A DNA stretch of 64,000 nucleotides from an uncultured Verrucomicrobiae bacterium (GTDB taxonomy: Bacteria > Verrucomicrobiota > Verrucomicrobiia > Limisphaerales > Palsa-1400). Positions 1 to 64,000 of the stretch are shown in pieces (within the stretch, counting starts at the first letter, position 1; the number at the start of each line of letters is the position of its first letter). The notes beneath the pieces are model-generated. The model searched no databases. It worked only from the letters and a program-made list of their open reading frames with translations, and was not told the DNA's origin. The stretch lies in NCBI GenBank assembly GCA_963764165.1, contig CAVXRD010000002.1:2176001-2240000 (forward strand), written 5' to 3'. The position numbers and the translations under genes are program-made.

Positions 1-2361
1 CTGTCCAATCCCTTGATTCAAATCTACGATAGCACTGGAACAAACCAGATCTGGAATTCCTATGGTGGCCCATCTGGGGATTATTTCCTGACTACCAGCA
101 GCGGCATCACACAAGGCCTCATTGATAGCTCCGTCTCGGCAGATCAAGAGTTCGTCGTTGGCCTGACCATCGACAATTGGCTGGTTATATGCCCGCTGAC
201 CAACGGCATTCCGAATGTGCAAAACCTTTACCTGAGCACGCCGACCTCCTACACGGGGAATGGCCGGGGAGTCGCTTTTGATGCCGCTGACAACATTTAC
301 CTGAGCAGTTCCGGCCTTGGCTTGGTTCAATCCTGGTCGCTAGGCCTGACGGCGACGGCTGTTACGACCGGCACCACCAATGGTTCAACGGGATTCCAGT
401 TCATCCCGGTGAACGCTTCCGTAAACGTTGGCTTGACCAACCAAATCGCTTATCAGGCAAATAACTCCTATGTGCTTGCAAACGGAGGGACGACCGCGGT
501 TGAACCCACGGCGTTCACCCTCAATCTGGCCAGCGTGCAGACTGCCCCAATTCCGGTAAGCTTCACACTGACGGGCACGGCGACCAATGGTGTCAATTAT
601 ACCGCCAGCACGAATGGTGTTAACCTGCCGGCTGCCTCCTCCTATACGGTTGTTTTCCCTCCTGGCGTGACAAATGAGACAGTGCTGATAACGCCGACAG
701 CGAACCCGGTTTCTGGCCCGACCTTGTCGGTTATTTTGACACTTAAGGGCGGTCCCGCCTATTCGGTGATTGCCCCCTTTACGGAAACGGCTTATATCGC
801 CAGTTCAGGGCCTCAAGTTCTGGTTCTCGGCGCCACCAGCGACCCATCCATGTATCGTGCCAATGCCAATGACTTCGCCATCTTCAAGATGACGCGTTAC
901 GGCGACACCAATGCGTCCTCATATTCAATTCCTCCGGCGGCGTTTACCCTTGGGGGAGCGGCCGTCTTCGGGACTGATTACACCGCTGGCCCTCAGCCAG
1001 TCAATTTCGCCACGGCTCCTACGGCAGGATCCGGCTCCGCTGTCACCGTAAATACCGGCGATCTGAGCGAATCGGTCGAAGTAGGTTTGCCTCAGCTCCA
1101 TTCAGCCTACACCGGCAATTTGCCAATCCTGGTCACGGGCAGCGGCGGCACAAGCCCTGAAGGAACTCCCTTCACATTCTTAACTAATACGACATCATTG
1201 GTGCTGCTGGATAACCTGTATCCGCCGGAGGCGATTCTCTGGTCTGATCCGCTGACCAACGCCGCAGACAGCACGAACTGGACGCTGGCCTTCGAAAACA
1301 CCAATACATTTCCCATCGTTTACACAAACTATCCGAACTTCACTGCCTCCAATCCGGATTCGAGCACGAACGATGATTTCGATGTCGAATTTGGATACGA
1401 CGTCTCCGCGGATGGCGTTACACCCTCGCTGACGATGCAATCCAATGGCTGGACCACCGCCCTCAAGATGACCGTGAACAAGCTCTCCGGCTTCATCCCG
1501 GGTTCGCCCTCCGGCGCATCAGGCGGCGTCAACGTCTATCCTAATGGAAAGAAGTTCGGCGGCAACTATGCGGTGCGCTTCAGCATGAACCTGGTTGAAG
1601 GCACCGCTAGCACCACTGAATTCAACATGTTCGGCATCAATCATTACGGCACAAATGCAAACTGGTTCTCAGGTGACTACGCCTACGGCCATGGGACGAC
1701 CAACAACGACGGTCTGTTCTTCTGGATCGACGCGGATACCGATGGGGCCGGAAACATTGCCGGCACTGCGGCTCTTTCGGGCCAGCCACTGCCGAACACA
1801 GGATGGGCGACCATCGCTTCGGCTTCATTACTATCGTATTCGAATATCTTCAAGAGCCCGGTTGTTTACAATGCGAGTCCCGCTGGCGCTCCTTCGGATC
1901 TGACCGGTGGGGGGATTTCAACTTGGGCGGATGTTGAAATCAAGCAGTACAACAAGGTGGTGACGATGTCGATCAACAAGACGGTCATCTTCACCTACAC
2001 CAATACGACCATCTTCACCAACGGCGAACCGATGCTGGGTTATGATGATCCGTTCGCGTCGGTCGGCGCGGATCCAGGCGCGGCAGCATATTATTCGAAC
2101 CTTCGCGTCGTTTCTCTGTCGGTGCCGACCATCATCAGTTCCGCCTTGTCGGGCGGCAACTTGATCATCCAGTTCACCAGCCCGGATGCGGAGGCCATTC
2201 CGAGCTCGTTCACGGTCGGAAGCACCACCAATCTCGCGACCGCATACAAAGCAACGGCTTCGACGATCACCCAATCGGGCGACATATTCACCGCCGTCGT
2301 GCCGTATTCATCGACTGGGTCGAAGTACTTTGCGATCTCGCAGTCTAACGATACGAACTAG
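1..2361 (+). CDS. Large secreted/surface protein, 5'-truncated by window edge (Calx-beta-like and lectin-like beta domains, C-terminal putative sorting domain)
   Basis: Frame open from base 1. Ser/Thr/Gly/Asn-rich. 'VSFTLTGTATNGVNY' and 'LGGAAVFGTDY' resemble Calx-beta motifs. C-terminus 'STTNLAT...SKYFAISQ'. Confidence 0.75.
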   Translation: MSNPLIQIYDSTGTNQIWNSYGGPSGDYFLTTSSGITQGLIDSSVSADQEFVVGLTIDNWLVICPLTNGIPNVQNLYLSTPTSYTGNGRGVAFDAADNIYLSSSGLGLVQSWSLGLTATAVTTGTTNGSTGFQFIPVNASVNVGLTNQIAYQANNSYVLANGGTTAVEPTAFTLNLASVQTAPIPVSFTLTGTATNGVNYTASTNGVNLPAASSYTVVFPPGVTNETVLITPTANPVSGPTLSVILTLKGGPAYSVIAPFTETAYIASSGPQVLVLGATSDPSMYRANANDFAIFKMTRYGDTNASSYSIPPAAFTLGGAAVFGTDYTAGPQPVNFATAPTAGSGSAVTVNTGDLSESVEVGLPQLHSAYTGNLPILVTGSGGTSPEGTPFTFLTNTTSLVLLDNLYPPEAILWSDPLTNAADSTNWTLAFENTNTFPIVYTNYPNFTASNPDSSTNDDFDVEFGYDVSADGVTPSLTMQSNGWTTALKMTVNKLSGFIPGSPSGASGGVNVYPNGKKFGGNYAVRFSMNLVEGTASTTEFNMFGINHYGTNANWFSGDYAYGHGTTNNDGLFFWIDADTDGAGNIAGTAALSGQPLPNTGWATIASASLLSYSNIFKSPVVYNASPAGAPSDLTGGGISTWADVEIKQYNKVVTMSINKTVIFTYTNTTIFTNGEPMLGYDDPFASVGADPGAAAYYSNLRVVSLSVPTIISSALSGGNLIIQFTSPDAEAIPSSFTVGSTTNLATAYKATASTITQSGDIFTAVVPYSSTGSKYFAISQSNDTN

Positions 2362-2387
2362 GCTGCGACTCCTGAATGCTTAACACG

Positions 2388-2419
2388 ACCGGGCCTTCGC
2401 CAAGCTGCGAAGGCCCGGT
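2388..2419 (+). terminator. Stem-loop after the large secreted protein gene
   Basis: ACCGGGCCTTCGC-caagct-GCGAAGGCCCGGT, perfect 13-bp stem 27 nt after the stop. Confidence 0.65.
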
Positions 2420-2447
2420 TAGATTTTGAAGCGGAATGATTGCAGGA

Positions 2448-2558
2448 GTAGCGCAGACTTCCAAGTCTGCTGTATCGCAGATTTCCAAATCTGCTTGCCG
2501 TAGCGGCTCATGCAGGCTTGGAAGCCTGCGATACGGCAGGTTTGGAAACCTGCGCTGT
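2448..2558. repeat. GTAG-type REPIN built from four 18-bp hairpins
   Basis: GTAGC-GCAGACTTCCAAGTCTGC-TGTATC-GCAGATTTCCAAATCTGC followed by an inverted imperfect copy at 2512-2558. Confidence 0.8.
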
Positions 2559-2667
2559 GCGGAACGGCAGCCTTGCCCTGCCGGGATTCATTACGATTAG
2601 AATTGTGAGATTTGCGGGAAGCAAACAATGGCTTTCTTAAGTAAGATGAGTTAGATTGTTACGTTTT

Positions 2668-3543
2668 ATGAAAGAAATTATGACCAAAGGCAGTGAACAA
2701 GGCGCCCCGAATCAAACGAGTGCCTTTACATTAATCGAACTGCTTGTTGTCATCGCCATTATCGCCATTCTGGCGGCGATGCTTCTGCCCGCTCTGTCGA
2801 AGGCGAAAGAGCAAGCGTGGCAAGCCCAGTGCCAAAGCAACCTCAAGCAATTGCAAAGTGGCGCGATGCTGTATGCTGGAGACTTCAAAGATTATATTGT
2901 GGCAAATGCCCCACTGTCGGATCAAGTTATAGCGGACGGCCAAGTTGCCACATGGTGCCCAGGTTCCCAAGCTGAAACTTGGGGATCCTCGGTAGATAAT
3001 ACAAACGTGGCTGCTTACAAAAACACCATCCTTTCTCCTTACCTCGGTAACAGCGTAGGTATTTACAGATGTCCTGGAGACGTGCTTCCGTCGGCAAATG
3101 GCGTTCGGCTTCGGACCTACTCGATGAATGGCCAAATGGGTTGGGGTTCGTTTGATTTGGGCGGAACCAGCAGCTTCAGCATGCAGAATTACGGCGCCCC
3201 CTTGCGCATTTACAGCAAATTCAGCGACCTTTCATGTCCCGGGGCGGCCAACGTGTTCTTCTTTGCCGACGAAACAATGTATACGATGGACGATGGCTAT
3301 ATGCAAATGTCAGGCACGCCTGCCTTCCCCAATGCCCCAGCCCATTATCACAATGGTTCGGCCAGTTTTTCGTTTGGCGATGGGCATGTCGAGTCACATA
3401 AATGGAGGGGGCCGCTGCTGCCCAAAATGCCTTATGCCGTTAATGTGAGTTCGGGCGGGGCTGACAATCCCACAACGCCCACCGACCCTGATTGGCTATG
3501 GCTGTTCCCCCGCGAGGGCTGCGTGAGCAACTCCATTGAATAA
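2668..3543 (+). CDS. Prepilin-type N-terminal cleavage/methylation + H-X9-DG (DUF1559-like) protein
   Basis: [30 protein letters not shown]-terminal [15 protein letters not shown]. Start could be 2668 or 2680. Confidence 0.9.
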
Positions 3544-3548
3544 CTCCA

Positions 3549-4298
3549 ATGCGCGGAAAGGCGAAGATTCAACCCGCCACCGCTGAAATCGCCGGAAGTG
3601 TCGGCTTCACTCTGATCGAACTGCTGGTCGTTATCGCCATCATCGCCATTCTTGCCTCGATGATTCTTCCGGCGCTGGCCACGGCCAAGGAAAGCGCGCA
3701 TCGGACCGCCTGCAAAAGCAATATGCGCCAAGCCATCTTGGCGGTGGAGATGTACGCGGATGACAACAAGCAATTTGTCCCGCCGTGCCGCGACAATGAC
3801 GACCAGTCCCACCTGATCCGAATCGACAACATCGCCTACAGCAACCTGATCGCTTATTCCGGCTCCAATGTTTTGATCTGCCCCAATTTTCAATTCGCGA
3901 AATTCAATCCTTACGACGCGGAATGGGGCTTCCTGATCGGTTACAATTACTGTGGCGATGTCAATACGAACACGTGGAATTACACAAGCCCATTCGCCTG
4001 GCATTCCGCCGCGAAGGCCACCGAGAACGGCACCAATGTCATTCTGGCGGACGCAAACATGTGGGGCGAGGGTTTGGTGATCGTTCCGCATCGCAAGAAC
4101 GGCGGCCTTTACGATTCCGGCGTCAATGGCGCGTGCTCGATCGTCGAATCGTCCCCCTATATCAGCCAGCTTCCCGCGCAACTCGGCGCAGAGGGAGGGA
4201 ATGTCGGGCACCTTGACGGCTCCGTTGCGTGGGTGCCGATGGCCAGAATGAAAATGCGTTTTGGATCTTCCTACGAAGGCTATTATGCCTGGTGGTGA
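3549..4298 (+). CDS. Prepilin-type (DUF1559-like) protein
   Basis: [26 protein letters not shown]-terminal [11 protein letters not shown]. Confidence 0.9.
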
Positions 4299-5301
4299 AC
4301 ACAAGATACAGTGGCAGCGGCGTCCCGCCGCTGAATTGAAGAAAGAAACAGAGCCGGGACGGCTCTGCCGCCTTTCCTCCGGCGCTTTCACGCTGATCGA
4401 ACTGCTGGTGGTCATCGCAATCATTGCCATCCTCGCCTCGCTCCTCCTGCCCGCGCTTTCGAAAGCGAAAGACAGCGCGCAGGGAGCATCGTGCTTGAAC
4501 AATACGCATCAAATTGGCTTGGGAGTCCTCATGTACGCGGATGACAACAAACAGTTCTTTCCAGATCCCGGTCCTCCCAGCAATCCTGTCTGGTGGACAG
4601 GGGGCCCGTTCAAAAATCGTCTGGGCCAGACTTGCGGCGGTGAGTGGCTGCTGTCCGATCAAAAAACTCCGAACACACCCGCGCCAATGGTGCAGCCGTA
4701 TCTGAAAAATCCGATGATCTGGGTCTGCGCAAAAAGGAAACGCGGAATGACATTTACGACCGCGCCAGGTTCGTTTGACCCGACCATCACGGGATTTCTG
4801 TCCTATGGATTCAATGAAATCGGCTGCTTCTGCCTGGCAAACCCCGCAGGCGGGATGACGGCTCCGACGCCTCCCTTCAAGCTCACCCTGGCCAAGCGCC
4901 CGTCGCAGCTTCTCTGCATTTCCGAAATAAGCGGCTCCAACAATCCGCTTGATTGCGATGGAAACGGCAGCGGCGGCGCGACCGATCCGCAAGATCCTTT
5001 TTGCGGTGACGCGGCCTGGCTGGATGATGTTTGGGGAAGCAATTCTGGGCCGTTATTCAATCCGAATTCGCCAAACGGCCGGCTTCAGACTGCCTATGCG
5101 AAACACAACAACATGCTCGACGTTATTTACGTCGATGGGCACTCCAAAGCCACCCTCGCCAGCAAACTCACATGGGGCGAGTTCTGGGGAGTGTATGGTG
5201 ATGCGCCGGAGTGGCCCGCGCTTCCTCCCCTGCAAACGTGGAATAGCTTCATCAGCAAACCTGCCTATGATTCGCAGGTGTGGCTGAACAAGGAAGAGTA
5301 G
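4285..5301 (+). CDS. Prepilin-type/H-X9-DG (DUF1559-like) protein
   Basis: [42 protein letters not shown] at 4285 overlaps the upstream gene end. Confidence 0.9.
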
Positions 5302-5317
5302 ATGCGTAACGCTGGTT

Positions 5318-5466
5318 GGGAGCATCTCGCTTTGGCTTATTATTCGATTGTTTAGCTCCGCTAGGAGCGAAATATCTGGAGACTTGCTTGATTCGGTTTC
5401 GATAAATATTTCGCTCCTAGCGGAGCTGCTGATCTATTGGCAGCGTCCAAAAACTGAGATGCGAAT
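5318..5466 (-). mobile_element. Degenerate MITE shell (same ends as 38776-39039) containing a 22-bp-arm palindrome
   Basis: Ends GGGAGCATCTCGCTT and CAAAAACTGAGATGCG match the 38776-39039 element in reverse. Internal IR AGCTCCGCTAGGAGCGAAATAT (5354-5375) / ATATTTCGCTCCTAGCGGAGCT (5406-5427). Confidence 0.6.
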
Positions 5467-5493
5467 GCAGAAGGCAAGCACGAGCGCAACTAT

Positions 5494-6372
5494 TCACGGA
5501 AACCAAGTCACGTTGTAAACTTCCTCATCCGTTCCCAGCGCCCACATTTTTGGATACTGCGCCTGCGGAACCCACGCCGCATGACCATCGCAGAAAAGGA
5601 CGTTCCCGCCATCTTTTCCATGATTGTCGATGGAATCGGGATAATTGTCATTCGAAGTCAGGTTTCCAACCCGGATATCATCATCTCCGTCATAGAGAAG
5701 AAACATGGTTGTCAACGAACCTGGCAAGCCCGTGAGGTTGAACTCCTCGGTCTTTTGCGAGGTCGGCGAAGTAGCTATCGAGTAAAAGCAGATGTTTTGA
5801 TACTTGTAGCTCACGACCGATTTTTGAGTCTTTCGAATGTTGAATCCCGCTGCGACCGTGTTGTTGCCATCCAGAAATCCTGAGACTTCGTAACTCGTTC
5901 CTCGCCCGCTCTTGGCTGACGCATTATAATTCGCGCCGTCCTCAGCAATATATTGCAAATCCAGCACGATGTTTGGATTGCCGTGAAGCCGGTCGGCATA
6001 CGATACGCCGGAATCATTTCGCGAATAAAATGGCTGATTGTTTCCCAGCGGAATCGGCGCATTGGAAATCGAGTGCTGCGTGCTCGGGCAGTTAAACGTC
6101 TTTATCGAGGACACGTAGTAGGGGAAAAGCCAGTTCAAATCGTCGTCCGCATAATTATCGGTGCCGCTGAGCGCGCTGTTTGGGTCTTCGTCGGCGTAAA
6201 GCTGGCTGCCGATGCCCATTTGCCTTTCGTTGTTCATGCAGGCGGTGCGGCGGCTCCGCTCCTTGGCCCGCGCCAGTGCCGGCAGCAGCAGCGCCGCCAG
6301 AATCGCAATGATGGCGATGACCACCAGCAACTCAATTAGCGTAAACGCAAAATTTCTTCGGCACGGATTCAT
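5494..6372 (-). CDS. Prepilin-type/H-X9-DG (DUF1559-like) protein
   Basis: [44 protein letters not shown]. Start may extend to 6396. Confidence 0.9.
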
Positions 6373-6483
6373 CTTGATGGAAGGCCTCAGGCGCACTACG
6401 CGGCAATTTTAACCAATCCAAGCAAGGCCGACAAGAAAAACAAATCTCCTGTCCAAAACGACGGAGCGGGGCCTGATCGGACA

Positions 6484-6613
6484 GCCACAGATGGACACAG
6501 ATCAACACAGATTTTGCGGCAATTCGTTCGGCTGACAAAAAGCCGTTCGCACGTGCTCCGCCGTTGTCGAGGGCGTGAATCCTCATCTGTGTTGATCTGT
6601 GTCCATCTGTTGC
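6484..6613. repeat. Inverted pair of 10-bp-period (nnACACAGAT)x3 repeats
   Basis: GCCACAGATGGACACAGATCAACACAGAT ... ATCTGTGTTGATCTGTGTCCATCTGTTGC. Same element at 25854-26082 and a half copy near 37290-37312. Confidence 0.8.
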
Positions 6614-6614
6614 C

Positions 6615-8393
6615 GTGAAGTCGGTGGAATTAGTGTTGAAATCACAAACCGCACCCCGAATACTATCCGGGTTCTTGAAAACATATTCGCTGGCTGGCTA
6701 CCTTCAGGGTCTTCCCAAACAGACACGGACACTGCTGCAAAGCTGCGCCTACGGCGTCAGCGCCGGACTCGGCGCCGTCGCGTTTGAGGCGGGCATTTCG
6801 CTGCTCTACAATCATGGGCTGGTTCCGCTTTCCCACCTCGACAAGTCGACGTTCATTCTCGCCAGCCTGGCGATCACGCTCATTTCGTCCGTGATTGTCG
6901 GAATACTCTTGAATGTATTCTGCCCGGTGGCGGCGGGCAGCGGCATTCCGCAGTTGAAACTCGCGTTCTGGAAGGATTTCGGGGCGGTGCCCTTCCGTGT
7001 GGCCTGGGTGAAGTTTTTGGCTGGCGTGATCAGCATTGCAGGCGGCACCAGCCTCGGCCGCGAAGGCCCCAGCGTGCAATTGGGCGGGGCTCTCGCCTCC
7101 AACATCGCGGGCCTGACGGGCGAGGCGAAACAAAAGAGGCGCATGGCGGCGGCTTCCGGCGCGGCGGCGGGATTGGCGGCCGCCTTCAACGCCCCACTCG
7201 CAGCGACGACGTTCGTTTTGGAGGAAATCATTGGCGACTTGAACAGTCCGCTCCTGGGCAGCGTGCTGCTGGCGTCGGTTCTGGGGGCGCTCGCGGTTCA
7301 CGGCATCATAGGGGCGCAACCCGCGTTTACCTTGGAGGATGTGGAGGCGCCCACATGGCTGGTGTATGCGCTCACGCCGGTGGTGGCCGCGCTGGCAACG
7401 GTCGTCGGCGGATATTTTCAAAGGTTCTCTTTGCGCCTGCGGTTCTGGTCAAAAAGACTCGAGAAAATCCCCGGCTGGATGCTGCCCGTCATAGGCGGGC
7501 TGATTACATGGGCGCTGGCGGTGAGCGTGTTCTGCTGGAAAGGAAAACTTGGCGTGTTTTCCCTCGGCTACGACGATCTGTCTGACGCCTTGGGTGGCAA
7601 GAGCGACTGGACTTGGAAGCTGGCGCTGCTGCTGTTGGCAGCAAAATTCATCGCAACGATTTGCAGTTATGGATTTGGCGGATGCGGCGGCATTTTTTCG
7701 CCGTGCCTGTTCTTTGGCTGCATGGTTGGCATCGTGGTGGCGCGGCTGGTGGGCCTCGAATTTCATGTGGCGCACGCGGATATTGTGACGCTCGCCGTGG
7801 TGGGCATGAGCGCGTCGCTCGGCGGCGTGGTGGGAGCGCCGGTGACGGGCATCCTGATTGTGTTTGAAATGACCCACGAATTTTCGCTTGTGCCCGCCTT
7901 GATGCTGGGCGCGCTGGTCAGCCAGGCGATCAGCCGCAAAATGAACCACGAGAATTTCTACGACTCGCTCCTCATCCAGGACGGCCACCGCCTCGAGCGC
8001 ATCCGCCCGCCGCGCGATTTGCTGAGCTGGCAGCAATCGCAGATTTCAGGAATTCTTACTGACAAACCCACCGTGGTCGGGAACCTGGAGCCGCTCGCCA
8101 TCCAGCAGCTCTTGCGGTCGTACCCGTTCGAGCGGTTTCCGGTGGTTGAAAACGGGAAGCCCATTGGAGTATTGACACGCAAGGACGCGCAAGCGGCCCT
8201 GGCGGAAAAGCGCCCGCCGAAATTGGAGCCGGTCACAACCTGCCGCCCGGATCAAACGATCCGCGAATTGCAAACACTGCTCATCAATTCCACCACCCAA
8301 TTCGTCGTCGTCGTGGATGAAAGGGAAGCGGTGCAGGGGGTCATCACGCTGCATGATTTATTGCGGGCGGAAGTGCAGAAGGCGGAGGCTTAA
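6615..8393 (+). CDS. clcA: ClC-family chloride channel / H+/Cl- antiporter with C-terminal CBS domains
   Basis: GSGIP, GREGP, GGIFSP and FYD motifs; hydrophobic core; CBS-like tail. Confidence 0.9.
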   Translation: MKSVELVLKSQTAPRILSGFLKTYSLAGYLQGLPKQTRTLLQSCAYGVSAGLGAVAFEAGISLLYNHGLVPLSHLDKSTFILASLAITLISSVIVGILLNVFCPVAAGSGIPQLKLAFWKDFGAVPFRVAWVKFLAGVISIAGGTSLGREGPSVQLGGALASNIAGLTGEAKQKRRMAAASGAAAGLAAAFNAPLAATTFVLEEIIGDLNSPLLGSVLLASVLGALAVHGIIGAQPAFTLEDVEAPTWLVYALTPVVAALATVVGGYFQRFSLRLRFWSKRLEKIPGWMLPVIGGLITWALAVSVFCWKGKLGVFSLGYDDLSDALGGKSDWTWKLALLLLAAKFIATICSYGFGGCGGIFSPCLFFGCMVGIVVARLVGLEFHVAHADIVTLAVVGMSASLGGVVGAPVTGILIVFEMTHEFSLVPALMLGALVSQAISRKMNHENFYDSLLIQDGHRLERIRPPRDLLSWQQSQISGILTDKPTVVGNLEPLAIQQLLRSYPFERFPVVENGKPIGVLTRKDAQAALAEKRPPKLEPVTTCRPDQTIRELQTLLINSTTQFVVVVDEREAVQGVITLHDLLRAEVQKAEA

Positions 8394-8395
8394 CC

Positions 8396-8521
8396 CGGTG
8401 AGGCTCCCGTCTGGCCGTCTCATGGTTCGCATCCGTCCCGTGATTCCCATTCCTCGCGTGAAAATGGGACTGATGGGAATTATGGGAGTAATGGGAACGG
8501 CTCGCCGGGCCGCGCCCTGCC
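8396..8521. repeat. REPIN (GAGGCTCCCG/CGGCTCG family) with inner 9-bp-period ATGGGA repeats, between convergent genes
   Basis: ATGGGACTG ATGGGAATT ATGGGAGTA ATGGGAACGGCTCG; related copy at 11437-11558. Confidence 0.7.
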
Positions 8522-8529
8522 ATAATCTG

Positions 8530-9330
8530 CTAACGATTGAGCCGCGCCGCCAGCCGTTGCTGCAACTCCACTGCCGAAATCTGCCCCGGCGCAGTTGGTT
8601 GATCGAGGTAGCCATATGTCAGGCATGACCCGAGCGTTGCAAATTCCACGCGCGTTTCCGACCATTTCTCTCCCATGCCAATCACGCAGATCGGCTTGGG
8701 CCATTCCATTCGCAAAAGCGAGCGCAGCACTTCGACATCCTCGGGTTGCGCAATCATGGTGGAAACTTTGGCGATGGAGCCAATGGCGTGCTGGCGTTTG
8801 ATAATTTCGCAAAGTTCCTCCGCCGGCGGAGTTTTCGTGAAATCGTGGAACGAAATCACGGTGGCTTTTCCAAGCCGCTTCGCTTCGCCCGCCACCATTG
8901 GCGCTATCGCGCTGCTGAGTTCGACATCCACCGCAGCCAATTTGGGCAATGCCTCCAGATAAATCGCGAGCCGGGTCGCGCCGTCCATTTCCCAATCGCC
9001 GCCCTCGGCCTTCAAACGAACTGTCAATAGAACAGGCTTGCCGCTGGATTGAAGCTCGACGCACTTCGCGAGCCAGTCCTGGGGTAGGGACGCCTCGCCG
9101 AGGCGTCCGGTTGCGTGTGAATAGCGAGCCTCACCCCGGACACCTAGGGCGGAAGTTCCGCCTCCCAGAGGCGTCCCTGCCTTGTCGAGGCGAACCTCGA
9201 CAATGTCTCCAGCCAGCGCGCATCGAGCGGGCAGGGCCGAGAGCGTCGCGACGACGCGCGGGGCCGGTCCAACCTCCAGCGTGCTGGTGGCGGTGCGCAA
9301 CAAAACGGAAGGTCTGCTCATTGGTCGCAT
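8530..9330 (-). CDS. aroD: Type I 3-dehydroquinate dehydratase with a 33-aa REP-derived insertion
   Basis: DIVEVRLD, LLTVRLKAEGG, VDVEL, ISFHDFTKTP, IAKV, IGMG..SETR, TYGYL...APGQ motifs. Confidence 0.9.
   Translation of the reverse strand: MRPMSRPSVLLRTATSTLEVGPAPRVVATLSALPARCALAGDIVEVRLDKAGTPLGGGTSALGVRGEARYSHATGRLGEASLPQDWLAKCVELQSSGKPVLLTVRLKAEGGDWEMDGATRLAIYLEALPKLAAVDVELSSAIAPMVAGEAKRLGKATVISFHDFTKTPPAEELCEIIKRQHAIGSIAKVSTMIAQPEDVEVLRSLLRMEWPKPICVIGMGEKWSETRVEFATLGSCLTYGYLDQPTAPGQISAVELQQRLAARLNR
9083..9181. repeat. REPIN family A inside aroD (99 bp, in frame)
   Basis: GGTAGGGACGCCTCGCCGAGGCGTCCGG...GAGGCGTCCCTGCC; spacer similar to the reverse complement of 9799-9877. Confidence 0.9.
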
Positions 9331-9386
9331 GATAATGCGGAATATACTTTAATCCACCAATCCCAAACTTTAAGCTCGCGAGACAT

Positions 9387-9767
9387 ATGACGAAGACGAT
9401 TATCAAACCGGCGGGCGTGCCGCCAGCGGCGGGCCCTTACAATCACGGCGTGCGCGTGGGAGAATTCCTGTTTTGCGCGGGCCAGATTCCGACCATTCCG
9501 GAAACCGGCCAGCTTGAGACCGGGGACATCAAGGCCCAAACCGAGCGCGTTTTGGAGAACATCAAATTGATCTTGAAAGACCAGGGCTTGACGCTGGCCA
9601 ATGTTGTCAAATCCACAGTCTACATGATCAACCTGGGCGATTTCGCCAGCATGAACGAAACTTACGGCCGCATTTTTGGCGGTGATTTCCCGGCGCGGAC
9701 GACCATCCAAGTCGCAGCCCTGCCGCGCGGCGCGGCGGTGGAAATTGAAGTCATCGCGCATTATTGA
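9387..9767 (+). CDS. ridA: RidA/YjgF/UK114 family reactive-intermediate deaminase
   Basis: PAAGPYNHG, AGQIP, PARTTIQVAALP, VEIEVIA. Confidence 0.9.
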   Translation: MTKTIIKPAGVPPAAGPYNHGVRVGEFLFCAGQIPTIPETGQLETGDIKAQTERVLENIKLILKDQGLTLANVVKSTVYMINLGDFASMNETYGRIFGGDFPARTTIQVAALPRGAAVEIEVIAHY

Positions 9768-9798
9768 TGAATGGGGCGCGATTCATATTGGGCAACAG

Positions 9799-9877
9799 GG
9801 TAGGGACGCCTCGCCGAGGCGTCCGGGGTGGGGCTCCCATCACGCGCAACCGGACGCCTCGGCGAGGCGTCCCTACC
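9799..9877. repeat. REPIN family A, canonical copy
   Basis: GGTAGGGACGCCTCGCCGAGGCGTCCGG-spacer-CCGGACGCCTCGGCGAGGCGTCCCTACC, perfect 28-bp arms. Confidence 0.9.
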
Positions 9878-9903
9878 TCGCTTCGCGATTAAATCAGACG
9901 CTT

Positions 9904-11235
9904 GTGCCGCTCGCCTTTCAGATTGGGATAGCCTTCGTGGCGGGCTTGATTGTGGGCTGGCTGTTATTCTTGCTGCGCCGCCCTCCCGCTCCCGATGGCC
10001 GGCTGGAAGCGGAGCTGCGCCTGCTGGCGCAGTCGCGCGAGGATGAGCTTCGTTCCAATCGCGAACAACTCGGCAAGGCGAATTCGGAATTGGCGGTGGC
10101 GACCCGCCTTTTGGAGGAAACCCGCGGCAACTACACAGAACAATTGCGGCTGGCAAGGGAGGCGCAGGAACGGGCGCTGATGGATTTGCGCGAAACTTTC
10201 AAGGCCTTGAGCGCGGATGCGTTGAGACAAAGCGCGCCGCAATTTCTGCAACTCGCGAACGAAAGCCTCGCGAAATTTCACGCCACCGCCAAAGGCGATC
10301 TTGAGACGCGCCAGCAAGCCATCGCCACGCTGGTGCAGCCGCTCAAGGAGCAACTGGAGAATTACCAGCGCCGCCTCCAGCAGAGCGAGTCGACCCAGTC
10401 CAGCGCGCTCGGGGAAGTGAAGAAGCAATTGGAGGGATTGGCGCTGCACAGCCAGGCGCTATCAAGCGAAACGTTGCAGCTGCGCCGGGTGCTGAGCAGC
10501 AACCAGGCCCGCGGACGGTGGGGCGAGGAGACATTGCGCCGGGTCGTCGAAGCCTCCGGCATGAGTCCGCACTGCGACTTCAGCGAGCAGGCCCAATCCG
10601 AGGACAAAAAGCCCGATCTGCTGGTGCATCTGCCGGGCGACCGGGTCATTATTGTTGACGCAAAAGTTCCCGACCTCGATTTCCTGCAAGCGCTGGACGC
10701 GGCCGATTCCGCCATGCGCGCCCAGGCTTTGACGCTTCATGCGAACAAGTTGAAAGAGACGATCAAGGATCTGGCGAAGAAGAATTATCCCGGCCAATTC
10801 CAGGGCGCGCTGGATTACGTCGTTCTCTTTCTTCCCGCCGAATCGCTCTTCAGCGCGGCGCTGGAGGCGGACCGGGAGTTGATCGTGTGGGCGGCTGAAA
10901 AGCAGATCATGCTGGCCACGCCTGCTTCGCTCATTGGTTTGCTGCGGGCCGTCAGCATTAGCTGGCAACAGCATTCTCAAACGCAAAATGCCAAGGAAAT
11001 CAACGAGGCCGCCATCGAATTATTCAATCGCGTTGCGACTTTCACATCGCATTTGGAGAAAATCCGCGACGGGTTGGAAAAAGCCAGTTCGGCCTACAAC
11101 GCCGCGCTCGGCAGCTATGAGCGCATGGTGCGGCCCAGTGGCGAGAAGCTTGTCAAACTCGGAGGCAGCTCTGCTTCCAAAGATCTCGCCCACATTGAGC
11201 CACTGCAGGAAACTTTGCGGATACCGTTGCCGTAA
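9904..11235 (+). CDS. rmuC: DNA recombination protein RmuC
   Basis: N-terminal TM, coiled coil, RGRWGE, KPDLLVHLP, VDAKVP, LFLPAES, ATPASL. Start set at the GTG after the REPIN. Confidence 0.9.
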   Translation: MPLAFQIGIAFVAGLIVGWLLFLLRRPPAPDGRLEAELRLLAQSREDELRSNREQLGKANSELAVATRLLEETRGNYTEQLRLAREAQERALMDLRETFKALSADALRQSAPQFLQLANESLAKFHATAKGDLETRQQAIATLVQPLKEQLENYQRRLQQSESTQSSALGEVKKQLEGLALHSQALSSETLQLRRVLSSNQARGRWGEETLRRVVEASGMSPHCDFSEQAQSEDKKPDLLVHLPGDRVIIVDAKVPDLDFLQALDAADSAMRAQALTLHANKLKETIKDLAKKNYPGQFQGALDYVVLFLPAESLFSAALEADRELIVWAAEKQIMLATPASLIGLLRAVSISWQQHSQTQNAKEINEAAIELFNRVATFTSHLEKIRDGLEKASSAYNAALGSYERMVRPSGEKLVKLGGSSASKDLAHIEPLQETLRIPLP

Positions 11236-11293
11236 GCACCCGATCCTTGGCGAATTGTGGCAGGGCGAGGCTGCCAATGAAGAGTCTTGTGAA

Positions 11294-11391
11294 GGTAGCC
11301 TCGCCGAGGCGTCCGGGTGAGACGTCGTTGAACGGTGCGGCCCACAAAAACTTTCACGCGCAACCGGACGCCTCGGCGAGGCGTCCCTGCC
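11294..11391. repeat. REPIN family A (left arm partly deleted)
   Basis: GGTAG-CCTCGCCGAGGCGTCCGG...TCACGCGCAACCGGACGCCTCGGCGAGGCGTCCCTGCC. Confidence 0.85.
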
Positions 11392-11436
11392 ACCAAAGGC
11401 GAAATTTGTTCGTCGGAACTTCTCACCAACTTTGAT

Positions 11437-11558
11437 GGTCAGGGCCTCCCGCCGAGCCGTTCCCATTATTCCCATCTGTCCCATTACTCCCATTCTCATG
11501 CGAGGAATGAGAAAATGGGAGTAATGGGAACGGCTAGGCGGGAGCCTCGGCCCTTGCC
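11437..11558. repeat. REPIN with inner TCCCAT/ATGGGA 9-bp-period repeats
   Basis: CTCCCGCCGAGCCGTTCCCATTATTCCCATCTGTCCCATTACTCCCAT...ATGGGAGTAATGGGAACGGCTAGGCGGGAGCC. Confidence 0.75.
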
Positions 11559-11566
11559 CGCCCGCC

Positions 11567-12457
11567 CTACTTCTTATTTTCCTTCAGAAACAACTCAACC
11601 TGTTTATAGAAAAACTCCGGCTCGTCGAGCTGGATGAAGTGCATTGCCGTCGGCGAGAAAACAAGTTTGTGGTGCGGCACCGTGGAAATCTGCGATTCGT
11701 AAGACTCGCGGACTTTCGCCTTGGCGTCGTCATCCGCCGCGCCCGAATAGGAGCCGATGAGCAGGACGGGCGGCTCAATTTTTTTCAGGTTCGGGCGGAG
11801 ATCCGTCGTAAAAAGATCGTAAAACGCCTGTCCAACTGCCTTCGGATTTGATTTGTCCCCGAGCGAAGCCACGGTCTCAAGATTGGTCTTGTTAGCCATC
11901 ATCATGCCGAGAAACAGGTGGTTATTCTTCACAAAATCCTCGGTCGAAAGATTGGCGTACATGCCGCGCAACATTTCAGCTTGGGATTTCGCGGTCGCCT
12001 CCGTGGTGGCGGGGTCGCGCAGCGCGGAGAAAAATGGAAGCCCGTCGACGGCGATGAGCGGGCCGAGATCCTTCGAATCCGTCTCGCCAAGCCAGAACGC
12101 CATCATGCCGCCGAGGCTGTGGCCAATGACGACTGGGTGGTCCAATTTCTCGTCATGAATATACTTGATGATTCCGTCGCGAACTTTGTCAAGAAACGGG
12201 CCGTCGATGGGCGGCTGCCCGGCGAAACCCGCCAGCGTTAGAACGTGAATTTGGTATTGCCCCTTGAAATGCGCCACCGTCCCATCCCAAACATTGCCGC
12301 CGCAGGCCAGGCCGGGAATCAGAATCATGGGCGGGCCGGAACCGGTGACCACGGCCTTGAACGGCGCAGCGTCGGCCGCCATGATGTTTGCGGTTTGGAG
12401 GAGCCAGCCAGCGGCTGCCAGCGAGGCAGCAATGAAAATTCGGATTTGTTTTTTCAT
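11567..12457 (-). CDS. Secreted alpha/beta hydrolase
   Basis: Signal peptide; LIPGL; GHSLGG nucleophile elbow; C-terminal HF. Confidence 0.9.
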   Translation of the reverse strand: MKKQIRIFIAASLAAAGWLLQTANIMAADAAPFKAVVTGSGPPMILIPGLACGGNVWDGTVAHFKGQYQIHVLTLAGFAGQPPIDGPFLDKVRDGIIKYIHDEKLDHPVVIGHSLGGMMAFWLGETDSKDLGPLIAVDGLPFFSALRDPATTEATAKSQAEMLRGMYANLSTEDFVKNNHLFLGMMMANKTNLETVASLGDKSNPKAVGQAFYDLFTTDLRPNLKKIEPPVLLIGSYSGAADDDAKAKVRESYESQISTVPHHKLVFSPTAMHFIQLDEPEFFYKQVELFLKENKK

Positions 12458-12506
12458 AAATTGGAGCAGGGCCTATCGGATGGAGGCGCTTTATGCCTCA
12501 CGCCGC

Positions 12507-12833
12507 TTATGGTGGCGGCTCCGACGGGCTTTTGTCGAACTGAAAGACGCAGCACCCGAGGTCGAGCTGCTTTGTGGCTGAGCCAGCCTGTTTTTCAAAG
12601 GCCGGGACAATCTGGCAGCGAACGTTTTTGCCGCGCCGCTCGGTCAAGACGATTCCTGCCTGGCGCAGAATGCGGAGATGTTTGGAAATGTTATATTGCG
12701 TGGCCTTCAATCGATGCGCCAAATCGCTGACCGTCGCGGGCCCCGAGAGCAATTCCCGCACAATGGCCCACCGAGTGTCGTCCGCCAACGCCCTCAACAT
12801 CGGCGCGCAGCAGTCTGGTTCAGGTGGAATCAC
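12507..12833 (-). CDS. ArsR/SmtB-family transcriptional regulator
   Basis: LRALADDTRWAIV, ISKHLRILRQAGIV; Cys pairs near both termini. Confidence 0.85.
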   Translation of the reverse strand: MIPPEPDCCAPMLRALADDTRWAIVRELLSGPATVSDLAHRLKATQYNISKHLRILRQAGIVLTERRGKNVRCQIVPAFEKQAGSATKQLDLGCCVFQFDKSPSEPPP

Positions 12834-12927
12834 GGCGAGACAATGATACAGCGCTTTGCAAAAAAGAAAATGGTTTTAGGACGCCGCGGGGCGCGATGAG
12901 AAAAAGGGTGAACAGGGCGCGAAGCGA

Positions 12928-12958
12928 GGTAGGGACGCCTCGGCGAGGCGCCCCTGCC
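12928..12958. repeat. Collapsed single-hairpin form of REPIN family A
   Basis: GGTAGGGACGCCTCGGCGAGGCGCCCCTGCC, 31 bp; twin at 39068-39098. Confidence 0.8.
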
Positions 12959-13023
12959 TTTCCTGCCCTTTTTTGGCCACCCATATTGAATGGCAAAAAC
13001 AATTCATTTGCATAAATTGAGGC

Positions 13024-14280
13024 ATGGAAATCTACGATCACCCCACATTTCGGATGGCCTGTCATCAGTTCGACCTGGTGGCTGATTACTGGCAGATTCC
13101 GGACAACGAGCGCGCCCGCCTGAAATTTCCCAAACGCTCCATGACCGTCGCGCTGCCCATTCACATGGATGACGGTTCGATCAAAGTCTTCACCGGCCAT
13201 CGCGTGCAGCACCATTTGACGCTCGGCCCCACCAAGGGCGGCTTGCGCTACCATCCCGATGTCGCCCTCGGCGAAGTCGCCGCGCTGGCGATGTGGATGA
13301 GCTGGAAATGCGCGCTGGCGGGGTTGCCATACGGCGGCGCCAAGGGCGGCATCGCCTGCAATCCGTCCAAGCTTTCGATTACCGAACTCGAGCGCCTCAC
13401 CCGCCGTTACACGCAGGAAATGATTCCGTTCATCGGCGAAAAGGTGGACGTGATGGCGCCGGACATGGGCACCAACGAACAAACGATGGCGTGGATGATG
13501 GACACCTATTCCGTTCACACGGGTTACACCGTGCCAGGCATTGTCACCGGCAAACCCGTCAGCATGGGCGGCTCGCTGGGACGCCGCGAATCAACCGGGC
13601 GCGGCGTCGGCTACCTGATTAACCGCGCCATGGACACCATCGGACTGGACCCGGGCCAGAGCAGGGCGGTGGTGCAGGGATTCGGCAACGTCGGCTCCGT
13701 CGCGGCTTTTTCGCTGGCGAAATTTGGCGTCAAAGTCGTCGGCGTGAGCGACGTCAGCGGCGGCCTTTACAACGCCCGCGGAATCGATCTCGTGAAATTG
13801 GAGAAGCACATCGCCGAACACCGAACAATGGCCGGTTTCACCGAAGCCGAGCCCATCTCCAACTCTTATTTGCTCGAGCTTCCCTGCGAAATCCTCGTTC
13901 CGGCGGCGATGGAACGGCAAATCACCGAAACCAACGCCGCCAACATCAAATGCCGCATCCTCGCCGAAGCCGCCAACGGCCCGGTGACGCCCGAAGCCGA
14001 CGCCATCCTAGACCAGCGTCCCGAGATTTTTGTGATCCCGGACATTCTTTGCAACGCCGGCGGCGTGATCGTGTCCTATTTCGAATGGGTGCAGGATTTG
14101 CAGAGCTTCTTTTGGACGGAAACCGAAGTGATGGACAAGTTATTCCGAATCCTCGAAGGCGCTTTCGTGCAGGTGCTCAACCTAAGCCGCAAGCAGAAGG
14201 TAAGCATGCGCATGGCGGCGTTAGGAGTGGGCGTCAAGCGCGTGCAGGACGGGAAGCGGATTCGCGGATTGTTTCCGTAG
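13024..14280 (+). CDS. gdhA: Glu/Leu/Phe/Val dehydrogenase (glutamate dehydrogenase)
   Basis: GPTKGGLRY, LPYGGAKGG, APDMGT, VTGKP, QGFGNVG, NAGGVIVSYFEWVQ. Confidence 0.9.
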   Translation: MEIYDHPTFRMACHQFDLVADYWQIPDNERARLKFPKRSMTVALPIHMDDGSIKVFTGHRVQHHLTLGPTKGGLRYHPDVALGEVAALAMWMSWKCALAGLPYGGAKGGIACNPSKLSITELERLTRRYTQEMIPFIGEKVDVMAPDMGTNEQTMAWMMDTYSVHTGYTVPGIVTGKPVSMGGSLGRRESTGRGVGYLINRAMDTIGLDPGQSRAVVQGFGNVGSVAAFSLAKFGVKVVGVSDVSGGLYNARGIDLVKLEKHIAEHRTMAGFTEAEPISNSYLLELPCEILVPAAMERQITETNAANIKCRILAEAANGPVTPEADAILDQRPEIFVIPDILCNAGGVIVSYFEWVQDLQSFFWTETEVMDKLFRILEGAFVQVLNLSRKQKVSMRMAALGVGVKRVQDGKRIRGLFP

Positions 14281-14599
14281 CGCATTGTCACCTGAGAAGA
14301 TGTGATTATCTTGATCTCCTGCCAAGCTGTGCAAGGGGATTCCGCCTCGGGATGGGTTGCGCGCGGGTTTAGAGTTGGGCTTTTTGCATCTTGGCATTAA
14401 TGCCCCCTCCTCTGGTCATTGAGAACTAGTTAGAGACCAGTCTAAACATTATTTGCGTTGCAGTCAAGGACAGCCTATTTGCCTCACAATGATTTTCCAT
14501 CTCCGCGCCCTCGGTCTTCCCCCTGTTCAATTTTTATTTTGCCCAACCCCATGACGTTCTTGCCAAAACAGTCAAACAACCGTAGGTTGCGAATCCCTT

Positions 14600-15532
14600 A
14601 TGGAAAAAGTCGTGATTGTGGGCACGGGATGCGCTGGTTTGACGGCGGCGATTTATGCGGCGCGCTCGAATCTCTCTCCCATCGTTGCCACCGGGTTGAT
14701 GCCCGGCGGCCTCTTGACCACCACCAGCACCGTTGAAAATTACCCGGGCTTCCCGGAAGGCGTCGACGGGTATGAGTTGATGACGCGGATGCAGAAACAG
14801 GCCGAGCGTTTCGGCGCGCGGGTCAAGACGATGCAGGTCGTGGAAGCGGTCGATCTTTCTACCCGCCCGTTTGTCGTGACCATTGATGGCGAAAAAGTGG
14901 AGACGCAGACGCTCATCATCGCGACGGGGGCCAGCCATCGGCATTTGGGATTGGAAGGCGAACGGCTTTTGGAAAAAAAGGGTGTCACCTTTTGCGCGAC
15001 TTGTGATGGCGCGTGGCCCATGTTCCGCAACCAGACATTGGTCGTGGTGGGCGGCGGCGATTCCGCCTGTGAGGAGGCGTTATATTTGACACGATTTGCT
15101 TCGGAAGTGCGGCTGATTCATCGGCGGGATGAATTGCGGGCCTCCAAGATCATGGCCCAGCGCGTTCACGAGAACAAAAAGATCAAGCCTGTTTGGGACT
15201 CGGTCGTTACGGAAATCATGGATCCGGCGTTGGACAAGGTGACGGAGGTTCGCCTGCGCAATATCAAAACAAATGTCGAAAGCGTGCTTCCCTGCGCCGG
15301 AGTTTTTGTGGCGGTCGGGCATGTGCCGAACACGCAGCTTTTCAAAGGCGTCATCGATATGGACGAAAACGGCTACATCATCCCGCGCAAGGGAACAGCG
15401 ACGAATATTCCCGGCGTTTTCGTGGCCGGCGACTGTGCTGATCACGTTTACCGCCAAGCCATCACCGCCGCCGGTTCAGGCTGCGCCGCCGCGATTGATG
15501 CGGAGCGTTTCCTCGCCGCGCAAGGCACCTGA
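14600..15532 (+). CDS. trxB: Thioredoxin-disulfide reductase
   Basis: GTGCAGLTAAIY, VENYPGF, CATCD, GGGDSA, VAGDCADHVYRQAITAAG. Confidence 0.95.
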   Translation: MEKVVIVGTGCAGLTAAIYAARSNLSPIVATGLMPGGLLTTTSTVENYPGFPEGVDGYELMTRMQKQAERFGARVKTMQVVEAVDLSTRPFVVTIDGEKVETQTLIIATGASHRHLGLEGERLLEKKGVTFCATCDGAWPMFRNQTLVVVGGGDSACEEALYLTRFASEVRLIHRRDELRASKIMAQRVHENKKIKPVWDSVVTEIMDPALDKVTEVRLRNIKTNVESVLPCAGVFVAVGHVPNTQLFKGVIDMDENGYIIPRKGTATNIPGVFVAGDCADHVYRQAITAAGSGCAAAIDAERFLAAQGT

Positions 15533-15555
15533 TCTTAAAGGTAGGGACGCCTCGC

Positions 15556-17239
15556 GGAGACTGTCTCAAAACGTTTTAGTCTGGCCGATCTGGTTATATG
15601 GGCACCAATAGGGGCTGTGGAAACGGGTGTCAACTTTTAGTTGTCAGAGCGTGGCTGGCGTCAGCGATGACGCCAAGCTTCCCTTTCCCTCCTTTTTTAG
15701 GCCGCCATCGCCAAATTTCCTTCAACCGCGGCGGTTTTGACTTCCATTTTCGGCGTCTGGACCCGGGCCTGCCACTTTTTATAGAGGATTCGCAGGTTCA
15801 AGGTGGCGCATAACAAGGCCCATTGGGCTTGCACGGCTTCCAGACCCCAAACTGTCCAACGCCGAAAGCCGTCGTGTTGCTTGAGCTGCCCAAACCGGCG
15901 TTCGATGATCTCTTTGCGCTTTCCATAAAGCGCGGCGGGTCCTGGCTCTTGCAGCCGGGCCCGCATGGCTTGCACCAGCGTGGTGTGCGGCCACACTTCG
16001 ACTTGCCGCCCTTTGGGATCGCGGCTGCAGAGGGCGCGCACGGGACAGTCTCGGTGATGGCAGCGGAAGCGCTCAACGGTCTGGCCTTTCTTGGTGGTCT
16101 GGCCTTCGTGGTCCAGAAGGCGCTCTTGCGGGCAGGTGACGGTGTGGGCCGCCTCGTCATAATGAAAATGCTGCGTCGCGTAGGCGTTGTCGTGGGCTGG
16201 CTTGCCCTCCGCCGGCGGGGCCAGCACATTCATCTGCTGTTCCACGGCCGCTTTCAAGTCGGCCCCGCCCCCATAGCCGGCGTCGGCGGCGGTGAGGGTT
16301 GGAATGGCCGCCGGACCGAGGTTTTGCCTCGCTTCTTCAATCATGGGGACCAGCTGGCCGGCGTCGGTTTCCTGGCGGGTGGCTTGACAGGCGACCATGA
16401 TGCCCTCCTGGCTGTCGGCCACCGCCTGGGCGTTGTAGGCAAAGCGGTTGGTGTCGCCGACTTTCATCCGGCGCGCCTCCGGTTCGGCTGGATGGTAATG
16501 GTGGCGCCCGTCGGCCTGCAGCTGGGCCAGGCCTTTTTTGATTTCCTCGCGCAGGGCCTGGCGCTGGGCCAACCCGGCGGGCAGCCGGCAGCCCGGTGCG
16601 CTGGAATCCTGGTTCTCCGCCACGACTTTGAGCTCGATTTCCTCCAAGGCGCCATCCAGCTGGGCCAGGAGCTTCTCCATGTAAACCTTGCTCCAGCCCT
16701 GCGGCCCGCTGCAGGCGGCTTGAATCTTGGTGCCGTCCAACGCTTGCAAGGCAAATCCCACCGCCCCGGTGCGGAGGGCCAGCTGCACGGTTTGCTTGAA
16801 AACCTGGCGCAGGGCCTTTTTGTTTCCGTCCCAGAACCGCCAGAGGCTGTTGTGGTCGGGGGCGTTGAGCCCCGTCAGCCACAGCAGCGAGACATGCTCC
16901 GTGCAGGCGGTTTCCAGCTTGCGGGTGGAGCGAATGCGGTGGAAATAACCGTAAAGCCAAATCTTGAGCCGGAGGCTGGGGGCATAGGGCGGACGGCCTT
17001 CGGCGGCGGCGGGAATGACAAACCCAAGCTGGGGCAGATCCAACTGGTCGACAAATTCGCGCAGGAAGCGGGCGGGATGGTCGGCGGACACCCAGTCCTC
17101 CAGGGCGGGCGGGAGGAGGAACTGCTGTCCGTAATCAGGGGCAATCGGTTGAGCCATATTTGTTGAACGGCATTGTCAACTAAAGGCTCACATATTGTCA
17201 AATACATTCCTCAAAAAACAGAAGTTTTGAGACAATCTC
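15556..17239 (-). mobile_element. IS1182-family insertion sequence, copy 1 (~1.68 kb)
   Basis: Terminal IRs GAGACTGTCTCAAAAC / GTTTTGAGACAATCTC; flanking CGC duplication; near-identical to 46016-47699. Confidence 0.92.
15697..17157 (-). CDS. tnp: IS1182-family DDE transposase (486 aa)
   Basis: QQFLLPP.LEDWV..DHPAR, GRPPY.P, LDGTKI.A, YNAQ, ADAGY, RKEIIERRFGQLK. Confidence 0.92.
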   Translation of the reverse strand: MAQPIAPDYGQQFLLPPALEDWVSADHPARFLREFVDQLDLPQLGFVIPAAAEGRPPYAPSLRLKIWLYGYFHRIRSTRKLETACTEHVSLLWLTGLNAPDHNSLWRFWDGNKKALRQVFKQTVQLALRTGAVGFALQALDGTKIQAACSGPQGWSKVYMEKLLAQLDGALEEIELKVVAENQDSSAPGCRLPAGLAQRQALREEIKKGLAQLQADGRHHYHPAEPEARRMKVGDTNRFAYNAQAVADSQEGIMVACQATRQETDAGQLVPMIEEARQNLGPAAIPTLTAADAGYGGGADLKAAVEQQMNVLAPPAEGKPAHDNAYATQHFHYDEAAHTVTCPQERLLDHEGQTTKKGQTVERFRCHHRDCPVRALCSRDPKGRQVEVWPHTTLVQAMRARLQEPGPAALYGKRKEIIERRFGQLKQHDGFRRWTVWGLEAVQAQWALLCATLNLRILYKKWQARVQTPKMEVKTAAVEGNLAMAA

Positions 17240-17461
17240 CGCCGAGGCGTCCGGGGATGTGGAGGTTTGTGGACGCATAAATTCGCGCATAGATTCGCGA
17301 AAGACTTTTTATGCGGAGCTTTTAAGAAGAAAATCGCGCTGGGACCCTGCCACGGCCTCGGACGCCTCGGCGAGGCGTCCCCACCTTGATTAGTCGCTTC
17401 GCGATGGTTGAGCCGTGAATTCGCTTGCTACTCTTGCGATAATTTGCGAAGTCCTTTGGCG

Positions 17462-17902
17462 ATGAAAAAACCTGCAGCGTCGAAATCCGGTTCTCCTCGT
17501 GATTTGACGCTGGTTCGTCAAAAACTTTTGCGCCTCGCCCAGGGCGCGATGAAGAATGCCTACGCGCCTTACTCGAATTTCCACGTTGGGGCCGCGATCC
17601 AGCTTTCAGACGGACGCGTCTTCACCGGTTGCAATGTCGAAAATGCCTCCTACGGCCTGACCATTTGCGCTGAGCGAAACGCTGTCTTCGCTGCGGTGGC
17701 CGCCAGCAAAAAGAAAATTGAGATTATCGCGGTGGCTGTGCTGAATCACCGGAAAGCGCCTTGCTCGCCGTGCGGCGCGTGCCGCCAGGTTTTGGCGGAA
17801 TTCGGTCCAGAGGCGGTCGTCTGGTACTTGGGCGCGGATGGCATCAGCCAGCGCACGATGAGGGAATTGCTGGTCGACGGCTTTGTTTTACTTGACAGTT
17901 AA
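17462..17902 (+). CDS. cdd: Cytidine deaminase (homotetrameric type)
   Basis: AYAPYSNFHVGAA, GCNVENASYGLTICAER, PCGACRQ. Confidence 0.95.
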   Translation: MKKPAASKSGSPRDLTLVRQKLLRLAQGAMKNAYAPYSNFHVGAAIQLSDGRVFTGCNVENASYGLTICAERNAVFAAVAASKKKIEIIAVAVLNHRKAPCSPCGACRQVLAEFGPEAVVWYLGADGISQRTMRELLVDGFVLLDS

Positions 17903-19233
17903 TGCGACCTGTTGAGCTGATCCGCAAGAAGCGAGACGGCGGCGAACATTCCGCCGCGGAAATTTCGTCCCTCATTGAATCTTTCACCCGCGGCGATGTG
18001 CCGGATTACCAGATGTCCGCCTGGATGATGGCTGTTTTGTGGCGCGGCATGACCAGCGCCGAAACCGCGGCGCTGACCGGCGCGATGATGCGTTCCGGCA
18101 GCATCATGAATCTCGCCGAAATTCCCGGCCCGAAAGTCGACAAGCATTCCACCGGCGGTGTTGGTGACAAGACGTCGCTCATTCTCGCGCCCATTGCGGC
18201 CGCGGGCGGGCTGATCGTGCCGATGATCAGCGGACGCGGGCTTGGCCATACCGGCGGCACGCTTGATAAACTGGAAGCCATTCCGGGATTTTCAGTGAAC
18301 CTCAGCCCGGCGCAATTCATTCGCGCGCTGCAAGTGAACGGCTGCGCGCTGGCTGGCCAGACGGCGGAACTCGTCCCCGCTGACAAGCGCATGTATGCCT
18401 TGCGTGATGTCACATGCACGGTAGAAAGCCCGTCGCTCATTTGCGCGAGCATCATGAGCAAAAAGCTTGCGGAAGGAATCGACGCGCTTGTGCTGGATGT
18501 GAAGACCGGCTCGGGCGCCTTCATGAGGCGGCAGGAAGACGCCGAGCATCTCGCGCGAATGATGGTGGAAACCGGCGCGCACATGGGGAAAAAAATGGCC
18601 GCGCTCATCACTGATATGGACCAGCCGCTCGGCCGCGCGGTCGGCCATTCGCTTGAGATTGCGGAGTGCCTGGAAATTCTCGGCGGCGCCCGCGATCCAT
18701 TGAGCGAAGACTTGCGCACGCTGTCAATTGAACTTGCGGCCTGGATGTTTTGCCTCGGCGGGCTTGCGCCTGATGTCGAGCGCGGCCTGCAATTGGCGGA
18801 GGAGAAAATCTCCGATGGAAGCGCGTTGAAGAGATTTCATTCAATTTGCCAGGAACAGGGCGCAGCAAAGGCATTTCAATTGCCGAAGGCGAAATTCACC
18901 GCTGAATTCACGGCTGACTCGACGGGATTCATCACTCAAATTCAATGCGAAAAAGTTGGGATCACCAGCCTTGTGCTCGGCGGCGGGCGCAGCAAACAAG
19001 ACGACGTTATCGACCATGCCGTCGGACTTGAGATTCACAAAAAACTCGGCGACGCCGTGGGCGCGGGCGAGGCGATTGCGACGGTGCATTACAACAACCC
19101 TGCGCAGTTGCCCGAGGCGCTGCGCCTTTTGCGTGAGGCTTACAGCATTGGCCCGCAATCCCCGGCTGGCTCGCGCGTTCTCATCAAAAAAATCATCCAA
19201 GGAACCCCATGCAACAATTCACCGGCATTTTAG
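17902..19233 (+). CDS. pdp: Pyrimidine-nucleoside/thymidine phosphorylase
   Basis: VDKHSTGGVGDK, SGRGLGHTGGTLDKLE, SIMSKK, DVKTGSGAFM. Confidence 0.93.
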   Translation: MRPVELIRKKRDGGEHSAAEISSLIESFTRGDVPDYQMSAWMMAVLWRGMTSAETAALTGAMMRSGSIMNLAEIPGPKVDKHSTGGVGDKTSLILAPIAAAGGLIVPMISGRGLGHTGGTLDKLEAIPGFSVNLSPAQFIRALQVNGCALAGQTAELVPADKRMYALRDVTCTVESPSLICASIMSKKLAEGIDALVLDVKTGSGAFMRRQEDAEHLARMMVETGAHMGKKMAALITDMDQPLGRAVGHSLEIAECLEILGGARDPLSEDLRTLSIELAAWMFCLGGLAPDVERGLQLAEEKISDGSALKRFHSICQEQGAAKAFQLPKAKFTAEFTADSTGFITQIQCEKVGITSLVLGGGRSKQDDVIDHAVGLEIHKKLGDAVGAGEAIATVHYNNPAQLPEALRLLREAYSIGPQSPAGSRVLIKKIIQGTPCNNSPAF

Positions 19234-20465
19234 GCATCCTGGCGATCATCGCGGCGTGCTGGGCCTGCTCCACCAACCGCAAAGCCATCAAATGGAAAAT
19301 CGTTGGCTGGGGGCTCGCCTTGCAACTGCTCTTCGCCATCCTCGTCTTAAAGTGGGATTGGGGCCAAAAAGCCATGGCGCACGCGGGGGACGCGGTCAGC
19401 AATTTGCTTGGCTACGCGAATGCAGGAGCGACGTTTGTGTTCGGTCCGCTGGCCGATGGAACCACCCAGCATAGCTTTGCGCTGGTGGAAAATTTGAAGC
19501 AGGGCGGGTTCGTGTTCGCATTTGTCATTCTGCCGACAATTATCTTCATGGCGGCGTTTTTCGCGGTGCTCTACCACTTCGGCATCATGCAAGCCATCAT
19601 CAAAGGCGCGGCGTGGATCATGACGCGGCTGATGGGCGTGAGCGGGGCGGAATCGCTCGACGTGGCCGCCAGCATTTTCATGGGGCAAACCGAAGCGCCG
19701 CTCACCATCCGCCCCTTCCTCGAAAAATTGACGAAGTCCGAAATGATGACGGTGATGACGGCTGGCATGGCGCACGTCAGCGGGGGAATTATGGCGGCTT
19801 ATGTCTTTCAAGGCGTGCAATTGAAGCATCTTCTCGGCGCGGTCATCATGACGGCGCCCGGAACACTGCTCATTTCCAAGATGCTCGTGCCCGAAACCGA
19901 AGTGCCGGTCAGCGGCAGCAAAATCCATTTGGAGGACGCGGACGAAACGAAGCGCGGCAATCTTCTCGGCGCGATTTCCCACGGCACAAGCGACGGCCTA
20001 AATTTGGCCATCAATGTCGCCGCCATGTTGATCGCATTCCTCTCATTAATCGCGCTGGTCAATGGCCTGATGGGCTGGGTGCATGTTCACTGGGACAAAT
20101 TCCCGGTGGATTTGCAAACAGTCCTAGGATGGCTTTTCGCGCCAATCGCGTGGCTGATCGGAATCCCTTGGAAAGACTCGCTCCACATCGGCAGCTTGCT
20201 GGGGATTCGAATGGTGGGGAATGAGCTGATTGCTTATGGCCAAATGAACGCGTGGCATGCCGACCTTGAAGCCCGCTCGATCACGATTGCGACCTTCGCC
20301 CTTTGCGGATTTGCGAACCTCAGTTCGATCGGGATTCAAATCGGCGGCATCGGCGCGCTGGCGCCTTCGCGAAAGGACGATCTGGCGAAACTCGGTTTCC
20401 GCGCCATGCTGGCCGGCACGATGGCCAATCTCATCTCCGCCGCCATTGTCAGCATGATGATATAA
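19209..20465 (+). CDS. nupC: Concentrative nucleoside transporter (CNT/NupC)
   Basis: GQTEAPL, NELIAY, FALCGFAN.SSIGIQIGG. Confidence 0.93.
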   Translation: MQQFTGILGILAIIAACWACSTNRKAIKWKIVGWGLALQLLFAILVLKWDWGQKAMAHAGDAVSNLLGYANAGATFVFGPLADGTTQHSFALVENLKQGGFVFAFVILPTIIFMAAFFAVLYHFGIMQAIIKGAAWIMTRLMGVSGAESLDVAASIFMGQTEAPLTIRPFLEKLTKSEMMTVMTAGMAHVSGGIMAAYVFQGVQLKHLLGAVIMTAPGTLLISKMLVPETEVPVSGSKIHLEDADETKRGNLLGAISHGTSDGLNLAINVAAMLIAFLSLIALVNGLMGWVHVHWDKFPVDLQTVLGWLFAPIAWLIGIPWKDSLHIGSLLGIRMVGNELIAYGQMNAWHADLEARSITIATFALCGFANLSSIGIQIGGIGALAPSRKDDLAKLGFRAMLAGTMANLISAAIVSMMI

Positions 20466-20472
20466 ATTTGTA

Positions 20473-21156
20473 CTATACAGCCGAGAGCAACTCGTTGCGG
20501 GCTTGAACCACGAGGACCATTTCGAGCGCGTCCGGCAATCGCTCGAACAACGGAGCAAGAATGTTCTCCATCTCGGCCGCGGTGACTTGCGTTCCGCGCC
20601 GCGCGGACTCGGCCAGCGCGCGCAATGTTTCCTGGGCGTAATAAAGGAGCGCCTGCCGAATTGGCAGCGAGTAAACTGCCAGCGTCAGGCCGAACACCAT
20701 GGTGTGCCAGCCATGAGCCTTGCCCGAATCCACCGCCGCCAAGTACCTTTGGACCTGGCGGTCGTCCCGCAGCGGGCGCAGGCGGGCCAGGTGCAGGCGG
20801 CCCATCTGGCGGCTCGGTTCGAGAAAAGGCGTGCCCGCCAAATCTTGGGCGAGACGATGATCGCGTTCGATTAATTCGCGTCCCTGGCCGCGCCTCGCGT
20901 GTTCGCAGGCGGCGACAATGGCGGGCCATTCGCACGGAAGCAGCAGCCGCGTCAGATAACCGTCAAGAAATTGGGAAAGAGAAGCCGGGCCGTCAACCAT
21001 TGCCGATGTGAATGGGTCGTGCGTTACGGTCATGACGCCAGGGGAGCCGACGTTGGTCAGGAGAGCGCGGAACTCATCATACAGGCTTTCCGCTTCGCTC
21101 CCGGCGGCATCCGTTGCCACAGTGCAACGGAATGCATTCTTTTCGTTGGGCGTCAT
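20473..21156 (-). CDS. UreF-like urease accessory family protein
   Basis: Helical protein with 'SRQMGR' and 'H..VFG' spacing recalled from UreF; no urease genes in the window. Confidence 0.55.
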   Translation of the reverse strand: MTPNEKNAFRCTVATDAAGSEAESLYDEFRALLTNVGSPGVMTVTHDPFTSAMVDGPASLSQFLDGYLTRLLLPCEWPAIVAACEHARRGQGRELIERDHRLAQDLAGTPFLEPSRQMGRLHLARLRPLRDDRQVQRYLAAVDSGKAHGWHTMVFGLTLAVYSLPIRQALLYYAQETLRALAESARRGTQVTAAEMENILAPLFERLPDALEMVLVVQARNELLSAV

Positions 21157-21305
21157 TAAGCGCTATGCAACCAAGATAGGGGCCGCCACGAGTCCGTCCA
21201 GTGGTAAAACTGCTCATGTCGAAACTTTTTAAGTTGCTTTTCCCGCGGCAACACGCGTCAGGCGGAATGCCACCTCGGGCAATTCACGAACGGCGCTTCT
21301 GCCCG

Positions 21306-24300
21306 TCAAGGTTTTCCTGGCAGGATCACCGTGACGCGTCCGACATATTTCGCAAGCAGCGGACCCCCGCGGTTCTGATCATCACCCGGATTTGTCGCAA
21401 TTGGAGCGGCATTTGCCTCCGCTTTCTGCGTATTGCCCGCTTGGGCGGATGCTGTCTGGCTGCTCGCGGTGGCGGTCGCCGTGGCAGGCAGGGCGGACTG
21501 CGCTCCGCCGCCGGACACGTTTTGCGCGAGGGCAACGCCGGTAAACGCGCCGCCGGCCACGTTGACGTTGCCAACGGCAATAATAGTCCCGCTGATCGAA
21601 CCGCCGCTGGTGACAAGCCCGACGGTGCCCCCGGCCACATCCGTCACGTCAATCGTGTTCCCGTAAATGACGGAATTTCCGGTGGAGATGAAAAGCCCAT
21701 TTACCTTGCCAGTCGCCTTGGCAACCGTATTGATGGAAATGACTCCCGAGTCGCCCGCGTCAATGTTTCCATTGTAAAGGACCTGGCCGTCCGGCCCAAA
21801 GGTTCCCGCCGACAACGTAACGGTCGGCGCGAGCGAGGTGTTGCCGTTCTCCGGCTGCTGCGTGATGCCCCCCACGCTGGCTTCAATATTTCCACGCGGC
21901 GTGAGGACCGTGATGTTGCCAGGCGCAAGGCTCGACGGTGAATCAGGCAGTGTCGTGGCCAGAATTCCGCTCCCGGCGATCGGCTGCTGCGGCGTGGTCA
22001 CTGTGGTGCCGTTGACATTCACTTCATTCACCAGGATTTCCTGCAAATTCCCGTTGCCGGCATTGACGTTGCCGGTGAGCGATTCCACAAAAACATTGCC
22101 GCCGTCGAATGTCGCGATGCGCGATCCGGCGATGTTGATGTTGCCGTCGGCGATGACCGTCACGTCGCTGTCCCCGGAAGTCCAGATGCCGTGCGGAACG
22201 TAGGGGGATTGAATCGGGAGATTCGCCAGGCCGGCATTAATGACGCCACCGACGTCTATATTAATCGCGCCGCCGTACCACGAGCTAATCTCTGAGGCGA
22301 ACATGTCAAGGTCGCCCGCGAGCTTGATGTTGATGGACGCCCCCGTGGATGCAATTTTTGCCAGCGCGTTATTAACGGCTGGGCCAACGGAGCTGATGCC
22401 TTGGGCCGCAACACCGAGATTCATCGACTGAGCGGTGATGCTTAATGCGCCCGGGCCGCCGATGACAATTCCCTGCGCGGCATTGGCGAGGCTGACAGAA
22501 TTCTGGCTCTGCGCATACAACGCCTGAATGGCCGAAATCAAGGCGGGCGAATTGGCGAAGGTCGCGGTGGTCGTCACGTAATCGCCGGAAGCGTTCAGTA
22601 TCGGCTGGCCGCCGGCGGTGTATGTCTTTTCCTTGAGCGTGCCGAGCAGGAGCGCTTCGACTGCCGAGCTCATAATCCCGTCGTAGCCCAGTTGATGGGT
22701 GTTCGGCAAATAGAACAGGCTCAAGCTCGGAAAAAGCTGTCCGCCATTCGGGGAACTTGGGCCGGAGCCGGGGACGACCGCATTCTGCAGGAGCTGCAAA
22801 ACGCTCGTCAGCGCCCCCGGATACAGCGGAGGCGGGGCATATAGCGACGTCGACAAAGTGACGAGCGCATAGGTGTTTTGATCAAAAATCTGCCCGGCCA
22901 CGTGAAAGAACGTCACGTCGCCGCTGTGCAAATTCTGGCCGCTGAAGCTCAAGTTGTTCATGCTGCCGCCGACGGTGACCTGGGTTTCCTTGGGTGAAAT
23001 GATGGTCACGTCGTCAAGATCTCCAGCTATGTTGAAAACAACCGGCTGGGAATTGTGGATTTGAATCGGAGTCGCGCCGTGGTTGTTCGCGAAATCAGTC
23101 TGGCCCTGCACCCAGCGGGTGGCGCTGCTATCGGACATGGCGAGCGTGAAGCCATTGCCCTCGAAACTCCCGGGCGGCGGCGAACCGGCTGCCGCGACCG
23201 TGCCAGCCGGGACAGTTGTATTGACAGTCAAATTGCCGTGGGCGGACGGGAAAAGCGTCAGACTGTTGCCGAGCGAAATGCCGCCTGCGCCCGCGTCAAT
23301 GGTCAGTGTCGGCGGATAAATAATGGGGACTAGCGCCGAAGAATCGCGCGGAACATCAGCGCCGACCAAATTCACGGCGCTGCCCGCGTCCAAGGTGACT
23401 GATGCGTAAGGGCTGTAATTGAAGATATTGTTTTGCGACGCGGCCGATCCAATGCCGCTGGCGTTCAACGCGCCGTTCGGATTTCGCACCTCCTGCAAAT
23501 TGATGCTGCCATTGGGCGCATTGACGACCCAGCTTCCCGTGGCCAGGCTCAAGGCCAGCAGCGAGCTGATGCTGGTGGACGAACCGGCGCTCCCGGTCAG
23601 CGCCGTAATCGTGCTCGGCACGACGACTCCGTTCTCCGTGCTGTTCGCCGCCACATAATGGCCGTAAACGCTTCCGCCAGCCGTGACCGTTACGACTCCC
23701 GGCTGCGTGCCGAACGCGCCCGAGCCTGCGTCAGTCGGGCTGGTGCTGGACCCGGTTGGAAGATAGCTGGTGACGTTTCCGCCCGCGGTAATGTTGACGT
23801 TGCCGCCTGCCGCCGTGCTGATGCCGCCCAGCAGCGACGAGACGCCACCCAAAAGGAAGGTGTAACCGTTTTGGTTCTGGCCCGCGTTCACGCTTCCGGT
23901 CACCGCATCCACGCTGACGTTTCCTCCGTTGAAGGTTGCGATTGCGCCGGTGCCTACGGTCACGGAATTTGCGGCCACAACGTTGATGGCCCCGTTTTGC
24001 GACTGCAACGTTCCACTGCCACTCAAGGTTACCGAGCCGGTGCCGGAAGCATTGACAGCGTTTTGGCTGGCAAACGTCGCGCCAGCCACCACATCCAGCG
24101 ACCAATCCTGTCCAGCCGTGATGCCTCCGCTCATGGTGACGTTGCCGGCTGCCTGCATGGTCAAGCTGGCGGGCGTGGTGCTGTCGGAAAGATTCCAGCC
24201 GGAGAAGCCGCCGAGGGTGATGTTCCCGCCCATCGCCTGCATGAGGATGTTGCCGCCCGCGGATGAGGAAAGACTTCCTGTCCCAATCGAAATCCCATTT

Positions 24301-25742
24301 CCGGCGATCAAGTTGATGCCGCCATTCTCCGACTGAACGCCTGCGCTGCCGGACATCGTGATATTGCCCGTGCCCGCGGTCACGCCCGTGGGCGTGTTGA
24401 AATTGGCGCCGGCGATCAGATTCAAGCTCCAGTTTTGCCCCAGGTTCAAGCGGTCACCGCTGTTGAACGTGATGTTGTTTCCGGCCTGCAGCGTAAGCGT
24501 CGTCGCGCTCGCGCTGTCGGGCAGAGTCCAGGTCGAGGCAAGCGTGATATTTCCCGAGGCTTGGAGAAGGATTTGCGAGAACGAATCCAGCGAATTGGGA
24601 TTCAAGGTCAAAGTCGAGGGCGACGAGCCTTCCGTCACGGTCCCAGAAGTGGCTGTTGAACCGGAAGTGCTAAGAGTGATGTTCACTGGGTCAATTGTCA
24701 GCCTGCCATCCGTCCAGCCCGCCTCGGCGCGCCCGTCGATTTGGGAATTGATCGCGCCGAGCTGCGACGCGGAAACTTCCACCTTGCCGCCGTTGCCACC
24801 CTGCGCCCCTCCGGCCACGCTGATGGATGAGTTGGCGGTATCCGAAAATGTCCCGCCGGATTTGATCGTGACTTGTCCGCCGGAACTCGTTCCCTGGGAG
24901 TCGCCCTGGGCGGAAATCGTCGATCCGTCTGTCAAGTTAACAGCCTGGCTGGCGACGATCTCGATGACGCCGTCTTTCTGCTGGACCGAGTTAGCCTGGA
25001 TGAATCCGCCTTGGTTCACGACCTGCGCGTTCAGCGCGATGGTGCCTGCATCGGCGATGAGCTTGCCGGTATTATCCACCGATCCTTCCGGCAGCGTCAC
25101 TTGAGCGCTGAAGCCGCGCCCATCGGCCCGGGAAGAAATTAGGACATCTTCGCCAGCATAGAGGCCAATTTTCCCTCCGGGCGCGGTGATGGTGCCATTG
25201 TTTTGGATGTCGCGGCTGATAAGAAACACGGAACCGTTTGGCCCGGCATTGATCTCGCCGTAATTGATGATGCTCGCTGTGGGAGGAGGCGCGGAAAAGT
25301 CCCACGAGCCGCCGCCGAACACGTTGAGCGGAACGGTGGGCGCGGTTGTCATGATCAGCCCAGCCGCGTTGATCACCGCATTGCCGCCCACGTAAAAGCC
25401 CGATTGATTCTGGAGAATGATGTAGCCGTTCGCGTCCAGATGCCCCAAAATTTGGGTGGGGTTCGGATCTGTAATATGGTTCCAAACCACCGAGGTCGAA
25501 GTGGGTTCGATAAACACGGTTGTTTGGTTCGCGCCGATATTGAAACTCGACCAGTTGATGACCGTGTTATTGCCCGTGTGGATCGTCGTTTGCGAGCCCG
25601 TTGTCGTGACGGTCGCGGAGCCTTGGGTGACAACCGGATGCGTCGGGTTGGCGAACACCAGGGCCGGTGCAGCCACGGCAGCCACCATCAGAAGGCGGCG
25701 GCCCCCCATTTTATTGAACGACCGATTTGAAAAATTTTGCAT
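21306..25742 (-). CDS. Filamentous-haemagglutinin-like TpsA exoprotein with DUF3739-like C-terminus (~1478 aa)
   Basis: Signal peptide; TPS domain (INWSSFNIG, ILGHLDANG, NQSG); G/N-rich beta-helix; C-terminal GGNVFVES..GNVNAGNG / GSGI..T / GNITVLTPRG / IDAGDSGV. Confidence 0.88.
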   Translation of the reverse strand: MQNFSNRSFNKMGGRRLLMVAAVAAPALVFANPTHPVVTQGSATVTTTGSQTTIHTGNNTVINWSSFNIGANQTTVFIEPTSTSVVWNHITDPNPTQILGHLDANGYIILQNQSGFYVGGNAVINAAGLIMTTAPTVPLNVFGGGSWDFSAPPPTASIINYGEINAGPNGSVFLISRDIQNNGTITAPGGKIGLYAGEDVLISSRADGRGFSAQVTLPEGSVDNTGKLIADAGTIALNAQVVNQGGFIQANSVQQKDGVIEIVASQAVNLTDGSTISAQGDSQGTSSGGQVTIKSGGTFSDTANSSISVAGGAQGGNGGKVEVSASQLGAINSQIDGRAEAGWTDGRLTIDPVNITLSTSGSTATSGTVTEGSSPSTLTLNPNSLDSFSQILLQASGNITLASTWTLPDSASATTLTLQAGNNITFNSGDRLNLGQNWSLNLIAGANFNTPTGVTAGTGNITMSGSAGVQSENGGINLIAGNGISIGTGSLSSSAGGNILMQAMGGNITLGGFSGWNLSDSTTPASLTMQAAGNVTMSGGITAGQDWSLDVVAGATFASQNAVNASGTGSVTLSGSGTLQSQNGAINVVAANSVTVGTGAIATFNGGNVSVDAVTGSVNAGQNQNGYTFLLGGVSSLLGGISTAAGGNVNITAGGNVTSYLPTGSSTSPTDAGSGAFGTQPGVVTVTAGGSVYGHYVAANSTENGVVVPSTITALTGSAGSSTSISSLLALSLATGSWVVNAPNGSINLQEVRNPNGALNASGIGSAASQNNIFNYSPYASVTLDAGSAVNLVGADVPRDSSALVPIIYPPTLTIDAGAGGISLGNSLTLFPSAHGNLTVNTTVPAGTVAAAGSPPPGSFEGNGFTLAMSDSSATRWVQGQTDFANNHGATPIQIHNSQPVVFNIAGDLDDVTIISPKETQVTVGGSMNNLSFSGQNLHSGDVTFFHVAGQIFDQNTYALVTLSTSLYAPPPLYPGALTSVLQLLQNAVVPGSGPSSPNGGQLFPSLSLFYLPNTHQLGYDGIMSSAVEALLLGTLKEKTYTAGGQPILNASGDYVTTTATFANSPALISAIQALYAQSQNSVSLANAAQGIVIGGPGALSITAQSMNLGVAAQGISSVGPAVNNALAKIASTGASINIKLAGDLDMFASEISSWYGGAINIDVGGVINAGLANLPIQSPYVPHGIWTSGDSDVTVIADGNINIAGSRIATFDGGNVFVESLTGNVNAGNGNLQEILVNEVNVNGTTVTTPQQPIAGSGILATTLPDSPSSLAPGNITVLTPRGNIEASVGGITQQPENGNTSLAPTVTLSAGTFGPDGQVLYNGNIDAGDSGVISINTVAKATGKVNGLFISTGNSVIYGNTIDVTDVAGGTVGLVTSGGSISGTIIAVGNVNVAGGAFTGVALAQNVSGGGAQSALPATATATASSQTASAQAGNTQKAEANAAPIATNPGDDQNRGGPLLAKYVGRVTVILPGKP

Positions 25743-25853
25743 ATGACGTCTGACGTGTCGAATCGCCAGACTATCCTGTCCCCGGCCACGCAGGAAGGGC
25801 GGCAATGTTAATTTTGCGTGACGAACACCGCCACCGATTTGGAACCCTTGATT

Positions 25854-26082
25854 GGCCACAGATGGACACAGATCAACACAGATAAAAACAATGGAGACAA
25901 AGCACAACGCGGAGACCGCGCGGGTTGTTCGACAAAATTCGTCATGCGCCTTTTCTTCGTTATCTTTGTGTCCTTTTGTTCAATGCCTTCTAGTCTTCTG
26001 TTCGCGGCACCGGCCGGGGAAAGCCGGGTTCACCCAATCGATTCATCAGAAAATCTGTGTTGATCTGTGTCAATCTGTGGCT
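25854..26082. repeat. Inverted ACACAGAT-family repeat pair between tpsB and tpsA
   Basis: GCCACAGATGGACACAGATCAACACAGAT ... ATCTGTGTTGATCTGTGTCAATCTGTGGC. Confidence 0.8.
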
Positions 26083-26090
26083 TGTCTTCA

Positions 26091-27989
26091 TCAGAATTGG
26101 GCTGTCAACGAAAACGCTATTCGCACCTGATACGCTTCCGTGTATGGCGTGCTCAAGAACGGCCACGCAAAGGAGAGCATCCCGCTGAAGTGATTCCCCA
26201 ACGACGCGGCGCCGGCGAATCCCGCACCCCACAGTGGGATCGCGGATTGGCGGCTGCCGGGATCGAGGAGATAGGTGTCTGCGTAGTCCATGAAGAATGA
26301 TGAACGCACCACCAAAGGCCGCTTCGTCCCCCCGCCCACATATCCAATTCGATAGGGCGGCAGTTTTAATTCCGACGTCGCCCGCCAGCCTGTATCGCCA
26401 AACACTTCGCCTTCGCGATAGCCACGCACACCGGCTATGCCGCCCCCGCCGAATTCCTCGTTGCTTATCAACGGCTCGCTTGCCCATTGCCCGTCCAGGC
26501 GCAGCGCCAGTTTCCATTCATGCGGCAGTGGCTGATCGCGGCTGAGGTAGCCCGTCACGACATGCCAGAAACCGCTTGATTGCGTTGAGCCGGTAATCTC
26601 CTCCAGATTACTCCGGCTGCTGGACATCCAGATATTTGGGCTGTAGCTCAATCCCGCGCCCGAAAGGCCCGCGGGATCCGGACGGGTTCCGTCCCACCGA
26701 AACGTGAGCGGCAGGTAACTGATGCCGTGGCGGGATGCAGGAACAGGCGATGGGATCGTGGATGTCCGGTTGGTGGGCGTGTTATTTTCAGTTATCAGAT
26801 ACTCAGTGATAATCGTGTCATTGGTCGCGAATGCGACTTGCTTGAAGTATTTGAAGTCGAATCCCGCCTGCGCATGGCTGTGGATCCCAAAAAACTCCTG
26901 CAATGGCTTCGTATAACGCATGCCAATGGCGTCATTGTAGGTCAAATCCTGCTGGATAAGCTGGCGGTTGATGCTGCTGGTTCCATTGGACGAACCGCTC
27001 CCGCCAGTGGCGATATTCATGTAGGGGCCGTAGGTCAGGCCGGAATCAATCGTCGAGCCGCTGGCGTAAAAGTTCAATTCTGACGCGCCCGTCGGCCCGG
27101 GAAGGACGAATTTCCGCGTGGCTTCGTTGTAGCCGAAGTCGCTCGCGCTTCTGATCGAATCTTCCGCCACCGAATCGACCTGCGACAGCGGCATGCAATA
27201 GAAGAAACTGTAGTTGGCCACCTGGGGCTGGTCGTAGGGATTCCAACTGCCGCCCTGTTTGAAATCCTGCTCGGAAAAAGTGTATTGCAAGCCAATGGAA
27301 TGATCCAATTGCCAAAGATTGTCATAGGCGGCGGACGCGGCGAGACGCATATCAGGCGTGCCCGGCGAGCTCTGGTTGTTGGCCTCAAGTTTCCCGTGGA
27401 GAGGCAATTGATCCTTCACCCGCAAAACAAGCGACGTGGTGTCCGGGTCTGGACCGGGGTGGATTTCCGGATAGATCTGGCGATCCTTGTCCTGGTTGGC
27501 CATGTCCAAAACCGGCTGCATGAGCTTGCTGTTCAAATACATGTTTGTCGTCAAGCCGGGAAGCGCGCGCATCACATTATTGGAACTAAAGAAGCGATTG
27601 CCCGACACCTTGATTTCGGCGAGCTTTCCCTCAAACACCCGCAGCCGGAACACGCCGTTGGTCAGCTTCTGCTGCGGAACGGTCACACTGATGGTGTCGT
27701 AACCGCGATCGTGGTATTCCAATTGCAATTCTTTCACAGCGGCGGCCACTTCGACAAACGTGATGTTCGTTCCAATGTGCTTGGAGGTGATTTTGCTCAC
27801 CGCGGTTTGCGGCAGCAGGGTGTTTCCCAATACTTCGTACTTATCCACCGCAAAATGCATTGGGGGCGGCGCGTTGGTGTCGGCCGCCCGCGCTGTCATA
27901 CAAACGAACGACGCGGTTGCGGCCAGCGCCATCAAGCGCCGCAGCAAGACAAGACACCGGCCCGGTTGGAGGATGTTCGGGGGAAGCAT
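26091..27989 (-). CDS. ShlB/FhaC/HecB-family TpsB outer-membrane transporter
   Basis: POTRA (YEVLGNTLL, YHDRGY, VPQQKL..G...RVFEG); VRGY motif; C-terminal F. Confidence 0.9.
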   Translation of the reverse strand: MLPPNILQPGRCLVLLRRLMALAATASFVCMTARAADTNAPPPMHFAVDKYEVLGNTLLPQTAVSKITSKHIGTNITFVEVAAAVKELQLEYHDRGYDTISVTVPQQKLTNGVFRLRVFEGKLAEIKVSGNRFFSSNNVMRALPGLTTNMYLNSKLMQPVLDMANQDKDRQIYPEIHPGPDPDTTSLVLRVKDQLPLHGKLEANNQSSPGTPDMRLAASAAYDNLWQLDHSIGLQYTFSEQDFKQGGSWNPYDQPQVANYSFFYCMPLSQVDSVAEDSIRSASDFGYNEATRKFVLPGPTGASELNFYASGSTIDSGLTYGPYMNIATGGSGSSNGTSSINRQLIQQDLTYNDAIGMRYTKPLQEFFGIHSHAQAGFDFKYFKQVAFATNDTIITEYLITENNTPTNRTSTIPSPVPASRHGISYLPLTFRWDGTRPDPAGLSGAGLSYSPNIWMSSSRSNLEEITGSTQSSGFWHVVTGYLSRDQPLPHEWKLALRLDGQWASEPLISNEEFGGGGIAGVRGYREGEVFGDTGWRATSELKLPPYRIGYVGGGTKRPLVVRSSFFMDYADTYLLDPGSRQSAIPLWGAGFAGAASLGNHFSGMLSFAWPFLSTPYTEAYQVRIAFSLTAQF

Positions 27990-28005
27990 TGGGAAATTTA
28001 GTGGA

Positions 28006-28845
28006 TCATGCGCGAACGGCTCCGCCAGCAAGCCGCTGCCGGCGCCATTGCCCGGGGCTGACGCCGAAATGGCGCTTGAACAATTCGCTAAAAACGCTGC
28101 TGGATTGGTAGCCGCTCTCGAGCGCGATCTCCACCACTTTGGCGTCTGAGTTGGCCAGCAATTCGCAGGCCCGCGCAAGGCGCAGTTCGATCTGCTTCTC
28201 CCGGAACGAGGTCCCGAGCTCCGTGCGGAACAGACGGTTCAAATGGCGCGGGCTGCACGAAATCATGGGCGCCAATTGAGACAATGACAACTCGACAAAT
28301 TCGGAGGCCGCCATGCCGTTCATGATTTTGCGAAATCGCTCGCGCCCATCTTTCCAGGGCGTTTGCGCCGGCAATTCCAATTCTCCCTGCCACTCGAAGG
28401 CGCCGGTGAAAAGCTGCAGCAGGCGCAGGCGCTGCGCGGAATCTGGAGCGGCGGAACCCGCTTGAAGTTTTGCGCACCCGGCCGCCAGCAGACTCTCCGG
28501 GGAATGAACCCGCGCGGCGTGGGATTTGTGGCGGGCGGCCTGCTTGAGAAAATGCTGCTCCGACAGGCTGAGCAGGCCGGACAGCTTTTCCGTGTCAATA
28601 CAATAATGTGTGATTTCAACTTCGCTAAGCTGGCTGGCCCGCCATGTGCCGCGAACCTCCGCCGAGGCGACCACGGCCGAACCCGGCTCGATCTCCCGCA
28701 CTTCATTTTGATCGTGCCAGTAGCTGAAGCCATTTTCGATGAATGCGACGCACCAACCCCGGAAAGAGGGCCTCCATTCCCCGCCCTTTGGAAGCCGGAT
28801 TTTGTTCAGCACCAGGTGCGGCTCGAATTGCGGTCGTGATCTCAT
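28006..28845 (-). CDS. AraC-family transcriptional regulator
   Basis: SPRHLNRLFR...RLARACELL...IALESGY...FSELFKRHFGVSPGQWR. Start may be TTG 28929. Confidence 0.9.
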   Translation of the reverse strand: MRSRPQFEPHLVLNKIRLPKGGEWRPSFRGWCVAFIENGFSYWHDQNEVREIEPGSAVVASAEVRGTWRASQLSEVEITHYCIDTEKLSGLLSLSEQHFLKQAARHKSHAARVHSPESLLAAGCAKLQAGSAAPDSAQRLRLLQLFTGAFEWQGELELPAQTPWKDGRERFRKIMNGMAASEFVELSLSQLAPMISCSPRHLNRLFRTELGTSFREKQIELRLARACELLANSDAKVVEIALESGYQSSSVFSELFKRHFGVSPGQWRRQRLAGGAVRA

Positions 28846-28936
28846 GCGGCGCAGTTTCACAGAGGCAAATGGCGATTTGATTGCGGAATTGTTAAAATCG
28901 TGGAACGAAGTATTCCCATTGTTTTGCAATCAAGCA

Positions 28937-29359
28937 CTAGTTTGCGCTTTGTGTCGCCAATCCAATCTTGGTGATTTCCAGTTGCTGCAATGCGTCCAGC
29001 ACTTTGATCATGGCCTGGTATTCCACGTTGTCAGAACCTTTGACGACGATCTTTGGATCCGGGTCATCGGCCTTGATGGCGCGCAGCTTTTCCTTTAGTT
29101 GACTGTCTGGAACGACCACATCGTTGAGCGTAATTTGCCCCTTGTCGTCGACCGCGATGCGATTGATTCTTGGCTGCGGCGCGTTGGGGTTGGCGGGCGG
29201 CGGCTTGCCGGACGGCAGCGCCATTTCCAGGCTGTTGACCATCTGCGGCGTGGTGATGATGAAAATGACCAGCAGCACGAACACCAAATCCAGCAGCGGC
29301 GTGATGTTCAATTCATTCAACGTGCTGTGGCCGCGTTTGGATGTTTTTTTCAAGCTCAT
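28937..29359 (-). CDS. exbD: ExbD/TolR biopolymer transport protein
   Basis: ELNITPLLDLVFVLLVIFIITTP. Confidence 0.9.
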   Translation of the reverse strand: MSLKKTSKRGHSTLNELNITPLLDLVFVLLVIFIITTPQMVNSLEMALPSGKPPPANPNAPQPRINRIAVDDKGQITLNDVVVPDSQLKEKLRAIKADDPDPKIVVKGSDNVEYQAMIKVLDALQQLEITKIGLATQSAN

Positions 29360-30048
29360 GGCGAAACGGCCTCCGTGGCGACGACATCGAATCTGACCAA
29401 AACGCGGCCAGGGAAATGAGCGGGCGGAGCGCGGTCCATGCCTGGCGTTCTGGCCAGCGCCTGCTTTACCGAATCATCCCAGCGCTTGTTGCCTGAGGTC
29501 TTTTTCCAGACCGGATCGCTGATTCTTCCCGTTGAGTCGACGCTGACTTCCACTTCAGCGACAAAATTGTGGTCGTCGAGGCCGTCGGGGCGGTCCCATC
29601 GCGAACGGAGCGCATATTCCACCAAGCCCTTGTAGATTTGCACGGGATCGGAGGAAGTTTCGACGGCCTTGCCGCCTTCAAAAGCGAACGATGGAACGTC
29701 CACCGCCGCCGGGGCCACTGTCGCCGGAGCGGCGCCAACATTGGCAGGTGGCGGTGCGGCTGCGGGCGCGACCGTTTTCGGCGCTTCTTCGATTCTGGGC
29801 GCCTGAACGACTTTGGGGGGCTCGGCCTTCGGTGGTTCTTCCTTCGGTTTTTCCGGCTCCTTCGGCTTTTCTGGCGGCTTTTCCTTGACCATCTCGACCG
29901 CAATTTTCTTGAACTGCTTTCCCAGCAAGCCTTCCCGCGCGGCGAAAAAGAGCAGCACAATCACGATGGCCCCGTGAAAAGCGGCGGAGAACAGCAGATT
30001 CACTTTCGTGCTGTTTCGTGCTTTGCGTTGCTGTGAGCCTGGAGTCAT
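29356..30048 (-). CDS. TonB/TolA-like energy transducer
   Basis: N-terminal TM with S..FH, Pro/Lys/Glu-rich linker, TonB_C-like domain (SGNKRWDDSV). Confidence 0.8.
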   Translation of the reverse strand: MTPGSQQRKARNSTKVNLLFSAAFHGAIVIVLLFFAAREGLLGKQFKKIAVEMVKEKPPEKPKEPEKPKEEPPKAEPPKVVQAPRIEEAPKTVAPAAAPPPANVGAAPATVAPAAVDVPSFAFEGGKAVETSSDPVQIYKGLVEYALRSRWDRPDGLDDHNFVAEVEVSVDSTGRISDPVWKKTSGNKRWDDSVKQALARTPGMDRAPPAHFPGRVLVRFDVVATEAVSP

Positions 30049-30067
30049 TTTCTCGGAAAGCGATCAG

Positions 30068-30481
30068 TTACTTTGCATCCGCCGCTTCCGTGGCGAGGTC
30101 GACCTTGGGGACGTTGGCCTGCTGGCAGGCGTCAAGCACAGCGCGAATCTGGCTGTATTTCGTTTTGCCGTCGCCGCGCACGATCACGCTTAAATCGGGA
30201 TCATCAATGCGCAATTCGACCAGCTTTTCCTGCAAGGAGGTGGCCGTCACCGCCGCCTTGTTGAGCCACAGTTGTCCGTTCGCCTGCACCGTGATGTAAT
30301 TGGCTTTGCGCGGCGGATCTTTCGCGTGCTTGGAAGCGTTGGGCAGATTGAGATCCAAATCGTTCACAATCGGAGTGGTGGTGATGATGAAAATCACCAG
30401 CAGCACAAACGCCAAATCCAGCAGCGGGGTGATGTTCAGCTCCGTCAGCGACTCATGACTTGAATGCGAACATTTCTTCAT
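30068..30481 (-). CDS. exbD: ExbD/TolR biopolymer transport protein
   Basis: ELNITPLLDLAFVLLVIFIITTTP; VRGD. Confidence 0.9.
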   Translation of the reverse strand: MKKCSHSSHESLTELNITPLLDLAFVLLVIFIITTTPIVNDLDLNLPNASKHAKDPPRKANYITVQANGQLWLNKAAVTATSLQEKLVELRIDDPDLSVIVRGDGKTKYSQIRAVLDACQQANVPKVDLATEAADAK

Positions 30482-31368
30482 GACAGCGGACGGGACATAT
30501 CTGGAAATCCATCTTCACCGCCGTTTTTCCATGCCGCAACCAAGCGAGTCGCCAACTGCTCATTCGCCTCGCGAATTTCGTCGCCGAGCGGGCGGTTATC
30601 GACGTAGCGATGCTCCATCTGGTTGGCAAGGCGGCTGGCGAAACCGTCGAGTTCCTGCGTGATGGAGCGGATGGTGGTGACCATGAAATTGTAGCTGAAC
30701 ATGGCCGGAATCGCGACCAGCAGCCCGATGACCGTGCAGATCAACGCGCCCGCCACGCCCGGCGCCATCGCCGTCAAGCTCGCCGATCCCGCCGTGGCAA
30801 TGCCCGCGAACGTTTCCATGACGCCCCAAACCGTTCCAAGCAATCCAATAAACGGGCCGCCCGCCACCGCCGTGGACAGCACAATCATGCCCTTTTCCAA
30901 GACCATCGCTTCCGCCGCCGCGCGCTCCTCCATGACAACCTTCACCGCCTCAAACGAGGCGGCGCTGATCCGCGCATGGCTTTGCTTGATAAACACCGCC
31001 GTGTTGCCGTGGCCCGCTGGGTCGGAAGTGAGATCGGCCCGCGCCTTCACATGCACCGGATAATTTTTCAGGTGATAATCCAATTCGTCCGCGGCCCGGA
31101 TATAGAGATTGTAAGCGGGAGCGCCATCAAAGTCCTCGTCCTTGCGCTTCAAATCCATGGGATCGCGCGTTTCCTCGTAAGCGGCAAAGAATTTCTTCGC
31201 CCACTTGCGCGCGATCATGAGCTGCCGCGCTTTGGTGATGATGATCGTCCAGCTAAACAACGAGAGGATGAGCAGCGCGGTCATCGTCGCCTTGCCTTCG
31301 GGAGTCGCCTTATCGATGGCGAACTTCATTGCGTTGCCGAAAAACGGATGGGCGTGAAAAAGGAGCAT
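30478..31368 (-). CDS. exbB: MotA/TolQ/ExbB proton channel protein
   Basis: GPFIGLLGTVWGVMETF; APGVAGALICTVIGLLVAIPA. Confidence 0.92.
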   Translation of the reverse strand: MLLFHAHPFFGNAMKFAIDKATPEGKATMTALLILSLFSWTIIITKARQLMIARKWAKKFFAAYEETRDPMDLKRKDEDFDGAPAYNLYIRAADELDYHLKNYPVHVKARADLTSDPAGHGNTAVFIKQSHARISAASFEAVKVVMEERAAAEAMVLEKGMIVLSTAVAGGPFIGLLGTVWGVMETFAGIATAGSASLTAMAPGVAGALICTVIGLLVAIPAMFSYNFMVTTIRSITQELDGFASRLANQMEHRYVDNRPLGDEIREANEQLATRLVAAWKNGGEDGFPDMSRPLS

Positions 31369-31557
31369 GGTGAGGAAAATGGTTGTTAAGAGTGAATTCC
31401 GCCCGGCCGCGCGCGGCGGATGGCTGCTTCAAAATCAATTTGGATGAACTGCATCGCCGAAAGGCTAACATTGGCGATGTGACAACCATTGGTCGGAATT
31501 GCAACAACTGTGTTAAATAAAATTCCCAGAGAAAATCACAATCAAATAAACGGATGC

Positions 31558-31748
31558 GGCAGGGCGAGGCTGCCAATGAACCGCGAAGGGAAGCGCTCGG
31601 CGAGGGCGCCGAGCGCGACACGCGAGGCGCGTGTGCTCCCCAGCCTCTGAATCCTGGGAGCGCACGCGCCCTCGCGTGCAGCGAGACGCGCCCCGCGTCC
31701 CGCATCCCTCTTCTCCACTCTAACCGTTCACTGGCAGCCTCGCCTACC
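31558..31748. repeat. Nested REP cluster (outer GGCAGGGCGAGGCTGCCAATGAA pair enclosing a GGGAGCGCACGCGCC-type pair)
   Basis: Outer arm also at 11259-11281, inverted at 31727-31748. Inner CACGCGAGGCGCGTGTGCTCCC / GGGAGCGCACGCGCCCTCGCGTG. Confidence 0.7.
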
Positions 31749-31921
31749 AACCTCATCTTTCGGCCCCCGAAGAATTCTCCTCCGAGCAAAACTTGAGGAC
31801 GCAAATTGCGACCTCAAACGCCGCGGCGCCAGAGGCGCCCGCGATTTCCTCATTGGCAAACCCTGGAACGTTCGTTTAACTAACTGTCAACGTAATTCAA
31901 CTTTTTTGACCGAGAAAAGCC

Positions 31922-32938
31922 ATGCCAAAAAAGAAATCGGATCAAGCGCAAGTGGTGCTCTACCAAACCCCCGACGGGAAAGTGACCGTCAACGTGATGT
32001 TTGCGCGGGACAATTTTTGGCTGACGCAGCGCACCATGTCCGAACTTTTTGGCGTAAAGATACCTGCCGTAACCAAACACCTGAAAAACATCTTTGAATC
32101 TGGAGAATTGGTGGAAAATTCAGTTATTTCCATTTTGGAAACAACTGCCGCCGATGGCAAAAACTACGCAACCCATTTTTACAATCTCGACGCGGTGATT
32201 GCCGTGGGATACCGGGTCAATTCCGTCAAGGCCACCCATTTTCGGATTTGGGCGACGAACACCTTGCGGGATTACATCGTCAAGGGCTTTGTCGTCAACG
32301 ATCAACTGCTCAAAAACGGGCGTGAATTCGGCAAGGATTATTTTGACGAGTTGCTGGAGAAAATCCGGGAAATCCGGGCCAGCGAGCGCCGGGCGTATCA
32401 GAAGATCGCCGATGTATTCGAGCAGTGCAGCAGCGATTACCGGGGCAGCAGCGAGGAAACGCAGTTGTTTTACAAGATGGTGCAAAATCAGCTTCATTTT
32501 GCAACCACCGGCAAAACCGCCGCCGAAATCGTTTATCAGCGGGCGGACAGCGACAAGCCGTTCATGGGGCTGACGACATGGAAGAACTCGCCCCACGGCA
32601 AGATTCTCAAGGGGGATGTGACCATAGCAAAGAATTACCTGAACCAGATTGAGGTTTCAAAATTGAACCGGCTGGTGGGCATGTTCATTGATTATGCGGA
32701 ACTGCGGGCGTTGAACCGGCAGGTGATGACGATGAAGGACTGGGTGAAGCAGGTCGAAAAATTTTTGAACTATACGGATCAGCAGGTGCTTCGTCATGCC
32801 GGGAAAATCTCGCACGAAATGGCCGTGGCGAAGGCGCATGGCGAATTTGAAAAATTTCGCGTCAAGCAGGATGCCGAATATATCTCGGACTTCGATCAGG
32901 CTTTGGCGCGATATCTGAAGGGGAAAGACGAACCATGA
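31922..32938 (+). CDS. rhuM: Virulence RhuM-family protein
   Basis: WLTQRTMSELF, YNLDAVIAVGYRVNS..AT.FR.WAT, DYFDELLEKIREIRASER, MGLTTWK, IAKNYL. Confidence 0.9.
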   Translation: MPKKKSDQAQVVLYQTPDGKVTVNVMFARDNFWLTQRTMSELFGVKIPAVTKHLKNIFESGELVENSVISILETTAADGKNYATHFYNLDAVIAVGYRVNSVKATHFRIWATNTLRDYIVKGFVVNDQLLKNGREFGKDYFDELLEKIREIRASERRAYQKIADVFEQCSSDYRGSSEETQLFYKMVQNQLHFATTGKTAAEIVYQRADSDKPFMGLTTWKNSPHGKILKGDVTIAKNYLNQIEVSKLNRLVGMFIDYAELRALNRQVMTMKDWVKQVEKFLNYTDQQVLRHAGKISHEMAVAKAHGEFEKFRVKQDAEYISDFDQALARYLKGKDEP

Positions 32939-33046
32939 ACCCACACGTCAACGCCATAGCCGGCCCTTTAGCTTGCGATCACCGGCGCGCCGACGTGCAA
33001 GTCTGAAAATTCCTGACCAGTCTAATTTTTTGAGGCGCCGATTTAT

Positions 33047-33210
33047 GGAAGGGCGGACCTGCGTGTCCGCCAAATATTTCCCAATCCTTCTTATGACCGC
33101 CATGGCGACGCTTTTCCATGCCAAGCAGGGAGAAAAACGCATTTAGGGCGTTCCAAGAATGATTATGAGACGGGAAAAATATTTGGGTGGAGATACAGCT
33201 CCGCCCTGCC
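33047..33210. repeat. REP family B inverted pair
   Basis: GGGCGGACCTGCGTGTCCGCCAAATATT ... AATATTTGGGTGGAGATACAGCTCCGCCCTGCC. Confidence 0.7.
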
Positions 33211-33883
33211 ACGCAGGAGCTGGTTTGCCCAAAACCGATGTCATATTTGGACGGCAGAGTATTCAATGGTTTCCGTGGGTTGGCACACGCACTTTGAAAA
33301 CGCTTTCGCTTCTCGCCAAGTCTGCGAAAATTACGAGTGAAATTGATCAGATTTCCATTACTTACCACCTTTCCTCGCAAGATGATTTTTTTGCGCATCT
33401 CCGTGAAGTCGCCAATTCCACGCCAGACCCCATTGCTCTTGCACGCCTGATGCCGATAAAAGCGGTCGAAAAATTCGATGATTTTGTCCCTGAAGACTTA
33501 CTTGATCAGGCGAATGCCCAAAGCAGACTGGATATTTGCGGCGCTTTAGACGCGTGTCGCCTCTGCAGTGCTTAAGTCAATCAACCTACGTGAATTCTTA
33601 CCTTGGGACTTGCGTGCAAAAAGCGGGTCGGGATGCGGAATAGGCTCAGCGATGTAGCGGTTGTAGCGGTATCTTTGAGATTATATAATTATCAATTCTC
33701 GCAACCGCCCTTGCGACTATTCGGAGACGCACGATGCCGCACACGGAGCTTGGAGAATCTTCGTTGTGTCGGTTCTACATCGATTCACCCGACTTGCAGG
33801 AAGAAGCGGGAAAGACCGTCCTCGCACAGGCCGAATTGCTTTGCGCGGAGTGGGTTTAAGCACATCCGCGCTTGGCGCGGTTT

Positions 33884-33966
33884 TGTGACGGCTCTGTGTG
33901 AGGGTTTGTGACGGTATTTGTGACGGTTTAAGTGCTTGATTGACAACATTGTGACGGGTGTGACGG
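33884..33966 (+). repeat. Iteron-like module 1: 4x TGTGACGG + 23-bp spacer + 2x TGTGACGG
   Basis: Octamers start at 33884, 33897 (TGTGAGGG), 33907, 33919, 33950 and 33959. Confidence 0.8.
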
Positions 33967-34023
33967 CTTTTTAGGGGGGTATGGCATGTATACCCCGGGC
34001 ATTGAAACGCCCGCTTTGGCGTG

Positions 34024-34082
34024 GTATCACCAAATCGCAGCAATTCGCACCAAATATCACCAAATCGCACCTGTTTTCTGAA
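34024..34082 (+). repeat. 10-bp-period CAAATCGCAC tandem module (second copy at 50345-50403)
   Basis: GTATCAC CAAATCGCAG CAATTCGCAC CAAATATCAC CAAATCGCAC CTGTTTTCTGAA. Confidence 0.75.
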
Positions 34083-34164
34083 TCCTCCTTTTCTGCCTGC
34101 CCGGCATTCAACCGCCTCCCGCCGGAAGAATGCAGCGGGTTTGCAGCGGCTCTGTAGCTCTGGA

Positions 34165-34388
34165 AATCCCGAAGGGATTTTATCATTCAGCCCAGCGTTG
34201 GCCCGATTCTGAGAGGGCCTACGCTGGGTCATGGCGTTTAAAAGTTCACCACCCTGAAAGGGTTGAATACCAGATGCTTATGGAGGCGATACAACTCTTT
34301 CAGAGTTGATGACTTCTTGGCATTGACCCAGGGTAGCCCTCTCGCAATCGGGCAACCTTGGGCTAGATGATCCAAATCCCGTTGGGAT
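34165..34388. repeat. Long nested-palindrome element of the kind usually flanking IS200-like/RAYT tyrosine transposases (non-autonomous)
   Basis: AATCCCGAAGGGATT..CAGCCCAGCGTTG..CTACGCTGGG..ACCCTGAAAGGGTTG mirrored by CAACTCTTTCAGAGTTG..ACCCAGGGTAG..CAACCTTGGGCT..AATCCCGTTGGGAT. Confidence 0.7.
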
Positions 34389-34452
34389 AGAGCGGCGGGT
34401 CGTGACCTGAAATACAACGCGGCTATTTCACTGAAAATGTGGAGGAACGAAA

Positions 34453-34535
34453 TGTTGCAGTACCTGTTGCAGTCTTGTTGCACTAAATGTTGCAGTTTAT
34501 CTCATTGAGAATCAACGATGTAGCGGTTGTAGCGG
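34453..34535 (+). repeat. Iteron-like module 2: 4x TGTTGCAS + 23-bp spacer + 2x TGTAGCGG
   Basis: Octamers start at 34453, 34465, 34476, 34488, 34519 and 34528; right half repeated at ~33651-33688. Confidence 0.8.
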
Positions 34536-34900
34536 TATTTTTGAGATTATATATATAATCTGGAACGACCGAACTCAGGAAAAGAGGCTTGGGTCGCTTT
34601 TCAGAAGTTGGTGGTGATCCTGATACTGGAATCACTGCTCAACGGCACACCCAAACCAACAATGTGCGTGAATCCAACTTCAGTCTCTTTTCCTGCGTTC
34701 GGTCGTTCCTGATTCAATATTCCGAATTTTTCCTCCAAAAATCGTGCCGAAAACACTCTGGTAGGTTTTTCATCCAGCTCTAGCCGTGCCAGAGTGCGGC
34801 CATGACTATTTATGATGGGACTGAGAGGAAAGGACTTGGACCTGAGGTTCCAAGGACGAGGCGGGGGTTAGCGGGGGCAAGGGAGTGGGTGAGGCACTCG

Positions 34901-34974
34901 ATAATATTTGGGCGGCGACGCAGCACCGCCCTACCTCAATCTGGCAGGGCGGACCTGTGTGTCCGCCCAAATAC
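34901..34974. repeat. REP family B back-to-back doublet (uninterrupted analogue of the IS copy 2 target)
   Basis: ATAATATTTGGGCGGCGACGCAGCACCGCCCTACC-TCAATCT-GGCAGGGCGGACCTGTGTGTCCGCCCAAATAC. Confidence 0.8.
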
Positions 34975-35136
34975 TCTCCCCCGCTTCCCATCACACCCAT
35001 GGCCGGGATTTGCCTCCGAATCGTTGTAGTCTATTGCACCCTGTTGCACCCTTGGGTTTTTGATGCCAGGAAAGCCCCGCCCGGCCGGGATTTGGCGTTT
35101 CCATCGGCGATGGATTGCTCCAACATGATGCCGCCG

Positions 35137-36018
35137 ATGAGAATCCTCGATGTCATCCAGCGCAGCACCGATTTCCTGGCTCGGAAGGGGGTTGCCTCGC
35201 CGCGCCTGCAAGTCGAGCTGCTGCTGGCTCATGTGCTCAAATTGCCGCGCATGCAGCTCTATCTCAATTTCGAGCGGATGCTGACGGAGCCGGAGCTGAA
35301 GACTTTGCGCGAATTCGTGCAGCGGCGCGGCCAGCGCGAGCCGCTCCAATACGTCGTCGGGACGACATCGTTTTGCGGCTTGGAGATCGCCGTGGATCGA
35401 AGCGTCCTGATTCCCAGGCCGGAAACTGAAATGCTGGCGGAACGGGCGTGGACGTTTTTGCAAAAACGCGAGGCATCGCCCAAGGTGTTGGAAATTGGCG
35501 CGGGCAGCGGCTGTCTTTCCATCGCGGTCGCGCATTACGCCCCGGCGGCGATGGTTTATGCGACGGATTTTAGCGAACCCGCGCTGGAGATGGCGCGAAG
35601 GAATGCGCTGGCCAACGGAGTTTCGGAGCGGGTGCAATTTCATCAGGGCGATCTTCTTGCCTCCGTGCCGATCGGCGAAAAATTCGATTTAATCCTTTCC
35701 AATCCACCCTACATTCCCAGTGGCCGCATCAAGACCCTGGAAATCGAAGTGCGCGACCATGAACCGCGCAGCGCCCTGGACGGCGGCCTCGACGGACAGG
35801 ATTTTTATCGCCGCATCGCCGCCGAAACAAAGAGCCGCCTGAAACCAGACGGATGCCTGATGCTGGAATTGGACGCCGACGGCGCGGGCGAGACGGCGGC
35901 CATATTCGCGAACGCGGGCTGGCGGGGTGGAATTATCGAGAAGGATTATAATGGGTTTTCGAGAATTTTTATTGCAGATTTGCCTGAACACAGCCACGTT
36001 GCGGCTGTCAAACAATAA
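35137..36018 (+). CDS. prmC: Release factor glutamine methyltransferase
   Basis: RRGQREPLQY, LIPRPETE, EIGAGSGC, SNPPY, EPRSALDGG.DG. Confidence 0.93.
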   Translation: MRILDVIQRSTDFLARKGVASPRLQVELLLAHVLKLPRMQLYLNFERMLTEPELKTLREFVQRRGQREPLQYVVGTTSFCGLEIAVDRSVLIPRPETEMLAERAWTFLQKREASPKVLEIGAGSGCLSIAVAHYAPAAMVYATDFSEPALEMARRNALANGVSERVQFHQGDLLASVPIGEKFDLILSNPPYIPSGRIKTLEIEVRDHEPRSALDGGLDGQDFYRRIAAETKSRLKPDGCLMLELDADGAGETAAIFANAGWRGGIIEKDYNGFSRIFIADLPEHSHVAAVKQ

Positions 36019-36050
36019 ATTGACATGACTAAACCGGCAAGGAGGCGCGC

Positions 36051-36467
36051 GTGAAGTTTTTGATCGGCTTGATCATCGTGGTGGGGTTGTCCCTCGGCGG
36101 CTACCAGCTCTACAGCTACTACCAGACCGTGGAGCAAAGGTCGGCGCTCCCGACGCCGCCGCAGAATTCCGCCCCGGCCGCTCCCGAGATAGACGGGAAC
36201 TTGCTGGCTGGCTTGCCGCGGGCACTGGACGGGGAGCTGCATGACGCGGAGCAGCGAGGCGCGCCGGCCCTCAAACAATTTCTGGCCGCGCACGGCAACG
36301 AGATCAAGGACCCGCGCCGGGCGTGGATTGAATTGGATTATGTGGTGCTGGCGGGCACGACAGACCCGGCGGAAGCGCGCCGCGTTTATTTTCACGTCAA
36401 GGATCGGATTACTCCCAGTTCGCCCGTTTACGGACGCTTCAAGCAGCTCCAGAAAACCTACGAGTAA
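36051..36467 (+). CDS. Hypothetical membrane-anchored protein
   Basis: GGAGG RBS, GTG start, N-terminal hydrophobic segment. Confidence 0.7.
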   Translation: MKFLIGLIIVVGLSLGGYQLYSYYQTVEQRSALPTPPQNSAPAAPEIDGNLLAGLPRALDGELHDAEQRGAPALKQFLAAHGNEIKDPRRAWIELDYVVLAGTTDPAEARRVYFHVKDRITPSSPVYGRFKQLQKTYE

Positions 36468-36565
36468 TTCACGACGGGGTTCGCGAGCCCCTGCGAATAA
36501 TTTTCGCTCGCTTTCGATTTCGCCAGAGCTAATGTAAAGTTAACACACAACAAAGTGAGTTAATT

Positions 36566-37033
36566 ATGGACATCAGCTTCAAATGTCCGGTTTGCGACCA
36601 GGAACTGGAGGTCGATGAAAGCGGGGCAGGCTCAACGATTGATTGCCCCGCCTGCTCCAGCACCATCACCGTCCCCGGGCCGGAAACCACGACTGCAGCT
36701 CCTCCGCCGCCGCGGGCGCCCGCGCCGGAACCTCCCAAGGTCGAGAAGCATTTCACTGTGCCGGTGCATGACAAACCGACATCCGTCCCATTGTTGATTC
36801 AGCGGAGCAGCCGCCCTCTCGAAGTCGTGGCCAAGGAGGGCGACAAGAAAATGCGGATCAGAACTTTCAAGCGGATGGAGAACGAACCGTTCGATGAAAC
36901 CGTCTCGGCTTTCCTGGAGAAAGTGGGCCAGTCAAACATCGTCAGCGTCAGCCCGATTCATTACAGCTACGTGGATTCGGCCAGCCGCAATGCGGTGACG
37001 GATTTCGGCGTGGTGATTGTTTTCAAAGGATAG
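36566..37033 (+). CDS. Zinc-ribbon domain protein
   Basis: CPVC...CPAC at the N-terminus, Pro-rich linker, small C-terminal alpha/beta domain. Confidence 0.75.
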   Translation: MDISFKCPVCDQELEVDESGAGSTIDCPACSSTITVPGPETTTAAPPPPRAPAPEPPKVEKHFTVPVHDKPTSVPLLIQRSSRPLEVVAKEGDKKMRIRTFKRMENEPFDETVSAFLEKVGQSNIVSVSPIHYSYVDSASRNAVTDFGVVIVFKG

Positions 37034-37317
37034 GAGCGGCGGCTCGCGTCGAACAGGCTTATTCCCTCGCCGCTCCAGCGGGGCGGGCGTTTTTGGAGAG
37101 GCGGGACTCTGCAAGTTTCCCTCTCCATGAACTAACACCAAGGCACTCGGCGGAGCGAGGCTCCGGCCGAGCCAGTCTTCGCATGCCTTTCGCTCGTCTC
37201 CGCCGGAAATCGCGCAGATTCAAAACGGAGCGCCCAATGCAAGGTGGCGGGTCGTCGATTGTGCGACAAATGGCTTGCCCCTAAACTGGGTTGATCTGAG
37301 TCAATCTGTGGCTTCCC

Positions 37318-38679
37318 CTATTCGAGATTCAGAATGGCGGGATCACCGTAGAGCGTGAACGAGCCGGTTCGCGTTATTTTGACATCCATGACTTGGCCCT
37401 CATGCCGGGGGCTTCCGTCAAACAGAACGATTTTGTTGCAGCGGGTGCGGCCCATGTACCTGGCCGGGTTGTTCTTGCTCGGGCCTTCGACCAGGATTTG
37501 CGCCGTCTTTCCAATCTGGCTTTCGTAACGCTGCCGTCCAATGGCGTTAATCCGCTCAAGTGCCTGGGCGTGCCGCGCCTCCTTCAATTCCTCCGCGATC
37601 TGGCCCGGCATTTCCGCGGCGGGCGTATCCTTGCGCTGCGAGTATTTGAAAAGATAGGCGTTGTCGAACTGCGCTTCATTGATGAGCGAAATGGTGTCGT
37701 TGAAATCCTCCGCCGTTTCGCCAGGAAAGCCGACAATGATGTCGGTGGTGAGGCCAATCGAGGGCTGAACCTCGCGCAATTGGCCGAGGATTTCCAAAAA
37801 CCGGGCGCGGGTGTAGCCGCGATGCATCGCCTTGAGAACGCGGTCGCTCCCGCTCTGCAAGGGGAGATGCGCGCTCGGGCACAATTTCGGCAACCGCCCG
37901 TAAGCCGCGACCAAATCCGCCCCGTAACCCTTGGGATGCGGCGAGGTGAATCGAATGCGCTCCAATCCCTCGATTTCATGCACCGCCTCGATTAATTGAA
38001 CAAAAGCGGATTTGCCCTCCCGCGCCGGAATATCGCGCTTTCCGTAACTTGTCACGATCTGCCCAAGCAGCGTAATTTCTTTGACACCGCCGCGCACCAA
38101 TTCGCCGCACTCGGCCACGATGTCGGGGATGCTCCGGCTCCGCTCCTCGCCCCGCGTGTAAGGGACAATGCAGAACGTGCAGTATTGATTGCATCCCTGC
38201 ATGATGCTGACAAACGCGCTGACGCTGCGGCCGCGCTGCGCCTGGCCGTGAAGAAGATGTTCGCGGATGGCCGCCTCGCTGCCTTGCTCCGCGTCCGTTT
38301 CGACAATTTTTTGCCGGCGGCCGGAGAGAATTTCGTCGAGGTAATCGGCGGTGCGGTGAAATTTCTGTGTGCCAACGACGAGATCGACGTCCGGCAATTG
38401 GTCGATCAGGCGCTGGCCGCGGCTTTGCGCCATGCAGCCCATGAAGCCGAGGATGACTTCCGGGCGGTTGCGGCGAACTTCGGCGGCGATGTTCTGCATT
38501 TTGCCGATGGCTTTTTGCTCGGCCATGTCGCGCACGCTGCAAGTATTGAGCAGCACCACGTCCGCCACCGATTCCGAAGCCGCCAGCGAATACCCCTTGG
38601 CGACGAGCTGGGCCGCGACCGATTCCGAGTCGCGCTCATTCATCTGGCATCCGTAGGTTTTAATGAAAACGCTGGGCAT
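37318..38679 (-). CDS. miaB: tRNA-2-methylthio-N6-dimethylallyladenosine synthase
   Basis: IKTYGCQMNERDS, NTCSVR, CNQYCTFC radical SAM motif, RIRFTSPHP, C-terminal TRAM. Confidence 0.95.
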   Translation of the reverse strand: MPSVFIKTYGCQMNERDSESVAAQLVAKGYSLAASESVADVVLLNTCSVRDMAEQKAIGKMQNIAAEVRRNRPEVILGFMGCMAQSRGQRLIDQLPDVDLVVGTQKFHRTADYLDEILSGRRQKIVETDAEQGSEAAIREHLLHGQAQRGRSVSAFVSIMQGCNQYCTFCIVPYTRGEERSRSIPDIVAECGELVRGGVKEITLLGQIVTSYGKRDIPAREGKSAFVQLIEAVHEIEGLERIRFTSPHPKGYGADLVAAYGRLPKLCPSAHLPLQSGSDRVLKAMHRGYTRARFLEILGQLREVQPSIGLTTDIIVGFPGETAEDFNDTISLINEAQFDNAYLFKYSQRKDTPAAEMPGQIAEELKEARHAQALERINAIGRQRYESQIGKTAQILVEGPSKNNPARYMGRTRCNKIVLFDGSPRHEGQVMDVKITRTGSFTLYGDPAILNLE

Positions 38680-38775
38680 TTGCAGCCGATCCGATCCGCT
38701 GCGGGCGAACCGAATTGTTATTCTATGTCCGCGCACGAGCGGTGTCGAGGCGGGTCTTTTCATGTGGCCGGTCGT

Positions 38776-39039
38776 GGGCGCATCTCAGTTTTTGTGAGGG
38801 CGGACTTCTGCCAAAAGCTGGGCAGGTCGACAAGTGATCGCTCTCACCCCGCCAAGCTTGGTGGGGAGAGAGAAGGAGAGAGGGGCAACTCATTAGAACT
38901 CGGAGAGGCCAGGCGCATTGAGGGCCGATGGATTTCAGTCGTTGCCTAACCGCCCCTCTCCCTAACCCTCTCCCCGCTACGCGGGGCGAGGGAATCCGCG
39001 ACTCGTCGGCAAGGGATTGCCAATAAGTGAGATGCGCCC
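38776..39039. mobile_element. 264-bp MITE with 12-bp perfect TIRs and 9-bp target-site duplication
   Basis: GGGCGCATCTCA ... TGAGATGCGCCC, flanked by GCCGGTCGT at 38767-38775 and 39040-39048; contains CCCTCTCCCTAACCCTCTCCCC-type REP. Confidence 0.85.
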
Positions 39040-39067
39040 GCCGGTCGTCCGGCGCAAATCCAGTTAT

Positions 39068-39098
39068 GGCAGGGACGCCTCGGCGAGGTGTCCCTGCC
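39068..39098. repeat. Collapsed single-hairpin form of REPIN family A
   Basis: GGCAGGGACGCCTCGGCGAGGTGTCCCTGCC followed by a T run. Confidence 0.8.
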
Positions 39099-39173
39099 TT
39101 TTTTGCGCCTGTCAAAAACCCGATTGTAAAACATCCAGTTGCACGGCAAGAACAAAGGAGTATCTTACCGCAT

Positions 39174-39377
39174 ATGGACTGGCAGAAAATCGCGGCCCTG
39201 GCCGTCGTCGCAGCGACTGCGGGCTTGTTTCTGAGAGCGAATTTGCGCCGGCGCAAGTTCAGCTTCGAGCATGACACGCATTGTGGATGCTCCTCGGCGA
39301 ATTCCCCCCGCCCGACCGGTTCCATCGTCTTCAGCGCCCGCAAGGGATCCCGACCGAAGATCATTGTTAAGAGTTAA
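39174..39377 (+). CDS. Small membrane protein with HCGC motif (67 aa; FeoB-associated Cys-rich-like)
   Basis: MDWQKIAALAVVAATAGLFL TM segment, basic patch, HCGCSS. Confidence 0.65.
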   Translation: MDWQKIAALAVVAATAGLFLRANLRRRKFSFEHDTHCGCSSANSPRPTGSIVFSARKGSRPKIIVKS

Positions 39378-39442
39378 TAACCGCAAGACGCCATACCCCA
39401 CCTTGCATAAACGAGCCTCATACGCTAATCTCCACCCTTGCC

Positions 39443-39829
39443 ATGTATAAGATAAGTTCCACGGCGCATCTCGCCAAGCAGCGCCTCGCATTGCGCAAAA
39501 ACAACGAAACCCACTGGTCACCCAACACTGATGTCTATCTCTGCGATTCTGGCCTCGTCATCAAGGTGGAGCTGGCCGGAATGCAGCGCGAAAATTTAGA
39601 ATTGACCGTCGATGAGAACAACCTCCGCATCAGCGGTCATCGCCCCGACGGCTCCCGCGCCTCGCAATGCAAATTCCTGGCGATGGAAATTGACTACGGC
39701 GCCTTCGAGACTGTCATTGAGCTGCCCGAAGGCTGTGATGTCAGCCGCGGCAAAGCAGTTTACCAGAACGGTTTCCTTCGCATCGATATCCCCCTCTCCA
39801 ATAGCCGACCGGCCCCCGACGCGGATTAA
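39443..39829 (+). CDS. Hsp20/alpha-crystallin small heat-shock protein
   Basis: WSPNTDVY, VELAGM, EIDYGAFE..IELP, A.YQNGFLRI. Confidence 0.9.
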   Translation: MYKISSTAHLAKQRLALRKNNETHWSPNTDVYLCDSGLVIKVELAGMQRENLELTVDENNLRISGHRPDGSRASQCKFLAMEIDYGAFETVIELPEGCDVSRGKAVYQNGFLRIDIPLSNSRPAPDAD

Positions 39830-39838
39830 TCCACGGGC

Positions 39839-42235
39839 ATGAGCTCTCCGGACACGGAATTTATCAGCATTCTCGGCACGCCCGGCAGCGGGGATCCGGG
39901 CGGCACCAAGGTGTGGTCAAAATCGCTTCCCGAAAACCTCCCGATTCTTGGGTTGTCCGACATTGTAATTTTTCCCGGAACGCTGACCCATCTGCTGGTG
40001 GAAACCGCCCAGAGCATTCGGTTGATCGATGACGTGGTGGCAGGAGATCGTTTTATCGGGTTGGTGCTGCAGAAAAGCCCGGAGATTGAAAATCCCACCC
40101 CGAACGACCTGTATACCTTTGGCTGCGCGGGCCGGGTTTCGAAGATGCTGAAATTCCCGGACGGCACCGTGCGCGTGGCCGTGGAGGGGCTGCGCCGGAT
40201 TCGCATCATCAGCTTCACCACCGAAACTCCGTATCTCATCGCGCGCACCGAGAGGTTCAAGGATGTCGCGGACGACTCTCTTGAATTGACAGCGCTGACG
40301 CGCAACGCCGAGCGCGAATTTCAGGAGGTCATCAAGCTTTCGCCCGCGCTGGCCGAGCAGGTGAAAGTGGCGGCGCTGAATACAGAGGAGCCGGGCAGGC
40401 TGGCTGATCTTGTGGCGGCCAACTTGAATCTCAGCCTGGAAGAGCGCCAGCATTTGCTTGAGACGCCCGAGGTCAAGGAACGCCTCACCCGCCTGCTGCC
40501 CTTGTTGAGCCGCGAATTGGAAGTGCTGCGCCTCGGCTCAAAAATCCAGAACGAGGTCGTCACCTCGATGTCGAAAAATCAGCGCGATTTTTTCCTGCGC
40601 GAGCAAATCCGCGCCATCCAGCGCGAATTGGGAGAAGTCGATCCCGGCGCGGCGGAAGCGAAGGATTTGCGCGACCAGATCGAGCAGAACAATTTGCCGG
40701 AAGAGCCGAAGAAGGTCGCGCTGAAGGAACTCGAGCGCTTGCAGCAAATGCCGCCCGCCGTCGCGGAATACACGATGACGCGCAATTACCTCGACTGGCT
40801 GATTACGCTGCCGTGGTCGAAATTCACCGAGGACAAACTCGATCTCGATGATGCCAGCCGTTTGCTTGACGAGCAGCATTTCGGCTTGCGCAAAGTCAAA
40901 GACCGGCTGCTGGAATTTCTGGCGGTCATCAAGCTGAAGCAAATCATCAAGGGGCCGATTCTCTGCCTGGTCGGCCCGCCCGGGGTCGGCAAGACGTCGC
41001 TCGGAAAGAGCGTAGCAGATGCGCTCGGACGAAAATTTGCCCGCATAGCATTAGGCGGCATGCGAGACGAAGCGGAAATTCGCGGGCACCGCCGCACTTA
41101 CGTGGGCGCATTGCCAGGCCGCATTATCCAAACCTTGCGGCGGGTGGAATCCAGCAATCCTGTTATTCTACTTGACGAAGTGGACAAGGTTGGGGCGGAT
41201 TTTCGCGGCGATCCCGCTTCCGCGCTTCTCGAAGTGTTGGATCCGGCGCAGAACAATACGTTTGTCGATCATTACCTCGACATTCCCTACGATTTGTCGC
41301 GCGTACTGTTCATCACCACCGCCAATTGGCTGGATCCAATTCATCCCGCGCTGCGCGACCGGCTGGAGGTCATTGAACTGCCGAGTTACACCGCCGCCGA
41401 GAAGGTGGAAATTGCCAAGCGGCATCTGGTGCCGCGCCAGCTTGAGGAGCACGGATTGAAACGCAAGCTGGTGCGCTTTCCTGACGCAACCTTGAGGCAG
41501 GTCATCCAGGATTACACGCGCGAAGCCGGAGTGCGCCAATTGGAGCGCGAGATCGCGGCGCTCACGCGCAAGGCGGCGCGGAAAATTGTGGGCCACCGAA
41601 TTCATGCGCCCCTGGTAATCAGCCCCAAGAGTCTCGAATCGTATCTCGGGCCAGCCCAATTCACGTCGGAAGCGGCCGAGCGCATTGACGAATGCGGCAT
41701 CGCCATCGGCCTGGCCTGGACGCCGGTCGGGGGGGAAATTCTTTTTGTCGAAGCCACGCGGATGCCGGGAAAAGGCGGTTTGATTTTGACGGGATCGCTC
41801 GGCGAAGTGATGAAGGAAAGCGCCCAGACGGCGTTAAGCTTTCTCCGCAATCGCGCGGAGTCGCTTCATATCGATTTGAGCGATTACGATAGGCGCGACA
41901 TCCATGTGCATGTTCCCGCCGGGGCGACGCCGAAGGACGGCCCCAGCGCCGGTGTGACCATCGTGGCAGCGCTCGCCTCATTGCTGACCAAGCGCAAAGT
42001 GCGCTCAGACCTGGCAATGACCGGCGAAATCAGTTTGCGCGGCCGCGTGCTTCGTGTCGGCGGCATCAAAGAAAAGGTGCTGGCGGCGGCACGGTCGGGC
42101 ATCACGCGAGTCATTCTTCCCGAGGGCAATCGCAAAGACTGGCAGGAAGTCCCCGTGGAAGTGCGGAGGAAATTAAAAGCGCACTTTATCGAGAACATCT
42201 CCCAAATGTTCCCGCTGGCGCTGACGGCAAAATGA
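39839..42235 (+). CDS. lon: ATP-dependent protease La
   Basis: GPPGVGKT, IRGHRRTY.GA, LDEVDK, GLAWT, PKDGPSAG, GGIKEK. Confidence 0.97.
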   Translation: MSSPDTEFISILGTPGSGDPGGTKVWSKSLPENLPILGLSDIVIFPGTLTHLLVETAQSIRLIDDVVAGDRFIGLVLQKSPEIENPTPNDLYTFGCAGRVSKMLKFPDGTVRVAVEGLRRIRIISFTTETPYLIARTERFKDVADDSLELTALTRNAEREFQEVIKLSPALAEQVKVAALNTEEPGRLADLVAANLNLSLEERQHLLETPEVKERLTRLLPLLSRELEVLRLGSKIQNEVVTSMSKNQRDFFLREQIRAIQRELGEVDPGAAEAKDLRDQIEQNNLPEEPKKVALKELERLQQMPPAVAEYTMTRNYLDWLITLPWSKFTEDKLDLDDASRLLDEQHFGLRKVKDRLLEFLAVIKLKQIIKGPILCLVGPPGVGKTSLGKSVADALGRKFARIALGGMRDEAEIRGHRRTYVGALPGRIIQTLRRVESSNPVILLDEVDKVGADFRGDPASALLEVLDPAQNNTFVDHYLDIPYDLSRVLFITTANWLDPIHPALRDRLEVIELPSYTAAEKVEIAKRHLVPRQLEEHGLKRKLVRFPDATLRQVIQDYTREAGVRQLEREIAALTRKAARKIVGHRIHAPLVISPKSLESYLGPAQFTSEAAERIDECGIAIGLAWTPVGGEILFVEATRMPGKGGLILTGSLGEVMKESAQTALSFLRNRAESLHIDLSDYDRRDIHVHVPAGATPKDGPSAGVTIVAALASLLTKRKVRSDLAMTGEISLRGRVLRVGGIKEKVLAAARSGITRVILPEGNRKDWQEVPVEVRRKLKAHFIENISQMFPLALTAK

Positions 42236-43149
42236 AGCGGACTTTGCTGGCAGGAGGCAATTTATTGCAATTGAAGTTCAACGCGCGCCCCGCTGATTCC
42301 CTCGCCCCGCGCAGCGGAGAGAGGGTTAGGGAGAGGGGCGCCGAGCTGATTCCCCAGAAGGATGGCCGAAAAACAGGGAGACTCAAATGCGCTTTGTCGG
42401 TGGCGGCGATTGCATTGTTGACTTCGATTCCCGCCCTCGCCGATCCAATTCCAAGAGCAGTCGCCGCCGCCGCCGATGGCCCCACACTGGCCGCTTTGAT
42501 TCGCGATTCTGTCCCCGCCGAAAGCGAACCCATCAGCGGCACGCTGATTATTCATCGCGATCACCAGGTAAAAAGCGTCCGCGTGCTTTGCAAGGTCGAG
42601 ATACATCCTGATTCCTGGCAATCCGAATACATCATTGCCGCCACCAATGACACGCCGGCGGAGAAACTGATTGTGATTCACCGCACCAACGCGCCCAATG
42701 AGTTTCTCTACGCCAAGGCGGGCAATGCCACGGCAGAATTGCCCAAGCTGGAACACATCACGCCCGAAGTGGCTGCTGAAACGCCGCTCGGCGGCTCCGA
42801 CTTTTCGGCCGGTGATTTGGCCTTGGATTTTCTGCATTGGCCGCAGCAGCAGCGATTGCCGCGCGCCATGCGCCTGAGCCAGCCTTGTTACGTTTTGGAA
42901 AGCAAAAATCCGGCGGCAAAAAATATCGTGCGGATACGCTCGTATATCGACGAGGAAAGCAATGCCCCGATCGTGGCCGAAGCTTACGATTCAATGGACG
43001 TCGACTCGAAGCACGAGGTCAAAGAGTTTTCCCTGCATAGCAGCAGCTTCAAACGGGTCAACGGGCGCTGGCAGTTGGAAAACATGGATATCAAGGATCT
43101 CAAAAAGAAGTCGCACACCGAATTGAAATTTGATATGCAAAAGGAATGA
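42232..43149 (+). CDS. Outer-membrane lipoprotein-sorting (LolA-like) protein; N-terminus contains a REP-derived segment
   Basis: GSDFSAGDL..DFL.W, CYVLES, KRVNGRWQLE; ATGA overlap with the lon stop; start uncertain. Confidence 0.7.
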   Translation: MKRTLLAGGNLLQLKFNARPADSLAPRSGERVRERGAELIPQKDGRKTGRLKCALSVAAIALLTSIPALADPIPRAVAAAADGPTLAALIRDSVPAESEPISGTLIIHRDHQVKSVRVLCKVEIHPDSWQSEYIIAATNDTPAEKLIVIHRTNAPNEFLYAKAGNATAELPKLEHITPEVAAETPLGGSDFSAGDLALDFLHWPQQQRLPRAMRLSQPCYVLESKNPAAKNIVRIRSYIDEESNAPIVAEAYDSMDVDSKHEVKEFSLHSSSFKRVNGRWQLENMDIKDLKKKSHTELKFDMQKE

Positions 43150-44360
43150 TGGCGTTGTTGGGCCCGGTTGCGGACGACGTGCTTGAATGGCTGTTGATTG
43201 CCGCTGTTCTGGGATCGTGGGGATTCTATAGCTATCGCCGGAGCGACGATCGCCGCCAGCTTGTGATTAAATGGGCTTGCAGCGTTTTTCTGATTCTAAG
43301 CTGCTTTTTCATCGTATGGCTTCACAATGTTAGATTGTTGCTTCTTTGCGTCATTCCGTGCGTGCTGTTCGCGTTTATCTGGCTGCCGAGCGTGGGCGAG
43401 TTTTTACTGAAGCCGCTGACCAGCGCCATGGAAGGCGGCTCCGAGAGTGTTGAGGCCAAGCCGTATTATTTTACCGCCGTGGCGAAGCGGCGCAAAAGCC
43501 TCTACGACGAAGCGATGGCGGATGTCCGTCAACAATTGGAATCATTTCCCGGCGATCCGGAAGGCATGATGCTGCTTGCCTCCATTCAAGCGGAGGATAT
43601 CCATGATGTTCCTGCGGGCATCGCCACCATGCAAGAGCTGCTCGAAACGCCGGGCCTTTCGGCGGCCCGCACCATCGCTGCGTTGCAGACCGTGGCCGAT
43701 TGGCAATTGAACCTCGCCCACGATGCCGCGGCGGCCCGCGTCTCGCTGGAGCGCATCATCGAAGGTTTTCCCGGCTCCCAGGCATCACTGGCGGCGGAGC
43801 AGCGCGTGGCGCGGCTGGAAGGCGTTGCCGAGACAAAAAATGTCCGCGACAACACCGTCTACAAAGTGAAAACGCGCGAGAACCCCGGCGGCTTGCGCTT
43901 GAACGTGCCGCAAGCCGTTTCGCCCGATCAAGATCCCTTGGAGGAGGCGTCGGATCTCGTGAAGCAATTGCAGAAATATCCGTCGGATGTCGGCACGCGC
44001 GAGAAACTGGCGCTGCTTTACGCCGAACAATTGGGTCGGCTTGATCTCGCTGTCGGCGAACTGGAACAACTCGCCGCCGTGCCGAACGCCAGCCCCAAGC
44101 AAACCGCCCACTGGCTCGGGCAGCTGGCAACTGTGCACATCCGCTTCGGCAATGACATTGTCGCGGCGGAAAAAGCGCTGCGCCGTATCATCGAAAAATT
44201 TCCAAAAACGGCGGCAGCCAATCAAGCCGTATCACGATTGGCGACGCTGCAAGGAGAACTGAAAGCCGCCTCCGCCGCCACCGTCAGCAAGGCGCTGGGC
44301 AATTACGAAAAGGACTTGGGGCTGCGAACCGGAAAACCTTATCCGCCAAAAGAAGTTTGA
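43146..44360 (+). CDS. Membrane protein with TPR-like helical repeats
   Basis: Three N-terminal TM segments; duplicated 'A...L.RIIE.FP...A...A..R.A.L' helical repeat. Confidence 0.75.
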   Translation: MMALLGPVADDVLEWLLIAAVLGSWGFYSYRRSDDRRQLVIKWACSVFLILSCFFIVWLHNVRLLLLCVIPCVLFAFIWLPSVGEFLLKPLTSAMEGGSESVEAKPYYFTAVAKRRKSLYDEAMADVRQQLESFPGDPEGMMLLASIQAEDIHDVPAGIATMQELLETPGLSAARTIAALQTVADWQLNLAHDAAAARVSLERIIEGFPGSQASLAAEQRVARLEGVAETKNVRDNTVYKVKTRENPGGLRLNVPQAVSPDQDPLEEASDLVKQLQKYPSDVGTREKLALLYAEQLGRLDLAVGELEQLAAVPNASPKQTAHWLGQLATVHIRFGNDIVAAEKALRRIIEKFPKTAAANQAVSRLATLQGELKAASAATVSKALGNYEKDLGLRTGKPYPPKEV

Positions 44361-44636
44361 TGCACAGGCCCAAGCTTGCGCCAGACGATCAGAAATGTCT
44401 TCCGTCGAATTGAGGACATAGCCGCCGGACGTATTGCGGGACTGACCGAGCAAGAATTTCGCGCAGCTCTGCAATGAGCCGCTGACATGGTTGGCCGCTT
44501 CGCCAGTAAAATTCGCCGCTCGTTGCCGCTCAGCGCCAGAGGAGCGGCACCTTTGTAGAAACGATTACAAAAAGATTTTCAAGCGCCGTTCTTCCGCTTT
44601 GACATCTCGGGAGAAAACGGACAGTTTCACGCCCCA

Positions 44637-45593
44637 ATGTGTGTGATCCTGAAAGCGTCCCTTCGAATCTCGCTCTTAATTTTCGTTCTTTTCCAGAATC
44701 GTTGTCTTCAAGCCCAAGACCAAGCGGTTGCGGCGGCTTGGAAAAAGAAAATGAAGAGCGCCGACGAGGCGTTGGAAAAGGAGTTTTTCACCGATGCCAA
44801 GACAAGATACGAAGGAGCGCTGGCGTTGGCCGAGAGATTTGCAACTAACGATGTGCGCCGGAGCGAAACCTTGACGAAGCTTGCATTCGTACGCATGAGA
44901 ACCGATGAAAAGATTGGGGCGGAGGTCGATCTTCGCCGCGCCTTGGCGATCGACGAGTCAAAATTCGGGTCAAACGACCTGCGCCTCGCTCCTGAGCTGC
45001 TCCGCATTGGAGAGTGCTGCGTAGCCGCGAACAGAAGCGAGGAAGCGGATGATTTCTTCAACAGGGCTCAGCCCATATTTGAGAAGGCTTTCGGAAAGGA
45101 CGATCGCGTTGTGGGCCTTTGTCTTTGGGACCGGGCCTCGAGCGCCCTGTTGGAGCACCGCTATGCGCAATCCGAAGCTCTTTTCGACCACGCGATTAAA
45201 TTGGTTGAATCGCCCCGGCCTCCGGCGCAATTCGATCTGGAAAGATATCCCACCCTGTCCGTGGTTGCGCCCTCCACGGTCGAGCTTTCGAAAATATACG
45301 GCGCCCAGGCAATGCTGTTCGAGCTGGAGAAAAAGCACGCCGAAGCGGAAGCCGGCCTCAACCACTGCCTTGCGTTGCAAGAACACAAATATGGAAAACA
45401 CAGCCGAATGGTGTGCCAGACCCTTGTCGCGTTGGCGGACGTTTATCTCATAGATGGAAAATTGAAGGAATCCAAAGAGGTCAACAACCGCGCGCTGACT
45501 CTCCTTTCGCGCGTGAGTCGCGCATCGCCGGTATACCAGCATGCGGTCGGCGTTCAACAAGCCCAAGCCGCATTTGAAAAGACTCAAAAGTAG
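44637..45593 (+). CDS. Secreted tetratricopeptide-repeat protein
   Basis: Signal peptide; kinesin-light-chain-like TPRs (RRALAIDESKFG, CLALQEHKYG). Confidence 0.8.
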   Translation: MCVILKASLRISLLIFVLFQNRCLQAQDQAVAAAWKKKMKSADEALEKEFFTDAKTRYEGALALAERFATNDVRRSETLTKLAFVRMRTDEKIGAEVDLRRALAIDESKFGSNDLRLAPELLRIGECCVAANRSEEADDFFNRAQPIFEKAFGKDDRVVGLCLWDRASSALLEHRYAQSEALFDHAIKLVESPRPPAQFDLERYPTLSVVAPSTVELSKIYGAQAMLFELEKKHAEAEAGLNHCLALQEHKYGKHSRMVCQTLVALADVYLIDGKLKESKEVNNRALTLLSRVSRASPVYQHAVGVQQAQAAFEKTQK

Positions 45594-46015
45594 CCGGCTT
45601 GCGGTCTCAAAGATCGCGCGCACGGGGGCACGACTATAACACGGCTATCCGTAAATCCCGAAGGTGTCCAATTGAAGCGAGCACTCGTCCGAATTATGCG
45701 AGCATGCGGGACCCTTTCTCGCCCCTCTGCGCACTCATCTTCTCTGCGCGAACCTTCTTCTCACTCTGGCGGGCTGTGGTCAAAATTGGTGCCATTAACT
45801 CCAGAACGAAATTAAGAACGATTTGGTTTCGTCGTGCGTTGAACGGATCTCGCGCAGAGAAAGCGCGGAGGGCGCAGAGGTTCTTCGCCGAGTTCAGTCA
45901 GATTTTTCACCGCCATTCCCGTAAAAGCGTCCGAAGCCCCATTCGGGCACCCTCGCCCAGTGTTGGGTATGATTGGATGTGGGCCAGGCTCTCAATAATA
46001 TTGGGGCGGCGCACA

Positions 46016-47699
46016 GAGATTGTCTCAAAACTTCTGTTTTTTGAGGAATGTATTTGACAATATGTGAGCCTTTAGTTGACAATGCCGTTCAACAAATATG
46101 GCTCAACCGATTGCCCCTGATTACGGACAGCAGTTCCTCCTCCCGCCCGCCCTGGAGGACTGGGTGTCCGCCGACCATCCCGCCCGCTTCCTGCGCGAAT
46201 TTGTCGACCAGTTGGATCTGCCCCAGCTTGGGTTTGTCATTCCCGCCGCCGCCGAAGGCCGTCCGCCCTATGCCCCCAGCCTCCTGCTCAAGATTTGGCT
46301 TTACGGTTATTTCCACCGCATTCGCTCCACCCGCAAGCTGGAAACCGCCTGCACGGAGCATGTCTCGCTGCTGTGGCTGACGGGGCTCAACGCCCCCGAC
46401 CACAACAGCCTCTGGCGGTTCTGGGACGGAAACAAAAAGGCCCTGCGCCAGGTTTTCAAGCAAACCGTGCAGCTGGCCCTCCGCACCGGGGCGGTGGGAT
46501 TTGCCTTGCAAGCGTTGGACGGCACCAAGATTCAAGCCGCCTGCAGCGGGCCGCAGGGCTGGAGCAAGGTTTACATGGAGAAGCTCCTGGCCCAGCTGGA
46601 TGGCGCCTTGGAGGAAATCGAGCTCAAAGTCGTGGCGGAGAACCAGGATTCCAGCGCACCGGGCTGCCGGCTGCCCGCCGGGTTGGCCCAGCGCCAGGCC
46701 CTGCGCGAGGAAATCAAAAAAGGCCTGGCCCAGCTGCAGGCCGACGGGCGCCACCATTACCATCCAGCCGAACCGGAGGCGCGCCGGATGAAAGTCGGCG
46801 ACACCAACCGCTTTGCCTACAACGCCCAGGCGGTGGCCGACAGCCAGGAGGGCATCATGGTCGCCTGTCAAGCCACCCGCCAGGAAACCGACGCCGGCCA
46901 GCTGGTCCCCATGATTGAAGAAGCGAGGCAAAACCTCGGTCCGGCGGCCATTCCAACCCTCACCGCCGCCGACGCCGGCTATGGGGGCGGGGCCGACTTG
47001 AAAGCGGCCGTGGAACAGCAGATGAATGTGCTGGCCCCGCCGGCGGAGGGCAAGCCAGCCCACGACAACGCCTACGCGACGCAGCATTTTCATTATGACG
47101 AGGCGGCCCACACCGTCACCTGCCCGCAAGAGCGCCTTCTGGACCACGAAGGCCAGACCACCAAGAAAGGCCAGACCGTTGAGCGCTTCCGCTGCCATCA
47201 CCGAGACTGTCCCGTGCGCGCCCTCTGCAGCCGCGATCCCAAAGGGCGGCAAGTCGAAGTGTGGCCGCACACCACGCTGGTGCAAGCCATGCGGGCCCGG
47301 CTGCAAGAGCCAGGACCCGCCGCGCTTTATGGAAAGCGCAAAGAGATCATCGAACGCCGGTTTGGGCAGCTCAAGCAACACGACGGCTTTCGGCGTTGGA
47401 CAGTTTGGGGTCTGGAAGCCGTGCAAGCCCAATGGGCCTTGTTATGCGCCACCTTGAACCTGCGAATCCTCTATAAAAAGTGGCAGGCCCGGGTCCAGAC
47501 GCCGAAAATGGAAGTCAAAACCGCCGCGGTTGAAGGAAATTTGGCGATGGCGGCCTAAAAAAGGAGGGAAAGGGAAGCTTGGCGTCATCGCTGACGCCAG
47601 CCACGCTCTGACAACTAAAAGTTGACACCCGTTTCCACAGCCCCTATTGGTGCCCATATAACCAGATCGGCCAGACTAAAACGTTTTGAGACAGTCTCC
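46016..47699 (+). mobile_element. IS1182-family insertion sequence, copy 2
   Basis: GAGATTGTCTCAAAAC ... GTTTTGAGACAGTCTC(C); ACA (or CACA) duplication; inserted in a REP family B hairpin. Confidence 0.92.
46098..47558 (+). CDS. tnp: IS1182-family DDE transposase (486 aa)
   Basis: Same protein as 15697-17157 except PSLLLK vs PSLRLK. Confidence 0.92.
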   Translation: MAQPIAPDYGQQFLLPPALEDWVSADHPARFLREFVDQLDLPQLGFVIPAAAEGRPPYAPSLLLKIWLYGYFHRIRSTRKLETACTEHVSLLWLTGLNAPDHNSLWRFWDGNKKALRQVFKQTVQLALRTGAVGFALQALDGTKIQAACSGPQGWSKVYMEKLLAQLDGALEEIELKVVAENQDSSAPGCRLPAGLAQRQALREEIKKGLAQLQADGRHHYHPAEPEARRMKVGDTNRFAYNAQAVADSQEGIMVACQATRQETDAGQLVPMIEEARQNLGPAAIPTLTAADAGYGGGADLKAAVEQQMNVLAPPAEGKPAHDNAYATQHFHYDEAAHTVTCPQERLLDHEGQTTKKGQTVERFRCHHRDCPVRALCSRDPKGRQVEVWPHTTLVQAMRARLQEPGPAALYGKRKEIIERRFGQLKQHDGFRRWTVWGLEAVQAQWALLCATLNLRILYKKWQARVQTPKMEVKTAAVEGNLAMAA

Positions 47700-48336
47700 A
47701 CAGCGCCGCCCTACCGCAATTTGGCAGGGCGGACCTGCGTGTCCGCCCAAATATTCTCACCCATTTTCAATCTCCCCCCCCCAAAATATTTCCGCCCCCC
47801 ACTCCCGCCTGGATAATCGATGTTCCGTCTAAAAACATAGCCACACTCCCACATAACAGTGCAAATGCATCATTCATTGACGGAATTGGCTTTCGGCCTT
47901 ATTTTTCTTCATCTCGCCGTCAAGGCGCGTTCTTTGATATTTTGCGGATTTTCGCATCTCGGGGGGCCACAGGAGCCTCTGCGCTCTCAGCGCCTCCGCG
48001 CGCGATTGCGTTTTATCCCCCGAAGCCAAAACGCGCCCACGGAGGCAAAAAGGACTCTCGCGCAGAGATGATGGGTGCGCAGAGGAATGCAAATCGTAAT
48101 CAGGTCGTTGCACGCTATTGCACCCTATTGCACCCTGGGTTTTTGCAACACAACACCGATCCCCCTCGGCCAACGCAATCGCCCCGACGGACGAACTGGT
48201 GAGACGCGCCAGTGAACGATTGCTGGCCGCGTGCCTTCAGGCGGCGCGTCAATCAATCCATAAAGAGTCAACAGAAGCGAACAAAGGAAACGGAGGGCGG
48301 ACTGCACCGGGGAGTGACTTTTTGTTTCCCCTTCGC

Positions 48337-50043
48337 AGTGCTATTTCGGAAAACTCTTCATTTTTGGCAAAGTTTTAGGCGGCGAGTTTGGTCAATTTGT
48401 CCACGTCCGCTTTGCGGGCGGTCAAGAGCGCAGTAATGGTGGTGCGCCCTTTCTCGGTGACAACATAGCGGTGGGTGCCGCTGACTTTGGCGATCAAGCC
48501 ATGCGCTCGCAGGAGCCGCAGTCGGCGTCCAATCCAGCCCATTCTGCGTTTGAGTTCGCGGTCATCGCACCGGCTGGGAAAATAGGCCTGCCGAATGTCT
48601 CGACTGCGAAAGCCGTTGAGGGCGTACTCTCCCTGGCTGACCATTTCCAAAAGGCGTCCGTCCTCCGGGGCCCAAGGATTGAGGGCGCGGTAGCGCCGCC
48701 CCGCCTGCCGCAGGGGCTTGCAGCATTTTTCAACCCATTGGAACAGCGGCACCGTTCCGCTGACGGATCCCAACGCCTGCAAATAACGTTCATTGGCCCG
48801 GTGAGAGATTTCTTTGCGCCGTTTCAGGTCGGCCAGCCCCCGGCGCAATGTCAGCCAGCGTTTGGCCTCCTTGGGCCGGCCTTCCGGTTTGCGATAAACT
48901 TTAAATTCCTCCGGGTGCGTCACCGTCGTTTCGATCCGCAAAACCGAGCCCTGCTTGTCGTAAAATTTGATCGAGTTGCCGTTAAGACTGTGCTTGACCC
49001 GCACGCCCTCCGGCCGCCGTTTGGTGTCGCTGGTGATTTCGCCCTCAAACTGGCCTGTACACCCTGCCCGTGCTGATGGGAACGTATCGGCCCAAAAACC
49101 TCATCACGTCCGCGCTGGAAAAGGAACTGATGGCATGGTGAACCAGGCTGGGATAAAGCCGGGCCAGGCTCTCGGGCTCCTTGAAAATGACATCGGTGGC
49201 ATATTCGGTGTCCGAAGCGCTCCAATAGTATTTGAGGTTCAGCGGCTGGCAAATCGACCGGTGCAGGGGATGAACCTCATTGAGCAGCCGGCCCAGCTCC
49301 TTGGGCCAGTCAGTTTGCAGTTGCTGGTCCAGCAGGCCTTGAGCGCGCCCCATATCGGCCACCCGCAAAAAGGTGTTCTCCTTCTTTTGATAGGCAATGC
49401 CTGCTTGATCCAACTGCTTTCCCAGCCAATGCCGGCCATTGAGGCAGATATTAATCTGGAAGGGAAACCAGGTTTGCAGGCGCAGGTGCATGAAGCCAAA
49501 CTTGGAATGCTCGAAATAGAAATAAAGATGGCTGCACTTGCGCTGCTGAACCTTCACCTCAATGTGTTTGGTTTGGGGGTTTCCGACGACTTGAAAGGAC
49601 ATGCAGGGTTCCGTGCAATTGAGAATGGCGATCAGTCCCTCGGTGATTTTATCGCGGGCGGCAATCTTGCGCGCCACCTCCTCCTTGCTGGTTTGGCTGG
49701 AGGGGACGAAAAGAAAAGGCCGCCCGGCTGTTTGTGCCAGGGCCCTGGCTTTGTCTTTGACCGCTTTGGTGGTCCGTTCGACCAACTGGCTGAAATCCTT
49801 GATCAGAATGTGGCAGGCGTTCAAGTAGGCCTCCATCACCTGGGGGCCGTACAACTGGCGCAGCGTCCCGCGCAATCGCAGGCGATCAAAGCCCGAAAGA
49901 ACTCCTAGAATTGAGGAAGCATGTTTGTGTACAAAAGAGTTGGAAGCGCCGTCATGGGTAAGCGGTTTGTTTTGCATACATCCAATCTTACCCAGACCGG
50001 ACGGCGCTTTCCTCTTATTTTTGGTTGCGGCTTTGCCGCGCTG
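48337..50043 (-). mobile_element. Putative TIR-less (rolling-circle-type?) insertion element; boundaries approximate
   Basis: Single interrupted ORF; upstream hairpin GCGCGGCAAAGCCGCAACCAAA (50020-50041, - strand); no terminal inverted repeats seen. Confidence 0.5.
48375..49977 (-). pseudogene. Uncharacterised transposase-like protein (~533 aa) with Rep_trans-like motifs and C-terminal wHTH, split by a 1-bp frameshift near 49056
   Basis: Removing one base joins ...TGRVY to GQFEGEITSDTKRRPEGVRVKH...; motifs GFDRLRLRGTL, EYATDVIF, IKFYDKQGSVLRIETT, LRLLRAHGLI.K...T.RY. Confidence 0.75.
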
Positions 50044-50344
50044 TGCCTTCGTGTCTTTCTGTCAAGACTTCCAGGCAAATTTTCATTGTTGCTGCGAAGG
50101 GTAAGGCCGTCTTTGGCTGAGTTTGGCCGTTCCAGATTCAATACTTCCTGATATTTCTCGCAAAAATCGCGCTAAAAAACCTCTGGTAGGTTTCCTGTTT
50201 GCGTTGGGCTTCTGTAATATGTCCTCACGATGATGAAAAATATGACGATATGGACGGTTGCGAGCAGTGAGGCGGGGCAAAGCGCGGCCGGGCCGGTGGC
50301 AATTTTCTTCGTCTCCTTCGTTGCCTTGTTGTAAAAAATGGCGA

Positions 50345-50403
50345 GTATCACCTAGTCGCAGCAAATCGCACCAAATCGCAGCAAATCGCACCTGTTTTTT
50401 GAA
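50345..50403 (+). repeat. 10-bp-period CAAATCGCAS tandem module (copy 2)
   Basis: GTATCAC CTAGTCGCAG CAAATCGCAC CAAATCGCAG CAAATCGCAC CTGTTTTTTGAA. Confidence 0.75.
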
Positions 50404-50437
50404 AATGAATGACCTCTGACAACGCGAAAACCAAGCC

Positions 50438-52705
50438 ATGACGCGCGGACCTGCCAATAGAAACTGGGCGGAGCCGCGGCGATTTGCTTTGCTGCTGGCG
50501 GCGCTGGTTTTCATTCCGTTTTGGGACGTCCTGCTGGGATTTGACACTTGGGTTATTCGCGATTTCGCCTTGTTTTCCATGCCGACCGCGAACTTCCAAA
50601 AGGAATGTTTCTGGCGCGGGGAATGGCCGTTGTGGGATCCCTACAGCTTGTGCGGGGTGCCGTTTCTGGCGCAGTTCAACACGCTGTGCGTATATCCCGG
50701 GGCGCTGCTTTACCTGTTGCTGCCGCTGACGTGGGCTTTGCCGGCCTTTTGCTTGCTCCATGTTTTTTGGGGCGGATTGGGAATGTATTTACTGGCCCGG
50801 CGATGGACGGGTTCGCAGGCGGGAGCGGCGTTGGCGGGCGTGATGTTTTCCTTTAACGGCCTTTCAATGAGCATTTTGATGTGGCCCAGCCATATCGCGA
50901 CGTATTCCTGGATTCCGTGGGTCATCTTTTTGGCTCAACGCGGACGCCAGGAGGGCGGACGGCCGCTCGTTCTGGCGGCGCTGGCCGGAGGGATGCAAGT
51001 GCTGGGGGGCGGGCCGGAGACGATTGCCTTCACATGGGTGATGGCGGGGATCGGCGTTGTGCTGGATTGCTGCCAAGCCCGGGGCATTCTTTGGCGGTCG
51101 ATTTGGCGGTTCGGGCTGATGGGCTGGCTGGCGCTGATGCTGGCGGCGGCGCAATTGCTCCCCACCATCGATTTCGCGATGCACTCGCACCGCGACGCTC
51201 ACTTTGGCCGATCCGATTGGTCCATGCCGCTGTGGGGCTGGGCGAATTTACTGGTTCCGATGTTCCAAATGATTCCGATGCAATCCGTCGTCGCGCAGCC
51301 GGACCAGTATTGGACTTCGTCATATTACCTGGGAATCGGCGGGATTTTCCTCATTGGGCTGGCGCTCTGGCAGGGTCGAAAGAATGGCCTGGTGCGGATT
51401 TTGTCCGGGATGTTTTTCGGCAGCTTGATCCTGGCCCTTGGCTACAACGGGTATGTTTTCCGCTGGCTCCAAGCGGCGCTTCCGATCCTTGGGATGTTTC
51501 AATTTCCTATCAAATTTGTGCTGCTCACATCCACGGTTGCGCCGTTGCTGGCGGCGTTCGGGCTGGCCTTTTGCGAGCGGGATGCGGTTCCGAAAACGTG
51601 GCGGGGGCGTTGGATCTGGGCGGCGGTGCTGTTGTCATTGATCGCGTTTATCATTTGGGCGGCGTGGCGCTGGCAGATGGATTATGCCAACTGGCGGCAA
51701 TCGCTGGCCTGCGGGCTCGAGCGCGCCGGATTTCTCATCGCCGGCGTGGCTGTTCTGTATTTGTTTGTCCGGCGGGTTGAATGGCGCTGGTGGAGCATCG
51801 TGCCCTTGGTGGCGCTGGCGTGGTGCGATGTCCTGACGCACGAGCCGTGGCAAAATCCCACGGTTGACCCATCGCTCTACCAAGTGGGATTCGGCGTGCT
51901 GGACGCCAAATTCAATATTGCCCCGGAACTCTCGCAATCGCGACTGATGATGTCGCCGTTTTCCGCCGACCATCTCTATCACCAGCCGGATCCGGACGTC
52001 AAAACGAATTTCCTGCTGGATCGCGCGGTCTTTTTGGCCGATTGCAACCTGCTGGACGACATTCCGAAGGTGGACGGGTTTTTCTCATTGAACATCCGCG
52101 AAAGCGACAAAATCCTGTGGCTGCTGGAAACACGCACTGGAAGAAAACTGGACAACCTGGAGGATTTGTTGTCCGTTTCGCAGACAATCGCGCCCGGGAA
52201 GCTGTTCGATTGGATGCTGCGCACAAATTATATCCCGATAGCCAGCGTTGGCAAAAGTCCCGTCTTTGCCGGCCCAACCAACACCTTTGATGCCATTGAC
52301 AAGGACACGGCTGATTTTCATTCCGTGATTTACCTGCCGCTGGAAGCAAAGGCGGTGGTCAAGGCGGTCGCGGAGCCTCGCGCGCGGATCGTCTCCAAGG
52401 ATTTCAAGACATCCATGGAAACCATGGAAATCGACACGCCAGCCCCGGCCATCGCAGGACTCACCGGGTGTTTTTATCATAATTGGGAAGCGGCGGTGGA
52501 CGGAAAGCCCGTTCCGATCTGGCGGGCAAATTACGCCTTTCAAGCTGTGGAAGTCCCCGCCGGGCGGCATCGTCTGGTATTGCAATACAAAGATAAGGCG
52601 TTCCGGGCCGGATTGGTCGTTTCCGCACTTGCGCTGATGGCTTGCGTTGCCGGTTGGCTGGCGGCCAACCGAGGCAGGAACGCCTCGCCGAGGCCTCCGG
52701 GTTGA
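50438..52705 (+). CDS. YfhO-family polytopic membrane protein (GT-C-like glycosyltransferase)
   Basis: GEWPLWDPY..CG.PFLA, many TM segments, C-terminal W.A.VDGKPVPIWRANYAFQAVEVPAGRH. Confidence 0.8.
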   Translation: MTRGPANRNWAEPRRFALLLAALVFIPFWDVLLGFDTWVIRDFALFSMPTANFQKECFWRGEWPLWDPYSLCGVPFLAQFNTLCVYPGALLYLLLPLTWALPAFCLLHVFWGGLGMYLLARRWTGSQAGAALAGVMFSFNGLSMSILMWPSHIATYSWIPWVIFLAQRGRQEGGRPLVLAALAGGMQVLGGGPETIAFTWVMAGIGVVLDCCQARGILWRSIWRFGLMGWLALMLAAAQLLPTIDFAMHSHRDAHFGRSDWSMPLWGWANLLVPMFQMIPMQSVVAQPDQYWTSSYYLGIGGIFLIGLALWQGRKNGLVRILSGMFFGSLILALGYNGYVFRWLQAALPILGMFQFPIKFVLLTSTVAPLLAAFGLAFCERDAVPKTWRGRWIWAAVLLSLIAFIIWAAWRWQMDYANWRQSLACGLERAGFLIAGVAVLYLFVRRVEWRWWSIVPLVALAWCDVLTHEPWQNPTVDPSLYQVGFGVLDAKFNIAPELSQSRLMMSPFSADHLYHQPDPDVKTNFLLDRAVFLADCNLLDDIPKVDGFFSLNIRESDKILWLLETRTGRKLDNLEDLLSVSQTIAPGKLFDWMLRTNYIPIASVGKSPVFAGPTNTFDAIDKDTADFHSVIYLPLEAKAVVKAVAEPRARIVSKDFKTSMETMEIDTPAPAIAGLTGCFYHNWEAAVDGKPVPIWRANYAFQAVEVPAGRHRLVLQYKDKAFRAGLVVSALALMACVAGWLAANRGRNASPRPPG

Positions 52706-52765
52706 GGCGTGATTTATGCGCAAACCCCTGCAATCCACACGGAACCGGACGCCTCGGCGAGGCGT
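52673..52765. repeat. Degenerate REPIN family A overlapping the yfhO-like 3' end
   Basis: GGCAGGAACGCCTCGCCGAGGCCTCCGG...AACCGGACGCCTCGGCGAGGCGT. Confidence 0.75.
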
Positions 52766-52809
52766 GTTTGGCGTTTAAGATTGTATGAGTGTCTCAAAAC
52801 CAATAAAAT

Positions 52810-52826
52810 TTGGCGTGCTGTGTGCT
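52810..52826 (+). promoter_or_regulatory. Putative sigma-54 (-24/-12) promoter of the pilin gene
   Basis: TTGGCGTGCTGTGTGCT, GG-N10-GC spacing ~110 bp upstream of the pilin start. Confidence 0.45.
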
Positions 52827-52932
52827 ACAGACATTACCTTAACGGCTTTGCGAGCGGCTATTCGTGAACAATTCGAACTAATATATACCGCTTCTCGCAA
52901 GGTTCACAGCCGTTGCAACAGAAAGGCAGTGA

Positions 52933-53307
52933 AATGCAGACCATGAAACATGGGAAGCAGGGGTTTACATTGGTCGAGATTATGATCGTGGTAGCGATAA
53001 TTGGGTTATTGGCGGCCATCGCCATTCCTAACTTCGTGCGTTCCCGCACGACGTCTCAGACCAACGTATGTATAGATAACCTGCGAATGCTGGATGGGTC
53101 AAAACAGCAATGGGCGTTAGAGCAGCGGGCGGTTTCCACATCAACACCGCAATATTCGGACATCCAACCCTATTTGGGGCGGGGTAACGGGGAGTTGCCG
53201 GTGTGCCCGATTGATCCACAGCAGGGGTTCGCGACCAGCTACGTATTGCAAAATTGTCAGACAACGCCGACGTGCCAGATATTGCCGACGACGCATAAGT
53301 TACCTTA
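52933..53307 (+). CDS. Type IV pilin / pseudopilin
   Basis: KQG/FTLVEIMIVVAIIGLLAAIAIPNF; four Cys; start 52933 or 52942. Confidence 0.88.
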
Positions 53308-53347
53308 ATAACACATTGAGTTTAACTAATTGATAATGGCTTCGTGG

Positions 53348-53384
53348 GATGGGAGAATGGTGATGCTCGTCACCTTCTCCCATC
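53348..53384. terminator. Hairpin between convergent pilin and rhomboid genes
   Basis: GATGGGAGAA-T-GGTGA-tgctcg-TCACC-TTCTCCCATC. Confidence 0.55.
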
Positions 53385-53385
53385 G

Positions 53386-54273
53386 TCACGGGTGCGCCAG
53401 CGCCAGCCGCCACGTTCCCAGCAGCAGGGCCGCGAATACAGCAAAGGCAAGGATGTTTGGGGCGCCGTGCTGCAGCTTTGCAGGCGGAATGAACACGAGG
53501 CAGCACCCCAGCAGCGCCCCGGCCAGGAACCCGCCCACATGCGCGATGATGTCAGCTTCGGGGCTGAAACCGATCAGGGCGAGGATCATCAGGCCCGCCG
53601 CGCAGCCGCGAAAAAACAGATGTCGTCCCATCACGCTGGCCCGCCAATGCGAGAAGGATTGCACCGCGATCAATCCCAGCGCGGCCATCACCATGCCCGA
53701 AGCGCCCAGGCTGGAATGGTGCCCGCCATAACCCAGGAAGCTCCCGACATTCGCCGCCGCGCCCGCCACGAACGCTGATAAGAGCGCAATGCCAGCGCCG
53801 TAACGAGCCATGGCCAAGCCCATCAGCACCGCGCCGGTGGATGCGTTGGCCACCAGATGCGGAACGTTTTGATGCAGGCAGACGGCGGTCCACAATCGCC
53901 ACCATTGGCCTTGATGCACCTTATCGCTGTCAAGCATTCCAGCTCCACTGATGGCCGGAAAACGAACCGAACTCCAATAATAAAACGCCACCAAAGCCGC
54001 CGCCCACGCCAATCCGCCCCAATGGAAAAGCATGCCCGATTCCTGAAAGGGCTGCCGCCAGTTCCATCCGCGATTCTCCAGCCGGTATTGGCGCAAAATG
54101 GCTTGGGCGCGGTCGAATTCGCGCGGTTCCACCAGGAGCACCCAGCGATTCTCGCCGCGCTCAATGGTGGATTCGATGCCCTGGCTGGTCAGGACGAGCG
54201 CCCAATCCATGGCTTCGCGCCGCGTGCGGGCGGAAATGCTCAATAGCGCGCGCTCCATGTCAGCCGCCGGCAA
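53386..54273 (-). CDS. Rhomboid-family intramembrane serine protease
   Basis: WWRLWTA..LH....HL..N, GASG, AHVGGF..G; start may be 54258. Confidence 0.9.
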   Translation of the reverse strand: MPAADMERALLSISARTRREAMDWALVLTSQGIESTIERGENRWVLLVEPREFDRAQAILRQYRLENRGWNWRQPFQESGMLFHWGGLAWAAALVAFYYWSSVRFPAISGAGMLDSDKVHQGQWWRLWTAVCLHQNVPHLVANASTGAVLMGLAMARYGAGIALLSAFVAGAAANVGSFLGYGGHHSSLGASGMVMAALGLIAVQSFSHWRASVMGRHLFFRGCAAGLMILALIGFSPEADIIAHVGGFLAGALLGCCLVFIPPAKLQHGAPNILAFAVFAALLLGTWRLALAHP

Positions 54274-55003
54274 TGCGCGTCACAACACAGCCCGCCGCCG
54301 CCAAACCGAAGACGCCGGTCACAAAGCTGGCGGTTCCGTAGCCGTTGTCGCAGGTGATTCGCCCGGAGCAGCCTTCGGGCGGAGGGGTGGCGCGTTCGTT
54401 AGAGAAGACGCACGGCACGCCAAAAAGCGCTTTCGGGTCGCGCTCGAAACCGTGCTCTTCGCGCAGTTTCTTGCGGACTTCCCGCAATAGTGGATCGTGG
54501 GCGGCCCGGGCAAGGTCATCCGATTGGACGGCGGAGGGATCGCGGCGTCCGCCGGCTGCGCCCGCCGAGACGATGGGAATTTCCTTTTGACGGCACTTGG
54601 CGATCAACAAGGTTTTGTTGCCGACTTGGTCGATCGCGTCAACAACACAATCGAAGCGGGTTTTCAAAATCTCATCCGCCGTGAGTTCGGTGAAAAATTC
54701 CGGCACCGTTTGCACGAGGCAATCTGGATTGATGGCGCGGCAGCGCTCGGCCATGACTTCGATTTTCGGACGCCCGACCGTGCCTTCGAGCGCGTGCAAT
54801 TGGCGGTTCACATTGCTGACGCAAACGTCGTCCAGATCGATCAGCGTCAAGCGGCCCACGCCGCTGCGGGCCAGCGCTTCAACCGTCCAGGAACCCACGC
54901 CGCCGATGCCGATCACGCAAACATGCGCGCGGGTCAAACGCTCCAAGCCGGTGGCGCCATAAAGCCGGGCCAGCCCGCCAAATCGTAGGCTGGCGTCGCT
55001 CAT
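54260..55003 (-). CDS. tcdA: tRNA threonylcarbamoyladenosine dehydratase
   Basis: RFGGLARLYG, GIGGVGSWTVEALARSG, NVNRQLHAL, DAID, DPLL..VR..LR, CDNGYG. Confidence 0.92.
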   Translation of the reverse strand: MSDASLRFGGLARLYGATGLERLTRAHVCVIGIGGVGSWTVEALARSGVGRLTLIDLDDVCVSNVNRQLHALEGTVGRPKIEVMAERCRAINPDCLVQTVPEFFTELTADEILKTRFDCVVDAIDQVGNKTLLIAKCRQKEIPIVSAGAAGGRRDPSAVQSDDLARAAHDPLLREVRKKLREEHGFERDPKALFGVPCVFSNERATPPPEGCSGRITCDNGYGTASFVTGVFGLAAAGCVVTRIAGG

Positions 55004-55091
55004 GTGATGTAAAACAAACTGCGGTTCACGCAGCCAAAATAATCCGGCCCGCCGGAATTGCCAGCCGCGCCGCGGCTCGAACGAGCGAGGC

Positions 55092-56948
55092 TCAGGGCTT
55101 CGCCGAAAATGCTTCGCGAATCTTGGCCTCTTCCTTTTCAATGAGCTTGAGAAGCCCGGCGTCCTGCTTGACGCGCGTTTCAATTCCCACCATGACTCCC
55201 TTGATTTTGCTCTTGTAAGCGGCTTCCGCAGTTTCGAGTTGATCCTTCGCCGTCTTGTACTGAGGCGCCTGCGGCCCATAGGTGTGTTCGACCTCCGCCA
55301 TGTGTTCGACCGCGACTTGGCGGCGACTCGCGAGATCAACCAGTTCGGGATCCAACTGATGGGCGTAGGCAGTCGTCAAAGCGCTGGCCAGTTCATCGCT
55401 CGGAATCTGGTTCAGTTGAAAGAGAATGTTGCTGTATTCAAGATAGTCAGCTTGCGCTTCGACGCGTGTGTGCGCCCAATCTTCGAGCGTTTTGTCGTAT
55501 ATCGCCGCGTCTGGATTTGGCGCGGCGGGCTTCTGGTCGGCGGCGGATTTCAACGCCTTCGCTTGGATCGCCAATCCCTGCATGATTCCGTCAGCTCGTT
55601 TAGAGATTTTGTGAAGGATTTCTCCAAGTGCGTCGCCCTCGGCCCGCATTTCCGGACTGAGTCCGGGGTGGTCCCTCTGGGCGCGCGTGTACTTTGATTC
55701 CTGCTGAAGTTGCTGCTCCAGCAATCCATTTAAGATGGGGTCTGAAGTCGTAACCGAAAGGACTTGGATAAATTGATCGAAATTGCCCGCCTTGGCCGCC
55801 TGCAACTGTTCCAGCAACGCAGATTGCCTGGCATATTCCGCGCCGTAGCCTCCTTCAAGTTTTGGAGAGGCCGCGCTTTCGTTCCGCGGCGCAGTATACA
55901 TAGGAGCAGATTTGGTGGGCGCCGGCAGGACGATAGCTTCCGGCTGATCCGCCGCTCGTGTAAAAGCCGCCGCGCCCAGCAAAACCAGCGCCGACGCAAA
56001 CAATCCATAGGCCAACCTGCCTGTGCGCTTGAATTCAGTAACCATAACAATCCTTCTGTTAATGTTGTGACGAAACGTGATGATCGGGACCAATCCGGCT
56101 GCCGTCATGGCCGCCGGAAAATGTTGAAGTGAACTCAGCAGGGCGCGTCCGTAGGCGCCGCGTTCAGACGGCTCAACCAATTCGAGCACCGCCGCATCGC
56201 AGGCTAATTCCTGGTTGAGGCGCAGTTGCCTGACGGCCACCCACGCGAGCGGATTGAACCAATGCAGCGCCAGCGCGCCGTAGCCAATCCAGTTGACCAA
56301 AACATCACGCCGCCGGATGTGCATGAGTTCGTGGAGAATGACCAGCCGTGCTTCCTTGTGATCGAGCCTTGTCAACAATCCATCTGGCAGCAGCAATTGC
56401 GGGCGGACAAATCCAAAGACCGCCGCCGGAGCGCCTGTGGCGGTTTTCCTCGCATCCAATCGGCGCTTGAATCCGAGTGTTTCCTTGCATTCCCTGATGA
56501 GGGTTAGCAATTCCGGTTCATCTACATCTCCAAGACGCCGGACCATTCGCGCAAACCGATGATAGCGCCACGCAACCATGATCAGGCATCCCACGAAACC
56601 AGCCATCCAAACGCAAACAGCCAGACGCATCCAAGGAAATGGCTCCGATAATTTGACGGCGGGCAGCTTGCTGGCTTCCGCCATGTTTAAGAGCACTGGA
56701 GCAACTTGCGCGGCCGCAACCGAGGCGCGTGGTTTGGGAAGGTCAATAATGTTCCAGCGAACTCCCGGAGTCCCCCATGCCAGCAGACGCAGAAGAACCA
56801 ACAAACTTAGCAAATACCGCATGCGCGCGGAAATCCACCGCCCAGCCATTGCCTGCGCGATGAGCACAATAACAATGAGCACCGCCGCCCGGCACGAGGC
56901 ATTCCACAGCGGAATCAGCAGCGGCTCAATCGCGTCAAATATTCTCAT
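55092..56948 (-). CDS. BlaR1/MecR1-like M56 metallopeptidase with non-canonical coiled-coil sensor domain
   Basis: HELMHIRRRD, HWFNPL.W, QELACD; C-terminal helical repeats, no penicillin-binding domain. Confidence 0.88.
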   Translation of the reverse strand: MRIFDAIEPLLIPLWNASCRAAVLIVIVLIAQAMAGRWISARMRYLLSLLVLLRLLAWGTPGVRWNIIDLPKPRASVAAAQVAPVLLNMAEASKLPAVKLSEPFPWMRLAVCVWMAGFVGCLIMVAWRYHRFARMVRRLGDVDEPELLTLIRECKETLGFKRRLDARKTATGAPAAVFGFVRPQLLLPDGLLTRLDHKEARLVILHELMHIRRRDVLVNWIGYGALALHWFNPLAWVAVRQLRLNQELACDAAVLELVEPSERGAYGRALLSSLQHFPAAMTAAGLVPIITFRHNINRRIVMVTEFKRTGRLAYGLFASALVLLGAAAFTRAADQPEAIVLPAPTKSAPMYTAPRNESAASPKLEGGYGAEYARQSALLEQLQAAKAGNFDQFIQVLSVTTSDPILNGLLEQQLQQESKYTRAQRDHPGLSPEMRAEGDALGEILHKISKRADGIMQGLAIQAKALKSAADQKPAAPNPDAAIYDKTLEDWAHTRVEAQADYLEYSNILFQLNQIPSDELASALTTAYAHQLDPELVDLASRRQVAVEHMAEVEHTYGPQAPQYKTAKDQLETAEAAYKSKIKGVMVGIETRVKQDAGLLKLIEKEEAKIREAFSAKP

Positions 56949-57352
56949 GGCAGCTTTTCCTCCAGCAACCGCCGCAATTCCTTGATCTCGGCGGGGGAAA
57001 GCTCTTCCCGCTCGAGAAATGAGGCGAGGAACGGCGTCAACTCGCCGCCAAAAAGACGTCCGAGAAAGGACCGTCCGGCTTCATGCAGGTAGTCTCCCTC
57101 GGCAATCAACGGAGTGAAGATGTATTCCCTGCCTTGCCGCCGATGCGACAGCGCCTTCTTCCGCGCCAGACGGGTCAGCAGCGTCTGGATCGTCTTGGGT
57201 TTCCAGTCCGTGGCGCCGGAGAGCGCCTCCACCACCTGGTTTGCGGTGGCCGACGCGGGCGATTGCGCCCACAGCACCTTCATCACAACAAGCTCGGCCT
57301 CCGAGATTTTCGGAATCCGCCGGGGCGCTTTGCCCTTGTTTTGCTTTTCCAT
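56945..57352 (-). CDS. BlaI/MecI/CopY-family repressor
   Basis: ISEAELVVMKVLW, WKPKTIQTLLTRL..K, FLGRLFGG, LSPAEIKELRRLL. Confidence 0.92.
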   Translation of the reverse strand: MEKQNKGKAPRRIPKISEAELVVMKVLWAQSPASATANQVVEALSGATDWKPKTIQTLLTRLARKKALSHRRQGREYIFTPLIAEGDYLHEAGRSFLGRLFGGELTPFLASFLEREELSPAEIKELRRLLEEKLP

Positions 57353-57360
57353 GCGATGTT

Positions 57361-57401
57361 TCCTACAACTGTAGGAGCACTTTAATCCTACACTTGTAGG
57401 A
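57361..57401. promoter_or_regulatory. Twin BlaI/CopY-type operators (TACAnnTGTA)
   Basis: TCCTACAACTGTAGGA (57361-57376) and TCCTACACTTGTAGGA (57386-57401) directly upstream of the repressor start. Confidence 0.85.
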
Positions 57402-57457
57402 GATGCAAGAAATATTTTCGCGCGGGAAGGAATTTGGTGTGAACTAAACGGCGTGGT

Positions 57458-58357
57458 CTAACCCCACAGCCGTTCAGGGTAATCTCCCTGCGCCACCAAT
57501 TGGCGGACGCTGGCCACCACTCTCGGCCGATCTTCCTGGTAGGTCACCCCAAACCATGAAGCATCCGTCGGCAGAACTTGAACCCTCCCTCTGGCTTCCG
57601 CGATGAGATCGCTGACCACGCTTGGCAAATAACATTCCGATTTTGGTTCCGTGCCGCTCTTGGCCAGAAATTCCGCGAATTTCGCGCGAAGCGCAGGGAA
57701 GATTTCAGGCGTAAAACCCCAGAAATTCATCGAGACAATTTCGTCGCCGCCGAGCGGGGTGATTTTGCCGGAGGGGTCGGTGTTCCGCGCGTTTTGCCCA
57801 TCGCGTTCGATGCGCGTCATCTCTTCGACCGATTGCAACAATCCGCCCGGCCCCACCTGGCAGATGCCGCGCGAGACAGTGCCGAAATCCGAAAGCGTGT
57901 TCCGCAAACGAAAGCCCGCCATCGCGAAATCGCCATTCCCCGCGGAAAGAAACTGCGCCAGCAAGCGAAACGATTCGGCCCCGTAAAAATCGTCCGCATT
58001 AATCGCCACGAACGGCTCCTCAATCGCGCCTTCTCCCGCCAAGACGGCGTGACCGGTGCCCCAGGGCTTGGTGCGGTTGGGCGGTGGTGTGAAGCCGTCC
58101 GGGAGATCGGTTATTTCCTGAAAGGCATACCGAACGGGCAGGCGCCCCTCGAACCGCTGCCCCACGATTTCGCGAAACGGTTTCTCCAAATCGCGCCGGA
58201 TGACAAACACGAGTTTGCCGAAGCCCGCCCGCATGGCGTCATAGACGGAGTAGTCGATGATGGTTTCGCCGCTGGGGCCGACAGGGTCCATTTGTTTGAG
58301 TCCGCCGTAACGGCTGCCCATTCCGGCTGCCAGCACTAGTAGAGCAGGGTTTGTCAT
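57458..58357 (-). CDS. Sugar-phosphate nucleotidyltransferase family protein
   Basis: LAAGMGSRYGGLKQ, KPWGTGHA, INADDFYG, SMNFWGF, WFGVTY. Confidence 0.88.
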   Translation of the reverse strand: MTNPALLVLAAGMGSRYGGLKQMDPVGPSGETIIDYSVYDAMRAGFGKLVFVIRRDLEKPFREIVGQRFEGRLPVRYAFQEITDLPDGFTPPPNRTKPWGTGHAVLAGEGAIEEPFVAINADDFYGAESFRLLAQFLSAGNGDFAMAGFRLRNTLSDFGTVSRGICQVGPGGLLQSVEEMTRIERDGQNARNTDPSGKITPLGGDEIVSMNFWGFTPEIFPALRAKFAEFLAKSGTEPKSECYLPSVVSDLIAEARGRVQVLPTDASWFGVTYQEDRPRVVASVRQLVAQGDYPERLWG

Positions 58358-58523
58358 GGATGTTTCGTATGGGAAGAATGGGACATATGCTTCCCATTCT
58401 TCTAATTATTCCCATTCTTCCCATCGTCTTTCATCTGCTTACTTAGCAACCAACCCAATCGGAATTTCAATTCCCATTTTCCCAAACCTCCCCTATATTG
58501 GACACTGGCTTAAAGCCCACTAT

Positions 58524-59324
58524 ATGAAAAGCTGTCCGCCCGAAGACGCACTAGAGCTGCACGACAAGCAGAGCGAACCCGATTATCGCAAGCTCCCGAT
58601 CGACAAGGTCGGGGTGCGCGGCTTGCGCTTTCCGATCCAGGTTTTGGATAAGGCGCGCTCGCAGCAAAGCACCGTCGCCACCATCGGCATGTTCGTGGAC
58701 CTTCCCCAGGAATTCAAAGGCACCCACATGAGCCGCTTTATCGAGGTGCTGAATTCCCATGGGCATATCGTCCATGTCGAGAATATCACCGATATTCTTT
58801 ACGCGATGCAGGCCAAGTTCAAATCGGCTATCGCCCATCTTGAAATGGAGTTTCCTTATTTCCTGGTGAAGAAAGCGCCGGTGTCAGGCTTGGAAAGCGT
58901 GATGGATTACACGGCCCGATTCGACGCCACCGCCACCGGCAAGGAAATCGATTTTGTCCTGACAGTGCAGGCAGGCGTGACGACGCTGTGCCCCTGCTCC
59001 AAGGCCATCAGCCGGCATGGCGCGCACAATCAGCGTGGATTGGTGACGGTGAAATTGCGGTCGACAAAAGCCATCTGGATCGAGGATGTGATCGCCTTGG
59101 TGGAAAGTTCGGCCAGCTCGGAGCTGTATTCGCTCTTGAAACGGCAGGACGAAAAGGCCGTCACCGAGCGGGCTTACGAAAATCCCGTGTTCGTCGAAGA
59201 CCTCGTCCGGAACGTCGCCGTGAAGCTGAATGCCCACCCGGATGTGACGTGGTACAAGGTCGAGGCCGAGAATTTTGAGAGCATTCACAATCACAACGCT
59301 TATGCCTCGATTGAAAAGGGCTGA
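58524..59324 (+). CDS. folE2: GTP cyclohydrolase type IB
   Basis: IDKVGV, KGTHMSRF, TTLCPCSK, AHNQR, LKR.DEK, NP.FVED, ESIHNHNA. Confidence 0.93.
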   Translation: MKSCPPEDALELHDKQSEPDYRKLPIDKVGVRGLRFPIQVLDKARSQQSTVATIGMFVDLPQEFKGTHMSRFIEVLNSHGHIVHVENITDILYAMQAKFKSAIAHLEMEFPYFLVKKAPVSGLESVMDYTARFDATATGKEIDFVLTVQAGVTTLCPCSKAISRHGAHNQRGLVTVKLRSTKAIWIEDVIALVESSASSELYSLLKRQDEKAVTERAYENPVFVEDLVRNVAVKLNAHPDVTWYKVEAENFESIHNHNAYASIEKG

Positions 59325-59441
59325 AAAAACTCGAAACTTACTGTTGCTAAATTTGTTTTCTTTGGTAGAGTCACCCACCCCTAAAAAAAGGGGAATGATT
59401 TAGCACGTCCGTTCCAAGGGGAATGGCGCATAAGGAATTTT

Positions 59442-60014
59442 GTGAGCAAACAAGAAGAGAAAAAGAGCGCACCGCCCGGCAAGAAAACCGGGCCAGCCAC
59501 CGCTGCGTCCATCCTTGGCCGCGGCCCTTTGCAAACCAGCCCCAATGGCAAACCGAAGATCAAATCCCAATGGAAGGAATATTACAACCACCTCTTGGAG
59601 CTTCGGGAACGCCTATCGAACCAGATGAGCGGCTTGGCCAAGGAATCTGCCGAGGAAATGTCCAATTACAGCCTGCATATGGCGGATTCGGGCACGGATA
59701 ATTTTGACCGCGACTTTGCTCTGAGCCTCCTTTCGTCCGACCAGGATGCCATTTACGAGATCGAGGAAGCACTCAAACGCATCGAAAAAGGGACTTACGG
59801 CGTTTGCGAGCTGACCGGCGAGCAGATCCCAGCACCGCGATTGGAAGCCATTCCATGGACGCGCTTCACGGTTGAGGCGCAAAGCCAGTTGGAAAAAGAA
59901 GGCGCCTTGCGCCAGCGCCGCCTCGGTCAATTGGGCACTGTCGACACCTCTGGCGGGGTCGATACGGAAGAAGATGACGAAGTAGAGGAAAAACCCGCCA
60001 AAGAGAAGGAATAA
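59442..60014 (+). CDS. dksA: DksA/TraR-family protein with degenerate C4 zinc finger
   Basis: HMADSGTD coiled-coil tip; [41 protein letters not shown]. Confidence 0.85.
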
Positions 60015-60015
60015 T

Positions 60016-60183
60016 ATGGCCCGCGAAATCATTACTATCGAATGCACTGAAGCGCGCAAGGAAGGCAAGTCGCCCTCCCGCTACACAACCACCCGAAACA
60101 AGAAGCTCCAGACAGAGAAGCTGGAACTCAAGAAGTACAACCCCGCGCTGCGCCGCCACACGGTGCATCGTGAAATCAAGTAG
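60016..60183 (+). CDS. rpmG: 50S ribosomal protein L33 (55 aa, absent from the ORF track)
   Basis: [55 protein letters not shown]. Confidence 0.95.
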
Positions 60184-60188
60184 ACTTT

Positions 60189-60455
60189 ATGCCACGCAAG
60201 ACTCATCCGGAAAAACCGGCCGGCCGCGGTGGCCGCGGCACTGGCTCAGCCATGGAAGTTCGCACTCCCCGGCCCAAGCCGAAAATTGACTTCACGTTCG
60301 ACGCCCTCGATTACAAGAACGTCAATCTCCTCAAACAATTTGTGACCGACCAGGGCCGCATCCTGCCGCGCAAATACACCGGCCTCCCGGCGCATTACCA
60401 GCGGCAGCTGAATCGCTCCATCAAGCGGGCGCGTCAGATGCTTTTAATGAAGTAA
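60189..60455 (+). CDS. rpsR: 30S ribosomal protein S18
   Basis: [25 protein letters not shown]...QR.L..SIKRAR. Confidence 0.95.
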
Positions 60456-61056
60456 GGGATTGGGTTCGCTCGATCCGCTGAGCCACGACGCGCTCCAATT
60501 GCGCGGCGTGAGCCTCCAGCGTGGTGTCGGTCCACACCGCAAAATCGGACCGCAACAGCTTCCGATCGATTGGCCATTGTGCCGCCACCCGCTGGCGGAT
60601 TTGGCTGTCTTCCCACCCCCGCAACCGCAGCCTGCTGGCCTGCGATGCTTCGCCGCACGCGATGCAAATAATCGCGTCAAAACGCGAGTCCGCGCCCGTC
60701 TCAAACAACAACGGAATCAAGACAGCGCCGCAGTTTTTCCCGGCCACCCGCCAGCCTTCTACGATGGCCTCCCACGCCGCGCGAATCTTCGGATGCAAGA
60801 TCGCCTCCAAAGCGACTCGGGATTGGGGATTCGCGAAGACTTCTTTCGCCAGGGCTGCGCGATTTATTTTGCCGTCCTGCAAAAAAACAGCCGAGCCAAA
60901 TCGCCGCCGAATTTCTTCGGTGGCAGACTGGCCCGGCTCGGTTAATTGTCTGGCGATGGCATCCGTGTCGATCACGGATACACCCCGTTTTTGCAGCAGC
61001 TCGCCGGCGGTGGACTTGCCCATGCCGACCCCGCCGGTGATGCCGAACAACGTCAC
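60421..61056 (-). CDS. coaE: Dephospho-CoA kinase
   Basis: [37 protein letters not shown] overlap with the upstream stop; 3' end overlaps rpsR by 35 bp. Confidence 0.92.
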
Positions 61057-64000
61057 TGCGGCAGACGAGTGGCTCGATAGAACTTCAATGAGTTCGTCAT
61101 GGGGACCACCTGCGTGAATGATCCATTGGTTAACGATGCCTCGTTCGTGTAGAATGCAGTCCACTGCAGCAAGTTGGTGGATGATTCCAGCGCGTAGTTC
61201 TGGCCTTCTTGGCCGCGCAATGTCAATTGGAGAGTGCCGTTCGACAAGTTCGTCGCCAAAAGCTGGGCGCTCGGGCTTGTCAAAACCGTTGTCGAATTGA
61301 CCGCAGTCGCATCCGCCAGATACAGATCGGCGCTGGCTGTGCTGACGGTTGCCGCATTTTCTATCGTTCCGGGCGTGTTCGCGATGACGCGAATCGTCGC
61401 GGTGGCAATGGCGCCGTTGCTGATGCTGCCGAGATATGCCACAACAGTGCCATTCAAGTTCGAAACTGATCCTTGCGAGGCGCTGCCAGTGATGAATGTC
61501 AAGCTCGCTGGCAAGGCATCAGTGATGACAACGTTATTGGCCACGCTCGGTCCCTGATTGGAAACCGTGATTTGATAATTGAGATAATTGCCGCTATAGA
61601 CCGGATCCGGCGCGGCGATCATGCTTGCTTGCAGAAGCGCAGCGGGGTTGATGGTCTGGACGGTGGTCAAGCCCAAGCTCCATCCCTCAACAATCGCTCC
61701 GCCATTGCCTTGCGTATCGTCATAAACATAGAGCGACCAGAGGCCATTCGGACTGTATCCGTTGAACAGCGCCAAGGAAGTTCCATCCGTTGCCGCAGGC
61801 AGCCCTGGGAACAGGTCTACGGGCGCGTAATCGGTCGGAAGGTATGTGCCCGAGAGCAATTGCCCAACCGGCAGCGAAGCCGACGCAGCATCATCGAAGG
61901 TGAGGGTCAAATTCGTGGCGCCATAAGGACCCCCGGCGTGGCCCATCACGATGAGTTCTTGGCCGGACGGGCTGGCAAGCAGTGCGTTCACATCGTGCGG
62001 AAACGTATGCGCAAAACCCTTCAGCGTTACAGTCACTTTGCTAACCAAGCCAGACACATTGGTGACAAGGATGGCCGCAGGATACGGTGTGGCAGTCCCA
62101 AATTGCGGAATGATGATTTCACCGGAATTCGTAAACGAAGCGGTTGACGGCATCACGAACGCAAACGAAACCGTTCCGTAGGAATTAGAGCCGTCGTTAA
62201 GCATCAACGTGGCGGTCACGGTCGCGCCAGGCGCGCCATCCGCAACGAAGGTGAACGGCTCGGTGCCGATGCCTTGCGCGGGAATTGCGCCATAAACCTG
62301 GTTCGTCGTGATCGGCGCAATCGAATTTGACGCTAGAAGCGTCGCCATCAGATTCCGGGTTGCAACAAAACCAGAGTTGGTCAGTGTCAATGCAACAGTT
62401 ACCGGGACGTTCGAATTCACCGATCCATCGCCTTGGGACAATAACGTGGCGTCATAGGCTGAGATGACCGGGATCGCCGCGCTGGCCGTCACCACTGCCG
62501 CCGCCAGATTGTTGGATGGATTGATATCATCGGAACCAGAGATCACCGACCATGTGTTGCTGAAAGTTCCCACGTTGGTGGGAACGGCCACGATGGTAAC
62601 AGAGGCAAGGCCATTCGGAACGATTGTGCCCAGGTCACAGACAACAAATCCATTGCTGAAGCTGTTAGAGTTGACCTGCGAGGCAATTACATTGGTCAGG
62701 TTCACGCTCAAACCCGCCAATGAAAACTTGCCCACTGTGGCGACCGAGTTGCTCGGGCCCAAGTTTGTCACCGTCAGGGTATACGTGATGTTGCTGCCGA
62801 CAATGGCATTCGTTGGCGTCGCCGAGATGCCTGCGGCAAGATCCGCCAAGGGCATGCTCACCGCTGCCACGATCGAGGCGGAATTGTTGGCGAGATTGAA
62901 CGCGGCAAAGGCCACTCCTGCGTTGATGCTGTTGGTCAAGTAGCCCGCGCCAGCCGCAAGGTCAACGTTTGTAATCACCGCCCCCTGGCCGGCGCCCAGG
63001 ACACCGACGTGGTAAACGACTGTTTGGCCATTCTGAACGAAGCCGCCCAAATCGCCGGTCACAGACTCAAATGTCAAGGCGGTCGGCAGCGTGTTGGTTA
63101 TATATGCATCGACAGGCGTTATGCCCGCGTTGGTCACCGCCATGTAGTAGCTAATATAATCACCCACCACAAGCTGATTGGTTGATTGGGTGATTCCAGC
63201 CAGCAGGCTGTTGGTGGGGTTGACTGGCGTGATCGTCGTGATCGTCAACGACCACCCATTGCTAATGCCGCCAGAATCGCCCGGGGCATTATCCTGCCCG
63301 AAAAGCGACCAGGTTCCATTCGCATTCCCTCCGACAAAGTTCGTCAGGTTAGTGCCATAAGGAGCCGCACCCGCATTGACGAAGGCGTTGGTCGCATTGT
63401 AATCAGCCGGGGCATAGGTGCCGGATGTGAAGCTGCCGGAGCTTGGCAGCGCAATCGACGCCGTGGAATCAAACGTCACAGTCGTGTCGGTCATGAAGCT
63501 ATAACCCTCTGCCGCCGAATCCATCAAGACGGTGTTCGTCGAAGGTCCAGCAAGGAGCAACCCGATATCGTGCGGATAGGTGTGGCTCATGTTGGAGACG
63601 GTGACTGTCACTTTGGAAAGATACCCAGTGACGTTCGAGACAATGATGCTCGATGGGTACGGGCTGGCCGGGCCGGCATCAGGTTGCGGAACGAAATTGG
63701 TCGCCGGCAAGTAGATCGGATTCGTGTTATAGAATGTATGCACCTCCGGCAGATAGAAGGTAAACGCCGCTGTTCCCAGGCTCGTTGATCCGTCCTGAAG
63801 CGACAGCGTCGCCACCACGGTGCCTCCGTTCGTTCCGTTCGCAACGAAAGTGAAGTAGCCCGCGACTGGCGCTCCCCCGGGAACCAATGCGCCATAGGTC
63901 TGCGGATTGCCGCCGGGCAGCGTTACACCGCCTGTGGCTTGCAGCGTTGCCACAAGATTTGTCGTCGGAATGTTTCCAGCATTTTGCAGGTAGAAATTGA
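61053..64000 (-). CDS. Large secreted protein, 5'-truncated by window edge (two proprotein-convertase-P-like domains, DUF11-like repeats, C-terminal putative sorting domain)
   Basis: Duplicated 'PYP..I.V.NV.G..SKVTVT...HT.PHD...LL..PS' and 'NG.WSL'; ITYTLTVTNLGP / YQITVSNQGP DUF11 motifs; C-terminus SSTNLLQW...KFYR. Confidence 0.8.
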   Translation of the reverse strand, partial: NFYLQNAGNIPTTNLVATLQATGGVTLPGGNPQTYGALVPGGAPVAGYFTFVANGTNGGTVVATLSLQDGSTSLGTAAFTFYLPEVHTFYNTNPIYLPATNFVPQPDAGPASPYPSSIIVSNVTGYLSKVTVTVSNMSHTYPHDIGLLLAGPSTNTVLMDSAAEGYSFMTDTTVTFDSTASIALPSSGSFTSGTYAPADYNATNAFVNAGAAPYGTNLTNFVGGNANGTWSLFGQDNAPGDSGGISNGWSLTITTITPVNPTNSLLAGITQSTNQLVVGDYISYYMAVTNAGITPVDAYITNTLPTALTFESVTGDLGGFVQNGQTVVYHVGVLGAGQGAVITNVDLAAGAGYLTNSINAGVAFAAFNLANNSASIVAAVSMPLADLAAGISATPTNAIVGSNITYTLTVTNLGPSNSVATVGKFSLAGLSVNLTNVIASQVNSNSFSNGFVVCDLGTIVPNGLASVTIVAVPTNVGTFSNTWSVISGSDDINPSNNLAAAVVTASAAIPVISAYDATLLSQGDGSVNSNVPVTVALTLTNSGFVATRNLMATLLASNSIAPITTNQVYGAIPAQGIGTEPFTFVADGAPGATVTATLMLNDGSNSYGTVSFAFVMPSTASFTNSGEIIIPQFGTATPYPAAILVTNVSGLVSKVTVTLKGFAHTFPHDVNALLASPSGQELIVMGHAGGPYGATNLTLTFDDAASASLPVGQLLSGTYLPTDYAPVDLFPGLPAATDGTSLALFNGYSPNGLWSLYVYDDTQGNGGAIVEGWSLGLTTVQTINPAALLQASMIAAPDPVYSGNYLNYQITVSNQGPSVANNVVITDALPASLTFITGSASQGSVSNLNGTVVAYLGSISNGAIATATIRVIANTPGTIENAATVSTASADLYLADATAVNSTTVLTSPSAQLLATNLSNGTLQLTLRGQEGQNYALESSTNLLQWTAFYTNEASLTNGSFTQVVPMTNSLKFYRATRLPQ

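Follow-up and report, generated by a model that had tools for sequence, protein, structure and literature searches.

The window analysed here, a 64-kb stretch of a Limisphaerales genome (G000), carries a type Vb secretion pair, in which the gene for a passenger (PF05860) adjoins that for a POTRA and ShlB barrel protein (PF08479, PF03865), as well as a large exported protein at either edge and a membrane glycosyltransferase. The features to which the text refers, including one candidate enzyme encoded outside the window, are as follows.

1..2361, + strand: 3' part of the gene for a signal-peptide protein rich in Thr, Asn and Ser, a predicted heavy T-N carrier
21306..25709, − strand: TpsA, 1467 aa, with a TPS domain (PF05860)
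21390..21395, − strand: the sole T-N of TpsA (I-A-T-N-P), with Pro next, where selection on the motif is weakest
26091..27899, − strand: TpsB, 602 aa, with POTRA_2 (PF08479) and ShlB (PF03865)
28006..31368, − strand: genes for an AraC regulator, ExbD, a TonB C-terminal protein, ExbD and ExbB, lying upstream of, and co-oriented with, tpsB-tpsA (context)
50489..52705, + strand: YfhO-like GT-C membrane glycosyltransferase, a rival enzyme candidate
61053..63998, − strand: 3' part of the gene for a large exported protein with DUF11 and P-domain Pfam matches
G000:C4:588331-592245, outside the window: TMEM260-like GT-C enzyme, 1304 aa, assigned by PF11028

The window edges truncate both flanking proteins, the full gene calls of which are 1095 aa (1..2361) and 1970 aa (61053..63998). 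An earlier note on this DNA had counted Thr-Asn (TN) and Ser-Asn (SN) pairs by eye, and the recount bears its figures out closely. Within the window, the 1-2361 (+) protein, which gave no match in Pfam and NCBIfam searches, has 20 TN versus 8.1 expected (Poisson p 3e-4) and, with no enrichment of that pair, 6 SN versus 6.9 (about 20 and 5 by eye). The 61053-63998 (−) protein has 28 TN versus 10.3 (p 4e-6) and 16 SN versus 8.0 (p 0.008; about 27 and 16 by eye), and the structural DUF11 pattern [VI]-T-N-x-G accounts for only two of the 28. Over the TpsB open reading frame, 26091-28178 (−), there are 7 TN versus 2.4 and 4 SN versus 3.3 (about 6 and 4 by eye); the 602-aa gene call holds six of these TN, four within residues 1-120, which take in the N-tail and POTRA region, and two beyond, and the four SN. 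Mature TpsA (1448 aa; 147 Thr, 161 Ser, 124 Asn) has, as first noted, one TN and no SN, although the expectation is 26.3 rather than the roughly 20 then estimated. None of 5000 shuffles brought the TN+SN count below its minimum of 12 (p about 1e-10).

For the whole genome, genes and protein classes (signal-peptide, cytoplasmic and others) were assigned by heuristics, and paired numbers give observed/expected dipeptide counts. T-N is the most over-represented of the 400 dipeptides in the 694 predicted signal-peptide proteins (2690/1285), with ratios of 1.85-2.23 across all seven charge strata, and the motif is carried by 468 of the 694, about two-thirds. S-N overall stands at 0.92 there. The claim that [T/S]-N is enriched in exported proteins thus survives for T-N, and for S-N solely in the form S-N-x-[VIFLTP] (1316/926). 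Charge-rich cytoplasmic proteins, 1416 in number, are neutral (730/722). A first 'cytoplasmic' class had given 1.46, with low-charge members at 2.17 and 1.92 and charge-rich strata at 0.90-1.10; the low-charge members resemble exported proteins whose true starts were missed. The bias also follows topology within single proteins, being 49/19.8 outside the membrane versus 6/6.4 inside in 16 Ser/Thr kinases, and 16/5.9 outside versus 5/6.8 inside in nine histidine kinases, so that the cytoplasmic comparison first suggested comes out in favour of an extracytoplasmic signal. T-N is neutral in 17 strict Tat substrates (9/11.3), and seven flagellar axial proteins (19/27) were read as neutral as a class. 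In 18 beta-barrel proteins T-N is 14/3.8 in the N-tail and 10/34 in the body, where S-N is 9/41.

The residues around the pair refine the rule to [T>S]-N-X-Z, in which X is not Pro and Z is preferably Val, Ile, Phe, Leu, Thr or Pro. T-N-P is at expectation (158/147), compared with 2784/973 for T-N-x-[VIFLTP]. In 120 TpsA homologues, where T-N is 22/1091 and S-N 118/1289 (0.09), S-N-P is spared at many positions (52/67). The context rule is thus enzyme-like and visible in both directions, enrichment and purge. Neither N-x-T (1.10) nor N-x-S (1.00) departs far from expectation in signal-peptide proteins, D-T (0.80) and D-S (0.98) are unenriched, and Ser or Thr at +2 after Asn has no special preference. 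In an exposed-column test on T-N, an initial lean to Asn was gone once proper baselines were applied.

N-X-S/T is not purged from the window TpsA (32/25) or from the second TpsA of the genome (82/55), in which T-N is 0/56. Across 21 Limisphaerales TpsA proteins T-N is 30/816 (0.04) and S-N 94/469 (0.20), versus 190/250 (0.76) and 132/218 (0.60) in 16 from other Verrucomicrobiota, and 84/132 (0.64) and 77/108 (0.71) in eight from other phyla. The TpsA of genome G271 is purged (T-N 0/52) and its sensor proteins are enriched. There are exceptions: the TpsA proteins of trait-positive G110 (T-N 23/19) and G062 (20/26) are unpurged, and in G237, which belongs to the order, T-N is merely down to 0.46. 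The trait status of G237 is doubtful. Low T-N in G288, G237, G181 and G322 was not counted as loss of the trait because their automatic 'exported' class was mixed, containing TpsA/TpsB-like and non-exported ORFs. The presence of autotransporters was also tried as a correlate and had no discrimination (8 of 41 genomes).

Across Limisphaerales, then, T-N is about twice as frequent as chance in extracytoplasmic parts and nearly absent from TpsA. It could be argued that this is a structural, compositional or DNA-level artefact, arising from beta-strand ends, beta-helix incompatibility or codon-pair bias. TpsA beta-helices everywhere are mildly poor in T-N and S-N (0.6-0.76), and the effect differs by codon pair, with ACT-AAY under expectation. 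Six of the eight T-N codon pairs are nevertheless enriched, the reverse pair N-T (0.82) and T-D (0.90) are not, and the bias reverses across a membrane helix inside one gene. Moreover, fold alone is no explanation, because homologous folds elsewhere are unenriched: LamG domains have 162/79 in G000 versus 18/19 in trait-negative genomes, and DUF11-like proteins from other phyla have 24/38. An artefact is largely refuted by these homologue and topology controls and seems very improbable. The comparisons with TpsA and DUF11 homologues that the earlier note had proposed, like the one between compartments, agree with its central claim of a lineage-specific, acceptor-like signal, favoured by selection outside the cytoplasm and disfavoured in TpsA.

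At about even odds, T-N is the acceptor signal of a general periplasmic O-glycosylation system, probably served by the TMEM260-like GT-C enzyme. That enzyme would take a lipid-phosphate-linked sugar as donor and transfer the sugar to the hydroxyl of a Thr (Ser less well) right before Asn, on a still-unfolded Sec-exported chain. Surface and periplasmic proteins would acquire T-N sites because the glycan benefits them, for instance through stability or a surface coat. Chains that must be unfolded to pass through or insert into the outer membrane would shed sites because a glycan would impede passage or folding, most strongly in TpsA, for which a narrow TpsB pore is a plausible reason, and more mildly in beta-barrel bodies and PEP-CTERM proteins. 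Cytoplasmic, Tat and flagellar substrates would stay neutral, since they would not be exposed to the enzyme as unfolded periplasmic chains.

Four GT-C families were profiled against the trait, and the TMEM260-like family tracks it best. PF11028 was found in 14/14 Limisphaerales, 1/14 genomes from elsewhere in the class and 4/7 genomes from other classes, and among 14 named controls only in B. thetaiotaomicron; the 14/14 match amounts to about one event, since the order is one lineage. In a second LamG test none of nine enzyme-negative genomes was enriched (pooled 54/71). Of nine genomes from outside the order that have the enzyme, three show clear enrichment (G062 64/24.5, G083 20/10, G447 33/20.8); the others are G493 (8/15), G005 (0/3), G007 (13/15), G403 (10/8.5), G453 (15/11.5) and G023 (14/10.6). 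With several enzyme-positive genomes lacking the signal, the enzyme alone is insufficient for the trait. It matches human TMEM260 (9RQL) at E 3e-16, and the donor-binding residues D52, H67, R264 and Y267 of the human protein align with D80, H95, R367 and Y370. Across 32 homologues H95, R367 and Y370 do not vary and D80 is kept in at least 90%; the enzyme tree is a quick tree only. R355 (TM10) is not kept, aligning with Val in a low-scoring stretch, and in the human enzyme R355A does no more than lower activity to about 20%. An invariant G-G-T-D-P (D656) sits just past the aligned stretch, and a motif-based guess would equate D656 with D441, the catalytic base in the Rossmann-like domain of TMEM260.

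The same signal could instead be N-linked, as the earlier note had suggested, with a non-STT3 periplasmic GT-C glycosylating Asn and needing Thr or Ser at −1 and, preferably, a hydrophobic residue at +2. Pro after Asn relaxes enrichment and purge alike, as in N-X-S/T; the preference two places past Asn has a counterpart in OST's +2 pocket; and the Asn residues of beta-helix ladders may be very costly to modify, which would fit the extreme purge of TpsA. However, a profile search for STT3/PglB (PF02516) matched 0/14 in-order genomes and four archaeal controls, Ser or Thr at +2 is not favoured, and the best co-occurring family is characterised as an O-transferase only: to our knowledge, the sole characterised member of the TMEM260 family glycosylates Thr/Ser hydroxyls. 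N-glycosylation is thus unsupported so far, and we consider it unlikely. A broader form, in which a TMEM260-family GT-C modifies the Asn of an inverted T/S-N-X(not P)-hydrophobic motif in a proteome-wide, STT3/PglB-free periplasmic system of Limisphaerales and some other Verrucomicrobiota, under a constraint strong enough to have cleared entire secretion routes of the motif, is doubtful.

O-glycosylation at T/S-N might also be carried out by another GT-C, in which case the TMEM260 orthologue would be either its partner or uninvolved. The YfhO-like family, a member of which lies in the window, turned up in 12/14 Limisphaerales genomes and in 0/14 from the other orders of its class, and has weak matches to streptococcal PgfM1/PgfM2; a remote second PF11028 subfamily (G000:C2:413416) recurs across the order. 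Both are nearly co-distributed with the TMEM260-like enzyme. The YfhO-like family was, however, not found in trait-bearing G271, its matches in trait-positive G062 and G110 are only remote, and the remote PF11028 subfamily lacks the D-S-G-E motif. The window gene, which the earlier note mentioned while seeing no direct link, is a poorer fit (12/14 versus 14/14), and a different GT-C seems rather unlikely. TMTC-like proteins, scored by alignment query, were rejected as candidates: they occur in 7/14 other-order genomes, were not found in 3/14 in-order ones and are abundant in trait-negative genomes; the PF08409 (TMTC) profile is uninformative because it gave no match anywhere, controls included.

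Finally, the reader of T-N may be an enzyme that adds something other than a glycan, such as a phospho-form or a lipid, or else a periplasmic chaperone or lectin whose non-covalent binding would stall TpsA. Any periplasmic factor that reads unfolded chains would be consistent with all the sequence statistics, and out of the whole core genome the profiling covered four GT-C families. A hydroxyl residue, Thr over Ser and exclusion of Pro are nonetheless typical of a glycosyltransferase sequon, and inner-membrane sensor loops are enriched too, though not secretion substrates, which makes such a reader quite improbable.

O-glycosylation by the TMEM260-like enzyme has parallels in known systems. 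One is the general Bacteroidota system, which attaches sugar to Ser/Thr at D-(S/T)-X in proteins of the periplasm, membranes and cell surface that number in the hundreds (PMC10897501). Like it, the Limisphaerales signal is a short, phylum-type motif, with an excess (of motifs, not occupied sites) confined to extracytoplasmic parts, and B. thetaiotaomicron, of Bacteroidota, also has a PF11028 protein. The determinant, however, is Asn at +1 here and Asp at −1 there, and that glycosylation is known from mass spectrometry, whereas the present signal comes from sequence alone. Human TMEM260 (GT117; PDB 9RQL/9RQM/9RQN) shares the Pfam family, the four donor-site equivalents and a C-terminal TPR, and works on extended chains outside the cytoplasm, as proposed for the bacterial enzyme. 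It is reported to act on extended peptides, with Thr the usual acceptor and Ser an alternative (10.64898/2026.03.17.711096; 10.64898/2026.09.21.753134), and to add one mannose at a long IPT-domain sequon (PMC10214176; 10.64898/2026.03.17.711096). The bacterial protein differs in its large inserts and lost R355, and its proposed sequon is four residues long and proteome-wide. The long human sequon, unlike T-N, is a point against an O-linked TMEM260 reading, as is the resemblance of the no-Pro rule to N-glycosylation. With STT3/PglB/AglB the signal shares that rule, the preference for Thr and positive selection in secreted proteins, but it has the hydroxy residue at −1, where theirs lies at +2. 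Sequons are also reported to be selected against in apicomplexans (Cui 2009, Bushkin 2010, both cited in PMC12019905).

The acceptor rule, read straight from selection, is likely an undescribed sugar-attachment signal; it predicts that an abundant and little-studied order of bacteria has a general system of protein modification, and names a candidate enzyme. If true, it would give a bacterial TMEM260 relative its first substrate rule, none having been found by literature search, and would back the idea that in Bacteroidota and other phyla O-glycosylation at short motifs comes from this family. One modification would push secreted proteins in opposite ways by export route, making TpsB/BAM pore tolerance testable, and a compact sequon on unfolded chains could be of use in glycoengineering.

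In a sister PVC phylum, a short-motif O-linked glycan is described on anammox S-layer proteins, at the different motif G-T/S (10.1101/2020.12.03.409086). HMW1C/EtpC likewise tie glycosylation to two-partner secretion, but there TpsA is the target of a cytoplasmic N-glycosylation (PMC5422565), whereas here it avoids an extracytoplasmic motif. HMW1 is reported to pass TpsB bearing mono- and di-hexoses (PMC5422565), an observation that, with one unpurged in-order autotransporter passenger part (7/4.4), is set against the narrow-pore reading.

The dipeptide Thr-Asn (T-N) ranks first among 400 for over-representation in the 694 signal-peptide proteins of the source genome, G000 (2690/1285, 2.09-fold, z 39; paired numbers are observed/expected dipeptides and single ratios their quotient). 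The gene set comprises 5085 genes called with our own gene-calling model, and protein classes were assigned by heuristics. The excess is present in 7/7 charge strata (1.85-2.23), whereas charge-rich cytoplasmic proteins (n = 1416) stand at 730/722, a difference between compartments that the earlier note had anticipated. The unfiltered cytoplasmic class reaches 1.46 because its low-charge members resemble exported proteins with missed starts. Ser-Asn (S-N), which had been proposed as part of the exported enrichment, does not belong there overall (0.92 in signal-peptide proteins). Ratios in the same proteins are 0.82 for N-T, 0.90 for T-D, 0.80 for D-T, 0.98 for D-S, 1.10 for N-x-T and 1.00 for N-x-S. 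Six of the eight Thr-Asn codon pairs are enriched; both ACT pairs are not.

Dipeptide counts given by eye in the earlier note for the window proteins are accurate to within 1-2 on recount. In the protein at 1-2361, whose composition predicts 8.1 T-N and 6.9 S-N, there are 20 and 6; the protein at 61053-63998 has 28 T-N (10.3 expected) and 16 S-N (8.0), and the TpsB ORF (26091-28178, minus strand) has 7 (2.4) and 4 (3.3); the proteins at both window edges extend beyond it. In the DUF11 protein of the window, the structural pattern [VI]-T-N-x-G covers only 2/28 T-N.

The mature form of the window TpsA (gene at 21306-25709, minus strand) contains a single T-N, in I-A-T-N-P, and no S-N, as had been noted; the expectation is 26.3 rather than the roughly 20 then estimated, and the minimum in 5000 shuffles is 12. 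In the second TpsA of G000 (C2:2479059-2486261) the count is zero against an expectation of 56. TPS domains were found in 94/251 genomes of the order Limisphaerales. From 20 in-order and 20 other regions, 19 and 17 TpsA proteins, respectively, were recognised; the two from G000 were added to the former, and the protein of genome G083, itself a purged one (T-N 0/9, S-N 1/4), was for that reason left out of the latter. In-order TpsA (n = 21) have T-N at 30/816 (0.04) and S-N at 94/469 (0.20), compared with 190/250 (0.76) and 132/218 (0.60) in the others (n = 16), and these are the two most strongly depleted dipeptides between the pools. The purge is absent from eight TpsA of Pseudomonadota and Desulfotalea (T-N 84/132, S-N 77/108), a comparison the earlier note had proposed for unrelated phyla. 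The baseline deficit of the beta-helix is therefore mild, about 0.6-0.75, and the order shows a further 3- to 20-fold loss. The best 120 of 1203 window-TpsA homologues have T-N at 22/1091 and S-N at 118/1289, counts that overstate independence because homologues share ancestry. In a separate check, the TpsA of G007 is likewise empty (T-N 0/4.7, S-N 0/3.9). There are exceptions: the in-order TpsA of G237 is purged only to 0.46, the least in the order, those of G110 (T-N 23/19) and G062 (20/26) are unpurged despite enrichment in the other exported proteins of these genomes, and T-N stands at 7/4.4 in a portion of one autotransporter passenger from the order.

The T-N bias follows lineage rather than fold. 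Low-charge exported proteins of LamG regions have ratios of 1.74-3.30 in 8/9 in-order genomes with data and of 0.36-0.81 in seven genomes of the class's other orders. The LamG domain alone is at 162/79 in G000 (56 domains) versus 18/19 in trait-negative genomes (22 domains). Seven DUF11-like proteins of Actinomycetota, Cyanobacteriota and Bacillota (six records; 6/9 hits fetched) lack the enrichment (24/38), a further check suggested by the earlier note. Beyond the class, the T-N excess is unevenly distributed (G110 2.5, G062 2.1, G007 and G083 1.3, G079 0.87, G070 0.62). The ninth in-order genome, G179, has a ratio of 0.14 that comes from one giant LamG protein (L091, G179:C31:70000-86842; T-N 3/22, S-N 6/23). 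Its open frame spans 6814 aa with the start past the contig end and no TPS domain visible, and its export route may be one that purges the motif.

Within one gene, the bias switches across the membrane: T-N is at 49/19.8 on the outside and 6/6.4 on the inside of Ser/Thr kinases (n = 16), and at 16/5.9 versus 5/6.8 in histidine kinases (n = 9). Lipoproteins are enriched (214/110), as are 126 proteins with an F-Y-R-type C-terminal tail (2458/1126), and pilin-like proteins show a mild excess (64/46). At least 126 large low-charge G000 proteins carry the tail motif F/Y-F/Y-R-L/V, which resembles a C-terminal sorting domain, and are the main T-N carriers. No clear enrichment was found in Tat substrates (strict set, n = 17, 9/11.3; relaxed set, n = 23, 33/24.3) or flagellar axial proteins (n = 7, 19/27). 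In 18 hand-picked outer-membrane barrel proteins, the N-tail is enriched (T-N 14/3.8) and the body depleted (T-N 10/34, S-N 9/41). PEP-CTERM proteins are poor in T-N, at 1/12.8 in G000 (pattern set, n = 10, two members doubtful); T-N and S-N are at 12/35 and 17/35 in five in-order genomes (33 proteins) and at 35/63 and 54/54 in five others (31 proteins).

Context was counted in 865 exported proteins of G000. T-N-x-[VIFLTP] is at 2784/973, T-N-x-[AWYMS] at 1610/651, T-N-x-[KRGNDEQH] at 1243/855, T-N-P at 158/147 and S-N-x-[VIFLTP] at 1316/926. Before x-[VIFLTP], A-N, G-N, V-N and D-N range over 0.72-1.00, and in trait-negative genomes T and S give 0.81 and 0.97. The context rule of the purge mirrors that of the enrichment: among the best 120 of 1203 TpsA homologues, S-N-P escapes (52/67, scattered along the chain), T-N-P escapes partially (8/56, against 0.02 overall), and surviving sites favour G, N, D, K and R at Asn +2. 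We take [T>S]-N-X(not P)-Z as the working sequon, with Z preferably hydrophobic or beta-branched.

Selection on this short motif is real, strong, lineage-specific and two-directional. The explanation that fits best is a general, hitherto undescribed system of glycosylation in the periplasm, with the motif as its sequon. Something in the periplasm very likely reads the motif, and the modification is probably glycosylation. The closest systems are the Bacteroidota O-glycosylation motif D-(S/T)-X (PMC10897501), the anammox motif G-T/S (10.1101/2020.12.03.409086) and N-X-S/T. The literature searched, which included few subscription papers, yielded no report of a T-N motif or of glycosylated proteins in Verrucomicrobiota and no substrate assignment for a bacterial TMEM260 homologue. 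Such homologues are merely noted as distant in the available text of one paper (PMC10214176), and Verrucomicrobia go unmentioned in that of a review of bacterial O-glycosylation (PMC12645811).

No STT3 was found in G000 or in 13 further in-order genomes, and G000 encodes many other GT-C-like proteins. In a panel of 35 genomes (14 in-order, 14 other-order, 7 other-class), the TMEM260-like family PF11028 occurs in 14/14, 1/14 and 4/7, respectively, the window YfhO-like protein (50489-52705, plus strand) in 12/14, 0/14 and 3/7 (these remote), and a TMTC-like profile in 11/14, 7/14 and 4/7. Among 14 named controls, PF11028 occurs in Bacteroides thetaiotaomicron only. The TMEM260-like protein is present in 105/301 genomes of the phylum, with none in families f4 (21), f5 (26), f6 (23), f13 (47) and f20 (23). 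A second LamG test covered 18 genomes, 13 of them new: the nine enzyme-negative genomes are at 54/71 (0/9 enriched) and the nine enzyme-positive genomes outside the order at 177/119 (3/9 clearly enriched), with three same-class genomes with distant enzyme copies unenriched (10/8.5, 8/15, 0/3). Across these few independent contrasts, the enzyme looks necessary, but not sufficient, for the trait. The intact copy is:

G000 C4:588331-592245: TMEM260-like protein, 1304 aa, matching human TMEM260 (9RQL) at E 3e-16

Its D80, H95, R367 and Y370 align with D52, H67, R264 and Y267, which are essential in human TMEM260 (structure preprint, 10.64898/2026.03.17.711096); human R355 pairs with Val. Across 32 homologues there is no variation at H95, R367, Y370 or D656 (in G-G-T-D-P) and almost none at D80; D656 would, at a guess, be the catalytic base D441. 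The gene sits in what reads as a housekeeping setting: over 62 loci, with neighbour names assigned by reading sequences, the usual neighbours are sigma-factor-like (27) and rsmE-, dnaJ- and grpE-like (17-19).

Most likely, the TMEM260-like enzyme would be located in the inner membrane and would move a lipid-linked sugar onto the Thr/Ser preceding Asn, on Sec substrates before folding; extended peptides are substrates of human TMEM260 (10.64898/2026.03.17.711096). Transfer of this kind would leave Tat and flagellar substrates neutral and give a T-N excess in any periplasm-facing part. The sugar could instead sit on Asn, as the Pro rule resembles that of N-glycosylation, but the enzyme family favours O-linkage; we judge the chances evenly balanced that the linkage is to oxygen and made by the TMEM260 orthologue. 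TpsA is kept extended in the periplasm and threaded through its TpsB barrel (PMC5422565), so every site would be modified. Since HMW1 crosses its pore bearing mono- and di-hexoses (PMC5422565), the loss of sites from TpsA suggests that the glycan is bulkier than these or that it disturbs folding of the beta-helix.

G000 has two highly divergent TMEM260-like TPR proteins and a truncated copy (C2:413416-416343, C2:776801-779983, C1:270709-272064); the divergent pair, of a subfamily recurrent in the order, is without the D-S-G-E motif, and the truncated copy has Gln at the conserved Asp. The G237 orthologue (L114, G237:C319) has D-C-G-E in place of D-S-G-E, in the genome with the least-purged TpsA of the order. 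A 249-aa GT2 at G000:C1:1028520-1029269 (L409:8520-9269), with weak matches to the polyprenyl-phosphate sugar synthases AglJ and ArnC, is a possible donor synthase. Immediately after the second tpsA-tpsB pair (G000:C2:2479059-2498333) comes a type VI membrane-complex-like cluster made up of tssK, tssL, tssM, an unknown gene of 828 aa and tssA. In the window, tpsA is immediately followed on its own strand by a UreF-like gene (20473-21156), and four adjoining genes at 2668-6324 (three plus, one minus) have N-methyl pilin-type N-termini. A transposase-like gene of 486 aa occurs twice in the window, at 15697-17157 and 46098-47558, with an identical N-terminus in both; a third copy lies at G000:C2:420108.
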